In this document: piece after piece, positions 1 to 64,000 of the stretch
Position numbering within the stretch: position 1 is the first letter of the stretch
How the letters are laid out: every line of letters begins with the position of its first letter
From: Cyanidioschyzon merolae
Lineage: Eukaryota
Length of the DNA: 64,000 nt
Direction: 5' to 3' (one strand)
Assembly (NCBI GenBank): GCA_000091205.1
Contig: AP006490.2
Position numbers and translations under genes: made by a program
Notes under the pieces: generated by a model
Databases searched by the model: none
Told to the model about the DNA's origin: nothing
What the model saw: the letters and a program-made list of their open reading frames with translations, nothing else

Positions 1-470
1 GTATGTGACAATCCTCTATGGATTTGATCTCCGAAAACGGCGATGCATCACAAGCGACTGGTGGACGATTCTCTGCCTCCTCGCTAAAGAGTCGCGCGAC
101 TCGGGCGAGAGAAGCGCTCGATGCGACTTGCAGCTGCTGACCGTGACCCGTTGAGAAACCAGTTGCAGCGGCTGTAGCTCGATGTGATGCAGCTCGGGCA
201 TCCTTGTCTGCGCCACCTGGAGCGGGATCTTCATGAAAGAGTCGCGCGACTCGGGCGAGAGAAGCGCTCGATGCGACTTGCAGCTGCTGACCGTGACCCG
301 TTGAGAAACCAGTTGCAGCGGCTGTAGCTCGATGTGATGCAGCTCGGGCATCCTTGTCTGCGCCACCTGGAGCGGGATCTTCATGAAAGAGTCGCGCGAC
401 TCGGGCGAGAGAAGCGCTCGATGCGACTCGCAGCTGCTGACCGTGACCCGTTGAGAAACCAGTCCTCATT
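1..470. repeat. Tandem repeat with a 150-bp unit, about 3 copies, truncated by the window start
   Basis: The string 'agagtcgcgcgactcgggcgagagaagcgctcgatgcgac' recurs at positions 88, 238 and 388. Copies are near-identical and end around position 470. Because the unit is a multiple of 3, the array produces in-frame repeat ORFs (16..384 -). Confidence 0.85.
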
Positions 471-1277
471 GCAGACTTTGCTTTGTCAAAGTTCATTGCC
501 TCTGCCCGTGTCCCCATGTGCTGTAAATCACCGACACGTTCGACTCCGGTTGCTTCTGTTGATCGGGTAAACACGCGCAACAGTTTCTCATTAGCAGGGC
601 ACGTACCCGTCGCTTTGTCATCGATGCGAGCGCGCCCTGGAGACGCGTTCGGTGCGTGAACTAGCGATAATGCTGCACAACCAGCACCATATCGTTCCTT
701 ATCTCCTAAGGGTGTGTCAAAAATAGCACTAGTTTCTAGGAACCTGGTCGGTTTTCTACCAAACGCGACATCCGCTGTACTGCCTTCATTATCGGATACT
801 TGCGACTTGAAGTCACAGTGGTTGGGTTCCACGTTCCAGCTGTGTATTCCTTCGTGTCGGAGATCAGCGTCGCTCCGACCGAGTTCCTGCGTTATGCTCG
901 TCGGTGTGCAGGTATCTACGCGGTCGACGATAAGCGACTGGGGCGGGTTTTCCATAGGCGCCGACCCAGCCCCCGTTTGCGCCGCTGCGTGCGGGAAACG
1001 GCTATGTTCTCCCAAGGCGACAAGATAGCAAGCCAACAAACCACTATTCAGGGCACTTTCGCTCTTCTTGAGACGTTCCGCTCGAGTCTCACACCGCAGT
1101 CGAAGCAGACAACCGACGTTCTGCTGGCCTTCAGCGCGACACACCGTTTCTCAGCCACGGGGATTCGAACGAGAGCGCCGAGCGCCAGGCGTAGCGCGGG
1201 GGTGGCCCTGGGCGCCGCACACGCATCGGCATGCATTCTGAATGGGCAGAATTATATAATAATGATTCATAAGGTGC

Positions 1278-2210
1278 ATGATGCATGCATGCCCCATTCT
1301 GATCACGACTCGTCTACGGACGCCACAACATGAAAACATCATCGATTCATATGATCCTTGCAATAGGCAGTGTGCGTACCCTATGGCGTTCTACAGCTCT
1401 TTATCGCGTCCGCATTGGTATCGACTACTACGGGTGCAGGTGCTGAGGCTTTCGATCGAAAATCGACAGGAAACGTGCAGGTTGGCGTTTCATGAGCAGA
1501 AAAGGAACTGGCGGCAGTTTGCGTCTGCAAACGGCAATGCTGCTGGTGCTGCTGACGGGAACGCTGTACCCAACGTAGAGCCTTCGGGAACGGAGCAGAG
1601 CTCGAAGGAACCTAATGATCTTTGTACGCTAGAATCTCAGAGGAAAGCGGTTCTAGATCGGATGATTCGTGTAGATCACGCAGGCGAGATCGGTGCTCGC
1701 CGCATCTACGACGGGCAGTTACGCGTCCTCGGAGGTACGCCCGCAGCCCCAATCATACACCACATGGCGGAGCAGGAACGACGGCACGCAGAAGTCTTCG
1801 ATGAGCTCGTAAAGCGGTACCGGGTGCGGCCGACAGCGCTACTACCGCTTTGGAACTTGGCCGGCTTCTTACTGGGTGCTGGTACAGCGTTATTGGGGCG
1901 CGAGTCCGCCATGGCCTGCACCGTTGCCGTCGAAGAGGTCGTGGCACAACACTACGATGATCAGCTGCGGGAGCTCATTGCTTTGGAGAAACAGCACGCC
2001 TCGGTAGACGGAGATGTTGGACCCGCAGGAGCAGCCAAATCGCCTGAAGCGCAGCTGCGTCACTACATCCGACAGTTTCGTGACGAGGAGCTAGAACACA
2101 AGGATACTGGTCTGGAACACGGCGCCGAGCTGGCTCCGGCATATCGTTTACTTTCTTTCGCTGTGCGAACAGCATGCCGCGCAGCTATATTCGTTAGCGA
2201 ACGGATCTAA
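1278..2210 (+). CDS. COQ7: 5-demethoxyubiquinone hydroxylase COQ7 (ubiquinone biosynthesis di-iron monooxygenase)
   Basis: The product contains 'VDHAGEIGARRIYDGQ' and the di-iron E..H ligand motifs 'AEQERRHAEVF', 'EEVVAQHYDDQ' and 'DEELEHKD' typical of COQ7/CLK-1. The N-terminal roughly 100 aa are not conserved and are presumably a mitochondrial presequence, so the true start may be the internal Met near 1383. Confidence 0.8.
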   Translation: MMHACPILITTRLRTPQHENIIDSYDPCNRQCAYPMAFYSSLSRPHWYRLLRVQVLRLSIENRQETCRLAFHEQKRNWRQFASANGNAAGAADGNAVPNVEPSGTEQSSKEPNDLCTLESQRKAVLDRMIRVDHAGEIGARRIYDGQLRVLGGTPAAPIIHHMAEQERRHAEVFDELVKRYRVRPTALLPLWNLAGFLLGAGTALLGRESAMACTVAVEEVVAQHYDDQLRELIALEKQHASVDGDVGPAGAAKSPEAQLRHYIRQFRDEELEHKDTGLEHGAELAPAYRLLSFAVRTACRAAIFVSERI

Positions 2211-2454
2211 GTACGAAGCGTGTTTCACCAATGCGGGGGCGTGTCGGTCTCGCATGGAGCGCGAGCTGAAGTGCGACTGAGCTCCATGTTTTGACGAAAG
2301 ACCCAGACACGACCGCACGGACTTTATTGTGCATGAGACCCAAACTCACGGCTGTACCGACGTTAACCGCGTGTTCTTTGGAGAGTCACGTTGCACGGAG
2401 CGGAGATGCTGCATGGGCTAGCCAGCCGTCTTTATAGCCTTTTATTTCGGTTGT

Positions 2455-3062
2455 GTTTCACACCCAGGTGCGAGCAATGAAATGCGATTTCGCGGTTCAT
2501 AGCAGGTACGTTCCAAGTGCGTTCTTTTTCAAGAATAAAAAATCCAAGGGAGAGGTATGCGCATGGAATCGGGGATCTTAGAGGCCTGTCAGCATCGGGT
2601 GACTGAAAAAAGACGAGGAAAAAATCCTCGTCTTGCCGCGCATTGCGCAAGGAAGAGCAAATACGGAAGAAGAAGAGTGGTGATAGTCGAGAAACGGAAT
2701 TCGCCCGACGCTACGTTGCCGAGACTCTAGTGGAAGACAAAGCACGAGTGCTAGCCATTTTCGCAATGGTGCGTTCCACCTGCGTCAATGCATGCAAGGA
2801 GTTCATCAATCGACACTTCAGTGGCACCATCAACATAAGACGATGTGTCGTGCTGAAGACGGGACACGAGAAGCTGATGTGATACAACTTCGTTGGACAG
2901 CCTCTCAGTCTCGAAGCATGCCTGGATAAACTGAAGCCGATAGCAGGCCGCTGGTCAAAATAGGCTGGGAGGCGTCACTGGATGGTTATCGGTTTACCGT
3001 CCATGGTCGTGGGTCAGTTTTTTTGTTTCATCGACATGTACATATAATCTGCATGCAGTATC
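2455..3062 (+). repeat. Dispersed element family 1, copy A (about 600 bp)
   Basis: Copy A aligns over its whole length at about 70% identity with 15168..15745 (+) and with the reverse complement of 38225..38825. Shared blocks include 'aataaaaaatccaaggga', 'ggaattcgcccgacg / ggcattcgcctgacg', 'cagcctctcag...ctgcctggataaac', 'ccatggtcgtggg...tttttgtttcat.gacatgtacatat'. Confidence 0.8.
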
Positions 3063-3518
3063 TGCTGCACCAGACAGATCATCAAGCGAACAGTGGCAGA
3101 TAAATCACTGCTGGACACTCGTGCGAGATTTTGGGGAATATCGGCAACATGCACGTTGCCATGGAAAGGACCTCCCATCATCGGAACTGAAAGACATAGA
3201 AACGCGCCTCAGAAGAACCCTAGACTACCATTTCCGTCTCGGTTTGTAGCCAGACGAACGGTACTTGGTATCATCTCTTCACCGTTACGGAATGGCAATC
3301 CCTATCGCCCAAGCGCTATCCACAAATATGTGTCTCGATCAGCGCCACCGCATCCGCGTGGTTCTTTAGTTCGCTTCTGGTGCCGACTTCTGTCAGTGCG
3401 GCGCCCGAAGAGACTTGATGCATTGTCCACGACCTAAAGGCGTCCGAATCATCGTAGCGACTGACCCAGAATACGACGTCATCGATCTGAGCGTGCAACA
3501 TGTGGTGCAAAATTCGCA

Positions 3519-4502
3519 GTGGAGTTTTCGCATCTGATCCATGCACGTTGTTCCAGCGCACCGTTTGAGACCCCGAACTACACTTACTGTGTGACGTACC
3601 TGATCCACAACACGGAACGAACGCCTATGACCGGCTCTAGGGGTCCCAAAATGCACAAATCTCCAGAACCAGAGGCAGTGCGTTCCATTCTGTGTGAAGA
3701 GGAAGCCGTCTCTCCTGCACGGGATGGAGGCACGAGAGTGCGAGCACCCGCACGCTCATCAGCCGCAGAATCCCATATTGAGCACTGGTCTAGGAAGAGC
3801 GCCGCTTCTATGTGGTCCAGATATGCGCTGAGAAGCACGACACTGAAAATGTACGCGCAGATCCTCGATCAAGGTTGGAACGAGGTTCACCGCGACACTG
3901 CGCATCTACTTGGTGTCGAACGGACATCGCGTGCGAACATCCCTCGGACAGCGTCTCTATCAAAGTCAGCGATCCATTGTGTCTATACAGTTAAGAGCCC
4001 TGTCGTAGCAAGTTCAAGTGGTGCCGCATATCCATTCTTCGCAGAGCACGGAGTTGATCTGTTTAGCAGCAAGGCAGCTGGCGAGACGCAGAGCCTCCCA
4101 GGCACCTGTTCTCTGATTCACGGATACTATACCGAATCTATTTTGAGCGCCGGATGCAGACAAGGTACATATCGTTGGAACGCGAACCATCGACCGGAAA
4201 CGCGACGCGCAAAGTGGCACCAAGCCTGCCCTCGTCTGAAGCGAGGCTCACAAATGCCTTGGAACTGCGGCATCGAAACCATCTACCCACACCTGTCCCG
4301 TATCAAGATCGAAAACACCCTTGAAACCCTTGTCTGTCAAGGGTGCATGCCGGATCCGACCAACTGCCATGTGAGTAGGTCAGTGCATCGCGTCTGTGGT
4401 GAAGAGAGCGTACGGAGGCGTGTAGCGGGCTGGGCGCTCCCCCAGGAGCCATGGCGATATCGGGAGCATCGCGCTTTCAGCATCTCGACGGAAGGGTTGT
4501 AG
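3519..4502 (+). CDS. Hypothetical protein, 327 aa, no recognisable domain
   Basis: A long ORF sits in otherwise gene-free space between family-1 copy A and the Raptor gene. Third-position codon composition is similar to neighbouring genes, but there is no homology signal, and in GC-rich DNA it could be spurious. Confidence 0.2.
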   Translation: MEFSHLIHARCSSAPFETPNYTYCVTYLIHNTERTPMTGSRGPKMHKSPEPEAVRSILCEEEAVSPARDGGTRVRAPARSSAAESHIEHWSRKSAASMWSRYALRSTTLKMYAQILDQGWNEVHRDTAHLLGVERTSRANIPRTASLSKSAIHCVYTVKSPVVASSSGAAYPFFAEHGVDLFSSKAAGETQSLPGTCSLIHGYYTESILSAGCRQGTYRWNANHRPETRRAKWHQACPRLKRGSQMPWNCGIETIYPHLSRIKIENTLETLVCQGCMPDPTNCHVSRSVHRVCGEESVRRRVAGWALPQEPWRYREHRAFSISTEGL

Positions 4503-5311
4503 AGAGCTGCCACCGTCCGCTCTAAAGCGTAGATCTTTCTCAACTTCTTCTGGAGCAACGCTCTACAATTTTCTGTGCTGTCTGGAACGAAGATCCATAC
4601 TGCAATCGTCTAGCACGTGCGCTCCGCTCGGGTTGCCGGCAGGTGCATGCACGAGTCTCCATTAGCTGTGCCCCTGTGCTTTGTCATAACGCTATATATG
4701 TACTTTCCCAGTCTGTACAGCGTCGGAGCTACCGCGAATTCGAGTGTAACCGCCAGAGACGCGCAGTTTCGCTCAGTGGCAACGAATAGCTCCTGCCGCG
4801 CAATCTTACCTCTTTTCCCGAGGAATCAGTAGGTACTGCTTCCCGAACTGCTCCTCTGGTTCACATCCCTGTTTTGAGGCGTCAAGGCCCTGCGATTCGC
4901 AAGGCAGTAGCGCCCCCGTCCGTTGCAGAGCTCCACTGGACTGGGTGTACCCAGCGCTTCGGCCTGAAGGCAGATAACTCGACACGTCGGCCTCGTACAG
5001 CGGCCCTGTAGCGCTTATGCACTGCTTAAACCCAGTGGACTGGAGTTATCCAACTCTGACTCCAGAAAGAAGAACAACACTTTACCAGTTGGCGGTAAAA
5101 CAAAAGCCACTCCTGGAACGCTTTTCGGGCAACGATCGCCTGTGCAGCGCGTCAACGCGAACTCGTTGCCGTTTCCCCAGACTGGAGCGCCTTTCCTGCG
5201 TCGTGCGTTGCTAGCTACGAGTCAAGTCGGCACAAAGCCGGACTTTAGCAGAGGTAGTGGTCCAGTCTAGCACGTACGTCGCTATGGCCGTCTTTTTCCA
5301 GGGCAGCAACA

Positions 5312-8300
5312 GTGGCTTCAGTAGCGGTACCGTCTTTTGAGTGTGTAGAGGTCCTCAGCATGCCTTCGTTGGTGTCACGCGTCTCGAGGCTTCCAGTCGA
5401 AAACGACGACGAGCACTTGACGGACGCTAGCAACGATGATGCGCTTACAAATGAAACAAAAAGCGAGTACTCCGAAGCTCTCTCGACAGCTATGAGTGCA
5501 TCTTTGAGTCTCGATACAACCAAGGAGCTTCCCGTGGTGTACGCAGAGCCGTACCGCGCTATGCTCGTGGATCAGTTGCTTCTCGAGTCGACGCGGACCC
5601 GGTCGACTTCCGTCAGCTTCACGAGAGGGATAGGCGCTGAGCTGGACGATTCTATGGGCAACCAAAACGGATCCGTTTGCGAACTTGCAGCGCAGCCGGA
5701 AACCAACCTCACACCGAGCGGCACACCGAACTTGGCCGGCAGTTGGCAACGCCCTAGCCGCTTTGAGACACCGCACGGCTCGTTGGACACCATTGTTCAC
5801 TATTTGGAGAATGTCCGCCAAGATATTCGCGCAGAAAACATATCAGAAAAGTACGTTCCCGGGACGCCAGCGGCAACACTCGAGGTACTGGACCCCACCC
5901 AGATTCTCAAGTCCTGGCGAGTTCGAGATCGATTCAAGACAGCAGCAGTCGCGTTGGTGCTCTGCCTCAATGTAGGCGTGGATCCACCTGATGTCATCAA
6001 ACCGACACCATGTGCTCGGGTCGAGTGCTGGATCGACCCCTTCAGTATGTCACCGCAGAAAGCATTGGACTCGATCGGCAAAGCGCTGCAGCTACAATAC
6101 GAACGATGGCAACCACGTGCTCGGTATCGGGTGCTCACAGATCCGGTCGCGGATGAGGTCAAGAAACTCTGCCTAGGTCTACGTCGAACTGCGCGTGAGG
6201 AGCGGGTGCTGTTCCACTTCAACGGCCACGGGGTACCGAGACCAACCGCCAACGGCGAGATCTGGGTCTTCAATAGAAACTATACGCAGTACATCCCGCT
6301 GAGCCTCTATGACTTGCAGAGTTGGCTGGGAGCTCCAGCGGTCTATGTTTTTGATTGTCCTGCTGCTGGACTGGCGATACGTGCCTACCTCCAGTTTGCC
6401 GAGCAGCGCGAGCATGAACAGCCGTACCAGCAGCACCAGACGGGAGCGTCGCATCCCCATATGGGTGCAGAGGACGTTCCAGTGCAGAGTGCCGCGTTGG
6501 CTAGTAGTAGTAGCGGCGGCGGCGCCAACGCTCGAACAAGTCGTGCTAGTTTGGCAGGCGAGTCACTCGCAGCGGGTGAACGTGCGGCAGCTGCTTCCAG
6601 CGCATCGAGCTATGCCTCCTTCGTGCGTGACTCGTTCCTGCTGGGCGCTTGCCAGGCCGATGAATCGTTACCGACTACCCCGGACTTGCCGGCGGATTTG
6701 TTCACAGCCTGCTTGACGACGCCCATCAAGATTGCACTGCGGTGGCAGGCACTGCGCTCTGCAGGGAGAAGCATCACGATGGACATGATTGATCGCATAC
6801 CTGGACGTTTGAATGATCGAAAAACCATGCTCGGTGAGTTGAACTGGATCTTCACGGCGGTTACCGACACGATAGCGTGGAACACATTCCCACGAGCAAC
6901 GTTCAAGCGACTCTATCGCCAGGATCTGCTGGTTGCGAGCCTTTTCCGCAATTTCCTTCTGGCTGATCGCTTAATGCGGCAGTTTAACTGTACACCGGTG
7001 AGCTATCCCCCGTTACAGGCAACACATCAGCACCCGCTTTGGCAGGCCTGGGATCATGCTGTCGAAGAGTGCTTCGCACGGTTGCCGTCCTTGTTGCAGC
7101 AGGACGCATCGGAAGGTCGCGTTTCGGGAACGGGAGCAACAACTTGCCTGGCAATGCGCACCGTGGCTGCCGCTGGTGCTGGACGAATGGCAACTGCTGG
7201 TCCGTTGCTGAACAACGCGAACCCGCTCCACCAGGGTTACGGCGGCATGGGAGGCGTCGCCGTCCCTGCTGCTGCTGCTGCTGCTGCGAATACGACAGTA
7301 GCGCAGGCGCCTATCCACTTGCTTCCTAATGCACCGACGGATCCTGGCGCTCCACTGACCGCGGCGAATCATCTGATGCGTCCAGAGCCGCGTGGGAATC
7401 TGGAAGTGCTCCACGACCTCTACGACTATCGTGAGGCCGGCACCACCTCGTGCCGAACGCACGACACAGTGCAAGCGCAGACACACCATGTCGGAGGAAT
7501 GCATCGAGTGCAGGGGCCTGGTGTCACCAATCCAGCGGCACAGCCGACGCTGGACCTCTCGGCAGCGACTGGAGCCGGATCGAACGAGACGGGTTTGACG
7601 GCCCCGCTGTACGCTCACTCGCCCAGCGAAGGAGACGTATCGCTGCCGAGTCCGTTCTTTGAGAACCAGATGGCTGCGTTCGAGGTGTGGTTGGACTTGC
7701 CCGCACATCGACGAAGTCCTCCAGAGCAGCTACCAATCGTCCTGCAGGTGCTCTTGTCACAGGCGCATCGTCTACGTGCGCTTCAGCTTCTCTCTCGCTT
7801 CCTGGATACCGGCCCCTGGGCCGTTGACCTGGCGCTCTCGGTAGGCATCTTTCCGTACGTCTTGCGGCTACTCCAGAGTCCAGCTGCAGAGCTTCGCGCG
7901 GAGCTCGTGTTCATCTGGGCGAAGATCTTGGCCGTTGATCCGGCGTGCACAGAGGAACTATTCAAAGAGAGTGGCGAGCGTTACTTTCTCACCAGCTACG
8001 CTGCTGAGGACGCGAGCGCTGTGCACCTGGCTTGTGCGGCCTTCGTGCTCTGCCATGTGTTGAACAAAGCCGTGGACGCATTCGGGGATGCGAATCTCCT
8101 CGCACTCTTCCTTCAGCGCCTGGAGCATGCCTCTGAACCGGTCCGCCGCTGGACGCTCTTCTGCCTAACAGCCTGGATGGAGTCAAGTCGAAAAGTGCCT
8201 TCCACGGGGACCGTCTCGACAGTACTGGAGCTGTTGCGCACGGACCTGTCGCCCAAGGTGCGCGCTGCCGCAGCACAGACGCTAGCAACGATGTTGCGCT

Positions 8301-10618
8301 TCGATTATTGCACCGCTGATATCATCGAGGCGTTCCAGCAGAGCGCATTGAATGAAGTATCTGCAGTGGTGAGAAAGGAGATAGCGCTGGTGACACTGGC
8401 TGCGAACCGGCCGGCACAGACAGTGCTGGTGCGTGACCCACACCCCGTTGTTGCCGCTCTCGCGGAGCACTTTGGGGCAACGCTAGCGGATGCGGGCGCT
8501 GAAACCGCCCCAGTGCACGTGCCAGGATCGCCTCCGAGAGCTGCCCAGATGCCGGCGGCGGCAGCAGCAGCAGCAGCAGCAGCAGCCGATAACGATATTG
8601 ACGACGATGAAGAAGACGCAACAAACGCGGGCGCATCCCAAGTGCCTGCAGTTTCCGAACGATGGACCGCTAGCCGGCCGCCTGAGGCCATGCAGTTGCG
8701 ACCTGCATCCGCGACGGGCACGTCCTCGAGTGATCCAGTGCAACAGCAGCAACAGCAGCAGCATGGACCGAGGCAAATCCTGCGACGTGCCTCGGCCTCG
8801 TGGAGCAACCTAAGGCGATACGCGTGGAGCAGTACTACTGCTGCGGCTGCGGCTGCTACTGCGCTTGCCGCGGAAGCACCGCGCACGACCGGCGACCGCT
8901 CACAAACGTCGTCAGCATTTCCAACGGACGCTCACACTGAAGCAGCCAAAGCCCAGAAGCACATCATGGGCGAAAGAGGTTCCAGTGACGCGGAAACTCG
9001 TACCAGCACCGCAATAGCCGTTCGACTGGCACGTCCACAGAGTCAACCCGAGTTGCGTGCCGCAGCGACCCTGGAGCTGGAGGAGCGTCGTGCGAGTCGC
9101 AGTCGCCACGGTCGACTCGATACTTACCAGCCTCGCGATTTGTTTCGATTCCCGCATGAGGCGTTTACGTTCTCCCGTCGACGTCGCATGATGCATATTC
9201 GCGACTACAGCTACCAGGAAGTGCTGCAGAGCCAGACCCGAGAGCGATGGTCAGGTCACGAGCCCATGGAACCAACCCGGTTGCAGCAGCGGATGGAACG
9301 GCGCTCAGAGGCTGCCGCTGCCGCCGCTGCCTTGACGCGGCTCAGAGAGCGCTGGGTTACGCGTTTGCAGGCAGAGCAGATTTCGGCATTGTGCTTCCAT
9401 CCGTCTCAGCAGCTCGTGCTATCCGGCGATGCCTCTGGCAATGTCGTAGCACTGCAGCAGGAAAACGGTGAACGCTGCTGGCGCCTTGGGGTTGGGTCGA
9501 ACGCCAGCGCTATTGCCGCGCTGCGTGTGGTGAATGCACACACGACCTGGCCTCTGCTGCTCGTTGCGACTGCCGACGGGATTGTACGCTTCTATGAGTC
9601 ACAACAGCAGGTGTTGGCAGCGTTCTCCGCAATATCACAAGCGAGTCGAATGCCTGGCATGACGGACGCGACTCCTGCTAGCCCAGGTACGACAAGCAGG
9701 CGGGTATCTGCGACAACACCGGGTGCCAGCACGCCTCGTGATCGGGAACTCGTATGCTGCACCACCACCACCACCACCACTGCGTATTCGAACACTGCGG
9801 GATCGAGACAATGTCGGTCACCGTCAGCACCAGCGATATCACAGACGCCAAACGCGAACTCGCATGCAACGATGCCTGCAGATGTAGCGGGTCTTGCTTC
9901 TCCTCCATGGCGGGTGTCATCGGCGGGAGGTGCTGGAGAAGCAGCAGCGCTTTCGCCGGTAGATCGAGCGAGATACGACGAAAGCATGGCAACTGGTCGA
10001 GCGTTTGTCTGTGACTGGAGCCCCTGGCACGGTTGGCTGCTAACCGGCGGCCTCGAGCAGGGCACCATTCGACTCTTTGACGCGGAACGCGAGATGTGTA
10101 TCTGGAGCTGTATTGCCTCGTCGTATCGAGTGACGGCGGTAGCGCACCTGGGATCCAGCCTCTTCGCGGCAGGCTGTGCGGATGGTAGTGTCTACACATA
10201 CGATACGCGCACGGGAGCGATTGAAACGGAACTCTTGGAGCACTCCAGTCCGGTTATATCCATTGCCGGTCGATGGAGTCCGACGCCCGCCCTGGTGACT
10301 GCCGCTGCCGCCGGTGACATTCGTGTCTGGCCCTTGGCCGCTGCCTCCAGTTCGGTGTGTGTGGTTGCTCATCGACGCGATCTGACGGCAGCAGCTGCGC
10401 ATCAGGGGATGCCCTGGATCGCCACTGGTTGTGCAAGTCGCTGTATCAAACTCTTTGGCGAACAGGGTCAGTTGTTGCAGTTGATTCGGCACCATGATGG
10501 AGCCGAGAATCCTCGTATTGGTTCGATTAGTTGCCTCGAGTTCGCAGCGCAGGATCTGATGCTAGCAGCCGGAGATGTCGACTCGTCGGTGACACTGTAC
10601 ACCGCAAGCAGCAACTAG
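5312..10618 (+). CDS. RPTOR: Regulatory-associated protein of TOR (Raptor), 1768 aa: N-terminal caspase-like RNC domain, HEAT repeats, C-terminal WD40
   Basis: There is a near-colinear match to the Raptor RNC core: 'TAAVALVLCLNVGVDPPDVIKPTPCARVECWIDPFSMSPQKALDSIG', 'QYERWQPRARYR', 'EVKKLCLGLRRTAREERVLFHFNGHGVPRPTANGEIWVFNRNYTQYIPLSLYDLQSWLGAPAVYVFDCPAAG'. A C-terminal WD40 block is also present. A roughly 450-aa low-complexity insertion (polyA, polyQ) lies between the HEAT and WD40 regions. Confidence 0.93.
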   Translation: MASVAVPSFECVEVLSMPSLVSRVSRLPVENDDEHLTDASNDDALTNETKSEYSEALSTAMSASLSLDTTKELPVVYAEPYRAMLVDQLLLESTRTRSTSVSFTRGIGAELDDSMGNQNGSVCELAAQPETNLTPSGTPNLAGSWQRPSRFETPHGSLDTIVHYLENVRQDIRAENISEKYVPGTPAATLEVLDPTQILKSWRVRDRFKTAAVALVLCLNVGVDPPDVIKPTPCARVECWIDPFSMSPQKALDSIGKALQLQYERWQPRARYRVLTDPVADEVKKLCLGLRRTAREERVLFHFNGHGVPRPTANGEIWVFNRNYTQYIPLSLYDLQSWLGAPAVYVFDCPAAGLAIRAYLQFAEQREHEQPYQQHQTGASHPHMGAEDVPVQSAALASSSSGGGANARTSRASLAGESLAAGERAAAASSASSYASFVRDSFLLGACQADESLPTTPDLPADLFTACLTTPIKIALRWQALRSAGRSITMDMIDRIPGRLNDRKTMLGELNWIFTAVTDTIAWNTFPRATFKRLYRQDLLVASLFRNFLLADRLMRQFNCTPVSYPPLQATHQHPLWQAWDHAVEECFARLPSLLQQDASEGRVSGTGATTCLAMRTVAAAGAGRMATAGPLLNNANPLHQGYGGMGGVAVPAAAAAAANTTVAQAPIHLLPNAPTDPGAPLTAANHLMRPEPRGNLEVLHDLYDYREAGTTSCRTHDTVQAQTHHVGGMHRVQGPGVTNPAAQPTLDLSAATGAGSNETGLTAPLYAHSPSEGDVSLPSPFFENQMAAFEVWLDLPAHRRSPPEQLPIVLQVLLSQAHRLRALQLLSRFLDTGPWAVDLALSVGIFPYVLRLLQSPAAELRAELVFIWAKILAVDPACTEELFKESGERYFLTSYAAEDASAVHLACAAFVLCHVLNKAVDAFGDANLLALFLQRLEHASEPVRRWTLFCLTAWMESSRKVPSTGTVSTVLELLRTDLSPKVRAAAAQTLATMLRFDYCTADIIEAFQQSALNEVSAVVRKEIALVTLAANRPAQTVLVRDPHPVVAALAEHFGATLADAGAETAPVHVPGSPPRAAQMPAAAAAAAAAAADNDIDDDEEDATNAGASQVPAVSERWTASRPPEAMQLRPASATGTSSSDPVQQQQQQQHGPRQILRRASASWSNLRRYAWSSTTAAAAAATALAAEAPRTTGDRSQTSSAFPTDAHTEAAKAQKHIMGERGSSDAETRTSTAIAVRLARPQSQPELRAAATLELEERRASRSRHGRLDTYQPRDLFRFPHEAFTFSRRRRMMHIRDYSYQEVLQSQTRERWSGHEPMEPTRLQQRMERRSEAAAAAAALTRLRERWVTRLQAEQISALCFHPSQQLVLSGDASGNVVALQQENGERCWRLGVGSNASAIAALRVVNAHTTWPLLLVATADGIVRFYESQQQVLAAFSAISQASRMPGMTDATPASPGTTSRRVSATTPGASTPRDRELVCCTTTTTTTAYSNTAGSRQCRSPSAPAISQTPNANSHATMPADVAGLASPPWRVSSAGGAGEAAALSPVDRARYDESMATGRAFVCDWSPWHGWLLTGGLEQGTIRLFDAEREMCIWSCIASSYRVTAVAHLGSSLFAAGCADGSVYTYDTRTGAIETELLEHSSPVISIAGRWSPTPALVTAAAAGDIRVWPLAAASSSVCVVAHRRDLTAAAAHQGMPWIATGCASRCIKLFGEQGQLLQLIRHHDGAENPRIGSISCLEFAAQDLMLAAGDVDSSVTLYTASSN

Positions 10619-11229
10619 CTGGTACCGATGCAAACGTGTCTCTGGATGGATCTGGATCCTGGCTTGCTCTGTTCTGAAGCGCTGCTGTTTCAGCTCGTGT
10701 GACGCGGTGTAAGCGGGTGCTGGTCCTTGGAGATGACGCGTTGGAGGCTGTGGATCAGGGTCCAGGGCTGCTCTGGCATACTTTGCTGTCGGTGCCGTTG
10801 CCGCTGTTTTTGCAGGTAACCAATGGATGCCCCGGATATAGAAACCAGCAGCAGGTATAGTCGTAGGTTTGCTTCATTTGATACTGCTTCACGCGTTTGG
10901 CTCCCCCGTTGACTCGACCATGTCTCTGGGGAGGTCGCTTGCTCGCCTCACTTCATCATCATCCTCATCATCAACCAGTCTAGACTAGACCACGGGATTA
11001 TCCGCGTGCAATACAGTCTGAAACTCGTTGTACCGCGTTCGGTTTTCTGGCGACAAGCATGCTGTTCGCTTGACGTTCCAGCGTTGCATCGGGTACCATG
11101 CCGTGCAACGACTTCATTACAGTGCTCACTCGCAAATGCGCACTTGCGGATTCCACCGCAACACAGACACTGGTCGCATCTCCTCGATGGATCGTTCAAA
11201 TTGCTGCGTCGCGCACCGCAGGGACTCAC

Positions 11230-13548
11230 TCACTGCATACGGCACTCGCGGCGCTGACCGCTGAGCGTACCACCACTACTACTACTACTACTACTCCGAT
11301 AGCGCAGCGCAAACTGCCGAACACAGAGCGCGATCAGATCCCGCTGTTCCGCACTGTTCGCTCGAAAGGCAAAGGTATGTTTCAGGGTGAGGCTGAACGC
11401 ATGCGCATCCGTCTCATCGAGGGCGACTTTGATGAAGGACGTCCAAGACTTCTTCTCTTCCGTAATCCAGTGACCCTCGCGGGGGTCAAAGTCCTCCGTC
11501 GCATGATAAAGGGATTCAGTCCAAGGATCAGCGGCACCAGCACCAGCACCAGCACCGGATGCTTGGTACGACTGCGCCGGGCGCTGAACGCTCAGATAGC
11601 GCTTGTGGACGAGGATACAGCGTGGAGCGCCCGACGCCTCGTCGCGAACCAGAAAAGCAGCGCGACCTTCGAGCATCCACACCGAGAGGCGTTCCTCCAT
11701 GGTCGGATCTACCTCGATTGGTGCAGTGAACGCTTGCAGCGCGGGTAGCCCCGCGGTTGCCTCGGTAACCGCGGCAAGTCGCATACCCACATCATCCGCT
11801 GTCGTTCGATAGCGATAGCCTTCAGCGCGGTAGGCGTATGGTGTAATGGACGCTGTTCGACGCGACAAATGATACCAGCGCACTCTTGGACCGGAACTCG
11901 ATTCGAGACCGTTCATCACTGCTGTCAGCGTACGATTATTGAAACATTCACCCTGGATGACCAGACGGGCATCCGCTTGGATGCGATCACTGGGAATCTC
12001 GGTACGTTCGGAGCGCTCTGGTCGAGTACCCTGCGAATGTTCATGCAACGTTGCTGTTGCTGTTGCTGCTGCTGCTTCTGCTGCAGGTGCTCCGCCTCGC
12101 GCCAAGCTCCCTGCTACGCTTGGTGAGAGATGTTGTGAGGTTTCGTGTCCATGCGGCTGCGCTTGGCATCCTAGTTTGCGAGAAGGAGTTAGCGGCTCAA
12201 TCTGGTCTTCGTGGAGCGTTTCGATGTCCTCGGGAACGCGTTCAGCGCCGCGTCCACCGGGGGTGTCGGCAGCACGCCAGGCACTGAGCCTGGCAGACGA
12301 TGTGGCTGGTTGCGCCTCTACAGCAGCGAGATCAAGCGGTGCGACCGTCTCTATCGATTGTTTGCTCCAGCTCGATGCTAGCCTAGCAGCGGCTGGGCGT
12401 GCCCTTCGAACGGAAGCGCCGCTTTCCAGGCGTGTACTGTGAGAAGCTGACGGTGTCTGTGACAAGCGCATCTCACGAAGCGGCACGCCTGGGGCATCGT
12501 TCTCGGAAAGCTCGCGGGGATGCGTCCAGGGCATCTCTGGTATTTGGGCGTTATTCTTCAAGGAGACGGATCCCGAGGTGCGTTCTGGGGAAACACCACT
12601 GGCAACCGCGCAGATGCTGAGGTCCGAAGTACCACCGGACGACCCTGGCACGGATTCCGGTACCGCAGGTTCAGCACCCGCACGTGAAACGATGCCTATC
12701 GGGTGTCGCTGTGCTGGTGCAGTGGCATCGGGACTTGCAGGTAACGCACTGGTAACGAGTGCTTGTTTTTGTGCACGCAAAACCTGAACCAAGTCTGCCT
12801 GGATCGCATTCTCCTCATCAAGGCCCTGGAGACGTTGCAGCTGTTGATCTCGCTGAGTTTTCAGCTTGTGAAACTCCTGCTCTCCTGCTTGAATTTCATT
12901 TTCTAAAGAAGAAAGTTCGGCAGCCAGACGTGTCTTCTCGCTTTCGCCGGCGGCAATCTGAGCAGTTCGTTCAGCGTTCTCTCGACGCAGTCGCTCGATC
13001 TCAGACTGAAGATGCTCCAGTCTTCGGCGCAGTGGTTCAGTCATTCGCGTGACCTGTTGCCAGGCTCCAATACGCGTCTGGAGGAGTTCGCGTTCGCGCA
13101 GGTATCGTTGCCGCATAGCCTCGCGCTCGCTGAGCTGGTGTAACAGCGCTCGTAGCGTTTCATCTTCGCGTGGTTCCTCACCACCAGCTAGCTCTAAACG
13201 CTGCCGTGTCAGGTCCAAAACCTCTTCATACGCTGCATTGAGTCGCTCTAAAGCAGCGTTTGTATTCTGGAGGAGACGAAGCACCGAGCTCTCCAGAGCG
13301 CGTTTTGTTGTTGCCGCTGATCCTAGAGAGCTTGTTCGACGCTGGTTCACTGCAACCTGCACTTGAGACAGACTTCGTTCCCGTTCCGTCAAAAGTTGTT
13401 CCAAGTTCGCTAGACGTGTACGCTCCGCGGCGATTTGGGGCTCCAGGGTTTCTACGCTCGGGTCGAGAAGGCGACTGGGCTCCGCGCTCGTCTCTGCTTC
13501 TGAGCGCAGCGGCGGATGCTTCAAGGAAGCGTCCCAGCTTGCATCCAT
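11230..13548 (-). CDS. Coiled-coil protein, 772 aa, with a possible C-terminal PH-like domain; function unknown
   Basis: The N-terminal 300 aa are heptad-rich (E/R/L/Q), followed by a disordered S/A/P-rich linker. The C-terminus has a PH-domain-like pattern ('CILVHKRYLSVQ...FSLTLKHTFAFRANSAEQRDLIALCVRQF'). This is an uninterrupted 2.3-kb ORF in GC-rich DNA. Confidence 0.5.
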   Translation of the reverse strand: MDASWDASLKHPPLRSEAETSAEPSRLLDPSVETLEPQIAAERTRLANLEQLLTERERSLSQVQVAVNQRRTSSLGSAATTKRALESSVLRLLQNTNAALERLNAAYEEVLDLTRQRLELAGGEEPREDETLRALLHQLSEREAMRQRYLRERELLQTRIGAWQQVTRMTEPLRRRLEHLQSEIERLRRENAERTAQIAAGESEKTRLAAELSSLENEIQAGEQEFHKLKTQRDQQLQRLQGLDEENAIQADLVQVLRAQKQALVTSALPASPDATAPAQRHPIGIVSRAGAEPAVPESVPGSSGGTSDLSICAVASGVSPERTSGSVSLKNNAQIPEMPWTHPRELSENDAPGVPLREMRLSQTPSASHSTRLESGASVRRARPAAARLASSWSKQSIETVAPLDLAAVEAQPATSSARLSAWRAADTPGGRGAERVPEDIETLHEDQIEPLTPSRKLGCQAQPHGHETSQHLSPSVAGSLARGGAPAAEAAAATATATLHEHSQGTRPERSERTEIPSDRIQADARLVIQGECFNNRTLTAVMNGLESSSGPRVRWYHLSRRTASITPYAYRAEGYRYRTTADDVGMRLAAVTEATAGLPALQAFTAPIEVDPTMEERLSVWMLEGRAAFLVRDEASGAPRCILVHKRYLSVQRPAQSYQASGAGAGAGAADPWTESLYHATEDFDPREGHWITEEKKSWTSFIKVALDETDAHAFSLTLKHTFAFRANSAEQRDLIALCVRQFALRYRSSSSSSSGGTLSGQRRECRMQ

Positions 13549-13737
13549 GCAACTTGTGGCTGTCGTTGCCTATCGTCTATTCTTCTACTCTCAAATTGAT
13601 GTGGCAAAGCGTGCCAGTAGCCGCAAGTCGCGCAGCACCACAGAAACCTATCAGAAGGAGAAAAAAGCTTCAGCCCGCCGGCGAGATACCGACACGGCAG
13701 TCGTACCCGCAGCAGGGCAACGCGTAACGGTCGCTTC

Positions 13738-14538
13738 TTGTTTGGCGTTCGGCATTCGCTGAGCGAGGGAGCTCCACAGAGACTAGGCTGGCGGTGTGTA
13801 AACAAGTTTTATAGGATGTTTGTTAGTGGTTGCAAGTTTTGGTGGTGTTCCTTGACGGATGCGCGCGCCAGGTCAACAACAGAGTGGTCGATGCCGGTGC
13901 GCTGGCGAGCGTCTACGTCGGAGCGGACCCGCAGCCGCACCTCAGCCGGGGACCTGAATGCTATAGAGCGACGACGCTTTTTCACCCCTGTGTGGTCTTT
14001 TAGGACAGCTGTTACCTCGTGTATGGCTTTGGACGAAACAACACCTACCCAGAGGGAACGACGCGAGAGCAGCGGAGCGCATCGACTGGACGGCTGGTTT
14101 GCGCTGCGGAAACGGGTACTGCCTCGGGACACGGACTACGCTGGTGTGGTATGGCACGGTCGTTACGTGGACTGGTTAGAGGAGGCGCGAGTGGAGTTTC
14201 TAGCTGCGCGCGGCTTTACATACGAACAGCTGGTGCGGGAGTGTCAGTGCGAAACACCTGTGATTCAGCTGTCGCTGAGCTACAAACGGCCAGTGCGGTT
14301 TGGTGAAGTCGCCGACGTTCTTCTCCGAGTCTGCCCGAGACAGCGAACGAGTGTGCGTATTATTTTCGAGTGCCGCATCGTTGCGGCAGCGGCGACAGTT
14401 GTCTTACCTGAAAACGAACAAACGCCTGTCGGCACCGTTTATGTTGACGGACGCGTCGAACTGACGATCGTGGATCGCAACACCGGGCGGGTATTACGGA
14501 AACTCCCGCCCCAGCTGGAGAAGTCGCTTTACGGCTAG
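13738..14538 (+). CDS. Hotdog-fold acyl-CoA thioesterase (4HBT/YbgC-like)
   Basis: The 4HBT signature 'LPRDTDYAGVVWHGRYVDWLEEARVEFL' is present (the D-x-D-x-x-G-V-V-x-H-x-x-Y active-site region). The core is about 170 aa from Met 14023. The upstream roughly 95 codons are R/S-rich and may be a targeting peptide or 5' UTR. Confidence 0.65.
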   Translation: MFGVRHSLSEGAPQRLGWRCVNKFYRMFVSGCKFWWCSLTDARARSTTEWSMPVRWRASTSERTRSRTSAGDLNAIERRRFFTPVWSFRTAVTSCMALDETTPTQRERRESSGAHRLDGWFALRKRVLPRDTDYAGVVWHGRYVDWLEEARVEFLAARGFTYEQLVRECQCETPVIQLSLSYKRPVRFGEVADVLLRVCPRQRTSVRIIFECRIVAAAATVVLPENEQTPVGTVYVDGRVELTIVDRNTGRVLRKLPPQLEKSLYG

Positions 14539-15167
14539 GTGCTGTGGCTGTCCTGCGCGTGTACTGGCTCTGGGTGCGTTTCTTCCGTGTTTCCGGGACA
14601 GGACGCCGTGGAAGATACATCCATGAACATTCGTTTGAGGCAATGCGCGAAGCAGACCGGTTCTTTCGCCTGCTATACAAGCTGCCTCGAACACAGATGC
14701 ATGGTATTGCTGGCAACGCAAATGCATTGCGAGAACGTTTGTATTCCGTGCTCGAGGATGGGCGAGATGTCCACGTTCACAGCAGTCCGGGTTGTTTCTG
14801 GTGCAGCTTTCCATGCGCACGCTTGTGCGGGACTCGAAACGTACCCTGTATTTTCTACATTATCCAAATAATTGTCAGCCTGCTCTGGTCTAGCTGGCAC
14901 GGAGACGTGTTCTGCTCTGCACTCGAGGCTGTTGCGATCATCTCCAATGAAATATTCGAGATCCTACGTGCTTGCTTCAAATGGCGCGCGGATAATGCAC
15001 TACGGAAAAAAAAGTCACGGTTTTATACCATGCGCATCGTGGTGTAAAAGCAAGTGCTTGGTGCACGTTTTTGCGCACACGCGTTTGCCGCTGGATAGTC
15101 ATAGGACAAGTGTGGGCGAGCCCCAGCGCATGCGATATTCCTCTCGTTATGATCCTGCACGTCGACG

Positions 15168-15745
15168 GTGCTTCACCTCTAGGTGCACGTCATCAAATGC
15201 GTTTTCGCGGTATATAGGAGATGCATTCGAAGTGCGTTCATTTGAACAAATAAAAAATCCAAGGGAAAGGTAAACGCATAAAAGTTAGGGAACCTGGAGG
15301 GCCGGTGTCGTTGGGTCCCACAAAAAACACGAATAAAATCCCCGTCTCGTGGACGATGGAGAGACGAAGAGCGGAGATAGGCGGGGAGAGGGCATTCGCC
15401 TGACGGGACGATGACGAGACTGTGGTGGCCTAGAGGGCACGAGCTCCAGCAATTCTTGTATTGATGAGTTCCGCCAGATGCAATAAAAGTACGGCGTTCG
15501 TGAACGGAGAATTCAACGCCTCCATCGATACAAGATGATGTGCTGTGCCGAAGACGAGACCCGGGGAGCTAACACGAGCTACCTTTATGGGGCAGCCTCT
15601 CAGGCTCGTACTCTGCCTGGATAAACGGAAACCAGGAGCAGTCGGCCGGTTAAAAAAGGCCGGGAGGCGTCTGTGCATGGGTATGTACTTACGATCCGTG
15701 GTCGTGGGACATTTTTTGTTTCATTGACATGTACATATTCTAAGA
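15168..15745 (+). repeat. Dispersed element family 1, copy B
   Basis: See copy A. It has the same orientation and lies in the 5-kb gene-poor interval between the thioesterase and FKBP genes. Confidence 0.8.
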
Positions 15746-18700
15746 ACTGTGAGTTCCGGAACACCTGTACTATCACACTCTTATGTTTTTGTTTGATTTT
15801 CTGCAGGTATGCAAAGAAAGGGTTTGTATCCCGTAAATTGGAGAAATGTTGCGTCAAATCCTGGTGCTGGCACTGCTTGCTTGGGAAGAGCAGCTCAAGT
15901 CGTAAATGCAAGTCCTTCTCCGGTGAGGAGGTGGATGAACCATCGTTCTTATTGCGTTTGCCCGAAACGTCTTGCACCCAAAACATAACTTCATCACGGC
16001 TTTTTTCACGATCTTCGTATCGTCAATCCACTCCACTCCATATGCTCTATTAGAGAGGCGATCAAGCAAGCCGTAGGATGCGAGAATTCCGCCTCATTGA
16101 CACCAACGGTCGTGAAGCGACATGGATGGACGAGGTACAAAGCGCGAGTATGCGCTAAAAAACGCCGAGCGCTCGACAACACACTCTCGATTTCGAAGTG
16201 AAACACAAACTCGGACTATAGAAGAGACTTTCGCTCATAGAGGAAGAAATGGTAGACCTGTATATAGGTTCTCAAAGAGTGAGGGTAAATCGGTGTTCGT
16301 AAAGAAGGGACAAGCGAGTATTCCGACAAAATCTGCGCTGAAGGCGATGCTACCTTGTGGTCGCCTAGGTCACCAGAACGGACGGGTTCGTCAGTATTTC
16401 ATCCTCCGTCAAAGCAAATTTCATGGATTCTCCATCTGACATTTTTCTGTCCCGGTCGTAGACGATGACGCTTTCCGTCACACAAAAAAGCAGTGACGGA
16501 GTACGCAGTTGAGATTGTCGTTGAGCTCGTGCTCGTGCCGGCCTAGGCTGCCTGGTTCAACCCAGTCGATGGCGTCTTATCTGATGTAAAACTCTGTATT
16601 TACGTTTACGGGCCCATAGACGGGTCGTTCGCATCAGCGACACCGTTCTCTGACAAACTGTTCCTCGACAAGTCGTTCTCTACTTTCATCGGCACTCCAC
16701 TAATGTGATGCTCCTCTGTTCTTGCGCTTGAGCGAGTGAACAGGTGTGCTACAGTTCGTGAGGATTCTCGCGGTGGAAAGGTGACGAAAAAGTGCTTAAA
16801 TGATGATCGATGCGCTCATGGAAAAGGCGAATTCGAGCCCCACAGTCCACCCGGTACGAGTGCAACACGTAAAAAAGTAGGTATATCGAGTATAGCGAGC
16901 ATATTCGCGCCGTCCAGTCTGATAAAGAACAAGGAGAAGGAACGCCAGACTAAGAGGAAGAAAATTTCCCCAGAAAGTCGACGAGGGACCATAACGTAAA
17001 ACCGTCGAAGAGGGACAATCTGCCTGAAACGATGATCAGGTGCTTCGCTTTGAACCACGCCGTCGGGAAGAATTTTCCGAAACGCAAGTTTCAGGAAATC
17101 GTTAGGTGTTGCATAGCTTCTTCCAAGAACCGGGTTTCGCTCACGTTGCCCTCGAGTTTCAAGCACTTGGTTACGCAAATGTTTGTACGGGTCCCAGACG
17201 CACTGCTGCTAGATATCCACATTCCTCTGGAATTTTTCGATCAAACCCGAGTACGACCATATACCTGATACTCAGGACAGAAGATGAAATGCGGCCAGAT
17301 CGTAGTATCCACGCTTTGCATACTCGCGTTCCAGAATGCCTTGATGCTTCGCCACTCCTAGGCACTGATCGGAGCATCCACAGCACAGGTACGAACCTGA
17401 GTCTAGCAATCTCAAGAACTGTGTGCGTGCCAATGCCGAGCGTTTCATGGGGCACCTCCTGTGGGCGTTGTGCGCTCACCGCACTGGTCCAGAAAAACGG
17501 GTACTTACGGTAGGGATTCTCGGGATACGCGTGCGAGAAAAAAACGAATCCTTGGCGGCGGAAGCGATCCAGGCGGTCAGGCGCTCGGACTCGATGTCGC
17601 ATTGATCGCGAGATTCGCTTCAGATCGCCCGAGCTCATTGCGTAGCTCTGGGCCTCAGACCGGAGCACATCGTATCCAAATGATGCTGGAAACGTGACCC
17701 ATGCAGCGCTTTCATCTTGCGCATCTATGTGTTCCAGAATAGAGCCCTCTAGCGCAAAGCGAATCGTCTTTACGAATACGTCCGCGATAGCCTCCCCGAC
17801 GATCTATCCAAAGGTGTCCCGACTGGTCTGATCGATGTCCATCATTTCCTAGAAGAAGCTTCTGTTCTGTAGAGGATTTCTGAATCAGTGAGCTACGGCT
17901 GGTCTCTGCGAGCGACTCTGAAGCAAGCGAACAACTTGGCGAAGAGCATTGGCAGAGCGCGTCCAAGAGCTCTCGTTTACGGGGAGGAAATGAGACGCAA
18001 TTTACAGTGACGATCGATATAGACGGCGTATCAAGCAGCATGAACTGGTGGAAACGTTTATCTGCGTCGATCAACGAGGCTCATTTCCAGTCTTTCTAGA
18101 CAGATGACGAGAATGATTCTATGGTGTGTATGGATGCAGTGCTGGAGGTTTCCAGGTCCATCGCAACCCCTCCAAGTCAAGAGGATAGAGTCAAAGATTC
18201 CAACGGGTAGCAGATGAAGCTGCTCAATTTTTCAAAATGCTCTGTATGCTAGGGAGTCGGACGTGATGGACACCAGCAGACACACCAGCAAATAGAATAA
18301 CGGCTGCAGGGCCCATGTCGAAGCTCCAACCACCATACCGAGTAGAGGCGCATCCTTGATACGCCTCGTTCAGAGCGTACATGAGCGTCCAAATGATGCA
18401 TGCGGACGACCATTCGCAGGTGTATGTGACACCGCGCTGGATCGCCGACAGTGTTGTTTTTTTTTTGCTGAAGCCAGCATCGTCCTTTGGTCAATTTTTT
18501 TCCAACGAATTCGAGTACGGAATACCCGATATGTCGCATGGTTTCATGGCGGCCAATGGCACTAAACGTGCCGTACACCACAAATACCTCATTCCTGCAC
18601 CTTCGACGAGCGTGTCCAACGAGCGCATCAATCGGATCTGTTGGATACCTATCGATGCATTCGGAATGGCGTACGCGTATCATGAGCACGGGCACACGCT

Positions 18701-19648
18701 GGACCCGGTACAGAGGGAGAAGCAAGTGGAATAGACGCATATGTACGAGGTGGTGTCCGGGAAGCGGACCGCCCTTCACCTGGCGAGGAAATCCATGGAA
18801 TGTGAGACTCGCTCTGGTTTGATGCCAGCAGCGGCTATCCGCGGAATCAGTCTCTGCACCGAGACTTGAACGCCTCGATCAACGTTCGGAAGTGTCTTGG
18901 GCTCCTCGACTTCGAGCGGTTTTGTCGAGCGAACATTCGACGGAATCCTTTCGTACTCAACAGGGGCTTGTGCTCCTATGCAGAAGCGTTGCGATTCGAG
19001 AAATCAGTGGCCGAGACAGAGGGCATCGGGTTCTCCTAAGCGCCACGGCACTGGCATGGTACGGCGCAGCAATCAACAAGTCCGAAACGCCGTCTCAGTT
19101 CACGGGGAACGCTTTTCGTGGGCTAAAATATCCGGGTTACGCCTTGCACTCCTAGATGCGGATCGTTACCATGACAGAAATTGCATCCAGAGGCGCGTAT
19201 GCCTCTGATATGACCGCCACGTCCTCGTCATGATACACGCTCGCGCAGACACTCGAGTCGACACTGCTTCACGCGGCCCTAGGATTGGCTTCCTTCTGCT
19301 TGACGTGATCAAGTGCGCGGGAGCAATTACATCCTGACGCCTTTTAACGATGAAAGAGTCGCACCATGCAGTGCGCAGTTGCTCCATGTTGTTCCTGGCA
19401 AGGGTACTCTCGAGTTCCCAGTGTCCATACAACGTCCAGTACAACTGCTGCAGCGAGCTCTGTGTGCTCGAAGCACTGTCGTGGGCACTTGCGACGTCTA
19501 CCTCGTTGGGCACGGCTCCACCGTACCCACACCGCACTACGAAACGCGTTTCATTTTTCCTCGGACACTGTCTTGACCAGTCGCTAGATCCACCTCTAAT
19601 CTTTACACTTGAAACCAGTCTTTAGTCCTGGCATGGAGCGACCCCACT

Positions 19649-21052
19649 TTGCCCCTCGACGTCCAGGAAGCGTCTCGTGTGAGCAGAGCCTCAGCGGAGC
19701 GCGGCGTCAGCGGCCCGCAACTAGAAACGCCTGCCCCAGTCAAGCGTCGACGCAGCGTTTTTTCCTTGAAGCGCTGCTTTGCGGTGTTCGTTTCACGAAA
19801 CGTTCCGACAGCAATGTTCGGCATAGTTCGGGTCGCTTTCTCAATTCACACGAGCGCCAGCTTCAAGGCCGGTAGCAGTGCTTTCAAGTCGCACAACTGC
19901 ACCGACGTTCGTTTCCAGCACAAGCCGCTGCCTCGGGCAGCGGTTGCTCGGCGTCGGCTATGGCGTTCGCCTCTGGTACTGTGCGATCAGAGGCGTAAAG
20001 ACGCTTCGTCGAAGGCGGAGACTTTCGGAAGCGCAAATTCAAATGAAAGCACAACGAACGCTGACGCAACCGTGAACCTCGAACGAGGTCAGAGTGCAGA
20101 GGCAGCAAACCCGGGGGTGCCAACGTCCGGCGGACCGCGGCGACGTTCCCCGTTTGAGGACTTGGTCGACGGAGCTTCCGATGGTTTCGGGGGACCCACA
20201 TCCCCAGGGCTTCCTCGACGACGCTCCAACCTATCCGAGCAGAACGAGAGGATTCGAGCACTCCTGGGCCTCGAGAAACGTGACACCTCGGAGCGTACCC
20301 AGCAGCGGCCAGCGGCGCCCGTTCCCGAGCGCCCAGCAACCACGGTGACGAGCACGGAGAACGCACCAGGCCTGATCGACCTAACAGGGGACGGTGGTGT
20401 GCTCCGCGAGTTGCTCTCCCGAGGGGCACCAGAGAAAGCGGCGAACAAACAGACGCCGGTGCAAAGTACGTCGGGCAGTCGCCTTCGGGTGCACTATGTT
20501 GGCAAACTAGCGGAGACTGGCCAGATATTCGATGCATCTCGCGAGCGACAGGAACCTTTTGAGTTTATCCTGGGTGAAGGGAGTGTGATTAAGGGTTGGG
20601 AGGCCGGTCTGGTTGGTCTAGCGGCCGGCGATGTCGTGCGTCTGGTATGTGCTCCCGCTTATGCCTATGGACTGCGCGGAGTGCCGCCGGTGATCCCGCC
20701 TCGCGCGAAACTTGAGTTCGAGGTTGAGGTGCTGGAGGTGTTACCGGCCGCACCGGGCAACAGCGAAGCCCAGAGCAAATCATCTTTGCGTGCTCTCGAC
20801 GAAGATGACGTTCCACGTACCCCAGAAGATATTTCTCGCGCCTATATCAAACGTCTCGAGGAGCGCGCCGCGAATCCAAAGAAGGAATCGAAATGGTTTA
20901 TCATCTCGCCTTTTGCGAGTGCGACTGGAGAGCGACCGCCGTGGTGGTTGAATCCTAACATCACTTTCCTGATCATATTTTCCGTGCTCGGTCTGGCGAC
21001 GTATGCCGTATATGTGTCGGGTGGCATTCGTCAGGGGTTTCCGCCCTCGTAG
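19649..21052 (+). CDS. FKBP-type peptidyl-prolyl cis-trans isomerase with C-terminal transmembrane anchor
   Basis: The FKBP domain reads 'RLRVHYVGKLAETGQIFDASRERQEPFEFILGEGSVIKGWEAGLVGLAAGDVVRLVCAPAYAYGLRGVPPVIPPRAKLEFEVEVLEV'. A C-terminal hydrophobic segment 'ITFLIIFSVLGLATYAVYV' suggests a tail anchor. The N-terminal roughly 270 aa are low complexity, and the true start may be the internal Met at 19814. Confidence 0.85.
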   Translation: MPLDVQEASRVSRASAERGVSGPQLETPAPVKRRRSVFSLKRCFAVFVSRNVPTAMFGIVRVAFSIHTSASFKAGSSAFKSHNCTDVRFQHKPLPRAAVARRRLWRSPLVLCDQRRKDASSKAETFGSANSNESTTNADATVNLERGQSAEAANPGVPTSGGPRRRSPFEDLVDGASDGFGGPTSPGLPRRRSNLSEQNERIRALLGLEKRDTSERTQQRPAAPVPERPATTVTSTENAPGLIDLTGDGGVLRELLSRGAPEKAANKQTPVQSTSGSRLRVHYVGKLAETGQIFDASRERQEPFEFILGEGSVIKGWEAGLVGLAAGDVVRLVCAPAYAYGLRGVPPVIPPRAKLEFEVEVLEVLPAAPGNSEAQSKSSLRALDEDDVPRTPEDISRAYIKRLEERAANPKKESKWFIISPFASATGERPPWWLNPNITFLIIFSVLGLATYAVYVSGGIRQGFPPS

Positions 21053-22083
21053 GGGGCAAGCCACGGCCGCCCAGGTGCAGACACACACACACACTGGGGC
21101 GCGCTTACGCTGTATGCTTATAGAGACGTTGAGCGGCAGACATCGCAGCACCTTGGTGCTGCTTTGGTGACGAGTCGAATGCTACAAACGCGAATACTGG
21201 CGAGCATGATAGCGGTGGTCTCGTCGACAACGGAAAAAGAGCGGCTCTTGGGAGCATTCATGATCCTCAGGTAATCGACTTGGAGGAGGGCGCAAAAGTC
21301 GTTGCGGGTGCCTAGGGTACCGAATCCTGAACCCGAGCGCAATCCGCAAGCGCTACAAGGGCTCGTTCGTTCGTTGGTTCGTTCGTTCGGAGTATTCGAG
21401 AAGCAAATGCGTTCCTAGCATTCGTCTCCTGGCATAAATTGGCATCAATGTATAGAGAAACGGTACCCATGCGCTAAGCAAGGGGCAGGACACACGGCTC
21501 CGTGGGACGCATTTGTATCGACACATGGTCCCTTGTCATGGTTGACGCAGGCGTTTCCGGGTGCTCGTCTCATACCGCAGCCCGACGCGTTGCCATCCCT
21601 TCTGTCTATCCATTGGGATCCGCGCTTTCGATGGACGCAAGTCATGGGCTTTGGGGCATTTGACAGGAAACATAGGCCTAAGGTGAAGTTTTCTAGCGTA
21701 CAACAGCGCCCTGCGGACCGCTTGCAATCTTGTGCATTGCACTGCATTGCACTGCACTGCGCATACGCATCCATCACGACTCAGGTTTTTCTCGGCAAAC
21801 CGTTCCTTTCCGCAGCAAAACCAACGCAGCACCTCCTGTAGGCACCAACACCAACCTCAACATCAAGAGATGCACCATTAGCCGTCACTTCGCCTTGGGA
21901 TACCTCATTCGCGCTGCAGCGCGCGACGTTGTTCCAAAGTAGCCGATGCCGCAGCCGCAAACCCCATAGTCGTTTCCAGTGACGCTCAGATCGCCTTGGT
22001 GGTCCGATGACGGCCCCTACAGCCTTTTCAAACACTGGCCACGATGAGTCTATTGTACAGCTCGCAAAGAAACGGCACGTCGA

Positions 22084-23145
22084 TCAGATATTCTCACATT
22101 CCGGATGCGTTCCCTCGATGGCGATCCCGTTCATTTTGCAGCGCTCTCGAATAATCATTTCTGCGAGAATCATATCTTCCGGGGTCGTGATTTTGATATT
22201 CGCGTATTCGCCCATAGTAATTTTCACAGGATAATGCTTGTCGTCGAGCAACTCCACGACGCTCACGTCGTCTGTTACGCGTAGGCCCCGGCGCATGGCG
22301 TTCTCGAAGCCCTGACGCAGAAGACGAGCCCGAACCACTTGTGGTGTTTGGATCTCCCACAACCTGCTGCGATCGATAGTCCGCCTGACAAACTGTCCAT
22401 CCTCGCTCTCCTTAATCGTCGCTTTCACTGGCACGCCAATTGCTGCGGCCCCGTAGATCGAGGCGTCCCGCAGGCACGACCGTATGCAGGAGCGTGAAAC
22501 AAGTGGTCGCGCCGCGTCGTGAACACACACGAGGATGTCGTCTGTTTCATCTTTTTCACGATCCACCGTATCTGGGACGAGGGCGAGTCCAGAGCGAACT
22601 GAGTCTTGCCGCTCTAAGCCCGGGTCCGCGAATAAAATCCGCTTGTCGCGCAAAACATAGTTTCCAAAATACGCTTCACGATATCGTTTTTCAACGACGA
22701 TAATTATCTGAGTCACCTCGGGCAAGCCCAGAAAGAGCAACAGAGAACGTTCGGATACAGTCTTGCCACAGAGCTGCAGAAACTGCTTTGGCCGGTCGGC
22801 ACGCATGCGGCTGCCCAGGCCCCCCGCCAGCAGAATCACCGACACCGGCTGCCGAACCGGCGGCGGCACCAATCCGTTTCCCAAGTCATCCATCGGCCCG
22901 AACGCCGGCAGTATAGACTCTCCATTTTCTAGAAGAGTCATAAACTGCAGACGCTCGCTTGTAAAGTTCCGACGCCGAACAGATCCAACCTGGGTGCACC
23001 AGCCTTGCCGTGGTGGCCGTGAGCGCCGCTCTGCGAACGCGCCACTGCTCACTGCGGACGTTGCCACTGAGGCGCGACAACTGCAACGCCCGGGAGCTCT
23101 AACTGGTGCCTGCAGACCGTGTACTACGAAGTTCAACGGTGTCAT
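22084..23145 (-). CDS. ispD: 2-C-methyl-D-erythritol 4-phosphate cytidylyltransferase (IspD, MEP pathway) with plastid-transit-peptide-like N-terminus
   Basis: The IspD signatures 'VILLAGGLGSRMRADRPKQFL', 'VCVHDAARPLV' and 'WEIQTPQVV' are present. The raw ORF runs on to 23349 through the 120-bp repeat array; the first Met outside the array (23145) begins an R/S/A-rich stretch ('MTPLNFVVHGLQAPVRAPGRCSCRASVATSAVSS...') resembling a transit peptide. Confidence 0.85.
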   Translation of the reverse strand: MTPLNFVVHGLQAPVRAPGRCSCRASVATSAVSSGAFAERRSRPPRQGWCTQVGSVRRRNFTSERLQFMTLLENGESILPAFGPMDDLGNGLVPPPVRQPVSVILLAGGLGSRMRADRPKQFLQLCGKTVSERSLLLFLGLPEVTQIIIVVEKRYREAYFGNYVLRDKRILFADPGLERQDSVRSGLALVPDTVDREKDETDDILVCVHDAARPLVSRSCIRSCLRDASIYGAAAIGVPVKATIKESEDGQFVRRTIDRSRLWEIQTPQVVRARLLRQGFENAMRRGLRVTDDVSVVELLDDKHYPVKITMGEYANIKITTPEDMILAEMIIRERCKMNGIAIEGTHPECENI

Positions 23146-23244
23146 CAACGTAACTTGTGAAATGTGGAGCTTTTCGTCGGTCAAGTCCCCGAGGGAACCC
23201 GCGGGACCTCTACCTAACAGCCGGAGCGTGCGTGGCGCATTAAT

Positions 23245-24347
23245 GTGTGCGCTCCGCCGGTCGGAGCGCGCGCGCACGCGTACACCATCCAGGAGGCTGC
23301 GATTGGTGCAGGTGCTGGTGCAACGCATTCTGTAGGCGCGGATGCACATGTCCTTTATGTATAGGAAGGATCAGTTTGGGTGCATGGGTGCGCGCACGCG
23401 TACACCATCCAGGAGGCTGCGATTGGTGCAGGTGCTGGTGCAACGCATTCTGCAGGCGCGGATGCACATGTCCTTTATGTATAGGAAGGATCAGTTTGGG
23501 TGCATGGGTGCGCGCACGCGTACACCATCCAGGAGGCTGCGATTGGTGCAGGTGCTGGTGCAACGCTTTCTGTAGGCGCGGATGCACATGTCCTTTATGT
23601 ATAGGAAGGATCCGTTTGGGTGCATGGGTGCGCGCACGCGTACACCATCCAGGAGGCTGCGATTGGTGCAGGTGCTGGTGCAACGCATTCTGTAGGCGCG
23701 GATGCACATGTCCTTTATGTATAGGAAGGATCAGTTTGGGTGCATGGGTGCGCGCACGCGTACACCATCCAGGAGGCTGCGATTGGTGCAGGTGCTGGTG
23801 CAACGCATTCTGCAGGCGCGGATGCACATGTCCTTTATGTATAGGAAGGATCAGTTTGGGTGCATGGGTGCGCTCACGCGTACACCATCCAGGAGGCTGC
23901 GATTGGTGCAGGTGCTGGTGCAACGCATTCTGCAGGCGCGGATGCACATGTCCTTTATGTATAGGAAGGATCAGTTTGGGTGCATGGGTGCGCGCACGCG
24001 TACACCATCCAGGAGGCTGCGATTGGTGCAGGTGCTGGTGCAACGCATTCTGCAGGCGCGGATGCACATGTCCTTTATGTATAGGAAGGATCCGTTTGGG
24101 TGCATGGGTGCGCGCACGCGTACACCATCCAGGAGGCTGCGATTGGTGCAGGTGCTGGTGCAACGCATTCTGTAGGCGCGGATGCACATGTCCTTTATGT
24201 ATAGGAAGGATCAGTTTGGGTGCATGGGTGCGCGCACGCGTACACCATCCAGGAGGCTGCGATTGGTGCAGGTGCTGGTGCAACGCATTCTGCAGGCGCG
24301 GATGCACATGTCCTTTATGTATAGGAAGGATCAGTTTGGGTGCATGC
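23245..24347. repeat. Tandem array with a 120-bp unit, about 9.2 copies, more than 95% identical between copies
   Basis: The unit 'cgcgcacgcgtacaccatccaggaggctgcgattggtgcaggtgctggtgcaacgcattctg[c/t]aggcgcggatgcacatgtcctttatgtataggaaggatc[a/c]gtttgggtgcatgggtg' starts at 23271, 23391, 23511, ... 24231. It creates long in-frame artefact ORFs on both strands. Confidence 0.95.
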
Positions 24348-25512
24348 GTTTCCCAGCTTGCGGCGAACGCCGGAGTCGCGCTGCTCCTGCACCTACATAC
24401 TCCAAGCAACATGCGTCTATATCACACGACGTGTACCGCCGCGGACGCGCAAATGAGAGGCAGCACTACCAGCCTGTGGGCATTGCCGTCACCGCTATAC
24501 AGCATAGATTCGATTCATGGAAACAGGTTCACGCGGATACGTGAAACGCAGCGGCGATTTGTCGTGATTCTGCGCTCGACTGTATGCATCCCAGGAGTTT
24601 TACTTGCGCAAGCCTAGCATCCTCTTTCGGAATAGAGGTCTGGTTAATCCAAAGACCCAGCAGCTGCGAACCTCTATTGCGCACGCCTTGCTTTACCATG
24701 ACGTGTATCGACTCGATGAGCTCAACAGTGCCGCTCCCGACACAGCTGGGTAGCACAGACAGCGGCAAATGACATAACGCTGGGCGAGCACGGATCCTAC
24801 GGAGGTTTCCGTATCAACACGGCATTGCAGCATTCGTGTTTATAAATCCTGGGAACATCCTGCCTGCTTCTGCAGTTTCCACATTACCGAATTCCCCCAT
24901 AACATGATTCTTCTACAAATCCTGGGGACTAGCGAGGGAGAGCGTCCACCTCTATCACCGTAATCGATCGCCAAGGAGCCTCGAGGCGCGCACAGTGACG
25001 CGCCAACATTGCCTAGGGCAGCGCTTGGTACGGGCGGCAGACACGGGGCGACTGCACCACTTTGCAGAGAAAACCAGAACATTCTCGCTTACACGCCGAC
25101 AGAGAAGGCTGCCGCACCACGGCACTTGTCTGGAATATCTCGTTCAGTGCACATCGCTTCGAATGCATCGCATGTGCAAAGGAAAGCCTCCAGACAAAAC
25201 ACTCTTGAATACAAGCCTCTCTGTTCGAAGCTGCCCGCTCGGCGTATGCTGACGCTCCGGTCTATCACGATGCACCAGAGATGCTTGATCGCTACGAACC
25301 TTTCCGACGCTTGCCATGCATACAATTCCGACTGGTAGCGTTTGCAGCTAGTCTATGGGATCGAAGAGTCCCAGCAGTAATCTAGCTGATCTGTAACGCT
25401 CGTAAACGCTCATGGGGCGATACGGAACTGGTTCAATAGGTCGCACCGGCTACGCAGTGCGTCTTGGTGGCGCAGCCAGTTTCCGCACAAGGTCCAGAAA
25501 AGCTCTGAGCGT

Positions 25513-27882
25513 TTGCCGTGCACCGCTCCCCAGTGGTGTTGCGTCCAAAACATCAGCGGGCATTTGTTAAGCACCATGAGATTGATTTGGAAAGGCTGGC
25601 CAATCGAGCTGTCGGAGCGACTTGCTGCCCAGGCTGACTGGGAGCGACGACGCTGGCGAACTGCTATCGTGGCGCTCGAATCAACCGTGGTTACCCACGG
25701 CTTGCCATACCCGCAGAACTTAGAGCTCGTCGACCAGATCCAGACGAATATTCGTCAAAAGGGTGCACAGCCGGCACTCCTGGCCATCATTGACGGGGTC
25801 ATTACCGTAGATCCCGACTCAGCGGTCAGTCAGCGTTTAGCTGAACAGGGAGCTCGGGTCTTTCGCAAGTGCAACCTACGCGACCTGAGTCTGGCGGTTG
25901 CCGAGCGTTGGAACGGTTCTCTAACAGTCTCGGCAGTGATGGAAGTCGCACACGGCCTTGGTTTCCGGGTGTTTGTGACCGGCGGCATCGGTGGCGTCCA
26001 CCGTGACTTTACACAGAACCACGACGCCTCCGCAGACCTGACTGCACTTGCTCGAATCCCGGTATGCGTTGTCTGCGCGGGCGTGAAAAGCGTTCTTGAC
26101 ATTGGAGCTACCCTAGAACGCCTTGAGACAGATGCAGTGCCCGCCATAGTCTTCAACTCGTCGGAGTTTCCTGCGTTCTGGTGCCGACGCTCCGGGTATG
26201 CAGCACCAGCGCGCCTCGATACCGTGGAACAGGTCGCGACAGTGCTTCGGTTGCACCTGCTACCGCTGCTCTCATCGGCTAGAGTAGACCATGATGGCGA
26301 GTGCACCAACGCAGAAAGACTACCGTGCGGTATGCTGGTAGCTGTGCCGATCCCTGCTGAGGCGGAATGCTCGGAATCCGAGACCGCTATTCAGCAAGCG
26401 CTGGCGGAGGCGACCCAGAGAGGCATTCGCGGCAAAGCGTTGACACCGTTCCTGCTCGAGCGGGTCGCAGCGCTCACCCAAGGAGCCTCAGTGCGTGCGA
26501 ACATGGCCCTGCTGCTTCATAATGCGTCCTTTGGGGCGGCGCTCGCCTCTGTCATGCACCACAGCTGTCACGGGTTGCCGCTGGGCAGTGCCCTTCGACG
26601 ATACCAGCACCAGCAGCACCAGCACCATCAGTTATCGTATGCATCGATCACGGGATCGCGACACACAATCGACGAAGCGCTCAATGGGTGCCCGTCCGAT
26701 GATCCCGAGCAGCGCCTCCTTGCCAGGAACGGCCCCGTACACGACGACAGCTCCGCATCCTTGGAGCCGGCACTGGATGCGGACGCAGCGCAACCTGAGC
26801 TAGCGCAGCACCCGAAGCAGCGCCTGACTGCGGATTGTGGGGCAAGTGCACCGCTCCGCTGGCTCCCGGTGACGGTGCTGGGTCACTGGACACTCGATAT
26901 TTACGCTTTCGCCAGCAGCAATGTGCCATTTTCCTCAAATCTTACTGCGGTACCTGCATCTTATCCTGGTGTGATCCGCAGCGCCTACGGTGGTGTCGGT
27001 TACAATATCGCCTTGACTCTGAGCTACCTCGCAGGCGGCGGCGCCAGCCCGTACTTCACGGCCTCTGAGGTGATGAGGGATGCACACTTGGGACGACTTG
27101 CCGAGTCATCACTCACTATGGCGAACGAACGACGCCTAGGCACGTTCTGGTCGACACGGCACCCTGCGGCAACGTACGTGGCCGTCCACAACGAAGCACG
27201 CGACCTGCTCTTCGCCGTCTTTGACGGAGCCGATATCACGCCCGCGATGCTTGGTCACGTGAACTCGTCTCGCCCGATTGTTTGGGATGCCAACCTGACC
27301 CCGGCAGCAATGGCTGCACTACCACGAGCAAGCAGTTTCTGGTATGAGCCCACGTCACCGGCCAAGGCAGGACGTATTGTCGCTGCGCAGCGGCTCGAGG
27401 CGCTGCCGTGGATGTCGCCCAACGAACTTGAACTCATAGCGATTGCACAGGCTGCTGGATTCTCGTTCCAGGAAGGTGCCATCGCGGATGACGGCTCGAT
27501 ATCCGATGCGCTGATTACCGCAGCAGCCGCGTACCTGGTGAACACACGGGGCGTTCGGAATATCCTGGTCACCCAGGGTGCCCGCGGCGTCACCTGGTTC
27601 TATCCGGATGCTGGTGCACTAGGTGGCATCGCATCCCGCCATTTCGATGCGATTCGTGTAGAAAAGTCTAATGTTCGTTCAACAACAGGTGCTGGCGATG
27701 TCTTCGCTGCGGCGGTCATCTTTGCGTTGTGCGGTTGGGGGCCGGCGCCGCCTCTGGCTCCCGCCCAGGCGATTTCTTTTGGACTCGAGGCGGCAGCGAT
27801 CGCTTGTCAGTATGAGACTGCAGTGCCGCCTGCAGACGCCCTAAGGCCTATTGTACAGCGAATGAGGCGCCACCGGCTCTGA
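25513..27882 (+). CDS. Bifunctional pseudouridine-5'-phosphate glycosidase (PsuG/IndA-like, N-terminal) and pfkB-family pseudouridine kinase (C-terminal)
   Basis: The N-terminal half is colinear with PsuG: 'AIVALESTVVTHGLPYPQN', 'GFRVFVTGGIGGVHRD', 'VCVVCAGVKSVLDIGATLERLETDAVP', 'ALTPFLLERVAALTQG'. The C-terminal third carries the pfkB anion hole and catalytic motif 'TTGAGDVFAAAVIFAL'. A roughly 120-aa low-complexity linker separates the two halves. Confidence 0.85.
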   Translation: MPCTAPQWCCVQNISGHLLSTMRLIWKGWPIELSERLAAQADWERRRWRTAIVALESTVVTHGLPYPQNLELVDQIQTNIRQKGAQPALLAIIDGVITVDPDSAVSQRLAEQGARVFRKCNLRDLSLAVAERWNGSLTVSAVMEVAHGLGFRVFVTGGIGGVHRDFTQNHDASADLTALARIPVCVVCAGVKSVLDIGATLERLETDAVPAIVFNSSEFPAFWCRRSGYAAPARLDTVEQVATVLRLHLLPLLSSARVDHDGECTNAERLPCGMLVAVPIPAEAECSESETAIQQALAEATQRGIRGKALTPFLLERVAALTQGASVRANMALLLHNASFGAALASVMHHSCHGLPLGSALRRYQHQQHQHHQLSYASITGSRHTIDEALNGCPSDDPEQRLLARNGPVHDDSSASLEPALDADAAQPELAQHPKQRLTADCGASAPLRWLPVTVLGHWTLDIYAFASSNVPFSSNLTAVPASYPGVIRSAYGGVGYNIALTLSYLAGGGASPYFTASEVMRDAHLGRLAESSLTMANERRLGTFWSTRHPAATYVAVHNEARDLLFAVFDGADITPAMLGHVNSSRPIVWDANLTPAAMAALPRASSFWYEPTSPAKAGRIVAAQRLEALPWMSPNELELIAIAQAAGFSFQEGAIADDGSISDALITAAAAYLVNTRGVRNILVTQGARGVTWFYPDAGALGGIASRHFDAIRVEKSNVRSTTGAGDVFAAAVIFALCGWGPAPPLAPAQAISFGLEAAAIACQYETAVPPADALRPIVQRMRRHRL

Positions 27883-28276
27883 GGCGGTGCTTAGCGTGCA
27901 CCGGGCGACGCACTGTTGACGTGGATGATGACGATGTATCCACGATCAAACCGGCACATTGCCGGAACAGATGGGATCGTCTTTGCCGGCTGCTGGCTGG
28001 TCCCCCGGCATGCTATTGGAACTCCGCTGCCGGCTTTCCGGGATACCAATGGAACTCCGTTGCTGAGATCGCTGTGTCTGGCGTCTGTGCTGAACCGCTT
28101 CACTGGACATGAAGCCAGCCTCGCTTTACGGTCGAGGAATGCGTTCTCGCAAAGGCAAGAACTTTTCCGCAAGTCGATGCTTTCAAGGACACCGCTTTTC
28201 AAGTCGGTGGCGGCAAGTCATAGAGGCTGGATCGTCGCAGCCTATGCATTGCCAGGGAAGCGAATGGCATGCAGAC

Positions 28277-28306
28277 GACAACAAGCCAGCCAGCCAGCCA
28301 GCCAGC
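28277..28306. repeat. (CCAG)n microsatellite
   Basis: The sequence 'agccagccagccagccagccagccagc' lies in the convergent 3' intergenic region between the PsuG-K fusion and RPB2. Confidence 0.9.
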
Positions 28307-28427
28307 CAGCTTGCCTGCCAAGTTTTCCCCGCTCAGAGCGGCCCAATGGATGCTGTGGAGCTCGCGGTGCTGGACCAGCATGCCAAGGCGCGTGCTCAGA
28401 CGCCCGGGATCACCCCGTACGCTCGTG

Positions 28428-31400
28428 CTATTCACCGAGGTCGGTCAGCACCATCCGCGGAGCAATAGCCATGGACATGAGCTCCTGGAACAGTAGTTTG
28501 CAGGCATACGGAATCTCGACGGCGGCAATTCGCGTCTTGTTCTTACATCCCCGGCATTCAAAAATAGAGCGTCGGAGATCAGCGATAGCAATGAGGCCGC
28601 ACCTTTCGCACACATGCACGCGATACTTATCGCTCACGTCGCACATGCGCTCTTTGAGTACTGCTGAGGCGCCGTACGCCACAAATACATCTTTCTCCAT
28701 CTCACCGATTCGTAGGCCACCGCCTCGACTTTTGCCCTCAACGGGCTGACGCGTAAGCACCTGCACGGCACCGCGAGCACGGGCTCCCAATTTTTGGTAG
28801 ACCACATGACGGAGACGTTGGTAGTAGTTCACGCCCATAAAGATGGCCGCATTCATCGGGCGACCCGTTTGACCGTTGAAGAGCAGCTCCCAGCCGCGCG
28901 GATCGTAGCCATGGCGAACAAGCTCCCGTCCAATGGCGTCGACGGTGACTGGTGTGAACGCAGTTGCGTCGCCCTCGACCCCGCTGAGCGCACACACTTT
29001 GCCCAGGAGCGCCTCAATCAAATGTGCAATCGTCATTCGACTGGGTACAGCGTGCGGGTTCATGATAATGTCCGGCCGGATACCGTCCACGTTGAACGGA
29101 AGATCCTCCTCGGGCATGCAGAGGCCCATGGTGCCCTTCTGACCGTGTCGGGATGCAAACTTGTCCCCGACTTGCGGGATGAGCTCCGTTCGAACGCGCA
29201 CTTTCACCATTCGCGTTCCCGCCTCTCCCGTACAGATGAGCACCTTGTCGGTAACACCTCGCTCGGTGCGCTTCATGACCAGAGAGCAGTCTTTGCGCGT
29301 TCGCATACCACTTAGGGCGGCCATACCTGAGGCCGTTTCCTGTTCAGCCGCGTCGACTGCGGCACGGGATGCTCCCAGTGGTGCGGTTTTACCCACGAGC
29401 ACATCACCACCGCGAACACGTTCGCCCACACCGATCAAGCCGTCGGATTCGAGTTTTGAGTAGGCGTGTGCTTCTTTCATGCCCAGGGTGACCGCCGGAT
29501 CCGGTTTGCTGATCGTTTCCTGCTGCCCGAAGAGTTTCTTCTGTTCCTCCTCTTTGAAGGTCTTGTAATAGACAGAGCGAAAGAGACCGCGATCCACTGC
29601 AGCTTGGCTCATGATGAGTGAATCCTCCTGATTGTAACCAGAGTAGCACGCAATAGCCACCACAGCGTTGATACCGGCGGGAAGCGTGCGAAACTGCAAA
29701 TGTTCCATAACGCGCGTCGTTACCAGTGGTTTCTGGGGATAATACAGCACATGCGCCATGGTGTCCATACGCAAATTATAATTCGTCAAGTACATACCCA
29801 TCGCTTGCTTGCCCATGGCCGATTGATAGGTGTTACGCGGTGACTGGTTGTGATCCGGGAAAGGAATAATCGACGCACAGACACCGAAAATCATGGAAGG
29901 ATGGATCTCCATATGCGTATAGGTCGCGTGGTCGCCACTCGTCGCCAAATGCTCTTGGTCCATGGCAATCATTACGGTCTCTTCCTCGTTCACGTCGAGA
30001 TATTCGACCAGACCTTCACGAACAAGTCGCGAAAAGGTATAACCGGTGGTTTCATAGTCTCGAAGCAGGTCGATATGTTGCTTGCGGATCCGCAACAAGT
30101 TCGTTTCCGTATCCACGATGAATAGTGGCCGGCAGACGCGTCCAGCGTCTGTTCCAATACGCAGCTCACCGTGGCTGACATCAAACACAATGCTGACCTC
30201 GTCAGCGATCTCACCGGATCGACGTAGCACCCGCAGCGCGGTGACGAGCTCTTCGGGTCGTGGATGAATGCCCACCCAGGAGCCGTTCAGAAAAACTTTT
30301 GTTTGGCGCTTAATTCGTTCGGCGGTTACTTCGTACAGGGGCTCCATCTCGAAGTTGTACAGCATCTCGAGGATATCTGCCACGGGAGTGCCGACGCTGA
30401 TGTACGCCATGAGCGCGAGGTTTTTCACGAGGCCACAAGACTGACCCTCGGGGGTCTCAGCTGGGCAAATCATGCCCCACTGGGTGTTGTGGAGTTGGCG
30501 AGGTTTCGCGAGTTTGCCCTCTCGTCCAATGGGCGAGTTCAAGCGTCGCAGGTGCGATAACGAGGCCGCATATGTTAGGCGATTCAGAACCTGTGATACA
30601 CCTGTTCGAACCGCTGCTTTGCGGTCTGCACGCCAGTTACCCGTTGCGATTGCGTATTTGAGGTTGTCAGTTATTGTGCGACCTTTCACAGCTAACGCAA
30701 TATTCAACTCCTTGCCCATGTCAAGTTGATGCTGCAGAATCGAACGCGCATCCTTGACGACTTTTTGGAACAGCTGACGAAAGAGCCCCGTGAGCAATGG
30801 ACCCGCTAGATCCAGCCGCTTCAGGCCGTAATGGTCGCGATCATCTTCTTCGCGGCGCCCGAGAACAGTAGCCAACAACTGGTGGGTCATGTACCCCAAA
30901 AACCAGGCCTTGGCAGGTTCGTACGCACCGATACCGATGTGCGGCAGGAACTCGAGCTGCAGAACCTCACGGGCATAGCGAATGCGTCGGTCGCGAGTGG
31001 CACCAACAGAATTGCCTCGCTTGCCAATAAAATCCAGAGCCAAGTTTTGATCAGTAATCACTGAGCCCATATCCAGAGATGGCATCAAAAGCGTCTGCAT
31101 TTCCTCATCATCGGTGTCGTAAATGACACGTTCCATTATCTCCCGATCAGACTCGAGGCCCAGGGCGCGGAAGACGACCGCCAGTGGAATATCGGCACGG
31201 ATATACGGCAAGCTGACCATAATGCATTGACCGCTCTGACCTTTGACGCCACCGCGGGTGATTTTGACCTGAGTTGTTCGCGCAGGCTTATTGCCGCGAT
31301 CGAGAACAGATCGACACTCTGCCACATGTGAGTACGGGGCCGTTGATGCTCGCTTGAAAACGTAGACCGCATTGTTGCCCATACGCTCCTGGGCAATCAG

Positions 31401-31982
31401 CGCTTTCTCCGAGCCATTGATGATGAAATAGCCTCCCTGATCGTAAGGGCATTCGCCGATGTTCTGCAGTTGGTACTCTGTGAGGCCATTCAGATGGCAA
31501 AAATCCGAGTGCAACATCATCGGAACCCGACCGAGGTAGAGATTGCGAGCTGGATGTCGAAACTCGCGCTCCTCCTTGGTAGCGGGATCTATTTCGATGT
31601 CGATGCGCGTGACCTCCACGTAAAGCGGCGACGAGTACGACAGGTTGCGCAACCGCGCCTCGTGTGGGAAAAGCACCGTAGGCGTGCCGTCAACCTCCGT
31701 GAAAGTTGGCTTTCCAGCGCTCAACTGACCAAAGGAAATAATGGTCCTCGTCCCCTCGGGAGGCGCTCTTTTGCCTGGCACGTGCTGCGGCTGGGGACGA
31801 AGAACAATATCCGGCGTCTCGTCTACGATTGTTTGACACGCGTTCCCTATGAACTCGTTGAACGAGTCCAGTTGCTGCTTTACGAGACCCTTCTCTCGAA
31901 AGTGAGCAGATATAACGTCCCAGATGTCATCGGCCGAGAGCTGATCTTCTGCGGAAACGGATGCTCGCTGCGGCTTTGCCAT
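28428..31982 (-). CDS. RPB2: DNA-directed RNA polymerase II second-largest subunit RPB2, 1184 aa, single ORF
   Basis: The N-terminus 'DIWDVISAHFREKGLVKQQLDSFNEFI...LFPHEARLRNLSYSSPLYVEV' matches Pol II RPB2 specifically. Additional conserved segments include 'GDKFASRHGQKGTMG' and the C-terminal zinc ribbon 'CERCGLIA...CRGCKN'. Confidence 0.95.
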   Translation of the reverse strand: MAKPQRASVSAEDQLSADDIWDVISAHFREKGLVKQQLDSFNEFIGNACQTIVDETPDIVLRPQPQHVPGKRAPPEGTRTIISFGQLSAGKPTFTEVDGTPTVLFPHEARLRNLSYSSPLYVEVTRIDIEIDPATKEEREFRHPARNLYLGRVPMMLHSDFCHLNGLTEYQLQNIGECPYDQGGYFIINGSEKALIAQERMGNNAVYVFKRASTAPYSHVAECRSVLDRGNKPARTTQVKITRGGVKGQSGQCIMVSLPYIRADIPLAVVFRALGLESDREIMERVIYDTDDEEMQTLLMPSLDMGSVITDQNLALDFIGKRGNSVGATRDRRIRYAREVLQLEFLPHIGIGAYEPAKAWFLGYMTHQLLATVLGRREEDDRDHYGLKRLDLAGPLLTGLFRQLFQKVVKDARSILQHQLDMGKELNIALAVKGRTITDNLKYAIATGNWRADRKAAVRTGVSQVLNRLTYAASLSHLRRLNSPIGREGKLAKPRQLHNTQWGMICPAETPEGQSCGLVKNLALMAYISVGTPVADILEMLYNFEMEPLYEVTAERIKRQTKVFLNGSWVGIHPRPEELVTALRVLRRSGEIADEVSIVFDVSHGELRIGTDAGRVCRPLFIVDTETNLLRIRKQHIDLLRDYETTGYTFSRLVREGLVEYLDVNEEETVMIAMDQEHLATSGDHATYTHMEIHPSMIFGVCASIIPFPDHNQSPRNTYQSAMGKQAMGMYLTNYNLRMDTMAHVLYYPQKPLVTTRVMEHLQFRTLPAGINAVVAIACYSGYNQEDSLIMSQAAVDRGLFRSVYYKTFKEEEQKKLFGQQETISKPDPAVTLGMKEAHAYSKLESDGLIGVGERVRGGDVLVGKTAPLGASRAAVDAAEQETASGMAALSGMRTRKDCSLVMKRTERGVTDKVLICTGEAGTRMVKVRVRTELIPQVGDKFASRHGQKGTMGLCMPEEDLPFNVDGIRPDIIMNPHAVPSRMTIAHLIEALLGKVCALSGVEGDATAFTPVTVDAIGRELVRHGYDPRGWELLFNGQTGRPMNAAIFMGVNYYQRLRHVVYQKLGARARGAVQVLTRQPVEGKSRGGGLRIGEMEKDVFVAYGASAVLKERMCDVSDKYRVHVCERCGLIAIADLRRSIFECRGCKNKTRIAAVEIPYACKLLFQELMSMAIAPRMVLTDLGE

Positions 31983-32959
31983 GAACGCCAGCGTTCAAAC
32001 CAAAGGTCTCAGTACTGAGCGCCGCTCCGTAGAGGTCAGTCCGAATTCCCAGGGTTGCTTCTCCTCAACGATTTACTCGCTCAGATCCGCCTACGGGCTA
32101 CGAACAAAGGAAAACCAGGAAGGCTCGCAGCGCTAACAAGCTTGCCGCCACAACAACGATAACAACAGGTACACGAAAAGCGTGCCTTCCTGAGCGAATC
32201 CACAGAGGGCGCCCCCTGGGTTCCGCGCTAGCACAAGGCGGCGCTGTACGCGGTAATCCGTGGAACGCCTCCGGATGCAGGTATCCGTTGCGGAAGCTAG
32301 GATTCCGGGTTCTTGCAAACGTTTCCTTGATCATGACAGGTTGATGCAACACGGGTTGACATTTCCAAAAAGCTAGTCATCGCTGCGCATACTCGGATCA
32401 GGGTTCAGTGTGAGTGATCCGTCGACGAAAAACGATATGTTACCCGGCGTACTTTCGCTGAAACACGCAGCGGCTAAAGCGTGCGCTGGACTCGTGGCCC
32501 CGGCAACATCCAGGTGTTAGCGCGTGGACTGTGCGCAACGTTGTTACAGCATATGGTTTTTCTCGTTCGCGGCTCCTTGGGATACCATCCGGAGGTGTGT
32601 GGCTCCGCGAAAGTCGTGAGTTCATGGCGCCGGTTGGCGGACTCGATTCAAAAACAACGTGATGCGTCTTTGTCAGAATACAGTGGAAAGGGTCCACTTT
32701 GCTCCATCATGCGTGCGCATTAAAGTTTGGGTCTCTTCCCATGGTCTTTTAGACCGGCGCTTTGGGGGTTCTCCTGCAACTGCTTCCTTTTCGTGGATCT
32801 CGCATCCGGCATGAAAAACGCCGGTCTCTCTTGTCACTCCAGCTCTGTTGTCAGCCGTCCGAAGATTTTGATGACAGCGTTCAAGTCCCGACGCTGCCGC
32901 TTGTGACTGTTGGCAACGCAGTTCATGCGCAGGTGATGGCTGCGATCTACGACTCGCTA

Positions 32960-33310
32960 ACCATTTTCATCCATTTTGTACGGAGCCTGGGTGTGCCCTC
33001 TGCAACGGTAACGCTTGACTTGGGCCGTACGTTTCCACACGCTCACCATGTCAGCTTATTCGATGGCTGCCCTGAGGCGCGTGAACGCTCGTTTCAATCC
33101 ACGGCACATACCCTTGACGGGTACAGAAAGCCTCCACAGATGCCCTGCTCGGTTTCCGCGCTCGGGGCCGTACGCGACGATAACCGGCTTCATCTGGAAG
33201 ATGCCCTCGATACGGACGCTGTCCTCTGCACACCTAGGCGCAAACTGCTCCATTCGACAGAGGTTTTGTGAAACGCGATGTTGACCATAATGATTCAGGT
33301 ACCGTACGGA
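32960..33310 (+). repeat. Dispersed element family 2, copy 1 (at least 350 bp)
   Basis: It aligns with 60900..61290 in the same orientation. Shared blocks are 'ttcgatggc..tcctg', 'gacgggtacagaa[a/g]g', 'cagagg[t/a]t.tgtg[a/g]aacgcg[a/g]tgttg' and 'ag[g/t]acc...actggagag/cg'. Confidence 0.55.
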
Positions 33311-34310
33311 GCACCCACACTGGAGAGGAAATAGAAAGATTTCGATCCGTTTAAGCTTGCGACTTGCAGTGCTGTAACGCACGATCCACTGGAAAGGATC
33401 GCTGCTGCGACTGGAGTCCGAGTATGGGACACTTTTCGGTGCACATAGTGGAGATGAGCAGCGCTCGGAGCATATCCGCTGAAGGGTATCATGCTGGTAT
33501 CGAATGCTGTACCGTTGTCTTCATAAATGGAGGATGATTTGCCTTTCGAAGGCAATCGCTTATTTGACTTAAAAATGTCCGTGAACTTTCGGCATGAGCC
33601 TGTGAAGAGACCTCCAAGAGGTGACCTCGATCGTAATCCACGGTAGTCCCCGGGTGAGGATTTCTGCGCCCCCGCGTACCCAGAAACACCAGGATCGAGA
33701 GCTTGATAACGCGTGATTCGGGTTTGCCGCTCGCAAGAAAAGGAGACGAATAGAGCCTGTTCGTATGTATTGGATAATGGTTTCGGTTATTTTAGGAACC
33801 TTGGTTCTAGGGATAGCGAATCATCCTCGATCCGTTGACGTTACGAATGCGAGCAACAAAGCGTCGAAGGAGCCACTCCCAAAACGAAGACCTAGAACCC
33901 CACCCGCCAACAACCAGGAATGAGTCCCAAGGCCCTTAATGCTGTACTTGCAAGTTCGAGGTTGTCCAATTGGAAAGTTTCGGACAATCTCCACCGCGGA
34001 TGAAATCGAGCACCTCAGGTTTCCGCGTTCATCTGGTACGAGTCTCGTCCAGAGACAGATCGCCACGAGACACCGTGATCGCGGTGGAGCGCGCACGCGC
34101 CCGACTGCTTCGCCTTGGCTGAAAAAGCGTTCTGCCCAATACCGGGTGCATCGCGATACTCGCTGTTGTTGAGGTTTCGTTCATAGCTCGCTCTGTGAAA
34201 CCAGCACGCTTCGGAGTATTTCCTCCGCGTAAACTGGAAAGGTTACACGTCGGTGTGCGGCTCTCTTGATAACAAGTGGTCCAGAAGGCGACCGTCTCAA
34301 GCCTGCAGGT

Positions 34311-34958
34311 ATGGACACAGCAATATCGCTCGCGGGAAAGGACTTTGTTCTAAGCGCAGCCGACGTGACAGCTGCACGCTCGATCGTGGTCATGAAGGAG
34401 GACCAGGACAAGATCCAAGAGCTGGATCGTTTTCGGCTTCTGAGCGCTGGCGGTGACCTCGGTGATGTGGCACAGTTCACCGAGTACATCCAGCGTAACG
34501 TGCACCTCTATGAGCTCCGAGCGGGAACGTCGCTGAGTACCCGCCAGATCGCCCATTTTATTCGTGGAGAGTTGGCGCGTGCCCTGCGCGAGCGTCCCTA
34601 CGAAATCAACCTGATCCTTGGAGGCTACGACCAGGGCGAAGGTACGTCACTATATTATATTGACTATTTAGGGAGCTTACACATGATGAAATACACAGCT
34701 CAAGGCTATGCAGCATATTTTGTGTTGAGCACGCTCGACAGACTCTATCGCCCGAACATGAACCTGGAGGAAGCGCTTGAGGTCTTACGTGCGTGCTTGG
34801 ATGAAATGGGTCGACGTTTTCTCTTAAAACAGCGCCACTTCATGGTCAAAATAGCGGATGAGCGTGGTGTACGCGTACTAGAAAATGCCTTCGTCGATGC
34901 ATCTGGAACGCCAACGTCGTCGGTGACAGGGGCGGCAGCGGCAGCCGCTACTTCTTGA
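34311..34958 (+). CDS. PSMB2: Proteasome subunit beta type-2 (beta4/PSMB2 family)
   Basis: From Met 34311, 'MDTAISLAGKDFVLSAADVTAARSIVVMKEDQDKI...DVAQFTEYIQRNVHLYELR...NLILGGYDQGEGTSLYYIDYLGSL' is colinear with PSMB2. The raw ORF starts 15 codons upstream. Confidence 0.9.
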   Translation: MDTAISLAGKDFVLSAADVTAARSIVVMKEDQDKIQELDRFRLLSAGGDLGDVAQFTEYIQRNVHLYELRAGTSLSTRQIAHFIRGELARALRERPYEINLILGGYDQGEGTSLYYIDYLGSLHMMKYTAQGYAAYFVLSTLDRLYRPNMNLEEALEVLRACLDEMGRRFLLKQRHFMVKIADERGVRVLENAFVDASGTPTSSVTGAAAAAATS

Positions 34959-35286
34959 ACGCTCGTGCAATATTTCTCCACATCCAGTCAGGGTGTACAG
35001 ACCAGCTGCATTGTGCTCGACGGGTGTACAAACAGACACGTGTACCTCGATAAATATTGCACAAATACCATTTTGAGCGATGAAAATATGCACTCACGAC
35101 AGCTGATTTGCTGGTGACGCATCATCTACCGGTGCCGAGTTCCATCGTGAACGCTGCCTGCACCTTTGCGCATATTCACAGATATTCTTTGATTTGGAAC
35201 CGTTTTCATGGACCTGGTACCAGTGCATAGTTGGAAGCTGACGACGCTCGCAGCGCCTCTTATACTTGGACAATGTGCAAACTTCC

Positions 35287-36993
35287 TCAATCCCAGAGCT
35301 TGATACTGCCGTCCGCGGAACAGGAAGCAAGCATCATCGAATGCGGATGGAATGCAACGCAGTAGACACGATCACTATGCGCATCGATCGTTTTCACTGC
35401 CTCTTGGGCGCTTGATTGCGAATCGTACAAAAAGATGCGACCGTTCGTACTCCCTGTTGCCGCAACGAGGCCAGAGGCTACGCTGCTGGCGTTCAAAACC
35501 CCGTCAAGCTGTTGACTCCGCTGCTGGGATGCAGGCGGTTGCCCGCTACCATCTATTGGAACATCACTGGCAGCGGCCAGTAACGTCCGCGACTCGTGAA
35601 CCACTGCGGTAGCGGCGCCGCTGACATCAGCGTCCGCTGCGTAGAGCGCAGGCATGCCGCTGGATGCTTTGGTGCTCGCAGGTGCCGCCAATGCTGCAGC
35701 GTCAACGATAGATGCACCCCGATCTGACGCGAAGCCGCGCTCATAGAGGCTGCACCGCAACGGCAATCGCCCAAGACGATGACCTCGATGCGTCTGGTAG
35801 AGCACGAGTTGCACGTCGTTGGTGTTGGTGTTCTCCTGGTGCGTACGCAGCGCTTTCACTTCGTACATTCGCAGGCAATCGTCGAAGGCATTCACTGCCA
35901 CGTATCTACCGGATGGTGATCGTTGGATATGCGCGACAGGGCTTGCCGCTTCATCGTTCAACTGACACGAGAGGGCCGTCTCCGGCCTTCGTAAATCAAA
36001 GGTATGCAAAAGCCCTTGCGAGTCCCCGATCATCAGAATATCATGCTCCAAGAACACCATCGAATTCACCATCCCTATGCCAGATGCAGAGGTCAGGACG
36101 CGGCTCATGGTTTGCTCGGGCCGGGCAGATACACCCGCAGCAGGCGAGCTCGGGCGCGAGCCGGTCACTTGGCTCATTTGTTGCACTCTTCGATCTAGTC
36201 GATAAACGAAACCGTTCGAAGTACCCGCATAGATACAATGGGCATCGTCAGGGTCGATGGCCAAACAGAGTACCAGGCCGCGAGGAAGGCTCCAGCTCTG
36301 GACGGCCTGTCGTCTGGCATCGCTCCCGTTCCCTTCGGTAGCGAATGCGGACCAGTCCCAGACACGAATACAATGATCAAAACCAGCTGAATACAGGTAG
36401 CGATTATCCTGCGTCCAGCAGAGGTCAACGACGTTCGCTGCATGCGCGTCTGCAACGGCCACAGCACAGCGCGGCGACTGGTCCACGCTCCAGACGCGTA
36501 CGGAGCGATCAAAGGAACCAGAGGCAAGGTACGACCCACAAGACGACCAGGATAGCGCATATACGGCTCCTTTGTGTCCGATAAGCTGGGAACGACAGCT
36601 CAGTGAACTTGAGCTTTGCCGTTCTCCACTCCGTCTCACTACGACCGGCAGCGATGCCGCTGGCGAAGCCGCTCTAGAGCCTGGTATAGACTCCGCTGCT
36701 CCGAGACCGGCCTCTGTTCGCTCGCTCAGCACTTGGAAGTCCGCGACAAACCGTGACGCTTCCGGCACATGAACGCCCTTCGAAGGATTGGGGCTAATAT
36801 CGTTGAGGGCAGAAGTTAGATCGAAAACCCCAGTCTCGCTAGCAGATCGTCGAAGGCTGAGTTCGAACACCGAGCGTCGCAGGTCTCGGTTCTCCTTCTC
36901 CAGTGCCTCTAGACGCTCCTGGAGAAGCTTTCGCTCTCTTGCGGCAATTTCCAACTGCTTTTTATAGAAAGCTTCTCCCTCGTGCTCCGTCAT
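35287..36993 (-). CDS. Coiled-coil plus 7-bladed WD40 repeat protein (ATG16- or striatin-like architecture; family uncertain)
   Basis: An N-terminal coiled coil ('KKQLEIAARERKLLQERLEALEKENRDLRR') is followed by WD40 repeats: 'LIGHKGAVYALSWSSCGSYLASGSFDRSVRVWSV', 'HSDRVYCVAFHPHSMMLASCSADGSIKLWD'. Confidence 0.8.
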   Translation of the reverse strand: MTEHEGEAFYKKQLEIAARERKLLQERLEALEKENRDLRRSVFELSLRRSASETGVFDLTSALNDISPNPSKGVHVPEASRFVADFQVLSERTEAGLGAAESIPGSRAASPAASLPVVVRRSGERQSSSSLSCRSQLIGHKGAVYALSWSSCGSYLASGSFDRSVRVWSVDQSPRCAVAVADAHAANVVDLCWTQDNRYLYSAGFDHCIRVWDWSAFATEGNGSDARRQAVQSWSLPRGLVLCLAIDPDDAHCIYAGTSNGFVYRLDRRVQQMSQVTGSRPSSPAAGVSARPEQTMSRVLTSASGIGMVNSMVFLEHDILMIGDSQGLLHTFDLRRPETALSCQLNDEAASPVAHIQRSPSGRYVAVNAFDDCLRMYEVKALRTHQENTNTNDVQLVLYQTHRGHRLGRLPLRCSLYERGFASDRGASIVDAAALAAPASTKASSGMPALYAADADVSGAATAVVHESRTLLAAASDVPIDGSGQPPASQQRSQQLDGVLNASSVASGLVAATGSTNGRIFLYDSQSSAQEAVKTIDAHSDRVYCVAFHPHSMMLASCSADGSIKLWD

Positions 36994-38224
36994 TCGTTCG
37001 AATGTGTCCTGTTGGAGCAGAGCGCCTCAGAATCAATGCCAGAAGCATGGAATCTTGCGGTTTGTGTTCGAACGCTTCGCATCTCCGCGAACGATGCGGT
37101 GCCCGAACTGGTGCGAGGGATTCTCGGATTCTGTGCTCCGTAGCCGCACTAGCGTCAGTCGATGCCTATCTACCCAAAAGTACATCTTCCAATGGGGAAT
37201 ACTGTAAGTCTGAACACGGGTGTACGGATAGAGAGAGGGACAGGCCGCGATGCATGCCCGCGACTTGCAGATGGATCGGAAGCGGCAGTGAAACTTTGCC
37301 GCTTCGAAGGACACGGTTGCGATACACTCCCACGCGCTGCTCTTTCGTGGACATCGAACTTGGACGCCTGTAGCATTGGACCCAAACTGGAAACCCTGCT
37401 TCATCGCGAACGTATCATGGACGCTATCTGGATATGTATCGTTGTGAGCGCTTCCGGATTCGGGGACCCTGCAGTGTTTCATGGATTGCGCTCTGCTTTG
37501 GTTGATGGATCAGAGACGCTGGCCCCCGTGGTGGTACTCCCGTGTGTTTCCGTGATTTTTCGATGATATTGGATCGTTAAAGCTAATCAGAGATACTCAG
37601 GTCGGCGCTTGTTCTCGGCATTCAGGGAAGCGGTCTTCATTTTGCCCGAAACCTTGCAAGTTCCATGACCCAGCTGCGAGACTTCCCACTCGAGTATCGT
37701 GATTCGTAGAGTGTGCGCTGTAATGCCAATAGCGCTGCGGCATCGCCCTGGCTGCAGTGTTGCCTCCTTTTGCGTGTCAGGCTGTGCGCTAGCGCAGCAC
37801 GGCTGAGCGCGTGTACCGTCTGCCACCTCGAGACCGAAGCAGAGCGGCTGCCAACTCGCCGTGGCAGACGACCGTATTTCAGCCACTGTGGTTGATACCG
37901 CTGCACTCGATTCTTTTCGCATCTGCAGGGATAGAGAGCAGCATTGTGATGTCTCATGCTTGCGAAAACACGTAAAGCTTCACATTTATCAGCATCGGCA
38001 TTTCGAGTCCAAATGCTGCTGTCGCCGCAAAGGCAGCTACATGGCTGCTTGCATGAACCCATGAGCGATGTGCTATGCTTGAAATACCGGATGAGATGCG
38101 CTCCTCTTTCACGGTTGGAGCATGAAATGGTGCACCTGATGCATAAGACGCTGCGACGATGTGGATGGGGAAAGACAGGACGCGCGATGCTCCCACCACG
38201 GCCATGATTCGCAGCGGAACGGCC

Positions 38225-38825
38225 TCTCGATCCTAAAGATATCGAACATCGTGCATGAAACAGAAAATGTACCACGATCATGTAGGGTAAATTAATATCC
38301 ATCTGCAGTCGCTTGCCGGCCTTTTTTGACAAGCGCCCTGCAATCGGCTTCGGTTCCTCCTTGTGCATTTCGACCCGGAGAGTCTGTGCCGCACATTTAG
38401 GTAGCGTGAGCTCCTCGGGTTTCGTCTTCAGCACAGCACGTATCCCGGTTCAGATGTCGGCGTTAAATTCTCAGTTCACAAGCTCCATGCGTCTGTTGCC
38501 TCTGGTTGAACTCGTCTATGCAAGGATTCCTCTCAATGGTGCCCTCTGCGGCACCACAGTCTCGTTATCGTGCCGTCGGGCACGCCCCTCTTCTCGCACA
38601 GCGCTCCGCTTCGTCTTCTTCTTCGTGTTCGTCACCGGTTCTTCTTCGCTCGATGACAGGCGAGAAGATTTTTTTATGTTTTTCACGTCGAACTCGGCGA
38701 CGACGGCCCTCGAGGATGCTCGACTTCCATGCTCATAACCCCTGGATATTTTATTTCTTCAAATGAGCGCACCATATTATCCCGATAGATGAGGAAATTC
38801 CTGGAGGGAGAAGCATTTGCGGCGG
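38225..38825 (-). repeat. Dispersed element family 1, copy C (reverse orientation)
   Basis: The reverse complement aligns block by block with copies A and B, for example 'catggaagtcgag', 'gaaaaacataaaaaaatcttctcg', 'gaagaagaagacgaagcgg...gcccgacggcacg' and 'gtagcgtgagctcctcgggtttcgtcttcagcacagcac'. Confidence 0.75.
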
Positions 38826-39665
38826 AAAGAGGAACTGCGTCCCATTGTATCATCATGCTGAACACTTCACTGGTTTGCCCAGCAGTGCGATCGTTACGTT
38901 TTACGATTCAAAATACTCCTTAAACGGGGTTGAACCACAGACAGTACGAAGGAATGCAACCAGCTCTACCCAGATAGAATCAGGAAAACCTCTTGCGCAA
39001 AGGGAATGGTGAGATGCCACAGTGTCCAATAGAAGGACGTTGCCAGATCGGAAAGCGAACAGTCTTCATTGATTCGACGAAGTGGGTGCTGTTGTATGTG
39101 CCTTCTGAAGTTGCGAAACTGATGCCGCAAAATGAATCTGCTGTAGCTCGAACAGATGATGATTTCCTCGTTCTCTTCGAGTTCAATTGTATAAACAGAC
39201 GGGCTCCCTGCTCCGCGAATACTCATATACGATTCGACCGTTTTACCCGAAACAAGTCTCATGAACCAGAATAACAAACCGATCGCGACGGTCTATGATT
39301 GCTGTCTTTGCGATTTCGGTGGAAGATGGCCGTGAATGCATGAGCTCTTTTTTTTGCGACTGTATCCCAGTGTTTTCAGGATCACACGAACAAGCTATTG
39401 AGAATCGGAGGTGCCCGTGGTGGCAATTATCTTCGCTTTTGCTTTCCGTAAGGTGATGAACGGGTTGTTTTCTGCTATGGGCGGCAAGCACCCTTGAAAA
39501 CATCGCTTCTTGACCCGAAGCGCGTATATCTGTTTCCTTCTTTCCGTGTTCCTCAACCATCTGAGTATTGTGGCACAACTGACCTCAAGAATGAATACAC
39601 TACTTGCACTTTTCAGTAAAGAATAGATATCCCACAGGGAATTCTCCCACGACCGATACAATACA

Positions 39666-41336
39666 TTGCATCGTAACGTCGATCTGCGGCTGCACAGCGT
39701 TCGCGGGACCGGACCATCCCTGAGAGCCTCTTTCGCTGAGCGCTCGCTCGTTTCCAGCGAGTTCGTTGCAAGCGGCGATCGTTCATACCTTTATACTCGT
39801 GGGCGCTGCATCATGTTCGTAGCAGTGAGCCAGCTGTTTCCTGCTCGTCACCAGGGTGCTCCGCGCACCCTCCGCGGGGCCAACGGACGCAGCACCGACA
39901 CGTACCGTCGCACCGTAGGGCCGGCAGTGCCGAAGGATGCAGAGGGTGCGTACGAGTCGGCTTCTGGCCGGGTCTGTTGGCAACGATATAGCGCTTTAAG
40001 GGCGGCAGCTGACTCAGAGTCGTCTCCGAAGGACGCCTCCCAACGAGTACACTCTTCGCTTTCGAGTACCGGCAAGGGCGAGCACTCGAAGCATATGCGC
40101 CTGGAAACCAAAGTCGTGCATGCTGGAAGCCACCCTGAGGAGTACACAACCGATCCATACGGTCGGACTGTAGTGAATCCACCTGTGTACCACGCTTCTA
40201 CTGTGCTGTTTCCAAACGTAGCTGCTAAAGACTTTGCTAGCAAAGACTGGCCGTTTCGTGGTTTCTCCTACGGACGGCATGGGACGCCCACGCACTGGGC
40301 CCTGGAGGAGGCTTTTGCAGCACTCGAGGGTGGCGACAATGCCTGCTGTGTTAGCAGTGGGGTTGCAGCATGTAATGCAGCGCTCTTGGCGTTCCTGCGC
40401 TCCGGCGATCACATTCTGGTTGCGGACACCGTGTACGAACCGACGCGCCTGTTCTGCAACAGTTTTTTAGCACGATTCGGGGTGGAAACGACATACTACG
40501 ATCCCGCTGCTCCAGTTGAATCTTTGGAGCCACTTTTCAAACCAAAAGGTCGCACAAAGGTGGTTTTCGTGGAGTCACCCGGCTCGCTCTCGTTCGAGGT
40601 GCAGGATGTGCGGGCGGTGAGCGCACTCGCGCACGCTCATGGAGCGGTGGTCGTTATGGATAATACGTACGGACCAACGCTGTTCCAGCCTTTCGCGGCA
40701 GGTGTCGATGTAAGCTACAACGCAGCAACCAAGTACATCGGTGGTCATTCTGATTTAATGATGGGCCTGATCGCATGCTCCCGTGAAACGTACCGCAAAG
40801 TGAAACGATCGGTGATGGAGCTCGGATGCCCCCCAGGCCCTGATGACTGTTATCTGGCACTTCGTGGCCTGCGGACGCTCACAGTTCGTCTGAAACAGCA
40901 CGAACAGAACGGCCTTGTTGTTGCACGATGGCTGGAGACACGCCCTGAGGTTGCGCGTGTGATACATCCGCTGTTACCGAGCCATCCGCAGCACGACCTC
41001 TTCAAGCGTGATTTCCGGGGTGCGAACGGTTTATTTACCATACAGCTGCGTGACGTTTATTCGCAAAAGGCAGTGAACGCCTTTGTTGACTCACTGAAGC
41101 TCTTTGGTCTGGGCTTCAGCTGGGGCGGCTACGAGTCCCTGATCCTTCCGATCGACATCAACGCTGTCCGAACAGTGACGAAGTTTAAGTATGGTGATGG
41201 CTATGGGCCGACGCTGCGATTGCATGTCGGACTGGAGGATCCTCAAGATCTTTGCGCGGATCTCGCCCAAGGTTTTGCGGTGTTGGATGCGGTGGCCGGA
41301 CTCGCAGGTGAGGTTGCTCGTACGCCACCGCGCTGA
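39666..41336 (+). CDS. metC: Cystathionine beta-lyase (MetC; Cys/Met-metabolism PLP-dependent family) with a roughly 140-aa N-terminal extension
   Basis: It is colinear with bacterial and plant MetC from 'TKVVHAGSHPEEY' through 'FSYGRHGTPTHWALEEAFAALEGG', 'VFVESPGSLSFEVQDV' and the PLP-lysine region 'SYNAATKYIGGHSDLMMG' to 'VARVIHPLLPSHPQHDLFKRDFRGANGLF'. The extension before Met 39813 and Met 39945 is probably an organellar targeting sequence. Confidence 0.88.
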   Translation: MHRNVDLRLHSVRGTGPSLRASFAERSLVSSEFVASGDRSYLYTRGRCIMFVAVSQLFPARHQGAPRTLRGANGRSTDTYRRTVGPAVPKDAEGAYESASGRVCWQRYSALRAAADSESSPKDASQRVHSSLSSTGKGEHSKHMRLETKVVHAGSHPEEYTTDPYGRTVVNPPVYHASTVLFPNVAAKDFASKDWPFRGFSYGRHGTPTHWALEEAFAALEGGDNACCVSSGVAACNAALLAFLRSGDHILVADTVYEPTRLFCNSFLARFGVETTYYDPAAPVESLEPLFKPKGRTKVVFVESPGSLSFEVQDVRAVSALAHAHGAVVVMDNTYGPTLFQPFAAGVDVSYNAATKYIGGHSDLMMGLIACSRETYRKVKRSVMELGCPPGPDDCYLALRGLRTLTVRLKQHEQNGLVVARWLETRPEVARVIHPLLPSHPQHDLFKRDFRGANGLFTIQLRDVYSQKAVNAFVDSLKLFGLGFSWGGYESLILPIDINAVRTVTKFKYGDGYGPTLRLHVGLEDPQDLCADLAQGFAVLDAVAGLAGEVARTPPR

Positions 41337-41919
41337 TGCCGATTTACCTTCCTCGCGTGTCCGGGAGCGTGAACAGGCACCGCTGCTGTTGAGCAACAGG
41401 TATCCGCTACCAAGTCGCAATACAGAGAGTCGTGATGAACGCCTCTTGGCGGCGCTCGTCGATAACCTGCCCACAGGGTGTGTGCGCGTCCGTTCGCAGC
41501 ACCGCTGCGAGATCGATGGCGCTGCACTTGCCGGCACTGGCGCACGTACCTACGATCCACGTTGCATACGATCCCGCATATCGGAACCTTAAAGCATGCT
41601 TTACGACATGAAGAAAAATTTTGCGCACAGCAAGACACTGTCCAGAACCTGCTGACCGCGAGCGTATCACGAACGAAACAGCATTCGCAACGACGTACTC
41701 ACCGCCTTAGACGATGTCACACGAAGCCAACTGTCTCCCGTAAGCGCATCATCACACCCAGTTCTACGTCAAAGTATCGCCGTTCTCGGCTGTCCGACTG
41801 ATCAGGGAAAACCTGCGTAGATGACGAGGCACACGGCGCATACTGTGCGGCAGGACGTGTCGCAGATAGCACCCCGTACATACCGAAACCCACCACATGG
41901 ATTGAAACGCTTTGACCAC

Positions 41920-42273
41920 TCACGGCCGTTCTTCTTTCTTTGGATGCGAGGTCCTCTGTTGTATTTCAATGACAGAGCTCGTGCGTATGCGACGGTGGCC
42001 ACCCGGAGTCCGAAAATGTTCCAGTTTGCCAGCGTCGCACCACCTCCGTATTGTTTTCGGACACACGGCGAATATTTCAGCCGCGCGCGCAACTGTTATA
42101 GAACCAGACTCTTTCAAATCATCTCCAAGCATAAGACCTGGAGAGGCACGGTTTTGGTCGTGAACGTGCCGCTCCATGCCAAGATGCCCGTCATTTTCGA
42201 CGGGTCCGCCGATGTAGAGTTCCGTCTCCTCCCCGTCCATTTTCAAGCCAGACCTATTCACGAAACAAGCCAC
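41920..42273 (-). CDS. Small ORF (117 aa) with a bacterial/phage-type excisionase/MerR-like helix-turn-helix (HTH_17-like) at its C-terminus
   Basis: The segment 'SITVARAAEIFAVCPKTIRRWCDAGKLEHFRTPGGHRRIRTSSVIEI' fits the Xis/MerR HTH_17 pattern (LT.xEAAEllGVS..TvyRw...G.L.a.k.GG.wRi). The ORF lies alone in the 2.5-kb intergenic region between MetC and the membrane protein gene. Confidence 0.35.
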   Translation of the reverse strand: MACFVNRSGLKMDGEETELYIGGPVENDGHLGMERHVHDQNRASPGLMLGDDLKESGSITVARAAEIFAVCPKTIRRWCDAGKLEHFRTPGGHRRIRTSSVIEIQQRTSHPKKEERP

Positions 42274-43883
42274 TGAACTCCTGAAAGTTCTACTCGTAAT
42301 TGTATAGGGTTGCGGAGGCTACCCTGGCGAAAAAGACAAAAGTTGGTGCTCCCGACGTGGCTATATGGGTTGCCCGCGAGCGCTTTAAAACGTTGTTGGA
42401 GAACGACAAGCGCGAATAGAAGCTGGTTTAGCTAGGACAAAGTTGTACAGATGAGTACAATTCACTGCGAAACCGCTCTCGCGATCCATTTCGAATTGCG
42501 CACCTGCTGGTAATTTATGTCCAGAAAAGTTCGATTCGGAGGATGGAAGCGCGCGATTCAAGGCGCGTGTCACGCGTACGCAATTGATTCGTGACACACC
42601 GCGTGGCACGCCTGCCGATCGGCGCTGCAACGCTTGCGCCTCTGTCCGAGCGACGCGTCGAGCGTGGCACCGCATGTGTCCATCGTACGGAATCAGGAGT
42701 CAACCTGGACCCGACTGGCCCGATGCGGTATCGATGAGCGCCAAAACACACGGAGGACATTTGGGTCTCCTGGAGCGATAGGGTGCAGGTCGTATGAGCT
42801 ATGGGGATCGGCCATTTGGTCCTGGCGTGGCATCGATGGGTCAAAGCGGGTGCCGTCGGATACGCCAACGCTTCCTGTGAAATCGAGGATGCAGCCTCAG
42901 CCTGTTCGAGGACACTAACGTGTGCCGGCACGCTCGGTCAAGAATTGCTTCACGGAATAGAGACGCGATCGATCACGCAAGATTTCGGATTTCTCCATAG
43001 AGTCAAGATCATGTGTCAAACTGGGGTTCGGCCGGTTGCGAATGTCGCTACGACCAGCTCTGGAAGCGTTCAGTGTTCCTGTTTGAATTTGACGACGTTC
43101 CACAGAATCCAGATGTGTTGTTCGCTTGGGCGTTCTCGTTTCATCCAATGAAATACGCATTGCCGAGCCTGCCGCGTTTGTCTGCTGGGACGCTGGGTGC
43201 GCCCCGCCGTCACATTCGCCCTACTGGAATGGAACGGTGTTGCCGTACCATGACGGAAGCTGGCCCCAGAAGAGCCGCTTTTCAGCGTCAACCCAGTGCG
43301 TCGATTATCCGGTGTCGTCTGCGCCATAAGAAGCCAGAAATCCCGCTTCGTCCAGCAAGCGTCCGGATGGCGGCGCTTCTGTTGCTGCACAGACACAGCA
43401 CGTTCGCAAGTCCGCTCGGAACATCTTCTGGTACCGTGGATGCACGTCGATAACGTCATCAGGCGCGTACGCCAGGACACCTCCATACGCTGGTGCCGCG
43501 GACACGGCGACGATCCTGGTACGGCCTAGCAGTTAGCGCCGGACCAAGAGCTGCCTTCACGTCGTCACAGGCGTTGTTCAGGCGTATCGCGCTGGGCCGG
43601 GAACGCATGGAACTCACCCCATGGATTTCCCGTGCGATTCATGGAGCGGACGCTGCTCGGGCACCGGCATCGATGCGGGAATTTGCGAGAAAGAGAGACT
43701 GTCCAATACTGCCTATTGCTGGATATAATGGTCAGACACGGGCGCTGTGCTGCCGTCGCGGTACGTGAGGTCATCATGCGAAGATAGCAAACAGCGCCAA
43801 GTACTGCGGGCCTGCCCGGTCAATCTCCTGCCGTGTAAACCTGTCGTAACGGGAAACTGTGCTCATGCGCCAAGCAGGTTCGT

Positions 43884-45626
43884 ATGGAGCGCCTTCGAAA
43901 CCAAGTGGATACGTCCCTGACACGAACTGTTGCCCGATCCGTGGTTGTGGGCAATATTCTCACTGTGCTTCTGCTGGGTGTGCTGTACGCCAACTATCGC
44001 ATCTTCGAGGCCTACATTTCAAGTTTTCTTTTGGCGCTGCTTGCTGCGGAGGCGCTAGCTGAGAGCCGCGATCGACTCGTTCGCTGGCTCTCGACCTCTG
44101 AATCAGAAGCTGAAGGAAACGATGTGCAAAGGCCGCGGCGTTTGTGGCACTTCCTCCTCAACCAACTTGGCAAGTTGCAGCAGGCCGTTCGCGGAAAGCA
44201 CTGGTTTGTCTGGTTGCTCAGCGGCACGGCGTTGTTGTTGCTCACGGTACGTGTCCAGCACGGAGGTTTTCTGGTGTTCATCTGCCTTGCGGTGCTGGGA
44301 GGCTCCGCGCTGTGCACTTTGGCTGCTGCACGGTTTCTAGTTCGGCTCCGTTGGATACATGCACGGACTGCTGCAGCAACGTTACTGCTCGCCGCAGTGG
44401 TATCTCTCGTGTGCATTTTCGTGCTCATTTTCGTGACAGGTGTCGTCCAGGATCTCGTTGGCGCTGCTAGAGCGTTGGCGCGACTCGCCCAGGACGCAGC
44501 TACCTGGAATCGCATCGATCCGCAGGGTATCTTGGCGAAAGGCCTCGAGCAGCTCCAGACATTCCTTGCCGCCCATGTGGAGGTGGCGGAGCGCTTCGCT
44601 TTGCGCTTTCGTGATGTACTCAAGGATCTGGGATTCGATATGGAGAATACGGAGCGCTGGTGGGTCAAAAGCAGTGACCCGTCCTGGTGGCGGGACTTTC
44701 TCACGGGGGACTTGCACGCAAACGCAATGCTGCGGGAAACGACATCTCTGAGGGTGCCCAGCTGGCAGCAAGCACGCACTGTGGCCAAAAGGCTCTGGGA
44801 AGGTGCTCGGAAGAACGTCACACCTGGATCAATCGCACGACTTGGCAAGCATATTCGTTTGCACGCAAGTTCGGAACAGATTTACACTGGAGCCCGTCTC
44901 GTCATGATCCCGGTCATGCGACTAGCGCAGGCCTTTGGAATTTTGCTGACGTACAGCGACGGCACTGCAGCTTTTCTTGCTATGTTTTTCTTCCTGCTCC
45001 GACAACCCGGTTCAGTTGTACATGCACTGGTCCAATGGATCCCGTTCCAGAACACAGAGCGCAACCGGAAATTGGAGCAAACGCTGCGTACGGACCTGCA
45101 TCGCTTCGTGTGGAGTGCGCTGAGTCAACTGTATCTGCAATCGCTTTTTGCATGGTGCGTCTTCGTGACGTTCGGGTTGGAGCTAGAATTCCTGGTAGCG
45201 CTCTGCGTTGGTGTATCCGTGCTCATACCCGTACTGCCCGGGCCGCTTCTCTGGACGACACTGCTTGGCTTGCCCCAGGTGATGATGCGCACGTCTCTGG
45301 GTAGACTTTGGCGTTCGCATGCCGCCTTAGCCTTTGTCTGCATCAATCTGGTTGGGCAGAAAGTCTTGGTGCGTTTCTCGCGAAATGCTGACGACGAAGA
45401 CGCAGAGCAGGTGCAGCAACGTGCGGACGGTACCCTGACGCCCACGAACGGCCTGCTCACATTATCCGCTCTGTTGGGATGGCGGATCCTAGGTGGACTG
45501 CGCGGTGCACTGATCGCAAGTTGCTGCATCTTCCTGACATCGCTGCTCGTGCAATGTCTTGTAGATGATTCCTCCACCAGGGGATCTGAAAATAAGATAC
45601 CTCACCAAAGCGGAGGTGCGGCGTAG
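43884..45626 (+). CDS. Polytopic membrane protein, probably an AI-2E family transporter homologue (PF01594 / TMEM245-like)
   Basis: There are about 8 predicted TM helices. The C-terminal half reads 'LSQLYLQSLFAWCVFVTFGLELEFLVALCVGVSVLIPVLPGPLLW', resembling the AI-2E conserved region ending in the 'IP..G' motif. Confidence 0.4.
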   Translation: MERLRNQVDTSLTRTVARSVVVGNILTVLLLGVLYANYRIFEAYISSFLLALLAAEALAESRDRLVRWLSTSESEAEGNDVQRPRRLWHFLLNQLGKLQQAVRGKHWFVWLLSGTALLLLTVRVQHGGFLVFICLAVLGGSALCTLAAARFLVRLRWIHARTAAATLLLAAVVSLVCIFVLIFVTGVVQDLVGAARALARLAQDAATWNRIDPQGILAKGLEQLQTFLAAHVEVAERFALRFRDVLKDLGFDMENTERWWVKSSDPSWWRDFLTGDLHANAMLRETTSLRVPSWQQARTVAKRLWEGARKNVTPGSIARLGKHIRLHASSEQIYTGARLVMIPVMRLAQAFGILLTYSDGTAAFLAMFFFLLRQPGSVVHALVQWIPFQNTERNRKLEQTLRTDLHRFVWSALSQLYLQSLFAWCVFVTFGLELEFLVALCVGVSVLIPVLPGPLLWTTLLGLPQVMMRTSLGRLWRSHAALAFVCINLVGQKVLVRFSRNADDEDAEQVQQRADGTLTPTNGLLTLSALLGWRILGGLRGALIASCCIFLTSLLVQCLVDDSSTRGSENKIPHQSGGAA

Positions 45627-46325
45627 GATGAACATTTCATCGTTGCATGCCGCGCAGGCGATGCGGCTTCTCGCGTCCTGTGAAATTTTCTTGCTAACCT
45701 GGATTCCCGCTGAGCAGCCGACGTTATGATGGTCAAGGCTCGCAGCAAGCTTACCAGCACTGGGACTTGTAGCGCGACCAAATGCAGCACCGTACTAAAT
45801 GGCAAAACAAGAGGCACGAGCATGTTTTGGGCACAGGGGTATGAGGCCAACGCCTCGAAGCTCTCACCAAGAACAACGCGATGTGCAGCGGACGATTCCA
45901 GTGCAAGCGATCGTTAATCGCGATGTAAAGGACATCAGACACATGTCAGACTGAAATAGAAGGGGTCGCACTGTGCGAACGCTGACCTACACTGCGCGCT
46001 TTCGGATCCTCCCCATTGCCATGAACATGACGCTTTGCGGGCATCTCTTGCGCCTGCCTCGTTTCGCTCTCTACGGGCTCGGTTACTCGTTGTGGTGATC
46101 CCTCCCGTCGCTCCAGTTTCGTTGTCAGCAGTCGGTGGAGGTCACTGGGAGCGTTCCAGCCCCGATATCGCGCATTCCCGCTGTTATCGGGGCGCTCCAT
46201 CCACAGGCGGAAGCTGCGATCCCTACATCGCTTGCCACTTTGATCTTCTTTGTAGGCAGCATCGGTGCGCGCTTCGCAGCGGTGACACTCGACTGTGGTC
46301 AGGTGTCGCTGTGTGTCCATAACAC

Positions 46326-46345
46326 CCACACACACACACACACAT
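46326..46345. repeat. (CA)n dinucleotide microsatellite
   Basis: The sequence 'cacacacacacacacaca' is present here, and a second shorter (CA)n lies at 21077..21092. Confidence 0.9.
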
Positions 46346-47550
46346 CCGTCTATGAGGACCGTTCTATAGCGCATGCTCGCTTAACTCCATCGCCCGGTAC
46401 ACGCCCTTGACGGTTCCAGAAAGCTCGGGTCGATGTTTCCGCCGGATACGCGACCGGTCCTGCATCCTGCGCGCAGAGACGCTTCTTTCGTGCGACTTGC
46501 TCGGCAAGTACGCTGTCCGCCGCACACGCAAGCGCACGCTATGCCCGTTTGATAGACGATTTGTGGGGCGCACTGTTGTACCCGACGAAACGAACCCCCG
46601 GGAAGGAAACGCTACGCTCGAGAACAGGTCGGGACATCCCGATCCGTCAACGCTCCCGTCGCACAAAGCGGCGACGCAAGCTCCTCTAGAACTGGTCGCT
46701 GCGCTGCCCAAAGTCCGAGCCCAACATCCACCTCCACGCAAACCGTGACACGAGAGCAGCTCCGAGCGTACTCCCCCAGAGGTATCGTGCTGCTGGAGCG
46801 TTCCGCTCGATCGATGAACACAGAAACCCGCGAATGCATTGTCTTTCGAACGGATTCGGGAGTATGGGGCGACAAGGTCAGTGAGTTTGCGGCTCGGTCT
46901 TGTGAGCCAGTCGTCGAGGAACTAGGTCGACGTTTTTCCTGGGCATCGCAGGTGCCCGGACCGCTGCGCCCACCAGTTGCCTTGAAGCGGACAGATCGAA
47001 ACCCTGAACCGTATTTGGTATGTGCATGCGACACATCGTATAACGGAAAGGAAGCACGGACACTTCTCCAGATGACGTGGATGGTCTATCGTCGTTGTTT
47101 TGTGAAGGCTTATGCGGGGACGTCGCGAATCGACATGACGATGGTGCGGTGACGGATTCCATCTGGGAAGAGTCGACGTTGCCGCTCCGAAACGTCGATC
47201 GAGCACCCTACAACCGGATATGCATCTGCGAGCCTTTCTGACTGGCACTTGAAATGGCGACGCTGTATACGCGAAACAGGCTCCGGAAACAAGTCATCGA
47301 AAGGAAGGAACCGAGCGAGCAGTTCAGGGTTGCGTTTCAGTCTGACGCCTTCCCAGATCCTGTTTGTGTGGACACGAACGATTACGAAACATGAACGCAT
47401 GCTCCATAGAAATGTTGTTGCATTTCCGTTTCTTTCCAGTCAAAAGAGCACATGTAAACGCGACTGATTGACAGAGCGTCTTTAAAATATGCGGATACAA
47501 AACCAACGTAACCTGGTCGAGAGCGCCGCGCTCTGCAGCCTGACACCCGC

Positions 47551-50500
47551 CTAGGCGCTGACGCGTGGGCCGTGCCCGGCACTACTAGCCGCCGAAGGCG
47601 TATGCTCGGGGTCTGCCGCTGAGGATGTGGCCAATTCTACATCCGACCGCATGTCTACGAGTCGCTCGTTGTTCTCCAGCAGCTGCGTGAGTTTCTCGGC
47701 CCACGCGATGCTGAGGCGTTGGAGCCGCGTCATATGCCGATGATGCACCGCAAGTACCCCGGTGGGTTGATCCCAACGGGCCGACAGCTCGCCCTGAACG
47801 ATCATCTTGCTCAGAATCGCATGAATGCGTCGAGGTTCCAATTCAAAGTGCTCGGCCAATTCTGTCTCTAGGGCAAACGTGTCACAGTATGGGGCATAGG
47901 CTAGTACGAACGCCTTGAGCGCAGCCTCCTTCAGCTGGGGCTGCAAACGACTCAAGCACGATGCATGACGGCCAGTCGGGGGCCCTTCGGTCTCAGCGGA
48001 TGACGCCGCCTGTGTTGCTTGTCCAGCCGCACTTTCCTGACTGGAAGCCGAATCACTCAGGCCAGGTTCAAGCTGGGCCCATACCTTGGCGCTCGCGAGC
48101 ACTTCATAGGCAGCACGCCAGTCACCCTGCAGCAGATGCTTGCTCGCCACTACAATGTGATCGCGGGTGTTCTCAGGTGGCCCCGATATCTGACCTCGGA
48201 GTGAGCCACGCATGAAATGCTGCCAAGCCCGCGAAACGCTTACTTGTCGCGCTTGTTGCTGTAGACTACTCAGTCCACTAGCTTGCGGCAGATTCTGATT
48301 CCACCCACTGGTGAACAATTCACCATGGGCTGAAGCATCGATCCGAGCGAGCCAGTCCGCGTTGCGAGCGGATACCGCAGCCATCAGTGGCACCTCGAGG
48401 AGCATCGCCGATGTCAAGTGAACAGCTTCAAGGAGTTCAGTCGAGATCTGCATGTGGAAAGGGACTTGTCGGCGTCGATCCGCGTCAGAGGCGTTACTGT
48501 TGACTGTCCCTGGTCCAGCTGGACGCGTCGGGGGTGCATGCTGAGCGAGCAGTTCTCGGATCCTCGACATGGATGTGGAGGCAGTTCCAGTACGCGGATC
48601 AAAGAACTGCGGAGGTGAACAGAGATCAGCGAGACAGGCATGGGTTTCGCCAATGAGACCACAGCGGAATGCACAAAGACCGAGCTGGGCCAGCGCCCTG
48701 TTGTACATGATCTGCAAGCCAATATCCTGCTGCTGAATGCTCTCCTGCAGATGCGTCATCAAGAAAAGGTCTCGGGCCCGAAAGAATTGATTCTCGATGG
48801 CGAGGTGGTACACATGCGCGAGCATTGTTTCCGCCTTGGCTCGTTCGTCGCCGTGGCGGTACACGAGGACCGTCAACTCCGTGAAAAGCGTTTCCAGGTC
48901 AGACCCTTCCGCTTCCTCAGCAGCTGGTTCCGTTGCACTCTTCAAGAGACGCATGCGCTGGTACATAGCGCTTGTCTGATAGTAAAGGTGCAGAATGCGA
49001 CGAGCTGCGACGCGCGCCGCTTGGCACGCATCCCCCACCTGTTCTTCATAGTAGTGCTGAACTCGTCGTGCGAAATCAAGCCAGCGAGGTTCGTCTCGCA
49101 GCCGTTCCACGTATTCTGTGGAGTGCGGATTCGATGCTTGGAAAGCACGGGTCAGTTCATCGTCCAAACGTTCGACAAGAGCCGCAAAATCCACCATCAC
49201 GTATTCGAGGGTTTCGGCTTCGGTCGACCCCAGAGCGCCGGATGCTGCTCCCAAGTCGCGGATCGCCGAGCGCACAACTTTGGGGTGTGACTTTGCGATC
49301 TGCAGTAACCTTTCCGCCGTGTTTGCAGCAGCCTGGTACATATCCCGGGGCATGACGCCGAGGGTATGCCCAAGATCGAACTGGGCGGCGATCATATGTA
49401 GCAGAACGCGCACGAGCTGTGCTGGCGTCTTTGCGGCCCGGGAAAGCCACTCCATTTGCCGTACTTGTTCGCGGCGATCCGTTCCTTTGCGTCCGCGAGC
49501 AGCAACAAGTTGTACGATGCGCTCTTCCACCTGCTCGGCGGTTAGATCCTCGGGTTTCTCCTCACGAGCCGGCGATGCGTATTTCCTGATGAATCCATCG
49601 GCGTCCTCGTCGGCACGGCTCTTGCGTCTCACCGCACGGGCGCGTCGCTCCTGTCGCCCGCGACGTCCCGATACGGAGGAATCGTCAGAACTTTCATCAC
49701 TTCTCGATAATGAAAGCGACGAGGATGATGAGGAGGAGGCGGATGACTCGCGTCGGAGCCAGCGAGCCGCTCTCGCACCGCGCACAGCCTCTGCAGGTTC
49801 CTCTGCTGCTAGGCTCTCTGACGATTCCTCACTTGAGCTTTCGTCCTCATCGGAGCTCGAAGTAGCCCAGGAAGACGATGCATCGGATTTGCTTTCGCTG
49901 TCGGTGTCACTGGCGGTGCCGGCCGACGACGATGAAGCTTCCGACGTACCGCGGGCAGTGCCAGCTGGACGCGATCCAACGAAGCTTGCTTTTCCCGATC
50001 TACGTTTGCGATCGAGAACTTCAGGTTCCAAGGTCTCGAGTTCGGGCGTTTCTGACTCGCCGGATGAGCTCGCACCCGCTTCACTCGATTCCCAGGGATC
50101 CGCGCCACTGGCTCTGTACTCGTTGATTGCTTCTTCGTACTCTCGGTTATTTTTGCGAAGGCGCTGCCGAGTCGTGTTCAGTGCCTTGGTATTCGTTTTG
50201 CTTAATTTCGGTTTCTCTGCGAGCGTTTTTGCGATCTCGTCCTCCAAAAGTACTAGCGCTTTCACATAGGGACGCGGCACAGGCGGACGCCCGCCTCTGG
50301 CAACGTCCGTGGACAGTGCCCGCTCCAAGCGTCGGTTTAGCTCGTCAAAATCTTGCTGCACGCTGGTCCAGTCGTTAATTTTGAGGTGATTTCGCAACTG
50401 CCGAAGCGAGTGCACAAGCGCCTCATACTTTTTCGTCTCCTTGGACTTTACGACTCGTCTTCCATCGCTGTCGGAGTCTGATTCGTCCTCATCCATGAGA

Positions 50501-50679
50501 AACCGGGCCCTGCTGAACCCTCCTCCCACGGTGGAACTCACTGCGCCGGTGGCACCTGTGACGCGAGCTGGCCCGGATCCGGCGCGCGGCACGACGTCCA
50601 CCGCATCGGAGAGCTCCCCCGAAGACGAGGAGGACTCCTCTTCGGAAGTGTCGCCGGTTGCAAAGAAGCGTGAAGTCAT
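47551..50679 (-). CDS. EIF3C: Eukaryotic translation initiation factor 3 subunit C (eIF3c/NIP1), 1042 aa
   Basis: The N-terminus 'MTSRFFATGDTSEEESSSSSGEL' matches eIF3c. Further eIF3c segments are 'RGRKGTDRREQVRQMEWL', 'TEYVERLRDEPRWLDFARRVQHYYEE' and 'RRRQVPFHMQISTELLEAVHLTSAMLLEVPLMAA'. The PCI region 'IHAILSKMIVQGELSARWDQPTGVLAVHH' also matches. Confidence 0.93.
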   Translation of the reverse strand: MTSRFFATGDTSEEESSSSSGELSDAVDVVPRAGSGPARVTGATGAVSSTVGGGFSRARFLMDEDESDSDSDGRRVVKSKETKKYEALVHSLRQLRNHLKINDWTSVQQDFDELNRRLERALSTDVARGGRPPVPRPYVKALVLLEDEIAKTLAEKPKLSKTNTKALNTTRQRLRKNNREYEEAINEYRASGADPWESSEAGASSSGESETPELETLEPEVLDRKRRSGKASFVGSRPAGTARGTSEASSSSAGTASDTDSESKSDASSSWATSSSDEDESSSEESSESLAAEEPAEAVRGARAARWLRRESSASSSSSSSLSLSRSDESSDDSSVSGRRGRQERRARAVRRKSRADEDADGFIRKYASPAREEKPEDLTAEQVEERIVQLVAARGRKGTDRREQVRQMEWLSRAAKTPAQLVRVLLHMIAAQFDLGHTLGVMPRDMYQAAANTAERLLQIAKSHPKVVRSAIRDLGAASGALGSTEAETLEYVMVDFAALVERLDDELTRAFQASNPHSTEYVERLRDEPRWLDFARRVQHYYEEQVGDACQAARVAARRILHLYYQTSAMYQRMRLLKSATEPAAEEAEGSDLETLFTELTVLVYRHGDERAKAETMLAHVYHLAIENQFFRARDLFLMTHLQESIQQQDIGLQIMYNRALAQLGLCAFRCGLIGETHACLADLCSPPQFFDPRTGTASTSMSRIRELLAQHAPPTRPAGPGTVNSNASDADRRRQVPFHMQISTELLEAVHLTSAMLLEVPLMAAVSARNADWLARIDASAHGELFTSGWNQNLPQASGLSSLQQQARQVSVSRAWQHFMRGSLRGQISGPPENTRDHIVVASKHLLQGDWRAAYEVLASAKVWAQLEPGLSDSASSQESAAGQATQAASSAETEGPPTGRHASCLSRLQPQLKEAALKAFVLAYAPYCDTFALETELAEHFELEPRRIHAILSKMIVQGELSARWDQPTGVLAVHHRHMTRLQRLSIAWAEKLTQLLENNERLVDMRSDVELATSSAADPEHTPSAASSAGHGPRVSA

Positions 50680-51664
50680 ACTACTTGTCTAGTTGTTTCA
50701 AGTTGAACCAGAAGCTCAACAAGTCGGCCCGAACGTTCGCCTCGTGCCCGCGTGATCGAGACTCGCTTGAACCAAGGGTACTGAAGTTTTCAGGAAACGT
50801 GCTTAACAGCGGCCCCGCTTCAACCCTTCCGAGGCGCTGGAAGAGCGGCGGCCGCGCCAGGCTTCGCAGAAAAGCTGTACACAAACGGACATTCTTTGAA
50901 GCAACGCGTGCGCGCGCTCCACCGGCTACCACATCCTTTATGGAAACACGGAATGATCTTGGCAGTCTCTACGGTACGTTTACGGCATCAGATCGATGCA
51001 TCGATTTGTATGCTCGCTGAACCTGCGTGTCCTAGCAGACCTGAGAAGAGAAATCAGTGCCTCCACAGACGTCGGTGCGAATTACAAACTCCAAAGTTTT
51101 ATTTCTGTGAAGAATACTAGCCAGATTCCAGCTGCCTCTCTGGTACCGAGCACGTCAGGAACCGCACAATGCGACGCTGGATATGCGCCGCAGTCGCGCT
51201 TTCCCCGCAGAAACAAAACGATTATGCGGCGCCTTTGCGGGTGTCTGTTCAGGGCGTTGCCAACCCGAGCCACGGCCTGTCCAGTCCTCGGGCCGGGCTC
51301 TCTCAATCTGCGGAAGCAGACCGATTACCAGCGACGCGGAAAGAAGCAATGACAGGAACTCGGTCGCTAGAGCGTAGGCTGGGCGTCGAGCGCCCCTTTG
51401 GCGTCGTGGATTGGCTGCCCGGACCTCGCGGCAGTGCCAATCACCGAGAAGGCGCTCCGAGCCCTGGCGCGGCAGACACAAAAAGACCGGTCCGCAGCGC
51501 ATTCGACCGAAACACTAAGATATCGCAATCGTGAGTGTCTGCAGCCCAACACAGGGCGGTCGGCGAGTCAAGCCTCGATCCCCTCGGATAACCCTGATCT
51601 GAGGCCTGGCCTGCAGACCACGGAGACGCCCATGCCTATCGCGATGCAGCATATCCGATCATCG

Positions 51665-51960
51665 GACACGTTCGCGCGTACCGAAGGCAGCGTTGATCCG
51701 TAGATCCAATGCTGTCCCAAACTGTCTAGATACGTTCTTGAAATCGCATCATCGTCCGCATTCTGCGTTCCGAAGGCAGCATCGATCCGTAGATCCAATG
51801 CCATCCCATAATGTCTAGATACGTCCCTGAAATCGCCATCACCAGTGGCATTCGTGCGTTCCATAGGCAGCGTTGATCCGTAGATCCAATGCTGTCGCAA
51901 AATGTTCAGACGCGTCCCTGAAATCGCCATCTCCAGCGGCATTCGCGCATCCGCATCATA
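51665..51960. repeat. Tandem repeat with a roughly 90-bp unit, 3 copies, about 80% identity
   Basis: The motif 'gttgatccgtagatccaatgc.gtc.caaa.tgt..aga..cgt.c.tgaaatcgc' recurs at positions 51695, 51784 and 51875, in the divergent intergenic region between eIF3c and the B-box gene. Confidence 0.85.
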
Positions 51961-52321
51961 GCCCAGGCGCCGTTGCACACACGCGCGCAACGCATCGTGC
52001 TGCGCAACCCTCCGGTGTGTGCATCACAGATCGGGGGGCACGCAGGAAGCGCGGGCGTCACATGTGACATCGAGGATGCGCGCTGGCTGCAGCTCCGTCT
52101 CGACGGCGGTGCCAGTGATCGCGGGCGTTCACTGCACCTGGACGCCGGTGTGCGGCGCGCGCGCCTCGCCAGCGCCGAAATGCGCCGTTCATAAAAATAT
52201 CTTCTAGGTCATTTCCAAGGCTTGTGTAGACTGGTGAGAAGCGCAGACTCTCGTCGACGCCGGAGGGTTCTGCCGTGACGTTTTGTTTGTATCTTGAGGA
52301 AGTATTTGCCAGGCACTGTAG

Positions 52322-55300
52322 ATGCCGAAGCTCCACCGTGTTCGAGCGGCTTGCGCTCTATGCAAGGAGAAGGAGGCGGTGGTCTACTGTTGCAGCCACG
52401 GCTGTGCGCTCTGTCTCACCTGCGATCGGAAGGAGCATAAAAGCGCTGTTGACTTTGGGACAAGACAGTTCAACACAAGGCGTAATGTGAGCGCAATGGA
52501 GGCAGTGGACTCCAATAAAGAAGGCTCGCGAGGAAAAATTACTGAGAAACTGCTTCGAGAAGGGCCGCCTTCTGCTTCGCAACTGGAACAGGCGAGTCGA
52601 CGTGCTGAGCGTCGAGCAGGAGCGTGTGCGCAGAAGCAACTGCAGTCCGATGTTGAAGTCGCGGCTCAGGTTGGGGCAACGGCTGAGAACAATTCAGGTT
52701 TACCGGGCGTGACGCGGGACTGCGTGGATGCTGCTTCCGTCGCGAAACGGTACCTAACCGACGGCCCGCAGGTGCACAGCGCACTGGAGAATAGCGGCCT
52801 GGATACTTGTCGCGCCGACGCGAGACCTGTGTTTCCTGTTATTGTGCCAGCTATCGGGGTCTCGGCTCTGACACAGCGGCCTTCGGAGAGCGTGCCAGAG
52901 CCTCAAGCAACGGAAACGAAGAACTGCGCTTTAGCCGAGAATCCGCTGTTTTTCAAGCCTGACTCGGAGCTGCCCTCTGGGGACTCACACTGGGCGAACC
53001 AGATTTATATTTCTAGTTCAGGATCGTCGAGTGTATCTGGTTCAGGTGAAACAGCAGAAAAGATCAGTGACTTTCGCGAGGGCGCGCCCTCGCTGGAGAC
53101 ACCACCTAACGAAGGACAATCCAGCTCTCAGTCGTCTACATTCAGGGACGGCCCCGGCCGGACGACAAGCTCATCGGATTTGCAAACTGCTGGTGTACTT
53201 CCATGTGCATCCGCAGATGTGCAAGCTCATGTGCGGCATCCGATTGTAGCGCCCGCTGTACTCATTCTTTGCGATTCCTGTGGCGCCATGCCGGCCGTCG
53301 CGTACTGCACAGAAAGGGCGCGTTTTCACTGTGAGCTTTGTATGAAATACGCACACGCATCGGGCTCTGCACCGGATGCACCACAGGAACTGCCTATGGC
53401 GTGGCAAGTGCAGTGCATGAAAAGTGGGAAAGCCGCCGATGCAGACATGAAGGGCGCCCACCGGCACGAGCAAGACCCATACGCCTCAAGTCGGAGTCGA
53501 TGCGGGGATTCTGGGGACAGCGGCAGTGCCGAGCGTGAACCCACAAGTGAATCACCCAGCGGCGGTGATCAGGGAACCTCTCATTCCGGCAATGGCGGCA
53601 GTAGAGAGCCGACATCATCGTCCCCGGCAGAGACGGCCGCTACGACGAAGCCACAGAATCTAGAGGGTCCAAGTACTACGGCAAAGAGTGCTCATTCGCA
53701 GCGAAAAACATATTCCGATCGAGGGCTCTCGCGATCTGTCGCTATGATGATGCTTTTGGATTGCTCTGTCGAGGTCCCGTCCCGCGGCTCCGAAGAGCTG
53801 TCTGCAGAGGGCGGCGATGATGCCTCAGCTGAAAGCATCAGTGAACAAACAGACGCCGAGAGCATGAGTCTCGGACACGAAAGCGCGCGATCCGGGGAAT
53901 TTCGCGCAGACCCCTGTACAGAGCCGACGCTCACCTCAACTGGTTTGCCCATCAAATGGGCAACCGCCATTTCCGAGGAGGATCTTGCTGCAGCCGCTGA
54001 GCGAGCCGTTCGCGTATTCGCCGCCTCGTCGAATAGCAACGGCACCCGAAGCACGAGCAGTAGACACGCAAGCAGCAATGACTTGTCTTCTGCAATCGTG
54101 CCCGGGACAGGTACCCATGATGTTGCCACAGCAGCTCCAGCGGTGCAATCTGAAGCAGCAGCAGAGGCGGCTCCGGCGCAGGTAACCGGTTTCGAACAGC
54201 CGCCTTTACCTGCCTGCTGCATCGATATAACGACCACCGATGCACGAAGAGCAATCTCTATCGCAAAGAATGAACCATTCATCATTGGACAGCGCTCGCG
54301 ACCGGCGTATGCGCCTTCGTCGCCTCTTGGACAGCAACCGACATCGCAGTCTACAGGGCGCCGAGGTGGTACCCATCAGCGCAGAACAGCGGATGCAAGT
54401 GAAGGTGCCAAGCGTGCGCTACCGCTCAAACATCAGGCAAACACAACTGCGAGCCGCTGGCGAAAAGGACGCGCCACCGGAAAGAACGTGGATATGCGCC
54501 CCGACGCCAATCATCCCGAAGAGGAACCGCTGGCACCACATTTAACTGGGTTGGATGTCTGGGGACCTCATCCGGAGACGATGGCGATCATCGACAGCAG
54601 CACGCTCGCTCAAGCTGAGACGGCCAGGGGGTTGCGCTCCAAGACAGGGGCGCCAAGGAGCGCGGAGCAAATGCGCGGCACCGCTCTCAAGGTCGAAGGC
54701 GCTGCCATCTGTGCGTCGAGCGCACGAGCCGCATGCTCAGCTGAAGGCCAGGCAGTGTCCGCACCGAGGATGCGTACCTCAGCGCGAGCTTTGGAATCCT
54801 CGACCAGAGTGGATAGTACGCCCCTGGTGCCTTGGCGTGATCTAGAGGTGCAGCAGGCACCGTCTCTCTCGAAACCGCAGGTCCCGGCTTACGTTGCGGC
54901 GTGGTCTGCCTCCCCGAGTCAGCCGAGTTTGGCGGACTTTGTGGAAGCACCTCTTGAATGCAGAAGAAGTATCTCAAAAGCGGCATCAGCGCAGGAGTTG
55001 CGAACGGCATCCGGTCGAGTACCCGATAGCCGGCATCGCTCTTCACGGGAAACCGCCCCGGGCCTAGCAACGCGAACTTCACGGGAAAGCGCTTCGCATC
55101 CTGCGAGTGCACAGACTGCACATCTCGTGGAAGAAGGAGCCACGAGCCGCGGTTGTCCGGCGGGTTTGGTTCATCTCGACGCTGGACCAAGAGGCGGGCA
55201 TGGTGTTGCCTCCATTGCAGTGGGGACGATCGACGGGAACCCAGCCAAACTCCGTGGCTTTGACGATGGCACCCCAGCAGCACGTCTGAGCCCACGTTCC

Positions 55301-56092
55301 GGGACACCGGTTGAAGGCTCGTTCAAGATGGCATCTGGTGCGGGTATTCCAGGTAGCGGATCCTCGCAGCAGGCCCGTTATCCGACCGTGTCGGGTTTGT
55401 CGCGTCGACGGGCAGAGTCAGCGCGCGCGAAAGTGGATCGCTGGCTGCTTGGCGCTACCCAGCCAGCGGGTGTGCGGCGCTGCGAGTCACCCTTTCGACA
55501 GCCACAGGCATCGTATCGCGAAGTGGATGTCTTGGATCGGGCAGCAGCTGGACCTGGAGTCATCGCGCAGCCGCAAGCGGATCAGGGCAACGAGGACACG
55601 CTCATGGACGACAGTGACCCGGCACTGGAAACAGGTCAACTGCGTAACCGCACTCGTGAACTCGACAAGAGCGCCGCAGCGGAGCCCGGTCAAGGCAGCG
55701 AGCTCGATTCAAAAGCCGAGGCGGATTTGGCCATGGTGGATATGCTCGTCCCAGATTTCAGCAAGTACGCGACGCCACTACCACATGGATTGATGTCACG
55801 AAGCACACCATCGAGCAGTAGTGGCAATGGTGAAACCTCCAGCACCGGTGGTGGCGATCTGGAACCGTCGCCGCTGGCTGCGAAACGCACCTTGCGTGTG
55901 GAAGTCGCGTCAGAGGAGGCTAGGCGGATGCATTCTCGGCTGCAACAACACAAGTCGTCAGGTATGCTGGTGCCACGAATGACTGCTTCCTGGTCGGCAG
56001 AAGTGAAGTCGGCGGCTCATCGACGCCACAGCCATGCGCATCTATCTTCGAAAGATGCGGAACAAAAGCATCCCGATGAAACATCAGCGTAG
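52322..56092 (+). CDS. B-box zinc-finger protein (two CONSTANS-like B-boxes), 1256 aa, largely disordered
   Basis: B-box 1 is 'CALCKEKEAVVYCCSHGCALCLTCDRKEH' (C-x2-C-x8-C-x7-C-x2-C-x4-H, the same spacing as plant BBX/CO B-boxes). B-box 2 is 'CDSCGAMPAVAYCTERARFHCELCMKYAH'. The remainder is S/A/P/T-rich low complexity. Confidence 0.7.
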   Translation: MPKLHRVRAACALCKEKEAVVYCCSHGCALCLTCDRKEHKSAVDFGTRQFNTRRNVSAMEAVDSNKEGSRGKITEKLLREGPPSASQLEQASRRAERRAGACAQKQLQSDVEVAAQVGATAENNSGLPGVTRDCVDAASVAKRYLTDGPQVHSALENSGLDTCRADARPVFPVIVPAIGVSALTQRPSESVPEPQATETKNCALAENPLFFKPDSELPSGDSHWANQIYISSSGSSSVSGSGETAEKISDFREGAPSLETPPNEGQSSSQSSTFRDGPGRTTSSSDLQTAGVLPCASADVQAHVRHPIVAPAVLILCDSCGAMPAVAYCTERARFHCELCMKYAHASGSAPDAPQELPMAWQVQCMKSGKAADADMKGAHRHEQDPYASSRSRCGDSGDSGSAEREPTSESPSGGDQGTSHSGNGGSREPTSSSPAETAATTKPQNLEGPSTTAKSAHSQRKTYSDRGLSRSVAMMMLLDCSVEVPSRGSEELSAEGGDDASAESISEQTDAESMSLGHESARSGEFRADPCTEPTLTSTGLPIKWATAISEEDLAAAAERAVRVFAASSNSNGTRSTSSRHASSNDLSSAIVPGTGTHDVATAAPAVQSEAAAEAAPAQVTGFEQPPLPACCIDITTTDARRAISIAKNEPFIIGQRSRPAYAPSSPLGQQPTSQSTGRRGGTHQRRTADASEGAKRALPLKHQANTTASRWRKGRATGKNVDMRPDANHPEEEPLAPHLTGLDVWGPHPETMAIIDSSTLAQAETARGLRSKTGAPRSAEQMRGTALKVEGAAICASSARAACSAEGQAVSAPRMRTSARALESSTRVDSTPLVPWRDLEVQQAPSLSKPQVPAYVAAWSASPSQPSLADFVEAPLECRRSISKAASAQELRTASGRVPDSRHRSSRETAPGLATRTSRESASHPASAQTAHLVEEGATSRGCPAGLVHLDAGPRGGHGVASIAVGTIDGNPAKLRGFDDGTPAARLSPRSGTPVEGSFKMASGAGIPGSGSSQQARYPTVSGLSRRRAESARAKVDRWLLGATQPAGVRRCESPFRQPQASYREVDVLDRAAAGPGVIAQPQADQGNEDTLMDDSDPALETGQLRNRTRELDKSAAAEPGQGSELDSKAEADLAMVDMLVPDFSKYATPLPHGLMSRSTPSSSSGNGETSSTGGGDLEPSPLAAKRTLRVEVASEEARRMHSRLQQHKSSGMLVPRMTASWSAEVKSAAHRRHSHAHLSSKDAEQKHPDETSA

Positions 56093-59000
56093 GATCCTTG
56101 TCTTCCAATGAACATATCAAGTTTTTAGGAACAAACAACATGTAGCATCAAAACTGGGAATGTAAACTAGCGATAACGCAGCGGATGACAAAGTCGCGCG
56201 AGTCGTCGGTAACGGGCCCGTGCATCTTTGGCGAGTTACTGTGCACCTGGGACGTTTCCTGCAGGTGCTGTGCGTACTCCACGGACCGTCGCAGTTCTAT
56301 GCTCATGTTCGTGCTTGCCTTGTAAGCTATTGACGATGCAGAGCACTGTTCGGGGAAGCTCGAAGGAATGCAAAGGAAGGGCGGGTTTCCCGAAGCGTGC
56401 AATTAGGTATTATACGTGCACTACGCATCCAGCATCGGTAACCGGGGGAATCACAGCGAGAGACCGAGAGAAGAATGAATAGTGTACACGAGTTGGCAGC
56501 AGCTTGTCTTTGAAGTGTCTATGTAGTCTCTGTCGTATGCAAGCGCTGCCACCGAGTTGTGAGCTGGAGCTTAAACTTGCGAACTTGCCTATTGATGCTC
56601 AGTCGAAGCATTGGACTCGTTCAAAATTCTGCAGGTCTTCCCAGGAGCCACAGTGCTATTCTTGGGACTGTTTCCGTTTCTGGATATCTGGACCGCACTT
56701 GATCGTCGAGTGGTGTTCGTCTGGGCTATTGGTTTCAGCCCAGACCAGTCAGTCAGTCGTTTGCTCGTTGAACGCTATTCAGTATCGGGTAGTCGTTTTC
56801 ACGCTCTCCGAGGGATAAGGAGATTGCATCGGAACCGCGGAGCATTGTGCGTGTTTGGCTTCCGTACGTAAAGACGAGGAGGTGCAATGCGGCCTTGACG
56901 CAGAACCCGAGACGAACACCCGCTTGTCCCGGAATGCATTGACGCGTCGCCGCCGCATGACGGTGGTCGGAGTATCTTCAGCGCAGGTGCCGAAAAGCAT
57001 CAAACCGAAACCAAAGCCATATGCGCGGCAATACCGAGGGCGTCATGAACTAGACCCTCTCCGAATTGTACCCGTTTTAGCGCAGCTCATTCACAGAGAA
57101 AAGTGGGTGCTGATGGGAAGCATTCTCGGGATGCCACCTGAGGCGGACAACGGTTTCTTGGCAAAAGTCCTGCATCTGGAAGCGAGCTCGACAGCGATGT
57201 CGCAGCGAGAGCGGGAGCCGCTTCAGATCGTCAAAGCTCACGGGATTGCACTTGGTCTTGGACCGGTGGACGTCCTCTCCAAGACATGGTGGACGTGTGA
57301 TGCCCGTCCTGCTCGCGTGATGCGAATCGACGTATGCCTCATGAGAGCGCTCAAGAGCAAAGCGATTTTCTTCTGCGAATCCGAGCGCTCTAGCTTCCTC
57401 AAAAATGTATTCTTTATCTTTCCCGTGACTCAGGTCAAGGCACACTGTATCTCTAGAGACACTTGTTTCGTGTGCTGCAAGTCGTCCTCAGAGAACTACG
57501 GTTGGTTTCTGCGAGCAAGGATGCAGCATTCGAACAGCGTGCTGAAGCGCATAGCCGGAGATCGCTCAAGGCCGCTCCATCGCAGACAATGAACGGGAAA
57601 CAATTCTCAGGGTTCATGGAGACAGACGGACTAGCCATCAGTGTGGGTCTTGTGAAATTTTTGAAACCCATGTCCGAGTCGAGCCAGGGGCCTCATTTTC
57701 AACTGTTCACGTTAGAACAAGACAAAGACTTCGCAGTGAGCGCAGTTCCTCGACTCAAGGAAAGTACGACCGTCACCGAGTACCTGCATGGAAAGCAGAT
57801 GGAGCTCGTCTGCTCTGTAGTGGCATGGTACGATTGAGAGTCGAGCATGATGGACGCAACGAGGCATACCAGCAAGTGGAGCGCAGGCTTCTGGACCCAT
57901 CTCCACGCTCCGGGCATCGTATCTCGCAGAGGGTTGTGTTTTGCACGCCTGATTCAGAGTGTACGTTAGCGTCCAAGTAGATCATCAAGACGAGGTTTCG
58001 CAGGAATCCTGGACATGGCTTTGGCATAGCCGACGGTTTCCGTTCTTCAAAAGCAAAAAGCGTGCAATACGCAACTTGTTGAATGCTTTCCAAACGGAAA
58101 AGACCGAAAAGTCGCATCGTTTGTTGGTAACTTGCGGCACCGCGCATGCTGTGACGCGCTTATACTGCACTGCCCTTCCCTGGTCGCGAGCCGATAACGA
58201 GTGCGGGAGTCGATGCTATGCGATTCCCATTGAAGCGTTACGGACAGCATGGATGGATCACGAGCAGGGGCGAACGCTGAAATCCGCCACACAAGAAAGC
58301 TACAAACAAATCCGAATGCACGAAACGGTGCACGATAAGCAGATCGAGCGTCGTATTGTGAGGCACTCCAAGATGAGCTGCTTCCTATAGCGCGATTCCG
58401 CTGGCACCCAGGCACACGAACACACTCTGAAACGGGAATGGAGCGCCCGGGTCATCATCTGGCAATGTATTGTGCTTGTGGAGCATCCAGCGGCTTTACG
58501 TCGAGCGAACTTTCCAGAAAATCGTTTCTTACTCATTCTGATCATCGTGCTGGAACGCGGAAGACTCCCGAGGAAAAAGTTTCGTGACAAGGAGGGAGCG
58601 CATTGGATTCACGTCTGGAGCAAGGCACTGGCATGGTATGCGTCAACAGTTCTGAAATGTTGGAGTGCCAAGAATATACACCGAGAATGGTTTGCCCAGG
58701 CAACTGATGAACGGCAACGGTGCTCCACGATGCGGTATGAGTCCGCAGTCGACGCTGCGAAGCGTGTAGCGCCCTGCGGCACCAAAAAGATCTTAGGCCG
58801 CGCGGAACACCGCTGCGATGCAGAAAACGAATCAGAGGAACTTTGCGATACAACCCTCTCTGGTATATTTGAAGAACGTTGGTCGAGCTTTCCGGAAGCG
58901 TGTCGTTACCGAGACCTAATACCGAGCTCGCCTGTTTACAGCAGACTCTAGTGGAGTGCACGAGGCTTGAACCATTTGCAATCGATTCATCGATCCAACA

Positions 59001-59130
59001 ACTTACAAAAACCGTCTGCTTCGGGGGTCTGAAGTCTCACGCGGGTTTATGAGCAGCGTCCATGCCACGGGCAGACGCTGATTCGAAGCATCGAACTCGC
59101 ATCAGAGCGCATCGGATGCAGTGACGACCG

Positions 59131-60237
59131 TCACGGCAGCATGACCTCGTTCTCTGCTCCGGGGGGAATGTTCTCGTCCGTTCCCGTAGAGGTGTCGGAA
59201 ACCATGATGTCTTCAGGCAACTGCAACGAGTCCTGGTGATCTCGGAGATTGCGGTTGTAGTTCCGTGCCGCGATGTCGCTGGCGTTGAGCACTGGCATCG
59301 CGCGAGGCGGAGCAACGGCCAGCGTCGCGCTTGCGTACAACGGGCGCACATCGTCGAAAAATGGATGGCGAAGTGCATCTGCTGCCGTTATTCGACGAGC
59401 TGGATCGAGCTGGAGCATTTCGGACAGAAGTTTGCATCCGCTTTCACCGAGATCGGGCAGTATCTGAATTAGTGGCCGTGGTTTCCATTGAGGGAAATCA
59501 TGCCAGTCGCGGAGCTCGACTACAGATGGCCAAGTCTGTTCGTTTGGCGTACCGAGAACCCGAAATATTGCAAGGAGCTGTTCAATCTCGCTTTCCCCGC
59601 AAAATAAAGATCGTCCCCGAATCATCTCTGCGAGTATGCAACCTACACTCCATATATCTACAGGCGTCGAGTAACAACGCGTCCCGAGAAGGATCTCCGG
59701 CGCCCGATACCACAAAGTCACAACCTCATGCGTGTACCTACCGACAGGAATACAAAAGGCACGCCCTAAACCGAAGTCTGCTAGCTTGATGGTACGATCT
59801 TGGTTTGTGACGAGTATATTCTGCGGTTTAAGATCGCGATGCATGATCCCGCGGAGATGACAGAACTGGAGCCCGAGCAACATTTGGTACGCAAAGCACT
59901 TGGCTTGCTGAAGGGGTAAGCCCTTGCCGCGCCCCCGGTGCCGATTCATATACTGCTTCAGGTCGCTCTCAGCGTATTCGAAAACGAGATACAGAAGCGG
60001 ACGTTTTCCGCGACTCTCGGCGTGGATAACGTCGATGAGCTTCACGATATTCTCGCAGTCTGACAGTGCTCGAAGGATGCTTACTTCCCGAAGCGTCGTA
60101 GCTGGAATGCCTTCATCATCATTCGAAAGCGTTGTTTTTTTCAGCGCCACAATTCGATTGGTCTGCAAGTCAAGCGCTTTGTAGACAGTGCCGTAGGTTC
60201 CCTGTCCCAGCACTTCCAGGCGTCGAAAGCGCTCCAT
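59131..60237 (-). CDS. Cyclin-dependent kinase (cdc2/CDKB-like) with a roughly 60-aa C-terminal extension
   Basis: Kinase signatures include 'LGQGTYGTVYKA', cyclin-binding helix 'PATTLREVSILRAL' (PSTAIRE variant resembling plant B-type PPTTLRE), 'HRDLKPQNIL', 'DFGLGRAF' and 'WYRAPEILLG'. Confidence 0.9.
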   Translation of the reverse strand: MERFRRLEVLGQGTYGTVYKALDLQTNRIVALKKTTLSNDDEGIPATTLREVSILRALSDCENIVKLIDVIHAESRGKRPLLYLVFEYAESDLKQYMNRHRGRGKGLPLQQAKCFAYQMLLGLQFCHLRGIMHRDLKPQNILVTNQDRTIKLADFGLGRAFCIPVGRYTHEVVTLWYRAPEILLGTRCYSTPVDIWSVGCILAEMIRGRSLFCGESEIEQLLAIFRVLGTPNEQTWPSVVELRDWHDFPQWKPRPLIQILPDLGESGCKLLSEMLQLDPARRITAADALRHPFFDDVRPLYASATLAVAPPRAMPVLNASDIAARNYNRNLRDHQDSLQLPEDIMVSDTSTGTDENIPPGAENEVMLP

Positions 60238-60899
60238 GGAGGACAGGAATCACTCGAGGCGCCTTGACGACGATTCGTGTATGCTCTCGAGCGTGCACAC
60301 ACGAACGACTACCCCAGGAGCCGCAGACGCTAACCAACTGATGACGACACGCACCGTAACGGCACCAGAAGCGCCGCTTCTGGGCAAACACACCGGGGAC
60401 GCACGCACGACGATGATGGCGACGCAACCGATCGCGCGTTTGAAATCCGCGCACAGCTGGCGTTTCGATAGCGGCGCTTGCGCGCATGGCGCCTGGGGCA
60501 CCAAGCACAACGCTGGGGTATGGACGCGATGACTGGGTGCCTCAGGACGCGATCTAGTTCAGGTGTTGCCTGGACTGGTTTATGATGTGGGATCGTTGGC
60601 TGAAAGTAGGGAATGCCTGGTGCGCAAACGCTATCGGAAAGGACATCTATGCGAGAATAAAATGGAACGATGTCAGCTTCATGAATTCTGGTGTTCACGC
60701 GAACCCATAGGCCTGCTACCAGGATGATGAACACCGGCCGGTTGACGCTCATTCTGTCAATGCTTTCTGGTCTCCTGCATCGTATCTCCGATACGAAATA
60801 CGCTGGACTGCCGTCTCTCGCAAGTTACGCTGCCAGCAGTCGACGGGTATTCGTGGCGGCACGGGAGTCCCGATTTCGCTGCATGGGGCGGTTGTCAAC

Positions 60900-61290
60900 G
60901 CTTTTCATCCAGAGTCGGAAGTTGCAATCAGCGTTTCTCTTGCCATTGGCATATTCCTTGGACACATCTCCGGTACGCCATCCGCAGCGTCGGCACTCGG
61001 CTGGCGTCAGACGTTCGGTGGAGTCCGCCAGAACGCCCCCTTCGATGGCCATCCTGTGGCTCGTCCATGCTTCCCTCAGCGTCCGGTACGTGCACTGGAC
61101 GGGTACAGAAGGCTCTGCTCGATGCCCAGTTCCGTTGACACAACCGGTGCCGTATCCCCTGATCACGCGCTCCTTCCACGCGATCCCGACGGTGAGTACC
61201 CTGCCTGCTGCATGAAACAGAGGATCTGTGGAACGCGGTGTTGTCTGTGGTGAAACAAGTACCAGAAGGACTATCCAGACTGGAGACGAA
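60900..61290 (+). repeat. Dispersed element family 2, copy 2
   Basis: See 32960..33310. Confidence 0.55.
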
Positions 61291-64000
61291 ACCGAAAAGC
61301 TTCGCTGCGTCTATGCTCCCGCTGTACAAGCCGGTGACGCACGCTCCACACTGACACCGGTCGCTCCGACGACTACAGCCCGAGCCCAAGACCCGTTTCC
61401 ATGCAAACGCAAGTGACTGAGGCCCCTGGAAGCGCACCCCGCGAGCAGGCCCATGCTGGTGTGGAATGGCGTTCCATCTGTGGCCGCACTGAGCGTGTGG
61501 AGGATTCGTCCTTCCAATGGATTCGGTTCATTGGCGTTACAAGTGCAGTGAACATGCGGCATGAGCTTGTGGAGCATTCGTCATGCGACGGCGTTGCGTT
61601 CGTTTTCTTCGCATGGCTCCAGCGGCACTACTCTGGGGCGCCCGCGAGGTCTCTCGGGATCGAAAGATTGAAAAGCTCAAGAACGGGTGATTCGCGCACG
61701 CTACGGGCAAGCGGGGTAGAGGCATCGAGGCGTGCACGTATGGACTGGGTGATGGTATCGAAGGCTGATTCTGGGGAACGTTCACCGGCTGGGTTTCGAA
61801 TGATGTTGATTCTGGTGACGTAACGAAACCGGCGGTGGCGATGCGTCGAATGAGCCACACGGACACGGCATCAGAGAACTCTGAGACTACCTAGGAACGG
61901 GAGAGCCCTCATTGCTGTACTGGAATGTCGAGGCTGGGCATCTAGAAAGAGTCTCCGAACAAAACGTAGGGCTGGAGCAGAGCGAGCAGTGTAGTCTTTA
62001 ATTTTTATCTGATAATGTAAGCACGAATATTTCAATCCAAATCAGACCTCCAAGGTGCACTGGTTACCACTACAGAGCCGTCCCTTTGGAGTTAATGGTT
62101 CGTTCATACGATCCTGCGAATGCCGGGCCTGGAGTGTGTACCCCGCTGCAACAGAGCAGCCTTGCTCTACGCTTGTGCACTTGCGGTGCCGCCACGATGC
62201 ACCTGACGCATGGTCGGGTATTGTTCCCAGTTTATGCCCCGATAGTCTGCGTGTGCAGGTGTGCCAGCACGGAACGACGCACCGGAGAAACTCAGCTCTT
62301 TGGACAAACCGCTGGTATCGAGACTCGCCAGGCAATCTTCTATGGGATATGGTGCGGGTTCAGGGCGCGGGCCTTCCTATGTGTATATTGCGTGCGCGCC
62401 GCAGCGTTCCTGGATGTTGAATCCATTGGTGTCTGCGCTCGCGACACATCACATTGTTAGGCTAGTCGTTTCACTTTTGTGGCGTGTATTCGAATAAAGA
62501 CCGTTAGTTCAGACAGACGACGCTCAATCTTCAGAGTCATGTGCTTTCTCGTCCAGTGCGATAACTGCAAGAAATATACCTGGAAGGGTTGTGGGAACCA
62601 TATTCACAGTGTGAAGCAGCAGGCGGAACGCGAGGGGAAGCCTTGGTGTGAGTGCGCACCAGAACAGCGGCGTCCTCGCTGAGTGCATTGAACTGGAGCG
62701 TTTCCCGCTGGTTGACGAAGTCGACAAGCTCGTGGGCAAGTGGTTCACATGCTGTTGCGAATCCCTGTTTGTGGACTGTGCGTTGTACCAGAGGCGATGC
62801 GTGCGGAACTCGCGTGAAGTTGAAGGTGTGAAGCGCTTTTTCCCTGTGCACGCAGGCGCTGTGCTCGTGAAGCGCTACTGCATTACATTTCTTCATACAG
62901 GCCAATGCATGACTTGGGGGTTTGCATCCAGGACTTTGGGATGTCGTCGGAGCTTGACGTGTTACGCGGCTGGTCGTGGCGGTTCCACAGCTGCGCACGG
63001 ATATCTATGGTTCCTGTCAGTTTCCCAGGCATCGGTTGTCTGTCAGCGTGAACCTGGCCATGGAGAACGACGAGCTTGGGCGGCAGCGCTTTTGGAGAGA
63101 CTTCATTGGCAGCTGTGACTGGATTTGGATGAATGGGCGGCAAAAGACAGCGATGCCAGGCGGTTACCAAGCTCATGCCGGAGTTTTTACAGAACATAAA
63201 ATCGGATATTGCTATATGTTGAAAAACTACTTTTGGAGCGAAGCGGGAGCTTTTCTTATGGATTTGGCTTCCTCAAGGAATGTCGCCGAAAGCTGCGAAG
63301 GCGTCTATCCTTGGACTTTGCTGTGAGGTATTTGAAGCTAACGCAGTTGGCCTCGTGATGCATCATTCCGCAGCGACCCGAACGTCATGATCTTCTCGCT
63401 TTTTGATCAGTTTTCTGGTCCGATCGAAGTCGGTCAAAGGTAAGAGGGAGAATCTTGCGCGAAATTCGCGGCCGGCTACTCGTGGCAAGTCTCCATAGAC
63501 AGCACCAAGCTTCCTTTCGAGTCTTGAGTTCGCCAAAGGCAAGCAGGCTGACTGAAAACGACTTGACAGTGCGAGTCGAGCTGCTCCGTGGTTTCATTTG
63601 AGGCGTCTGCATGAAAAACGACTAAAAAATGACATTCTTGATGGAGTTCGCATCATGGGTTCAGTTTGGGGAAACTCCCAGTCCCGATGTGCACATTCCA
63701 GCAAAGCATATCAGTCGTGGTCCAAGTCTTTTTATCCGTTTTTTTGATAAGGTTCGGAATTATGATCGACTCTGGAACAGAAGAGATTGTTGGTGCGGCG
63801 CACTAGTCCTCGCGACGGCCTAGAAACCTCACTGTGTCCGCTTTTTCTGATTTGGCACAGAGGGCATCGCTGGAAGCTTGCAAAGCAAGACTGTAATGAT
63901 CTTCTCCACGAATTCCATGCGATGAATGAAACAAAAAATTTCCCACGACCATAGAGGTTAAATGAATACCGACGTACAGATTTCTCCCAGCCTATTTCGA

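Follow-up and report, generated by a model that had tools for sequence, protein, structure and literature searches.

The window, a 64,000-nucleotide stretch of Cyanidioschyzon merolae 10D DNA, contains four copies of a dispersed element (A to D; Table 1), three of which (A, B, and C) had been noted in a preliminary description made from the sequence alone. Three proteins encoded in the window are identical to C. merolae 10D entries (BAM79794.1 and others) on the 739,753-bp chromosome. The repeat in those three places is real: A, B, and C can be aligned over ~580-620 columns, with a core identity of 70% for A-B, 64% for B-C, and 61% for A-C, against ~40% in the flanks when these are force-aligned (blastn between copies gives E 1e-66 for A-B and 8e-43 for B-C). 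The initial figure of ~70%, uniform over pairs, was thus only roughly right, the measured spread being 61-70%. About 300 bp of the copies align free of indels at 60-70% identity. The length first given, ~600 bp, suits A and B; copy C as a whole, with its upstream segment, is instead ~1.45 kb (~39685 to 38237, minus strand). Copy D, missed in the preliminary description, is complete on the metagenome contig L005 (4937-6314, equivalent to window positions 65301 to 63924) and is likewise of the ~1.45-kb type. We therefore distinguish two structural types: type 2 (C and D), with an upstream DDE_3 transposase gene, and type 1 (A and B), which lacks it. A hairpin quoted earlier from copy A (gacgaggaaaaaatcctcgtc) has no counterpart in B or C in the alignment.

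Table 1. Element copies and related remnants in the window. CMe-1A, published transposon consensus; CMe-1, its protein.
Feature	Coordinates	Strand	Evidence and details
Copy A, type-1 mini element	2431..3048	+	nhmmer 2439-3048; blastn to CMe-1A 786-965 and 2903-3081; tblastn to CMe-1 aa 638-725, E 1.5e-12
Copy A inner landmarks	Fanzor1 ATG region ~2556; deletion junction ~2719-2735	+	shared 5' terminus
Copy A RuvC-III remnant and 3' end	~2808; ~3034	+	INRHFSGTINI; ...TTTTTTTGTTTCATCGA
Copy B, type-1 mini element	15145..15741	+	nhmmer 15154-15741; blastn to CMe-1A 832-969 and 2840-3083; tblastn to CMe-1 aa 646-730, E 8.5e-13
Copy B landmarks	start region ~15270; junction ~15414-15430; RuvC-III remnant ~15503; 3' end ~15727	+	
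Distant Fanzor1 pseudogene, frameshifted	17405..18959	+	tblastn to CMe-1 aa 172-685, ~30% identity, E 1.5e-22
Copy C, mini-Fanzor part	38237..38780	-	portion seen in the preliminary description; nhmmer 38851-38236; blastn to CMe-1A 2854-2971; tblastn to CMe-1 aa 640-728, E 2.4e-11
Copy C landmarks	Fanzor ATG ~38736; junction ~38565; RuvC-III remnant ~38476; 3' end ~38254-38237	-	
Copy C leader, type-2 upstream ~900 bp	38781..39685	-	decayed IS630/Tc1-mariner-type DDE_3 transposase gene; ATG ~39671
Second longer Fanzor1 pseudogene, frameshifted	57195..58535	+	tblastn to CMe-1 aa 372-697, ~29%, E 1e-23
Copy D, last 77 bp of type-2 element	63924..64000	-	blastn and nhmmer; rest beyond right window edge

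Relationship to the Fanzor1 transposon CMe-1A

CMe-1A (a Repbase name) is a Fanzor1 (TnpB-like) transposon of C. merolae described by Bao & Jurka (2013, Mobile DNA 4:12; PMC3627910). Its consensus measures 3169 bp, its ~150 copies are each ~80% identical to that consensus, and terminal inverted repeats (TIRs) are absent; its Fanzor1 family was given as "classification unknown" in 2013. Using the consensus and the 734-aa CMe-1 protein from the supplements of that paper, we find by blastn that CMe-1A 786-969 and 2840-3083 match the halves of A, B, and C at 70-73% identity (E 1e-13 to 2e-25), with no blastn match in the copies for the middle ~1.76 kb. By tblastn, CMe-1 aa ~628-730 match all four copies at 42-53% identity, copy D (L005 5968-6267) matching aa 628-728 at 53% with E 4e-24. 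Retained in the copies are CMe-1A ~785-1068, comprising the 5' end and the first ~55 codons, and ~2833-3169, comprising the 3' end and the last ~92 codons, among them those of the NRDxNAAxNI RuvC-III motif; ~147 of the 734 CMe-1 codons are kept. The junction lies in frame at a "TGG" microhomology between CMe-1A 1068 and 2833, with ~1.76 kb (aa ~56-642) deleted. Alignment to a virtual deletion of CMe-1A puts the junctions of A, B, and C at exactly one point, so a single deleted progenitor was copied to many sites. The CMe-1 N-terminus, MEKEVEDPGGP...YDEMVV, is recognisable in the copy consensus, and the 5' terminus is common to type 1, type 2, and CMe-1A ~785-865. None of the copies has the full-length ~3.2-kb CMe-1A structure with its 5' 635 bp; they start at ~785 and lack 1069-2832. 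We conclude, with a probability of roughly 90%, that the copies derive by internal deletion from a Fanzor1-carrying C. merolae DNA transposon and are dead and non-autonomous.

The copies belong to the same organism as CMe-1A, are homologous to it at both DNA ends and at the Fanzor1 N- and C-termini, and are of similar age (copies ~75-80% identical to their own consensus); neither they nor CMe-1A have detectable TIRs or definable target-site duplications (TSDs). Unlike CMe-1A, the window copies lack the ~1.76-kb Fanzor1 ORF interior as well as the initial ~785 bp, of which the 5' 635 bp resemble the element TE-N2_CMe; moreover, the last ~60 bp diverge, CMe-1A having an extra GC-rich hairpin, and the DDE_3 transposase gene of type-2 copies has no equivalent in the CMe-1A consensus. 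Because the copies are only 70-73% identical to that published consensus, and no closer to it than to one another, they are, on this measure, a sister subfamily and not its direct descendants. TE-N2_CMe itself, a 635-bp non-autonomous C. merolae element (PMC3627910), is of similar size and age in the same genome, but its sequence is a different one, that of CMe-1A 1-635, a segment missing from the window copies. No copy of TE-N2_CMe was found in the window by blastn; at three loci elsewhere (L024, L025, and L027) it often lies within a few kb of mini-Fanzor copies.

The parent protein does show Fanzor motifs. CMe-1 aligns with the Chlamydomonas Fanzor1 CRe-1 over the DEFRTS/DEYKTS, NRDxxAA, and GxDPG motifs (E 5e-6), and the published Fanzor/TnpB motif is D-X(125,275)-[TS][TS]-X-X-[C4 zinc finger]-X(5,50)-RD (Bao & Jurka, PMC3627910). 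Of this motif the mini-ORF retains only the final ...NRDFNAAINI; the deleted segment includes the GADPG aspartate, DEFRTS, and the zinc-finger region. Without the zinc finger and the catalytic residues of RuvC-I and RuvC-II, the mini-ORF cannot encode a nuclease. Pfam recognises neither CMe-1 nor the mini-ORF consensus as TnpB-like; a PF07282 match appears on copy D only and is sub-threshold (E 0.0025, 18.4 bits, cut-off 26.3), and a PDB sequence search with CMe-1 gave no match. The parent is therefore assigned to Fanzor on the strength of the motif analysis of Bao & Jurka together with one pairwise comparison. Readings of the ORF as a TnpB C-terminus alone, and then as a Fanzor N-terminus alone, were discarded, since the whole published protein shows both, fused.

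Dispersal, decay, and alternative readings

Searches through short ORFs gave 17 further distinct copies (E down to 2e-34), none of them from the window, and at least 10 of these ORFs read across the same deletion junction. Five of the 17 were recovered as DNA, near-full, in four loci (L024 to L027) whose neighbouring genes differ entirely from those of the window, where they match CMe-1A by blastn as the window copies do. The orientation of copies to neighbouring genes varies between loci. When metagenome contigs were scanned for the exact 3' motif, no loci beyond the four of the window came up, which shows that the shared 3' motif is not strictly conserved family-wide and that the scan motif was over-fitted to four copies. 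The window also holds two long Fanzor1 pseudogenes. One shares the gene-free spacer of copy B; the other is its paralogue, with collinear blastn matches to 17592-18959 at 68-74% DNA similarity, and the two, 68% identical over 1.3 kb, have just 2-3 indel events between them. Pfam, run in six frames on the 4 kb adjoining copy B, found no transposable-element domains (no reverse transcriptase, integrase, or gag); it missed the adjacent pseudogene because this is too diverged, and only tblastn with CMe-1 found it.

Copies are 74-81% identical to the family consensus (64% for D). The preliminary description had stated that no long ORF is common to the copies, which holds for the present-day sequences; the majority consensus of nine copies nonetheless regains a 106-codon open frame, ...MEFVNRDFNAAINIRRCAVLKTRPEELTRSNFVGQPL.... 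Each of the four window copies carries 2-3 in-frame stops, length changes put the N-terminal and C-terminal parts out of frame with each other, and differences from the consensus are even over codon positions (0.176/0.187/0.192). Codon periodicity between copies is absent (54/51/49). Taking this absence to mean that the element was never coding proved wrong: independent pseudogene copies drift neutrally, and the consensus test shows the open frame. Strain polymorphism per kb is 14.8 in the transposon segments, 2.8 times the 5.3 of coding DNA, and 11.6 in other intergenic DNA. No trace of the element was found in the orthologous spacers of Cyanidiococcus and a second relative, which measure 865-1321 bp as compared to 2819-5111 bp in C. 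merolae; remnants make up roughly half to three quarters of the extra C. merolae spacer DNA at three syntenic sites. Insertion thus appears to be lineage-specific with respect to these two relatives. Given the even codon-position differences, the in-frame stops, the lack of a conserved fold, polymorphism no lower than in other intergenic DNA, and absence in the relatives, the copies drifted neutrally after insertion.

The preliminary description had left a choice between an old transposon burst and a constrained module, and the first half of it stands: the copies are dispersed and decaying neutrally at the identities just given. A non-coding RNA gene or cis-regulatory module under selection at several loci might have been argued from the ~300-bp indel-free run and from the four window copies all being directed towards the next downstream gene. 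Yet the long Fanzor pseudogenes are also indel-poor, and copies at other loci are convergent with, or far from, their neighbouring genes. The RNAalifold consensus reaches just -26, -19, and -14 kcal/mol over 240-300 nt, and its covariation term, a check that the preliminary description had proposed, comes out as a net penalty whichever strand is folded and whether 4 or 11 sequences are used. Rfam gives 0 matches, Rfam and tRNA scans of the whole window found nothing, and both the high strain polymorphism and the empty orthologous spacers speak against constraint, so that selection on an RNA or regulatory function is very unlikely. It is very improbable, too, that the copies are small functional genes whose ~145-aa product would join the N- and C-terminal ends of Fanzor1. 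The deletion is in frame, the consensus regains its frame, the 106-codon C-terminal part is free of in-frame stops in four outside copies, and the synonymous fraction is 0.33 against a uniform expectation of 0.25; but those four copies were found through ORF calls, an ascertainment bias, and the synonymous excess fits transition bias (ts 268 : tv 304). The stops and broken frames of the window copies and the even spread of substitutions over codon positions also count against such genes, whose product would have just one catalytic motif left.

Two further readings concern how the copies arose. A segmental duplication confined to this ~70-kb chromosome segment, the fallback offered at first, would account for four to five copies within that distance and for the outcome of the exact-motif scan; the 17 outside copies, five of them seen as DNA in four unrelated loci, and the ~150 published copies of the parent family (PMC3627910) make it extremely unlikely. 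Solo LTRs, or other retrotransposon debris left by recombination, had been suggested by the LTR-like length, the gene-free surroundings, the absence of poly-A, and the TG with which A and B begin. The supposed LTR start, "tg..ttcac", is instead homologous to position ~797, inside the CMe-1A consensus, and the supposed end, "catgtaca", lies just beyond the common 3' end of the family and occurs in A and B only. Since the copy halves correspond by homology to the two ends of a DNA transposon's Fanzor1 ORF, two copies carry a DDE_3 transposase remnant, and no retroelement domain was found beside copy B, the LTR reading is scarcely credible.

The transposase leader and a proposed history

The derivation from a Fanzor1 DNA transposon is extended by the leader of type-2 copies, a ~900-bp upstream segment present in C, D, and L024 and twice in L025, and absent from A and B. 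A profile of it matches the window at 39683-38736 (E 2e-289), and in copy D it occupies L005 4957-5913. Translation of the leader consensus matches Pfam PF13358 DDE_3 at 52-58 bits (cut-off 28.6; E 8e-14 to 2e-15), with a further, weak match to PF01710 HTH_Tnp_IS630, and near-full relatives of the leader include a 297-aa protein annotated as a transposase with PF13358. A DDE_3-type transposase of the IS630/Tc1/mariner (ITm) kind is accordingly present, in copies C and D only and as a decayed gene. As for TIRs, comparison of the 5' end with the reverse-complemented 3' end scored no higher than the shuffle mean in four copies, where decay could hide short ones. Copy ends are too eroded for boundaries to be set to the base, and the intergenic DNA of the relatives does not align with the window spacers, so no empty site is available for TSD comparison. 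Because no TIRs are detectable and no TSDs definable, the link to a mariner-type mechanism is one of architecture alone. Nor did the analysis recover any element in which an intact transposase and an intact full-length Fanzor1 occur together.

A close architectural parallel is PUl-1, a mariner/Tc1 element of Pythium ultimum with a captured Fanzor1. There, likewise, Fanzor1 is preceded on its own strand by a DDE transposase of the IS630/Tc1-mariner type, with similar motifs (...DE..F, ...LDN/T.A.HH..., ...PYSP..N.IE...). PUl-1 has 24-bp TIRs, TA duplications, and intact genes (PMC3627910), whereas the C. merolae copies have no detectable TIR or TSD, both genes are decayed, and the Fanzor is internally deleted. 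In their internal deletion, retention of both termini, amplification from one progenitor, and loss of coding capacity, the copies resemble MITE-like deletion derivatives and the bacterial IS200/IS605 PATE elements, in which nothing but the transposon ends and the guide-RNA region is left. The copies, at ~600 bp and ~1.45 kb, exceed typical MITEs in size and lack TIRs; as to the PATE likeness, an omega-RNA scaffold may have been retained in C. merolae.

An order of transposase then Fanzor1 has been published for Fanzor1 in other species (PMC3627910), and the ancestral element here may have read 5' end, DDE_3 transposase, Fanzor1, 3' end. One deleted progenitor spread to many sites before neutral drift set in, and type 1 (A and B) has lost the DDE_3 gene in addition to the Fanzor1 interior. 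The mini elements may have been mobilised in trans by the DDE_3 transposase acting on the kept termini. The last ~300 bp are present in all derivatives, perhaps kept for cis sequences needed in mobility. In other Fanzor/TnpB systems this end region holds the guide-RNA (omega RNA) scaffold, and by analogy it may do so here as well. No conserved fold or covariation was found in the copies, although neutrally decaying copies are not expected to preserve an omega-RNA fold. Taken whole, the proposal that the family was formerly of IS630/Tc1-mariner type with the order transposase-Fanzor1, and that the minis were "guide-only" passengers keeping the omega-RNA scaffold and right end while Fanzor1 and transposase acted in trans, is tentative and, in our estimate, rather doubtful. 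If it were true, the minis would be a eukaryotic counterpart of bacterial PATE/omega-RNA-only elements, and a discrete RNA would be expected that ends at ...TTTTTTGTTTCAT and runs into flanking DNA.

Implications for the C. merolae genome

A tempting "conserved intergenic element" is, in all likelihood, ordinary debris left by a transposon family that has been in the literature since 2013; it is not worth pursuing as a non-coding RNA or enhancer, and in that sense the result is chiefly a negative one. For specialists, it offers an amplified in-frame deletion derivative with a single common junction. The DDE_3 gene directly upstream of the Fanzor gene in some copies suggests a class for a family that had been unclassified, and this mariner link would be a modest addition to what has been published. 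Because remnants fill half to three quarters of the extra spacer at three sites, the unusually long spacers of the otherwise minimal C. merolae genome are partly old Fanzor-transposon DNA.

Identity of the repeat

We conclude that the repeat derives by internal deletion from a known Fanzor1 transposon family, is non-autonomous, and is decaying neutrally. As in the preliminary description, copies A, B, and C (see table) can be aligned over ∼600 columns, with flanks at ∼40% in a forced alignment; core identity is 70% for A–B, 64% for B–C, and 61% for A–C, and copy-versus-copy blastn reaches E = 1e-66. Every copy has stops in all six frames, and between-copy substitutions lack 3-base periodicity (54/51/49). 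Long open frames reappear in a majority consensus of the copies, as expected for independently decayed relics of coding sequence. Frame +2 of this consensus (...MEFVNRDFSAAINIRRCAVL...) resembles the RuvC-III end of TnpB/Fanzor nucleases, and the best Pfam match of copy D is a sub-threshold hit to PF07282 (Cas12f1-like TNB, E 0.0025).

The 3169-bp C. merolae transposon CMe-1A codes for CMe-1, a Fanzor1 protein of 734 aa, and is present in ∼150 copies, each at ∼80% identity to the consensus; its description reports no TIRs and assigns it neither a TSD nor a class (Bao & Jurka 2013, PMC3627910). With the consensus and protein taken from the supplementary files of PMC3627910, blastn equates the 5′ part of the copies with CMe-1A 786–969 and the 3′ part with 2840–3083, finding no intervening CMe-1A sequence in the copies, and tblastn matches CMe-1 aa ∼628–730 in A, B, C, and D (E 2e-11 to 4e-24). 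CMe-1 is recognized neither in Pfam nor in a PDB sequence search; as one independent check of this parent, it aligns with the Chlamydomonas Fanzor1 CRe-1 across the GxDPG, DEFRTS/DEYKTS, and NRDxxAA motifs (E 5e-6).

The copies are collinear over their whole length with a “virtual deletion” of CMe-1A, and A, B, and C have one junction in common, 1068|2833 in CMe-1A consensus coordinates, at a TGG microhomology. This removes ∼1.76 kb (aa ∼56–642) in frame, giving a mini-ORF that joins MEKEVEDPGGP...YDEMVV to ...RAKVRGLLAL...MEFVNRDFNAAINI... and that, having lost the GADPG aspartate, DEFRTS, and the zinc-finger region, cannot be a nuclease. A distinct derivative on a compared contig (L025 4005–5320, −) joins a DDE_3 transposase leader straight to Fanzor1 aa ∼613–728; deletions thus arose more than once, sparing the 3′ ∼300 bp each time.

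Features of the window
Feature	Position	Strand	Remarks
Copy A	2431-3048	+	type 1
Copy B	15145-15741	+	type 1
Copy C	38237-38780	-	type 2
Copy C, whole type-2 element	~39685->38237	-	~900-bp leader + mini-Fanzor part
Copy D	64000->63924	-	fourth copy, right window edge; complete on same-species metagenome contig L005
Distant-Fanzor1 pseudogene	17405-18959		frameshifted, long gene-free spacer; ~30% aa identity to CMe-1, E 1.5e-22
Distant-Fanzor1 pseudogene	57195-58535		frameshifted, long gene-free spacer; ~30% aa identity to CMe-1, E 1e-23
Tandem duplication	86-463		150-bp period, near-perfect (86-313 vs 236-463, 99.6% identity)
Tandem array	23270-24349		about nine 120-bp repeats within overlapping long ORFs, adjoining IspD gene; copy number varies among metagenome strains; most polymorphic stretch of window (29 polymorphic sites per kb)
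Segment pair	46645-46743, 61308-61408		100 bp, 72% identity, E 4e-6; unrelated to CMe-1A
Diverged tandem repeat	51658-51948		period about 90-100 bp, 82-84% identity; spacer upstream of 1256-aa B-box protein gene

A transposase leader in type 2 copies

Alignment of nine copies reveals two 5′ variants. Type 2 (C, D, L24, L25b, and a fifth copy at L025 5320–4371) extends a further ∼900 bp in the upstream direction, to a total length of ∼1.45 kb. The consensus of this leader is a decayed DDE_3 transposase (PF13358, 52–58 bits; cut-off 28.6) with a weak IS630 HTH match and the transposase motifs VDETCF, LLLDTVAFHHS, and PSYSPWFNRIEGVF; near-full protein relatives exist, one of them an annotated transposase. 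Because types 1 and 2 and CMe-1A (from ∼785) share a ∼95-bp 5′ terminus, type 1 is type 2 minus the transposase gene. No TIRs are detectable in the copies, and their eroded ends define no TSDs. The order of leader and mini-Fanzor part is like that of PUl-1, one of the mariner-type Fanzor1 elements, in which a transposase lies upstream of Fanzor1 (Bao & Jurka 2013, PMC3627910); the accessible part of the published account holds no statement of such a link for the C. merolae family.

Dispersal and decay

Neither solo LTRs nor a local segmental duplication, both raised in the preliminary description, accounts for the repeat: the copies match the two ends of a Fanzor1 transposon in blastn and tblastn, and the family is genome-wide. 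When metagenome contigs were scanned for an exact 3′ motif, the four window loci were the sole matches; the motif was over-fitted to those four copies. With the reconstructed mini-ORF as query, the matches were 17 different short ORFs (best E 2e-34), none from the window, and at least 10 of them read through the same junction. Four of these loci (L024–L027), each with unrelated neighboring genes, hold five further near-full mini copies, two partial copies, three copies of the 635-bp non-autonomous element TE-N2_CMe, one authentic CMe-1A 3′ end (84% identity), and additional distant Fanzor fragments. The TE-N2_CMe copies (CMe-1A 1–635, 75–81% identity) lie near mini-Fanzor copies, at L025 12260–13371, L024 5852–6482, and L027 6515–7125; that on L025 adjoins, in inverted orientation, a mini copy truncated at its 3′ end, an arrangement suggestive of nested insertion.

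The suggestion of a constrained RNA or regulatory module also failed. In the nine-copy consensus, a frame of 106 codons is open again between the junction and the 3′ end. The copies are 74–81% identical to this consensus (D, 64%), which fits the published ∼80% and accounts for an identity of ∼65% between pairs of copies. The three codon positions differ from the consensus to a similar extent (0.176/0.187/0.192), with a synonymous fraction of 0.33 versus 0.25 expected without transition bias, and each window copy has 2–3 in-frame stops. Strain polymorphism is higher in TE-derived segments (14.8 sites per kb) than in other intergenic DNA (11.6) or coding DNA (5.3). Rfam and tRNA searches gave no matches. 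RNAalifold folds of the best-conserved 300 nt are weak on either strand (−26 and −19 kcal/mol), with covariation a net penalty; for 11 sequences, the last 240 nt give a consensus fold of −14 kcal/mol, again without covariation support. Nor is the indel-free 300 bp of the copies special, since the window's two long Fanzor pseudogenes, at 68% identity, differ by just 2–3 indel events across 1.3 kb.

Lineage-specific spacer DNA

The window holds intron-poor eukaryotic DNA, with one ORF each for Raptor, RPB2, eIF3c, IspD, and others. Three of its proteins are identical to C. merolae 10D entries from a 739,753-bp chromosome, and same-species metagenome contigs match it at ∼99.3–99.5% identity. A fifth, short mini-Fanzor 3′ fragment lies ∼3.4 kb beyond the left end of the window (L022 7801–7923; 3′ profile E 9e-20; tblastn to CMe-1 aa 699–720). 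Gene calls on metagenome contigs include a 243–265-aa ORF (37637–38434, −) that begins within the 3′ end of copy C; with no Pfam match and apparently missing from the C. merolae 10D protein numbering, it is probably spurious. Downstream of copy D, a 153-aa ORF (62537–62998, −) without a Pfam match has its last ∼45 codons 80% DNA-identical in a relative (L013 8692–8828), and in view of this C-terminal conservation it is probably a genuine gene that looks unannotated.

Gene order is kept in Cyanidiococcus yangmingshanensis (L009) and a second relative (L010–L014). Their spacers matching the C, B, and D sites measure 865–1321 bp (3084 bp for D) versus 2819–5606 bp in the window, and profile and protein searches did not find the element in them; the extra DNA in which the copies lie is therefore lineage-specific. 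Mini elements and the two long pseudogenes (68–74% DNA identity to each other) make up about 54–74% of that extra DNA when three syntenic sites are compared. No Fanzor, DDE_3-leader, or mini-element remnant was detected in ∼68 kb of syntenic DNA of the two relatives (L009, L010, and L013) versus 6 in the 64-kb window, and expansion of the family appears specific to the Cyanidioschyzon lineage. The mini elements would have been mobilized in trans by the DDE_3 transposase, and the universally kept 3′ ∼300 bp may have had a cis or omega-RNA role.

What the first reader, a model, noticed from the sequence alone, without database searches (positions are those of the whole stretch)
23245..24347. Near-perfect 9-copy 120-bp tandem array in the divergent promoter region between IspD and the PsuG-PsuK gene
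The copies differ by only a few point substitutions, which implies recent expansion or concerted evolution. The array begins about 100 bp upstream of the predicted IspD start and lies 1.2 kb upstream of the PsuG-K start. The 120-nt unit keeps reading frame, so both strands show 390-456-aa repeat ORFs, the plus one cysteine-rich ('HHPGGCDWCRCWCNAFCRRGCTCPLC'). It is most probably a non-coding minisatellite, but it is placed to act as a copy-number-variable cis-regulatory array.
Basis: seen in the sequence. Interest (0 to 1): 0.55.

Follow-up and report, generated by a model that had tools for sequence, protein, structure and literature searches.

The report
Non-coding minisatellite upstream of algal IspD

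Summary
Window 23270-24349 is nine head-to-tail copies of a 120-bp unit, about 98% identical. The window is Cyanidioschyzon merolae: the strain 10D IspD and PsuG-PsuK proteins match exactly. The long ORFs across the array are a by-product of a unit length divisible by three. Their codon usage is not gene-like, no protein in 5.8 billion matches them, and 10D annotates no CDS there. The unit was found only at this locus. Contigs from wild populations (99.2-99.5% identical) break inside the array and carry different orders of the same variant units. That is the pattern of a polymorphic minisatellite whose unit variants predate these populations. Two more distant relatives keep the gene order but lack the unit. 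RNA-type contigs place IspD 5' ends at 23085-23210, 60-185 bp from the array, and none enters it. Contigs from the PsuG-PsuK side run into its far end, so part of it may be transcribed toward PsuG-PsuK. Each unit carries an 18-nt alternating purine/pyrimidine tract, a CCAAT box, ACGCGT and an AT-rich patch. A cis-regulatory role is possible but untested. Verdict: ordinary, a new member of a known kind.

The parts
23270..24349 (.). Minisatellite: nine head-to-tail copies of a 120-bp unit (57.5% GC), with nine substitutions in all and no indels
23388..23405 (.). Example of the 18-nt perfect alternating purine/pyrimidine tract GTGCGCGCACGCGTACAC that spans each unit junction and contains ACGCGT. 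It is present at 8 of 9 units; a 20-nt version lies at 23266-23285. It is part of a 28-nt imperfect palindrome.
   Evidence: Nine of the 14 such tracts of 14 nt or more in the whole window lie in the array.
23297..23326 (.). Example in copy 1 of the block that never varies in any population: CTGCGATTGGTGCAGGTGCTGGTGCAACGC. It holds a CCAAT box (ATTGG on the plus strand, CCAAT in the IspD orientation, about 100 bp upstream of the 23203 RNA end) and three GGTGCW hexamers.
23351..23364 (.). Example in copy 1 of the unit's only AT-rich patch, CCTTTATGTATAGG, which is weakly TATA-like on both strands
   Evidence: read from the sequence; function inferred only
23249..23269 (.). Perfect palindrome GCGCTCCG-N5-CGGAGCGC directly abutting the IspD-proximal edge of the array
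23085..23210 (-). Cluster of IspD transcript 5' ends inferred from RNA-type contig ends: 23203-23210 (four contigs with four unrelated chimeric heads at the same junction), 23160-23166 (three), 23137 (one) and 23085 (three)
   Evidence: Adapter sequence at fixed genomic ends shows the data are RNA-seq-type.
22084..23145 (-). IspD CDS as annotated in C. merolae 10D (353 aa; BAM79792 / XP_005536078). This protein is an exact substring of the window ORF.
24350..25575 (.). 1.2-kb non-coding spacer between the array and PsuG-PsuK. It has no ORF conserved with relatives and no Rfam or tRNA hit. It is covered by contigs contiguous with PsuG-PsuK; contig 5' ends fall at 24431, 24501, 24828, 25028, 25092 (twice), 25234 and 25337.
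25576..27882 (+). PsuG-PsuK fusion gene (Indigoidine_A + PfkB domains; 768 aa; 100% identical over its full length to BAM79793, 'similar to indigoidine synthesis protein IdgA')

Best explanation
The array is a non-coding, locus-specific minisatellite (VNTR-type tandem array) in the intergenic region between the divergently transcribed IspD and PsuG-PsuK genes of Cyanidioschyzon merolae. A 120-bp piece of the IspD upstream region was tandemly duplicated. Since then it has been expanded, shuffled and kept nearly homogeneous by replication slippage, unequal sister-chromatid exchange or gene conversion. Hairpin- or Z-prone sequence at the unit junction and at the array edge may have favoured this (inferred). 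The array is not part of the IspD mRNA, which starts 60-185 bp away. Its PsuG-PsuK-side copies appear in RNA-type contigs. The most economical reading is low-level plus-strand transcription that starts inside the array and runs toward PsuG-PsuK (inferred). Any effect on IspD or PsuG-PsuK expression would come from the number of repeated sites and from the spacing it adds upstream of the IspD core promoter. This is possible but unshown. The default is a neutral or nearly neutral polymorphism.
For: Array structure. Organism and annotation: the 10D IspD protein is an exact substring of the window ORF, PsuG-PsuK is 100% identical, and their accession numbers are consecutive, so no CDS is annotated between them. 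Not coding: per-codon log-likelihood scores for the open frames are -0.02, -0.47 and -0.04, against +0.144 +/- 0.095 for coding windows of genes in this window. No protein at E <= 1e-3 matches any open frame among 5.8 billion. The Pfam hits on the minus-strand repeat ORF have no stretch that passes on its own. No Rfam or tRNA hit. Single locus: all four metagenome contigs carrying the unit flank IspD or PsuG-PsuK, and viral contigs gave no match. Polymorphic minisatellite behaviour: contigs from several independent samples end inside the array after 0.1-3.5 copies. The order of unit variants at sites 25, 58, 64, 66, 77 and 104 differs between populations, while the variants themselves are shared with 10D. 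Lineage-specific: Cyanidiococcus (626-bp intergenic region) and a relative with 87% IspD amino-acid identity (1,389 bp) keep the synteny but have no similarity to the unit. The latter carries an unrelated 84-bp x 2.4 repeat at the same relative place. Long-unit arrays are common in these genomes. Transcript ends.
Against: No expression, chromatin or binding data were mapped directly. The RNA origin of the JGI and Logan contigs is inferred from adapter read-through at fixed ends, chimeric junctions at fixed positions, and contig ends that coincide with gene 5' ends. It is not taken from sample metadata. True copy numbers in wild populations are unknown. Two MEGAHIT contigs cross the locus with exactly one unit, which could be a collapse or a real one-copy allele. 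Persistence of a multi-copy array in 10D and in wild populations, together with blocks that never vary in any copy seen, would also fit weak selection. The search for other loci needed an exact 24-mer, so diverged copies elsewhere in the genome would have been missed.
Confidence: 0.78

Rival explanations
1. The array is a functional, copy-number-tunable cis-regulatory module. Nine repeated sets of sites (a CCAAT box, ACGCGT, three GGTGCW hexamers and a Z-DNA-prone tract) sit from -67 upstream of the IspD start site. They act as an enhancer, upstream activating sequence or insulator, or as a sink for negative supercoils between the two divergent genes.
For: The array edge is 67 bp from the most distal IspD RNA end, and the proximal CCAAT box is at about -100. 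The 18-nt alternating purine/pyrimidine tracts are strongly concentrated in the array: 9 of 14 in 64 kb. GGTGCA occurs three times per unit, against 0.06 expected per 120 bp. A multi-copy array is retained in 10D and in wild populations. A second, unrelated tandem repeat lies at the orthologous position in a sister species.
Against: There is no sequence conservation beyond the species. The motifs are short and were picked after the fact. Two assemblies show a single unit. Long-unit arrays occur in other intergenic regions of these genomes without any evident link to function. No binding or expression data exist.
Confidence: 0.15
2. Each unit carries a promoter. The array is then a ninefold repeated start site producing unannotated plus-strand transcripts (a long leader or non-coding RNA) that run through the 1.2-kb spacer into PsuG-PsuK.
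For: RNA-type contigs from the PsuG-PsuK side run back into the array by 56-302 bp and break there. In the same sample series, and in one case the same sample (3300050386), the IspD-side contigs stop at 23203 without entering the array only 67 bp away. This asymmetry is expected if transcription starts inside the array and runs toward PsuG-PsuK. The unit has one AT-rich, weakly TATA-like patch.
Against: The strand of these RNAs is unknown. Minus-strand transcripts ending inside the array, or DNA carry-over, are not excluded. Several contigs start well downstream of the array (25028-25337), which suggests that the main PsuG-PsuK start is not in it. The TATA-like match is poor.
Confidence: 0.2
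3. The array encodes a tandem-repeat protein: the Cys-rich 456-aa plus-strand ORF or the His/Pro-rich 390-aa minus-strand ORF.
For: Three frames stay open across all or most copies. The common position-64 C/T variant is synonymous in two of them (derived from the sequence and translations).
Against: The Cys-rich frame scores -0.47 per codon, below every coding window. The other two open frames fall in the lowest 5-6% of coding windows. There is no homologue in 5.8 billion proteins, not even a gene call on the sister contigs. The 10D annotation has no gene there. Three or more open frames are expected for 42% of random 120-mers. The position-64 T variant puts a stop codon in the third open frame. 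IspD-direction RNA does not include the array.
Confidence: 0.02
4. The nine copies are an assembly artefact.
For: Two MEGAHIT metagenome contigs cross the locus with a single unit.
Against: Independent assemblies from several samples break inside the array after up to 3.5 copies, and they carry distinct variant units. In one sample, two proximal and 3.5 distal copies are all different from each other. The window copies carry their own substitutions. Collapse of a 120-bp repeat is the expected short-read artefact; expansion is not.
Confidence: 0.03

Closest known systems
Minisatellites / VNTR loci (Jeffreys-type, analysed by variant-repeat mapping)
   Same: It is a head-to-tail array of a unit tens of bp long at a single locus. 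It is non-coding and GC-rich. The copies are nearly identical, and a few unit variants appear in an order that differs between individuals or populations. It even contains a Chi-like GCTGGTGC within the GGTGCW run (my own reading of the sequence).
   Different: The 120-bp unit is at the long end of the range. The host is a very compact, repeat-poor, mostly asexual-looking unicellular red alga. Copy-number polymorphism itself was not measured here.
Unstable tandem repeats in promoters (yeast; Vinces et al. 2009, recalled from memory, not read here) and human promoter VNTRs such as INS or MAOA
   Same: The tandem array lies within the first 1.2 kb upstream of a transcription start. In those known cases copy number can tune expression through nucleosome or factor-site effects.
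   Different: The yeast promoter repeats are mostly short-unit and AT-rich. No expression effect has been shown for this array.
Z-DNA-forming alternating purine/pyrimidine tracts upstream of genes
   Same: Each unit has an 18-nt perfect alternating GC/CA-type tract, placed between divergent genes where negative supercoiling is expected.
   Different: This rests on a sequence criterion only. Formation of Z-DNA was not tested.
Tandem RNA-gene arrays (5S rDNA, snoRNA or tRNA clusters)
   Same: The unit length is about 120 nt, and the array shows signs of transcription.
   Different: No Rfam family matches even at E <= 1, and ARAGORN finds nothing. There is no spacer between units.

Membership tests
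Minisatellite / VNTR | Head-to-tail tandem array of a unit of about 10-100+ bp with high identity between copies | tested here: met
   120 bp x 9.0 copies, 98% identity, no indels
Minisatellite / VNTR | Confined to one locus rather than dispersed | tested here: met
   All four metagenome contigs with the unit map to the IspD or PsuG-PsuK flanks. There are no other copies in the 64-kb window. Limit: the scan required an exact 24-mer, and the rest of the 10D genome could not be searched.
Minisatellite / VNTR | Polymorphism between individuals in internal variant-repeat order | tested here: met
   The proximal and distal copies differ between the window and L001, L003, L010, L011, L012, L023, L029, L033 and L034 at shared variant sites.
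Minisatellite / VNTR | Polymorphism between individuals in copy number | tested here: inconclusive
   Nine copies in the window. One unit in two MEGAHIT contigs, which may be collapsed. At least 3.5 copies at the end of one contig, and at least 5 distinct copies in one sample if it holds a single haplotype. Short-read assemblies cannot count copies.
Minisatellite / VNTR | Non-coding | tested here: met
Satellite DNA family (dispersed or centromeric) | Same unit at many loci or in very long arrays, often at AT-rich centromeres | tested here: not met
   Found at a single locus only. The array is 1.08 kb, and its GC content (57.5%) equals that of its surroundings.
Tandem-repeat protein gene | Gene-like codon usage and detectable protein relatives or annotation | tested here: not met
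   The Pfam hits are summation artefacts with no stretch that passes on its own.
Promoter tandem repeat with regulatory effect | Lies within the promoter or upstream region of a gene | tested here: met
   The array edge is 67 bp from the most distal inferred IspD RNA 5' end and 125 bp from the ATG.
Promoter tandem repeat with regulatory effect | Copy number changes the expression of the neighbouring gene | not testable with these tools
   This needs strains or constructs that differ in copy number.
Structured RNA gene array (5S, snoRNA, tRNA) | Match to a covariance model or a tRNA fold | tested here: not met
   No Rfam match at E <= 1 in 22000-26000. No ARAGORN hit. The DNA fold z-score is only -2.2.
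Z-DNA-forming element | Alternating purine/pyrimidine tract of 12 nt or more, rich in CG/CA steps | tested here: met
   An 18-nt tract in 8 of 9 units, plus a 20-nt tract at the array edge
Z-DNA-forming element | Adopts the Z conformation in vivo | not testable with these tools
   This needs chemical probing or Z-alpha-domain ChIP.

The most novel reading that the evidence does not exclude
The 120-bp unit is a self-contained promoter and Z-DNA module. Its ninefold repetition initiates unannotated plus-strand transcription toward PsuG-PsuK. Through copy number, it sets the expression balance between a plastid isoprenoid gene (IspD) and a pseudouridine-salvage gene. This would make it a natural, population-variable 'expression dial' in one of the simplest eukaryotic genomes.
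Probability: 0.12. Interest if true: 0.45.

Novelty: new member of a known kind. Interest (0 to 1): 0.2.

Why it matters
C. merolae is prized as a model because its genome is small, nearly intron-free and poor in repeats. A well-defined, population-variable minisatellite next to an essential MEP-pathway gene has three modest uses. It is a ready strain-typing marker for 10D-like populations. It is a warning that short-read assemblies break or collapse here. It is a tractable test case, in a genetically manipulable alga, for whether promoter-proximal tandem arrays tune expression. It opens no new category of biology.

Tried and rejected
1. Coding repeat protein: rejected.
2. RNA gene array such as 5S, snoRNA or tRNA: no Rfam or ARAGORN hit.
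3. Dispersed satellite or mobile-element origin: the metagenome scan found only this locus, and two viral scans found nothing. The scan of bacterial and archaeal genomes gave one 25-nt match, in a glycine-zipper lipoprotein gene of a 36.6%-GC Balneola MAG. It does not extend and is treated as coincidence with GGTGCN-type Gly/Ala codon runs.
4. Conservation in relatives: blastn (word size 7) and tblastx of the intergenic regions of Cyanidiococcus (L006) and of the relative with 87% IspD amino-acid identity (L007) found nothing.
5. A hidden small gene in the 1.2-kb spacer: no ORF is conserved between species.
6. Structural variants upstream of IspD: I considered this for L004, L005, L013 and L021. 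I rejected it in favour of chimeric contig heads at an RNA 5' end. The four heads are unrelated to each other, yet all join at the same base.
7. Literature: no paper describing this array was found. The 2007 complete-genome paper, the 2020 resequencing note and the 2024 dispersed-repeat study do not mention it.
8. The exact look-up of the window's PsuG-PsuK protein failed, although the 10D protein is reported as 100% identical. This is unexplained and probably a limit of the index.

Full report
**Observation**

Tandem Repeats Finder reports one array at 23270-24346: period 120, 9.0 copies, 98% matches, no indels, score 2098. Cutting the sequence in register gives nine complete units at 23270-24349, with nine substitutions against the consensus. 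Position 64 is C or T (T in copies 1, 3, 4 and 8). Position 104 is A or C (C in copies 3 and 7). There are single changes at positions 58, 5 and 118. Two long sub-patterns each occur exactly nine times, against none in 100 shuffles, and nowhere else in the 64-kb window. The flanks have no similarity to the unit. Everything else in the description is correct, including the 390-aa minus-strand and 456-aa plus-strand ORFs.

**Organism and gene context**

- The minus-strand ORF 22084-23349 is IspD (Pfam E = 1.4e-50).
- The plus-strand ORF 25513-27882 is an Indigoidine_A + PfkB fusion, that is PsuG-PsuK.
- The ORF 19649-21052 is an FKBP.
- The annotated IspD of Cyanidioschyzon merolae strain 10D (BAM79792 / XP_005536078, 353 aa, on a 739,753-bp chromosome) is an exact substring of the window ORF. 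This fixes the annotated ATG at 23145.
- The 10D PsuG-PsuK protein (BAM79793) is 100% identical over its full length.
- The two accession numbers are consecutive, so the reference annotation places no CDS between the two genes.
- The array therefore starts 125 bp upstream of the IspD ATG and ends 1,227 bp upstream of the PsuG-PsuK ATG.

**Coding or not**

Three of the six frames of the unit lack stop codons. This is also true of 27.5% of random 120-mers from the window, and 42% have three or more open frames. Any such unit repeated nine times gives long ORFs.

I trained a codon-usage log-likelihood score on 11 long genes of the window. It gives +0.144 +/- 0.095 per codon for coding 40-codon windows and -0.26 +/- 0.23 for non-coding frames. 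The other two open frames score -0.02 and -0.04, in the bottom 5-6% of coding windows. The best-scoring frame contains a stop.

A query joining all three open frames found no protein at E <= 1e-3 among 5.8 billion. The Pfam hits on the minus-strand ORF have zero stretches that pass on their own. Rfam at E <= 1 and ARAGORN found nothing in 22000-26000. The array is non-coding and is not a known RNA gene.

**One locus or many**

An exact 24-mer from the invariant part of the unit hit four metagenome contigs. All four align to the window at 99.2-99.6% identity, on either the IspD flank or the PsuG-PsuK flank. Viral contigs gave nothing. The bacterial and archaeal genome scan gave one 25-nt match, inside a glycine-zipper lipoprotein gene of a 36.6%-GC Balneola MAG, with no extension. 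I treat it as coincidence. Within the limits of exact-match scanning, the unit is specific to this locus.

**Population evidence**

Contigs carrying the same IspD or PsuG-PsuK proteins were fetched from JGI, ENA and Logan assemblies.

- The long, DNA-type contigs L002/L009, L003, L010, L011, L012 and L027 all end inside the array, after 0.7 to 3.5 copies. This is the expected behaviour of short-read assemblers at a multi-copy repeat.
- Two MEGAHIT contigs (L001, L023) cross the locus with exactly one unit. This may be a collapse or a real one-copy allele; I cannot tell which.
- The copies next to each flank differ between populations, but they are built from a shared set of variants at sites 25, 58, 64, 66, 77 and 104. 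One example is the 58T-64T-66A-104C type. The 10D copy 3 carries 58T-64T-104C.
- Shared variants in different orders are the classic signature of a minisatellite undergoing unequal exchange or conversion. They also show that the array is older than the split between 10D and these populations.
- In one sample the two proximal copies (L012) and the 3.5 distal copies (L010) are all distinct. If they come from one haplotype, that population has at least five copies.
- A published study reports a 'C. merolae 10D-like isolate' in JGI metagenomes and in Poly-A and RiboMinus metatranscriptomes from Lemonade Creek, Yellowstone (PMC11662350). This is a plausible source of many of these contigs, but I could not link the sample identifiers.

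**Deeper relatives**

Cyanidiococcus yangmingshanensis (L006) and a relative with 87% IspD amino-acid identity (L007) keep the gene order RPB2 / PsuG-PsuK / IspD / FKBP. Their IspD-PsuG-PsuK intergenic regions are 626 bp and 1,389 bp. The 10D region would be 1,350 bp without the array. Neither region shows any similarity to the unit or to the rest of the 10D intergenic region.

L007 carries an unrelated 84-bp x 2.4 tandem repeat 220-420 bp upstream of its IspD, and two more long-unit repeats nearby. The window has two further long-unit arrays. One is 150 bp x 2.5 at 86-463. The other is 91 bp x 3 at 51671-51945, in another divergent intergenic region. Long-unit tandem duplications in intergenic DNA thus appear to be a recurrent, fast-turnover feature of these genomes. 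This array is the largest one seen here.

**Transcript ends (inferred)**

A second class of contigs is short (2-10 kb).

- Three Logan contigs end in Illumina adapter sequence directly after a fixed genomic base. Two independent runs end at 19785, which is 29 nt upstream of the FKBP ATG.
- Several contigs end together at 19751-19785 and at 32148-32182, just upstream of FKBP and of RPB2.
- Some have unrelated or fold-back sequence joined at fixed positions.

These are properties of RNA-seq assemblies, not of random genomic fragments.

On the IspD side, four such contigs from four samples have four unrelated heads joined at the same base, window 23203-23210. Three more start at 23160-23166, one at 23137 and three at 23085. 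None enters the array, although it begins only 60 bp beyond the outermost end. IspD mRNA therefore starts at about 23085-23210 and excludes the array. This also argues against the minus-strand repeat ORF being expressed with IspD.

On the other side, contigs of the same series (L029, L030, L033, L034) run from RPB2 and PsuG-PsuK back across the 1.2-kb spacer and 56-302 bp into the array, then break. L030 comes from the same sample as the IspD-side contig L013. Others start at 24431, 24501, 24828, 25028, 25092 (two independent runs), 25234 and 25337.

This asymmetry is most simply explained by low-level plus-strand transcription that starts within the array and runs toward PsuG-PsuK, with the main PsuG-PsuK starts nearer the gene. 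Minus-strand RNAs that end inside the array are not excluded, because the strand is unknown.

**Anatomy of the unit**

- Each unit junction forms an 18-nt perfect alternating purine/pyrimidine tract, GTGCGCGCACGCGTACAC, which contains ACGCGT. Nine of the 14 such tracts of 14 nt or more in the whole window lie in the array. The tract sits within a 28-nt imperfect palindrome.
- A perfect palindrome with 8-nt arms abuts the array edge at 23249-23269.
- The block that never varies in any copy seen contains ATTGG and three tandem GGTGCW hexamers. ATTGG reads as CCAAT in the IspD orientation, and the proximal one lies about 100 bp upstream of the 23203 end. GGTGCA occurs three times per unit, against 0.06 expected per 120 bp.
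- There is one AT-rich patch, CCTTTATGTATAGG.
- The single-strand DNA fold is only mildly better than shuffled sequence (z = -2.2).

These features make a regulatory or recombination-prone role conceivable. However, they were noticed after the fact and prove nothing.

**Conclusion**

It is a single-locus, lineage-specific, polymorphic minisatellite at -67 and beyond of the IspD start region in C. merolae. It is probably neutral or nearly so. Two open possibilities remain: that copy number modulates IspD or PsuG-PsuK, and that the array itself starts transcription toward PsuG-PsuK. No paper describing the array was found. It is a new member of a well-known kind and of low general interest.

Noticed in passing
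window 23085-23145 (minus strand): Three independent Logan RNA-type contigs start at 23085, which is 60 nt inside the annotated IspD CDS, and one starts at 23137. Such transcripts could only encode the 285-aa form that begins at the Met at 22941. That form lacks most of the N-terminal extension, presumably the plastid transit peptide. The gene caller indeed predicted this 285-aa protein on 17 contigs.
   Followed up: partly
L004, L005, L013 and L021 (first 116-210 nt); L016 and L022 (first about 80-100 nt); L030 (last 121 nt): Unrelated or fold-back sequences are joined at fixed genomic positions (23203-23210, 23160-23162 and 32148). They look like template-switch or assembly chimeras at RNA 5' ends. 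As a side effect they mark transcript starts.
   Followed up: partly
window 86-463 and 51671-51945: Two more long-unit tandem arrays: 150 bp x 2.5 at 99% identity, and 91 bp x 3.0 at 83% identity. The second lies in another divergent intergenic region, 377 bp upstream of the gene starting at 52322.
   Followed up: partly
L007 9578-9778, 13280-13493 and 5376-5588: The relative with 87% IspD amino-acid identity has unrelated tandem repeats: 84 bp x 2.4 upstream of its IspD (the orthologous position), 82 bp x 2.6 upstream of FKBP, and 110 bp x 1.9 at the RPB2 3' end. This suggests that long-unit tandem duplication in intergenic DNA is a general habit of this lineage.
   Followed up: partly
L036 7444-7468 (Balneola sp. 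MAG, JBLWXP010000001.1): A 25-nt exact match to the unit lies inside a bacterial glycine-zipper lipoprotein gene (...TAIGAGAGALAGAV...). The one stop-containing frame of the unit reads AAIGAGAGAT at this point. Judged coincidental.
   Followed up: yes
window 28284-28310: An (AGCC)6.8 microsatellite lies just downstream of PsuG-PsuK. Contigs L040 and L041 end there.
   Followed up: no
window 25576-27882: The exact-sequence look-up of the window's 768-aa PsuG-PsuK product found nothing, although the 10D protein P0133 is reported as 100% identical over 100% of the query. The discrepancy is unexplained.
   Followed up: no
window 25092: Two independent Logan contigs (SRR7787170 and SRR29605732) begin at exactly 25092, which is 484 nt upstream of the PsuG-PsuK ATG. 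This may be a discrete start site that gives a long leader.
   Followed up: no

Follow-up and report, generated by a model that had tools for sequence, protein, structure and literature searches.

CMH122C of Cyanidioschyzon merolae encodes a conserved BldC-like helix-turn-helix protein, probably of bacterial origin

We propose that CMH122C, a small nuclear gene of Cyanidioschyzon merolae 10D, encodes a bacterial-type, BldC-like protein that was probably acquired by horizontal transfer and kept as a host DNA-binding regulator, with an acidic N-terminus specific to the Cyanidiales. The gene lies on chromosome 8, within a stretch of 64,000 nucleotides (hereafter, the window). A preliminary description, made from the sequence, had presented it as an excisionase-like open reading frame (ORF) with a helix-turn-helix (HTH) domain, standing alone in a eukaryotic intergenic region. 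Our analysis establishes that CMH122C is a genuine, expressed nuclear gene, and that it is neither a stray phage excisionase nor a chance ORF. The features discussed below are the following:

41920..42240, minus strand: CMH122C coding sequence (CDS), 106 aa and a stop codon, predicted BldC-like small DNA-binding protein (exact protein match, RNA-seq, dN/dS, BLASTN)
42241..42273, minus strand: spurious 5' extension of 11 codons from a GTG start, non-coding (orthologue starts; upstream DNA unconserved)
41947..42102, minus strand: BldC-like or MerR-class winged HTH domain, residues 47-98 (Pfam, NCBIfam, PDB, Foldseek, pLDDT)
42103..42240, minus strand: acidic N-terminal half, residues 1-46, predicted to be disordered (net charge -8; low pLDDT)
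42172..42237, minus strand: invariant motif DGEE[TA]ELYIGGPxxxDGHLGxE, residues 2-23 (invariant columns in the alignment of seven algal sequences)
42430..42511, minus strand: conserved non-coding block, candidate promoter or operator (87% identity to Cyanidiococcus over 83 bp)

An ORF of 117 codons, reading from a GTG, is present at 41920..42273 on the minus strand, as first described. The 106-aa reading that begins at the first in-frame ATG (42240) corresponds exactly to BAM79798.1, XP_005536084.1 and UniProt M1VGJ2, the product of the annotated gene CMH122C (41920..42240, minus strand). Since the gene has long been annotated, its earlier framing as an unannotated ORF in intergenic DNA was wrong. 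The starts of the orthologues align with the ATG of CMH122C and not with the GTG, and the 33 bases located 5' of the ATG are unconserved and carry an indel in comparison with Cyanidiococcus. On these alignments, the GTG start is artefactual and comes from applying a rule made for bacterial ORFs. The same GTG-start product was encountered as protein P0006 (117 aa; JGI/IMG, 10 contigs), from environmental Cyanidioschyzon contigs processed by metagenome pipelines with bacterial gene calling; IMG names these metagenomic copies 'excisionase family DNA binding protein', with the same mis-start and the same reading as the preliminary description. On the plus strand, a 151-aa ORF (41821-42276) runs antisense across the entire CMH122C CDS. 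It shows no sign of being a gene and is one among many overlapping ORFs in this GC-rich sequence. The GenBank product name of BAM79798.1, 'similar to DNA invertase', is misleading and probably comes from a resemblance to the HTH of IS607 transposases. A literature search on the gene, its accessions, its product name and HTH_17 in red algae found no paper that discusses CMH122C in its main text, and the protein is not mentioned in the accessible part of the supplement of one C. merolae proteomics paper.

The presence of a C-terminal HTH_17 (Xis/MerR-type) domain was borne out by profile searches. Pfam HTH_17 (PF12728) matched residues 60-107 of the 117-aa reading over profile positions 3-49 of 51, with an E-value of 8.7e-12 and 45.6 bits for a gathering cutoff of 27. 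Such values place the match far beyond chance and, by its profile score, the protein is a member of this family. The Pfam models MerR (PF00376, 24.7 vs a cutoff of 28.2) and MerR_1 (PF13411, 15.4 vs 21.6) remained below their cutoffs, as did the other HTH models, and no second Pfam domain was found above cutoff in the CMH122C protein. Among the NCBIfam models, the best match was the BldC family, NF033787 (HTH_BldC), with 58.5 bits and an E-value of 4.4e-16, below its curated cutoff of 77. The excisionase-type model TIGR01764 passed its own cutoff (29.7 bits vs 28.8).

Structural comparisons pointed in the same direction. When a profile of the seven algal sequences was compared with the PDB, Streptomyces BldC (6AMK, 6AMA) was the best solved relative (E 6.5e-11), and BLASTP aligned CMH122C with Streptomyces BldC at 53% identity over 43 aa without a gap. 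The AlphaFold model, with a pLDDT of 80-87 for residues 51-90, contains three helices and a two-stranded wing. About 8 residues follow the last helix to the end of the protein, which has neither a coiled coil nor an effector domain. In a Foldseek search with this model, the top matches were BldC chains (47% identity, rmsd 0.9 Å over 49 columns), followed by the mycobacteriophage Pukovnik Xis (PDB 4J2N, 27% identity) and then by classical MerR proteins, RacA, CarH and the lambda gpNu1 domain. Overall, the closest functional analogue of the CMH122C protein is the transcription regulator BldC and not an excisionase; the excisionase-like label first given to the ORF is superseded by the better match to the BldC model, even if TIGR01764 passes.

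The BldC family is described as spread through bacteria, with no mention of eukaryotic members, and BldC itself strongly bends and shortens DNA and coats long sites (PMC5859096). A trait of the family is cooperative binding to 9-bp direct repeats (AATTNNNNC) with distortion of the DNA. In BldC, Lys26 and Arg30 make the base contacts in the major groove, Trp31 is involved in a backbone contact and a DNA kink, the wing residues His46, Arg47 and Arg48 are placed in the AT-rich minor groove, and Thr27, Thr29 and Lys33 contact phosphates; binding is abolished in the R30A, H46E and G44E variants (PMC5859096). The gap-free BLASTP alignment gives an offset of 36 residues between the BldC and the algal numbering. 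As in BldC, where they are K26, T27, R30, W31, H46, R47 and R48, the same residues are found in the algal protein as K62, T63, R66, W67, H82, R83 and R84, and all of them are invariant in the seven algal sequences. By contrast, two phosphate contacts differ, T29 being replaced by R65 and K33 by D69.

The head-to-tail interface of BldC opposes Phe21, Val23 and Trp31 to Leu11', Ile40', Thr42', Leu43' and Gly44', with a salt bridge between Arg22 and Glu16' (PMC5859096). F21, V23, W31, T42 and G44 are matched by algal F57, V59, W67, T78 and G80, which are invariant in the seven sequences, whereas I40, L43 and L11 are replaced by F76, P79 and S47, respectively. Because E16 is replaced by R52 and R22 by A58, the salt bridge of BldC is absent from the algal protein, and with these interface differences a BldC-style cooperative multimerisation is uncertain. 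Overall, the invariance of the DNA-contact residues suggests that the DNA-reading apparatus of BldC has been retained, and the head-to-tail interface only partly. Like BldC, the algal protein is a minimal MerR-class winged HTH without coiled coil or effector domain. Unlike BldC, it is encoded by a nuclear, eukaryotic gene and has an acidic N-terminal extension of ~45 aa in which a separate invariant motif is found. The winged HTH architecture is likewise common to the classical MerR regulators (MerR, SoxR, CueR, MtaN, CarH), from which the algal protein differs in having neither a dimerisation coiled coil nor a C-terminal sensor domain. Membership of the curated BldC family was not established on these comparisons, given a score short of the cutoff, a partly divergent interface and an added N-terminal region.

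The N-terminal half has a net charge of -8 in C. merolae, -15 in Cyanidium and -10 in a fourth lineage (described below), and the HTH half is basic in the same three lineages (+5 to +10). The AlphaFold model has a low confidence over residues 1-40 (pLDDT 46-53), and this half of the model was set aside as too uncertain for structural use. We searched for the invariant motif outside the algae. It was absent from the 150 best non-algal matches of an exhaustive HMMER search against 1.84 billion representative proteins, and a scan of the GTDB genomes with the motif gave zero bacterial relatives. No Galdieria orthologue carrying it was returned by the exhaustive protein search. Among the sequences examined, the motif thus appears to be specific to the Cyanidiales.

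Orthologues of CMH122C were found in Cyanidiococcus yangmingshanensis (106 aa, 94% identity), in Cyanidium caldarium (136 aa, 61% identity) and in the fourth lineage (Logan SRR17651693; 115 aa, 59% identity). C. merolae, Cyanidiococcus and Cyanidium have the same gene order, namely a membrane protein, the HTH gene, cystathionine beta-lyase, a WD40 protein, a proteasome subunit and Rpb2, and in these three species the HTH gene lies on chromosome-scale contigs between eukaryotic genes. On the SRR17651693 contig (L005 1-1638, 50% GC), the lyase gene adjoins the HTH gene on the opposite strand; this lyase shows 74-78% identity to its counterparts in C. merolae, Cyanidiococcus and Cyanidium alike, and so marks a separate deep lineage. 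Between C. merolae and Cyanidiococcus, we obtained a pS of 0.66, near saturation, a pN of 0.053 and a dN/dS of 0.035. The 94% identity of the CMH122C protein compares with 87% for the lyase and 53% for both the membrane protein and the WD40 protein. In a BLASTN comparison with Cyanidiococcus, the aligned part of the gene corresponds to the CDS, and the intergenic DNA does not align except for one block. Taken together, these comparisons indicate that strong purifying selection acts on the CMH122C protein.

CMH122C is also well expressed. RNA-seq values for this gene are 522-603 TPM in diploid and 472-553 TPM in haploid cells, and those of its neighbours are about 90-175 TPM (CMH121C) and 39-53 TPM (CMH123C; PMC13353863, Supplementary Data Set 8). 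The transcript level is therefore high, and nearly constitutive over both ploidy phases. In the same data set, CMH122C is not classed as a transcription factor by iTAK (PMC13353863, Supplementary Data Set 8), and it may consequently be missing from the regulator lists that are built that way. Among the explanations offered at the outset, a domesticated DNA-binding protein, probably of horizontal origin, is the one that these data favor, with a position conserved in at least three named species and in the fourth lineage, a dN/dS of 0.035 and a transcript level of 470-600 TPM.

CMH122C is flanked by CMH121C (cystathionine beta-lyase) and CMH123C, and the large ORFs nearby are eukaryotic: eIF3c, an RNA polymerase Rpb2-type subunit, a WD40 protein, a protein kinase and the cystathionine beta-lyase. 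CMH123C (43884-45626, plus strand, 580 aa) is listed as a hypothetical protein with 10 transmembrane segments (PMC13353863). Its match to AI-2E_transport was sub-threshold (27.3 bits vs 34.3) and, unlike the HTH gene, it is fast-evolving, with 53% identity to Cyanidiococcus and 31% to Cyanidium. The remark that the local GC content is like that of the host held in substance and could be made more precise: CMH122C has a GC of 0.54 and a GC3 of 0.52, the latter being close to the 0.55-0.63 of the other window genes that were measured.

No direct or inverted repeats of at least 14 bp and no Rfam matches were found within 41300-43900, and no tRNA genes were found in the entire window. As the preliminary description had stated, the flanks contain neither an integrase nor a recombinase, and none was found among the large ORFs examined. 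We also used P0015, a protein in which this HTH is joined to a serine-recombinase domain, as a tblastn query over 7 kb around the gene; only the HTH aligned and the catalytic part was unmatched. With no repeats, tRNA gene, Rfam match or recombinase remnant, nothing points to a mobile element, whether intact or decayed.

The one intergenic block that aligns with Cyanidiococcus (42430..42511) is situated 190-270 bp upstream of the ATG, and the remaining spacer does not align. Inside the block, an inverted repeat, TTGTAC-N6-GTACAA, was detected at 42443..42460; it occurs once in the window, where chance alone would give 0 copies. The block shows no recognisable conservation in Cyanidium. From its conservation and position, it may be a promoter or operator element. 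Scans for bacterial promoters and terminators around the gene gave nothing meaningful. An 8-mer, GCAATTCG, is common to the upstream block and to the BldC smeA-ssfA operator; this was a post-hoc match and was discounted. The frequency of AATTCGAAW in the window is at chance level.

To look for relatives elsewhere, we used the exhaustive HMMER search, which gave 8617 matches at E <= 1e-3. Full-length matches were confined to the algal clusters. Next in total score came metagenomic proteins in which the domain is repeated 2-8 times in tandem, so that the scores of the copies are summed. Examples of such tandem winged HTH proteins, within the series P0009-P0156, are P0014 (623 aa, 8 matched stretches) and P0009 (279 aa, 4), and by BLASTP two HTH matches were seen in 117 of the 150 best relatives. 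Such proteins may reproduce, within one chain, the head-to-tail multimer of BldC, an architecture that is not discussed in the BldC paper (PMC5859096). Scored per domain, the best relatives were stand-alone proteins of 64-66 aa with 50-61% identity, and the acidic extension was not seen in those examined. A search with the domain profile against 5.8 billion proteins gave thousands of proteins, mostly of 62-99 aa, with 40-58% identity to the algal domain where this was reported; among its top 120 matches, the only named ones were two algal species and a Frankiales MAG.

Phage and plasmid records gave HTH-only matches with 34-51% identity. These were BldC-family regulators on actinobacterial replicons, MerR-like HTH proteins of actinophages, and N-termini of IS607 transposases, the last in cyanophages, cyanobacterial plasmids and archaeal plasmids (39-49% over the HTH). 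None of the non-algal relatives that we found exceeds about 61% identity or matches beyond the HTH; they are small proteins of prokaryotic type, mostly metagenomic. The earlier remark that bacteria, phages and mobile elements are the usual home of this HTH class was right. A pattern scan of GTDB gave three weak Chloroflexota matches, through PKTIRRWC only, so that no donor can be named. The host-like composition and the lack of an outstanding donor are consistent with horizontal acquisition long ago. With 45-50 residues, the domain is too short to prove such an acquisition or to resolve the donor, which leaves room for vertical descent with loss elsewhere or for descent from an IS607-type HTH. 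CMH122C is not among the horizontal-transfer candidates in the main text and the accessible part of the supplements of PMC9812998, nor among those in the main text of PMC6629376, and in these parts neither survey names an HTH or BldC-like candidate.

Other explanations have to be weighed against this reading. The lead of the preliminary description was that the ORF came from an integrated phage or mobile element as its excisionase (recombination directionality factor), and the resemblances are real: TIGR01764 passes its cutoff, Pukovnik Xis is the second-best structural family, the IMG label names an excisionase, and the protein has the fold, the Pfam family, the small size and the lack of an effector domain of the excisionase-type HTH_17 proteins. 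Unlike excisionases, it has no partner integrase and no mobile-element context, and it is fixed in a conserved host position. The lack of an integrase or recombinase in the flanks and among the large ORFs examined, the lack of a tRNA gene or att-like repeat, and the core eukaryotic neighbours, whose order is kept across four lineages with synonymous sites near saturation, make this explanation highly improbable, and the context effectively refutes it. Still harder to credit is a spurious GC-rich ORF or contaminating bacterial DNA in the assembly. Short ORFs like this one, many of them overlapping, are common in this 56% GC sequence; against this stand the HTH_17 match (E 8.7e-12), the dN/dS of 0.035 and the 470-600 TPM, so that both a domain hit and transcription were found and a chance match can be dismissed. 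A contaminant is opposed by the chromosome-scale contigs of three species, with their eukaryotic flanking genes. Domain match, selection, expression and chromosomal placement together refute both.

A closer contender is a domesticated remnant of an IS607-type serine-recombinase transposase, or 'DNA invertase', of which only the N-terminal MerR-like HTH would have survived. The GenBank name suggests it, the NCBIfam IS607 transposase model NF033518 matches residues 63-111, and the N-termini of transposases of this family carry a MerR-like HTH that is 39-49% identical. However, the IS607 match reaches 27.2 bits for a cutoff of 110 and is confined to profile positions 2-50 of 187. The BldC model has double that score (58.5), and the best per-domain relatives are the stand-alone proteins of 64-66 aa. 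Unlike an IS607 transposase or DNA invertase, CMH122C lacks a catalytic serine-recombinase domain, which is missing from the surrounding DNA as well, the tblastn search over 7 kb having found the HTH only; there are no terminal or direct repeats, and the position between housekeeping genes is kept in four lineages. We consider this origin quite improbable, and with no recombinase remnant, repeats or tRNA gene and with strong purifying selection on the protein, the transposon relic suggested earlier found no support. The main rival is an abundant architectural (nucleoid or chromatin) DNA-bending protein that would not be a gene-specific regulator and would possibly act on organelle DNA. The nearly constitutive 470-600 TPM in both ploidy phases is consistent with such a role, as are the bending, shortening and coating of DNA by BldC (PMC5859096) and the architectural nature of the structural relatives Xis and RacA. 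The invariance of Arg66 and Lys62, the equivalents of the base-specific contacts of BldC, argues against it. Plastid and mitochondrial targeting peptides are typically basic, and the acidic N-terminus (MDGEETE..., net charge -8) is unlike them, which disfavors the organelle variant. Overall, an architectural role appears unlikely, although less so than the other rivals.

Under our preferred reading, that of a BldC-like protein acquired from bacteria and retained as a host regulator, the gene would most likely have entered by horizontal transfer from a bacterium before the split between Cyanidioschyzon/Cyanidiococcus, Cyanidium and the fourth lineage, and would then have been kept for its DNA-binding, regulatory function. 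The protein would be located in the nucleus and bind its target sites there, its recognition helix (Lys62, Arg66) reading the major groove and its His82-Arg83-Arg84 wing inserting into a narrowed AT-rich minor groove as in BldC, and on direct repeats the binding could be cooperative and head-to-tail. The effector part may be the acidic N-terminal motif, which would either recruit a partner or the transcription machinery, or fold back and inhibit the basic domain. In a bolder version, which we regard as plausible and put forward tentatively, CMH122C and its orthologues would be the first eukaryotic BldC-class regulators. The non-Galdieria Cyanidiales would have inherited the domain from an ancestor that captured it; joined to a novel acidic motif with an effector or auto-inhibitory role, it would have become a strongly constrained nuclear regulator with abundant expression, with possible autoregulation through 42430-42511.

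CMH122C itself is no discovery, since the gene is already annotated and its domain is listed in UniProt. The Cyanidiales are a standard case of horizontal gene transfer into eukaryotes, and the transfers documented in them concern, almost without exception, enzymes and transporters. C. merolae has a very small genome and gene targeting is possible in this alga, which makes the question directly testable. A transferred DNA-binding regulator, ranking among the most constrained of the local genes, would demonstrate that eukaryotic gene control can incorporate regulatory modules of bacterial origin.
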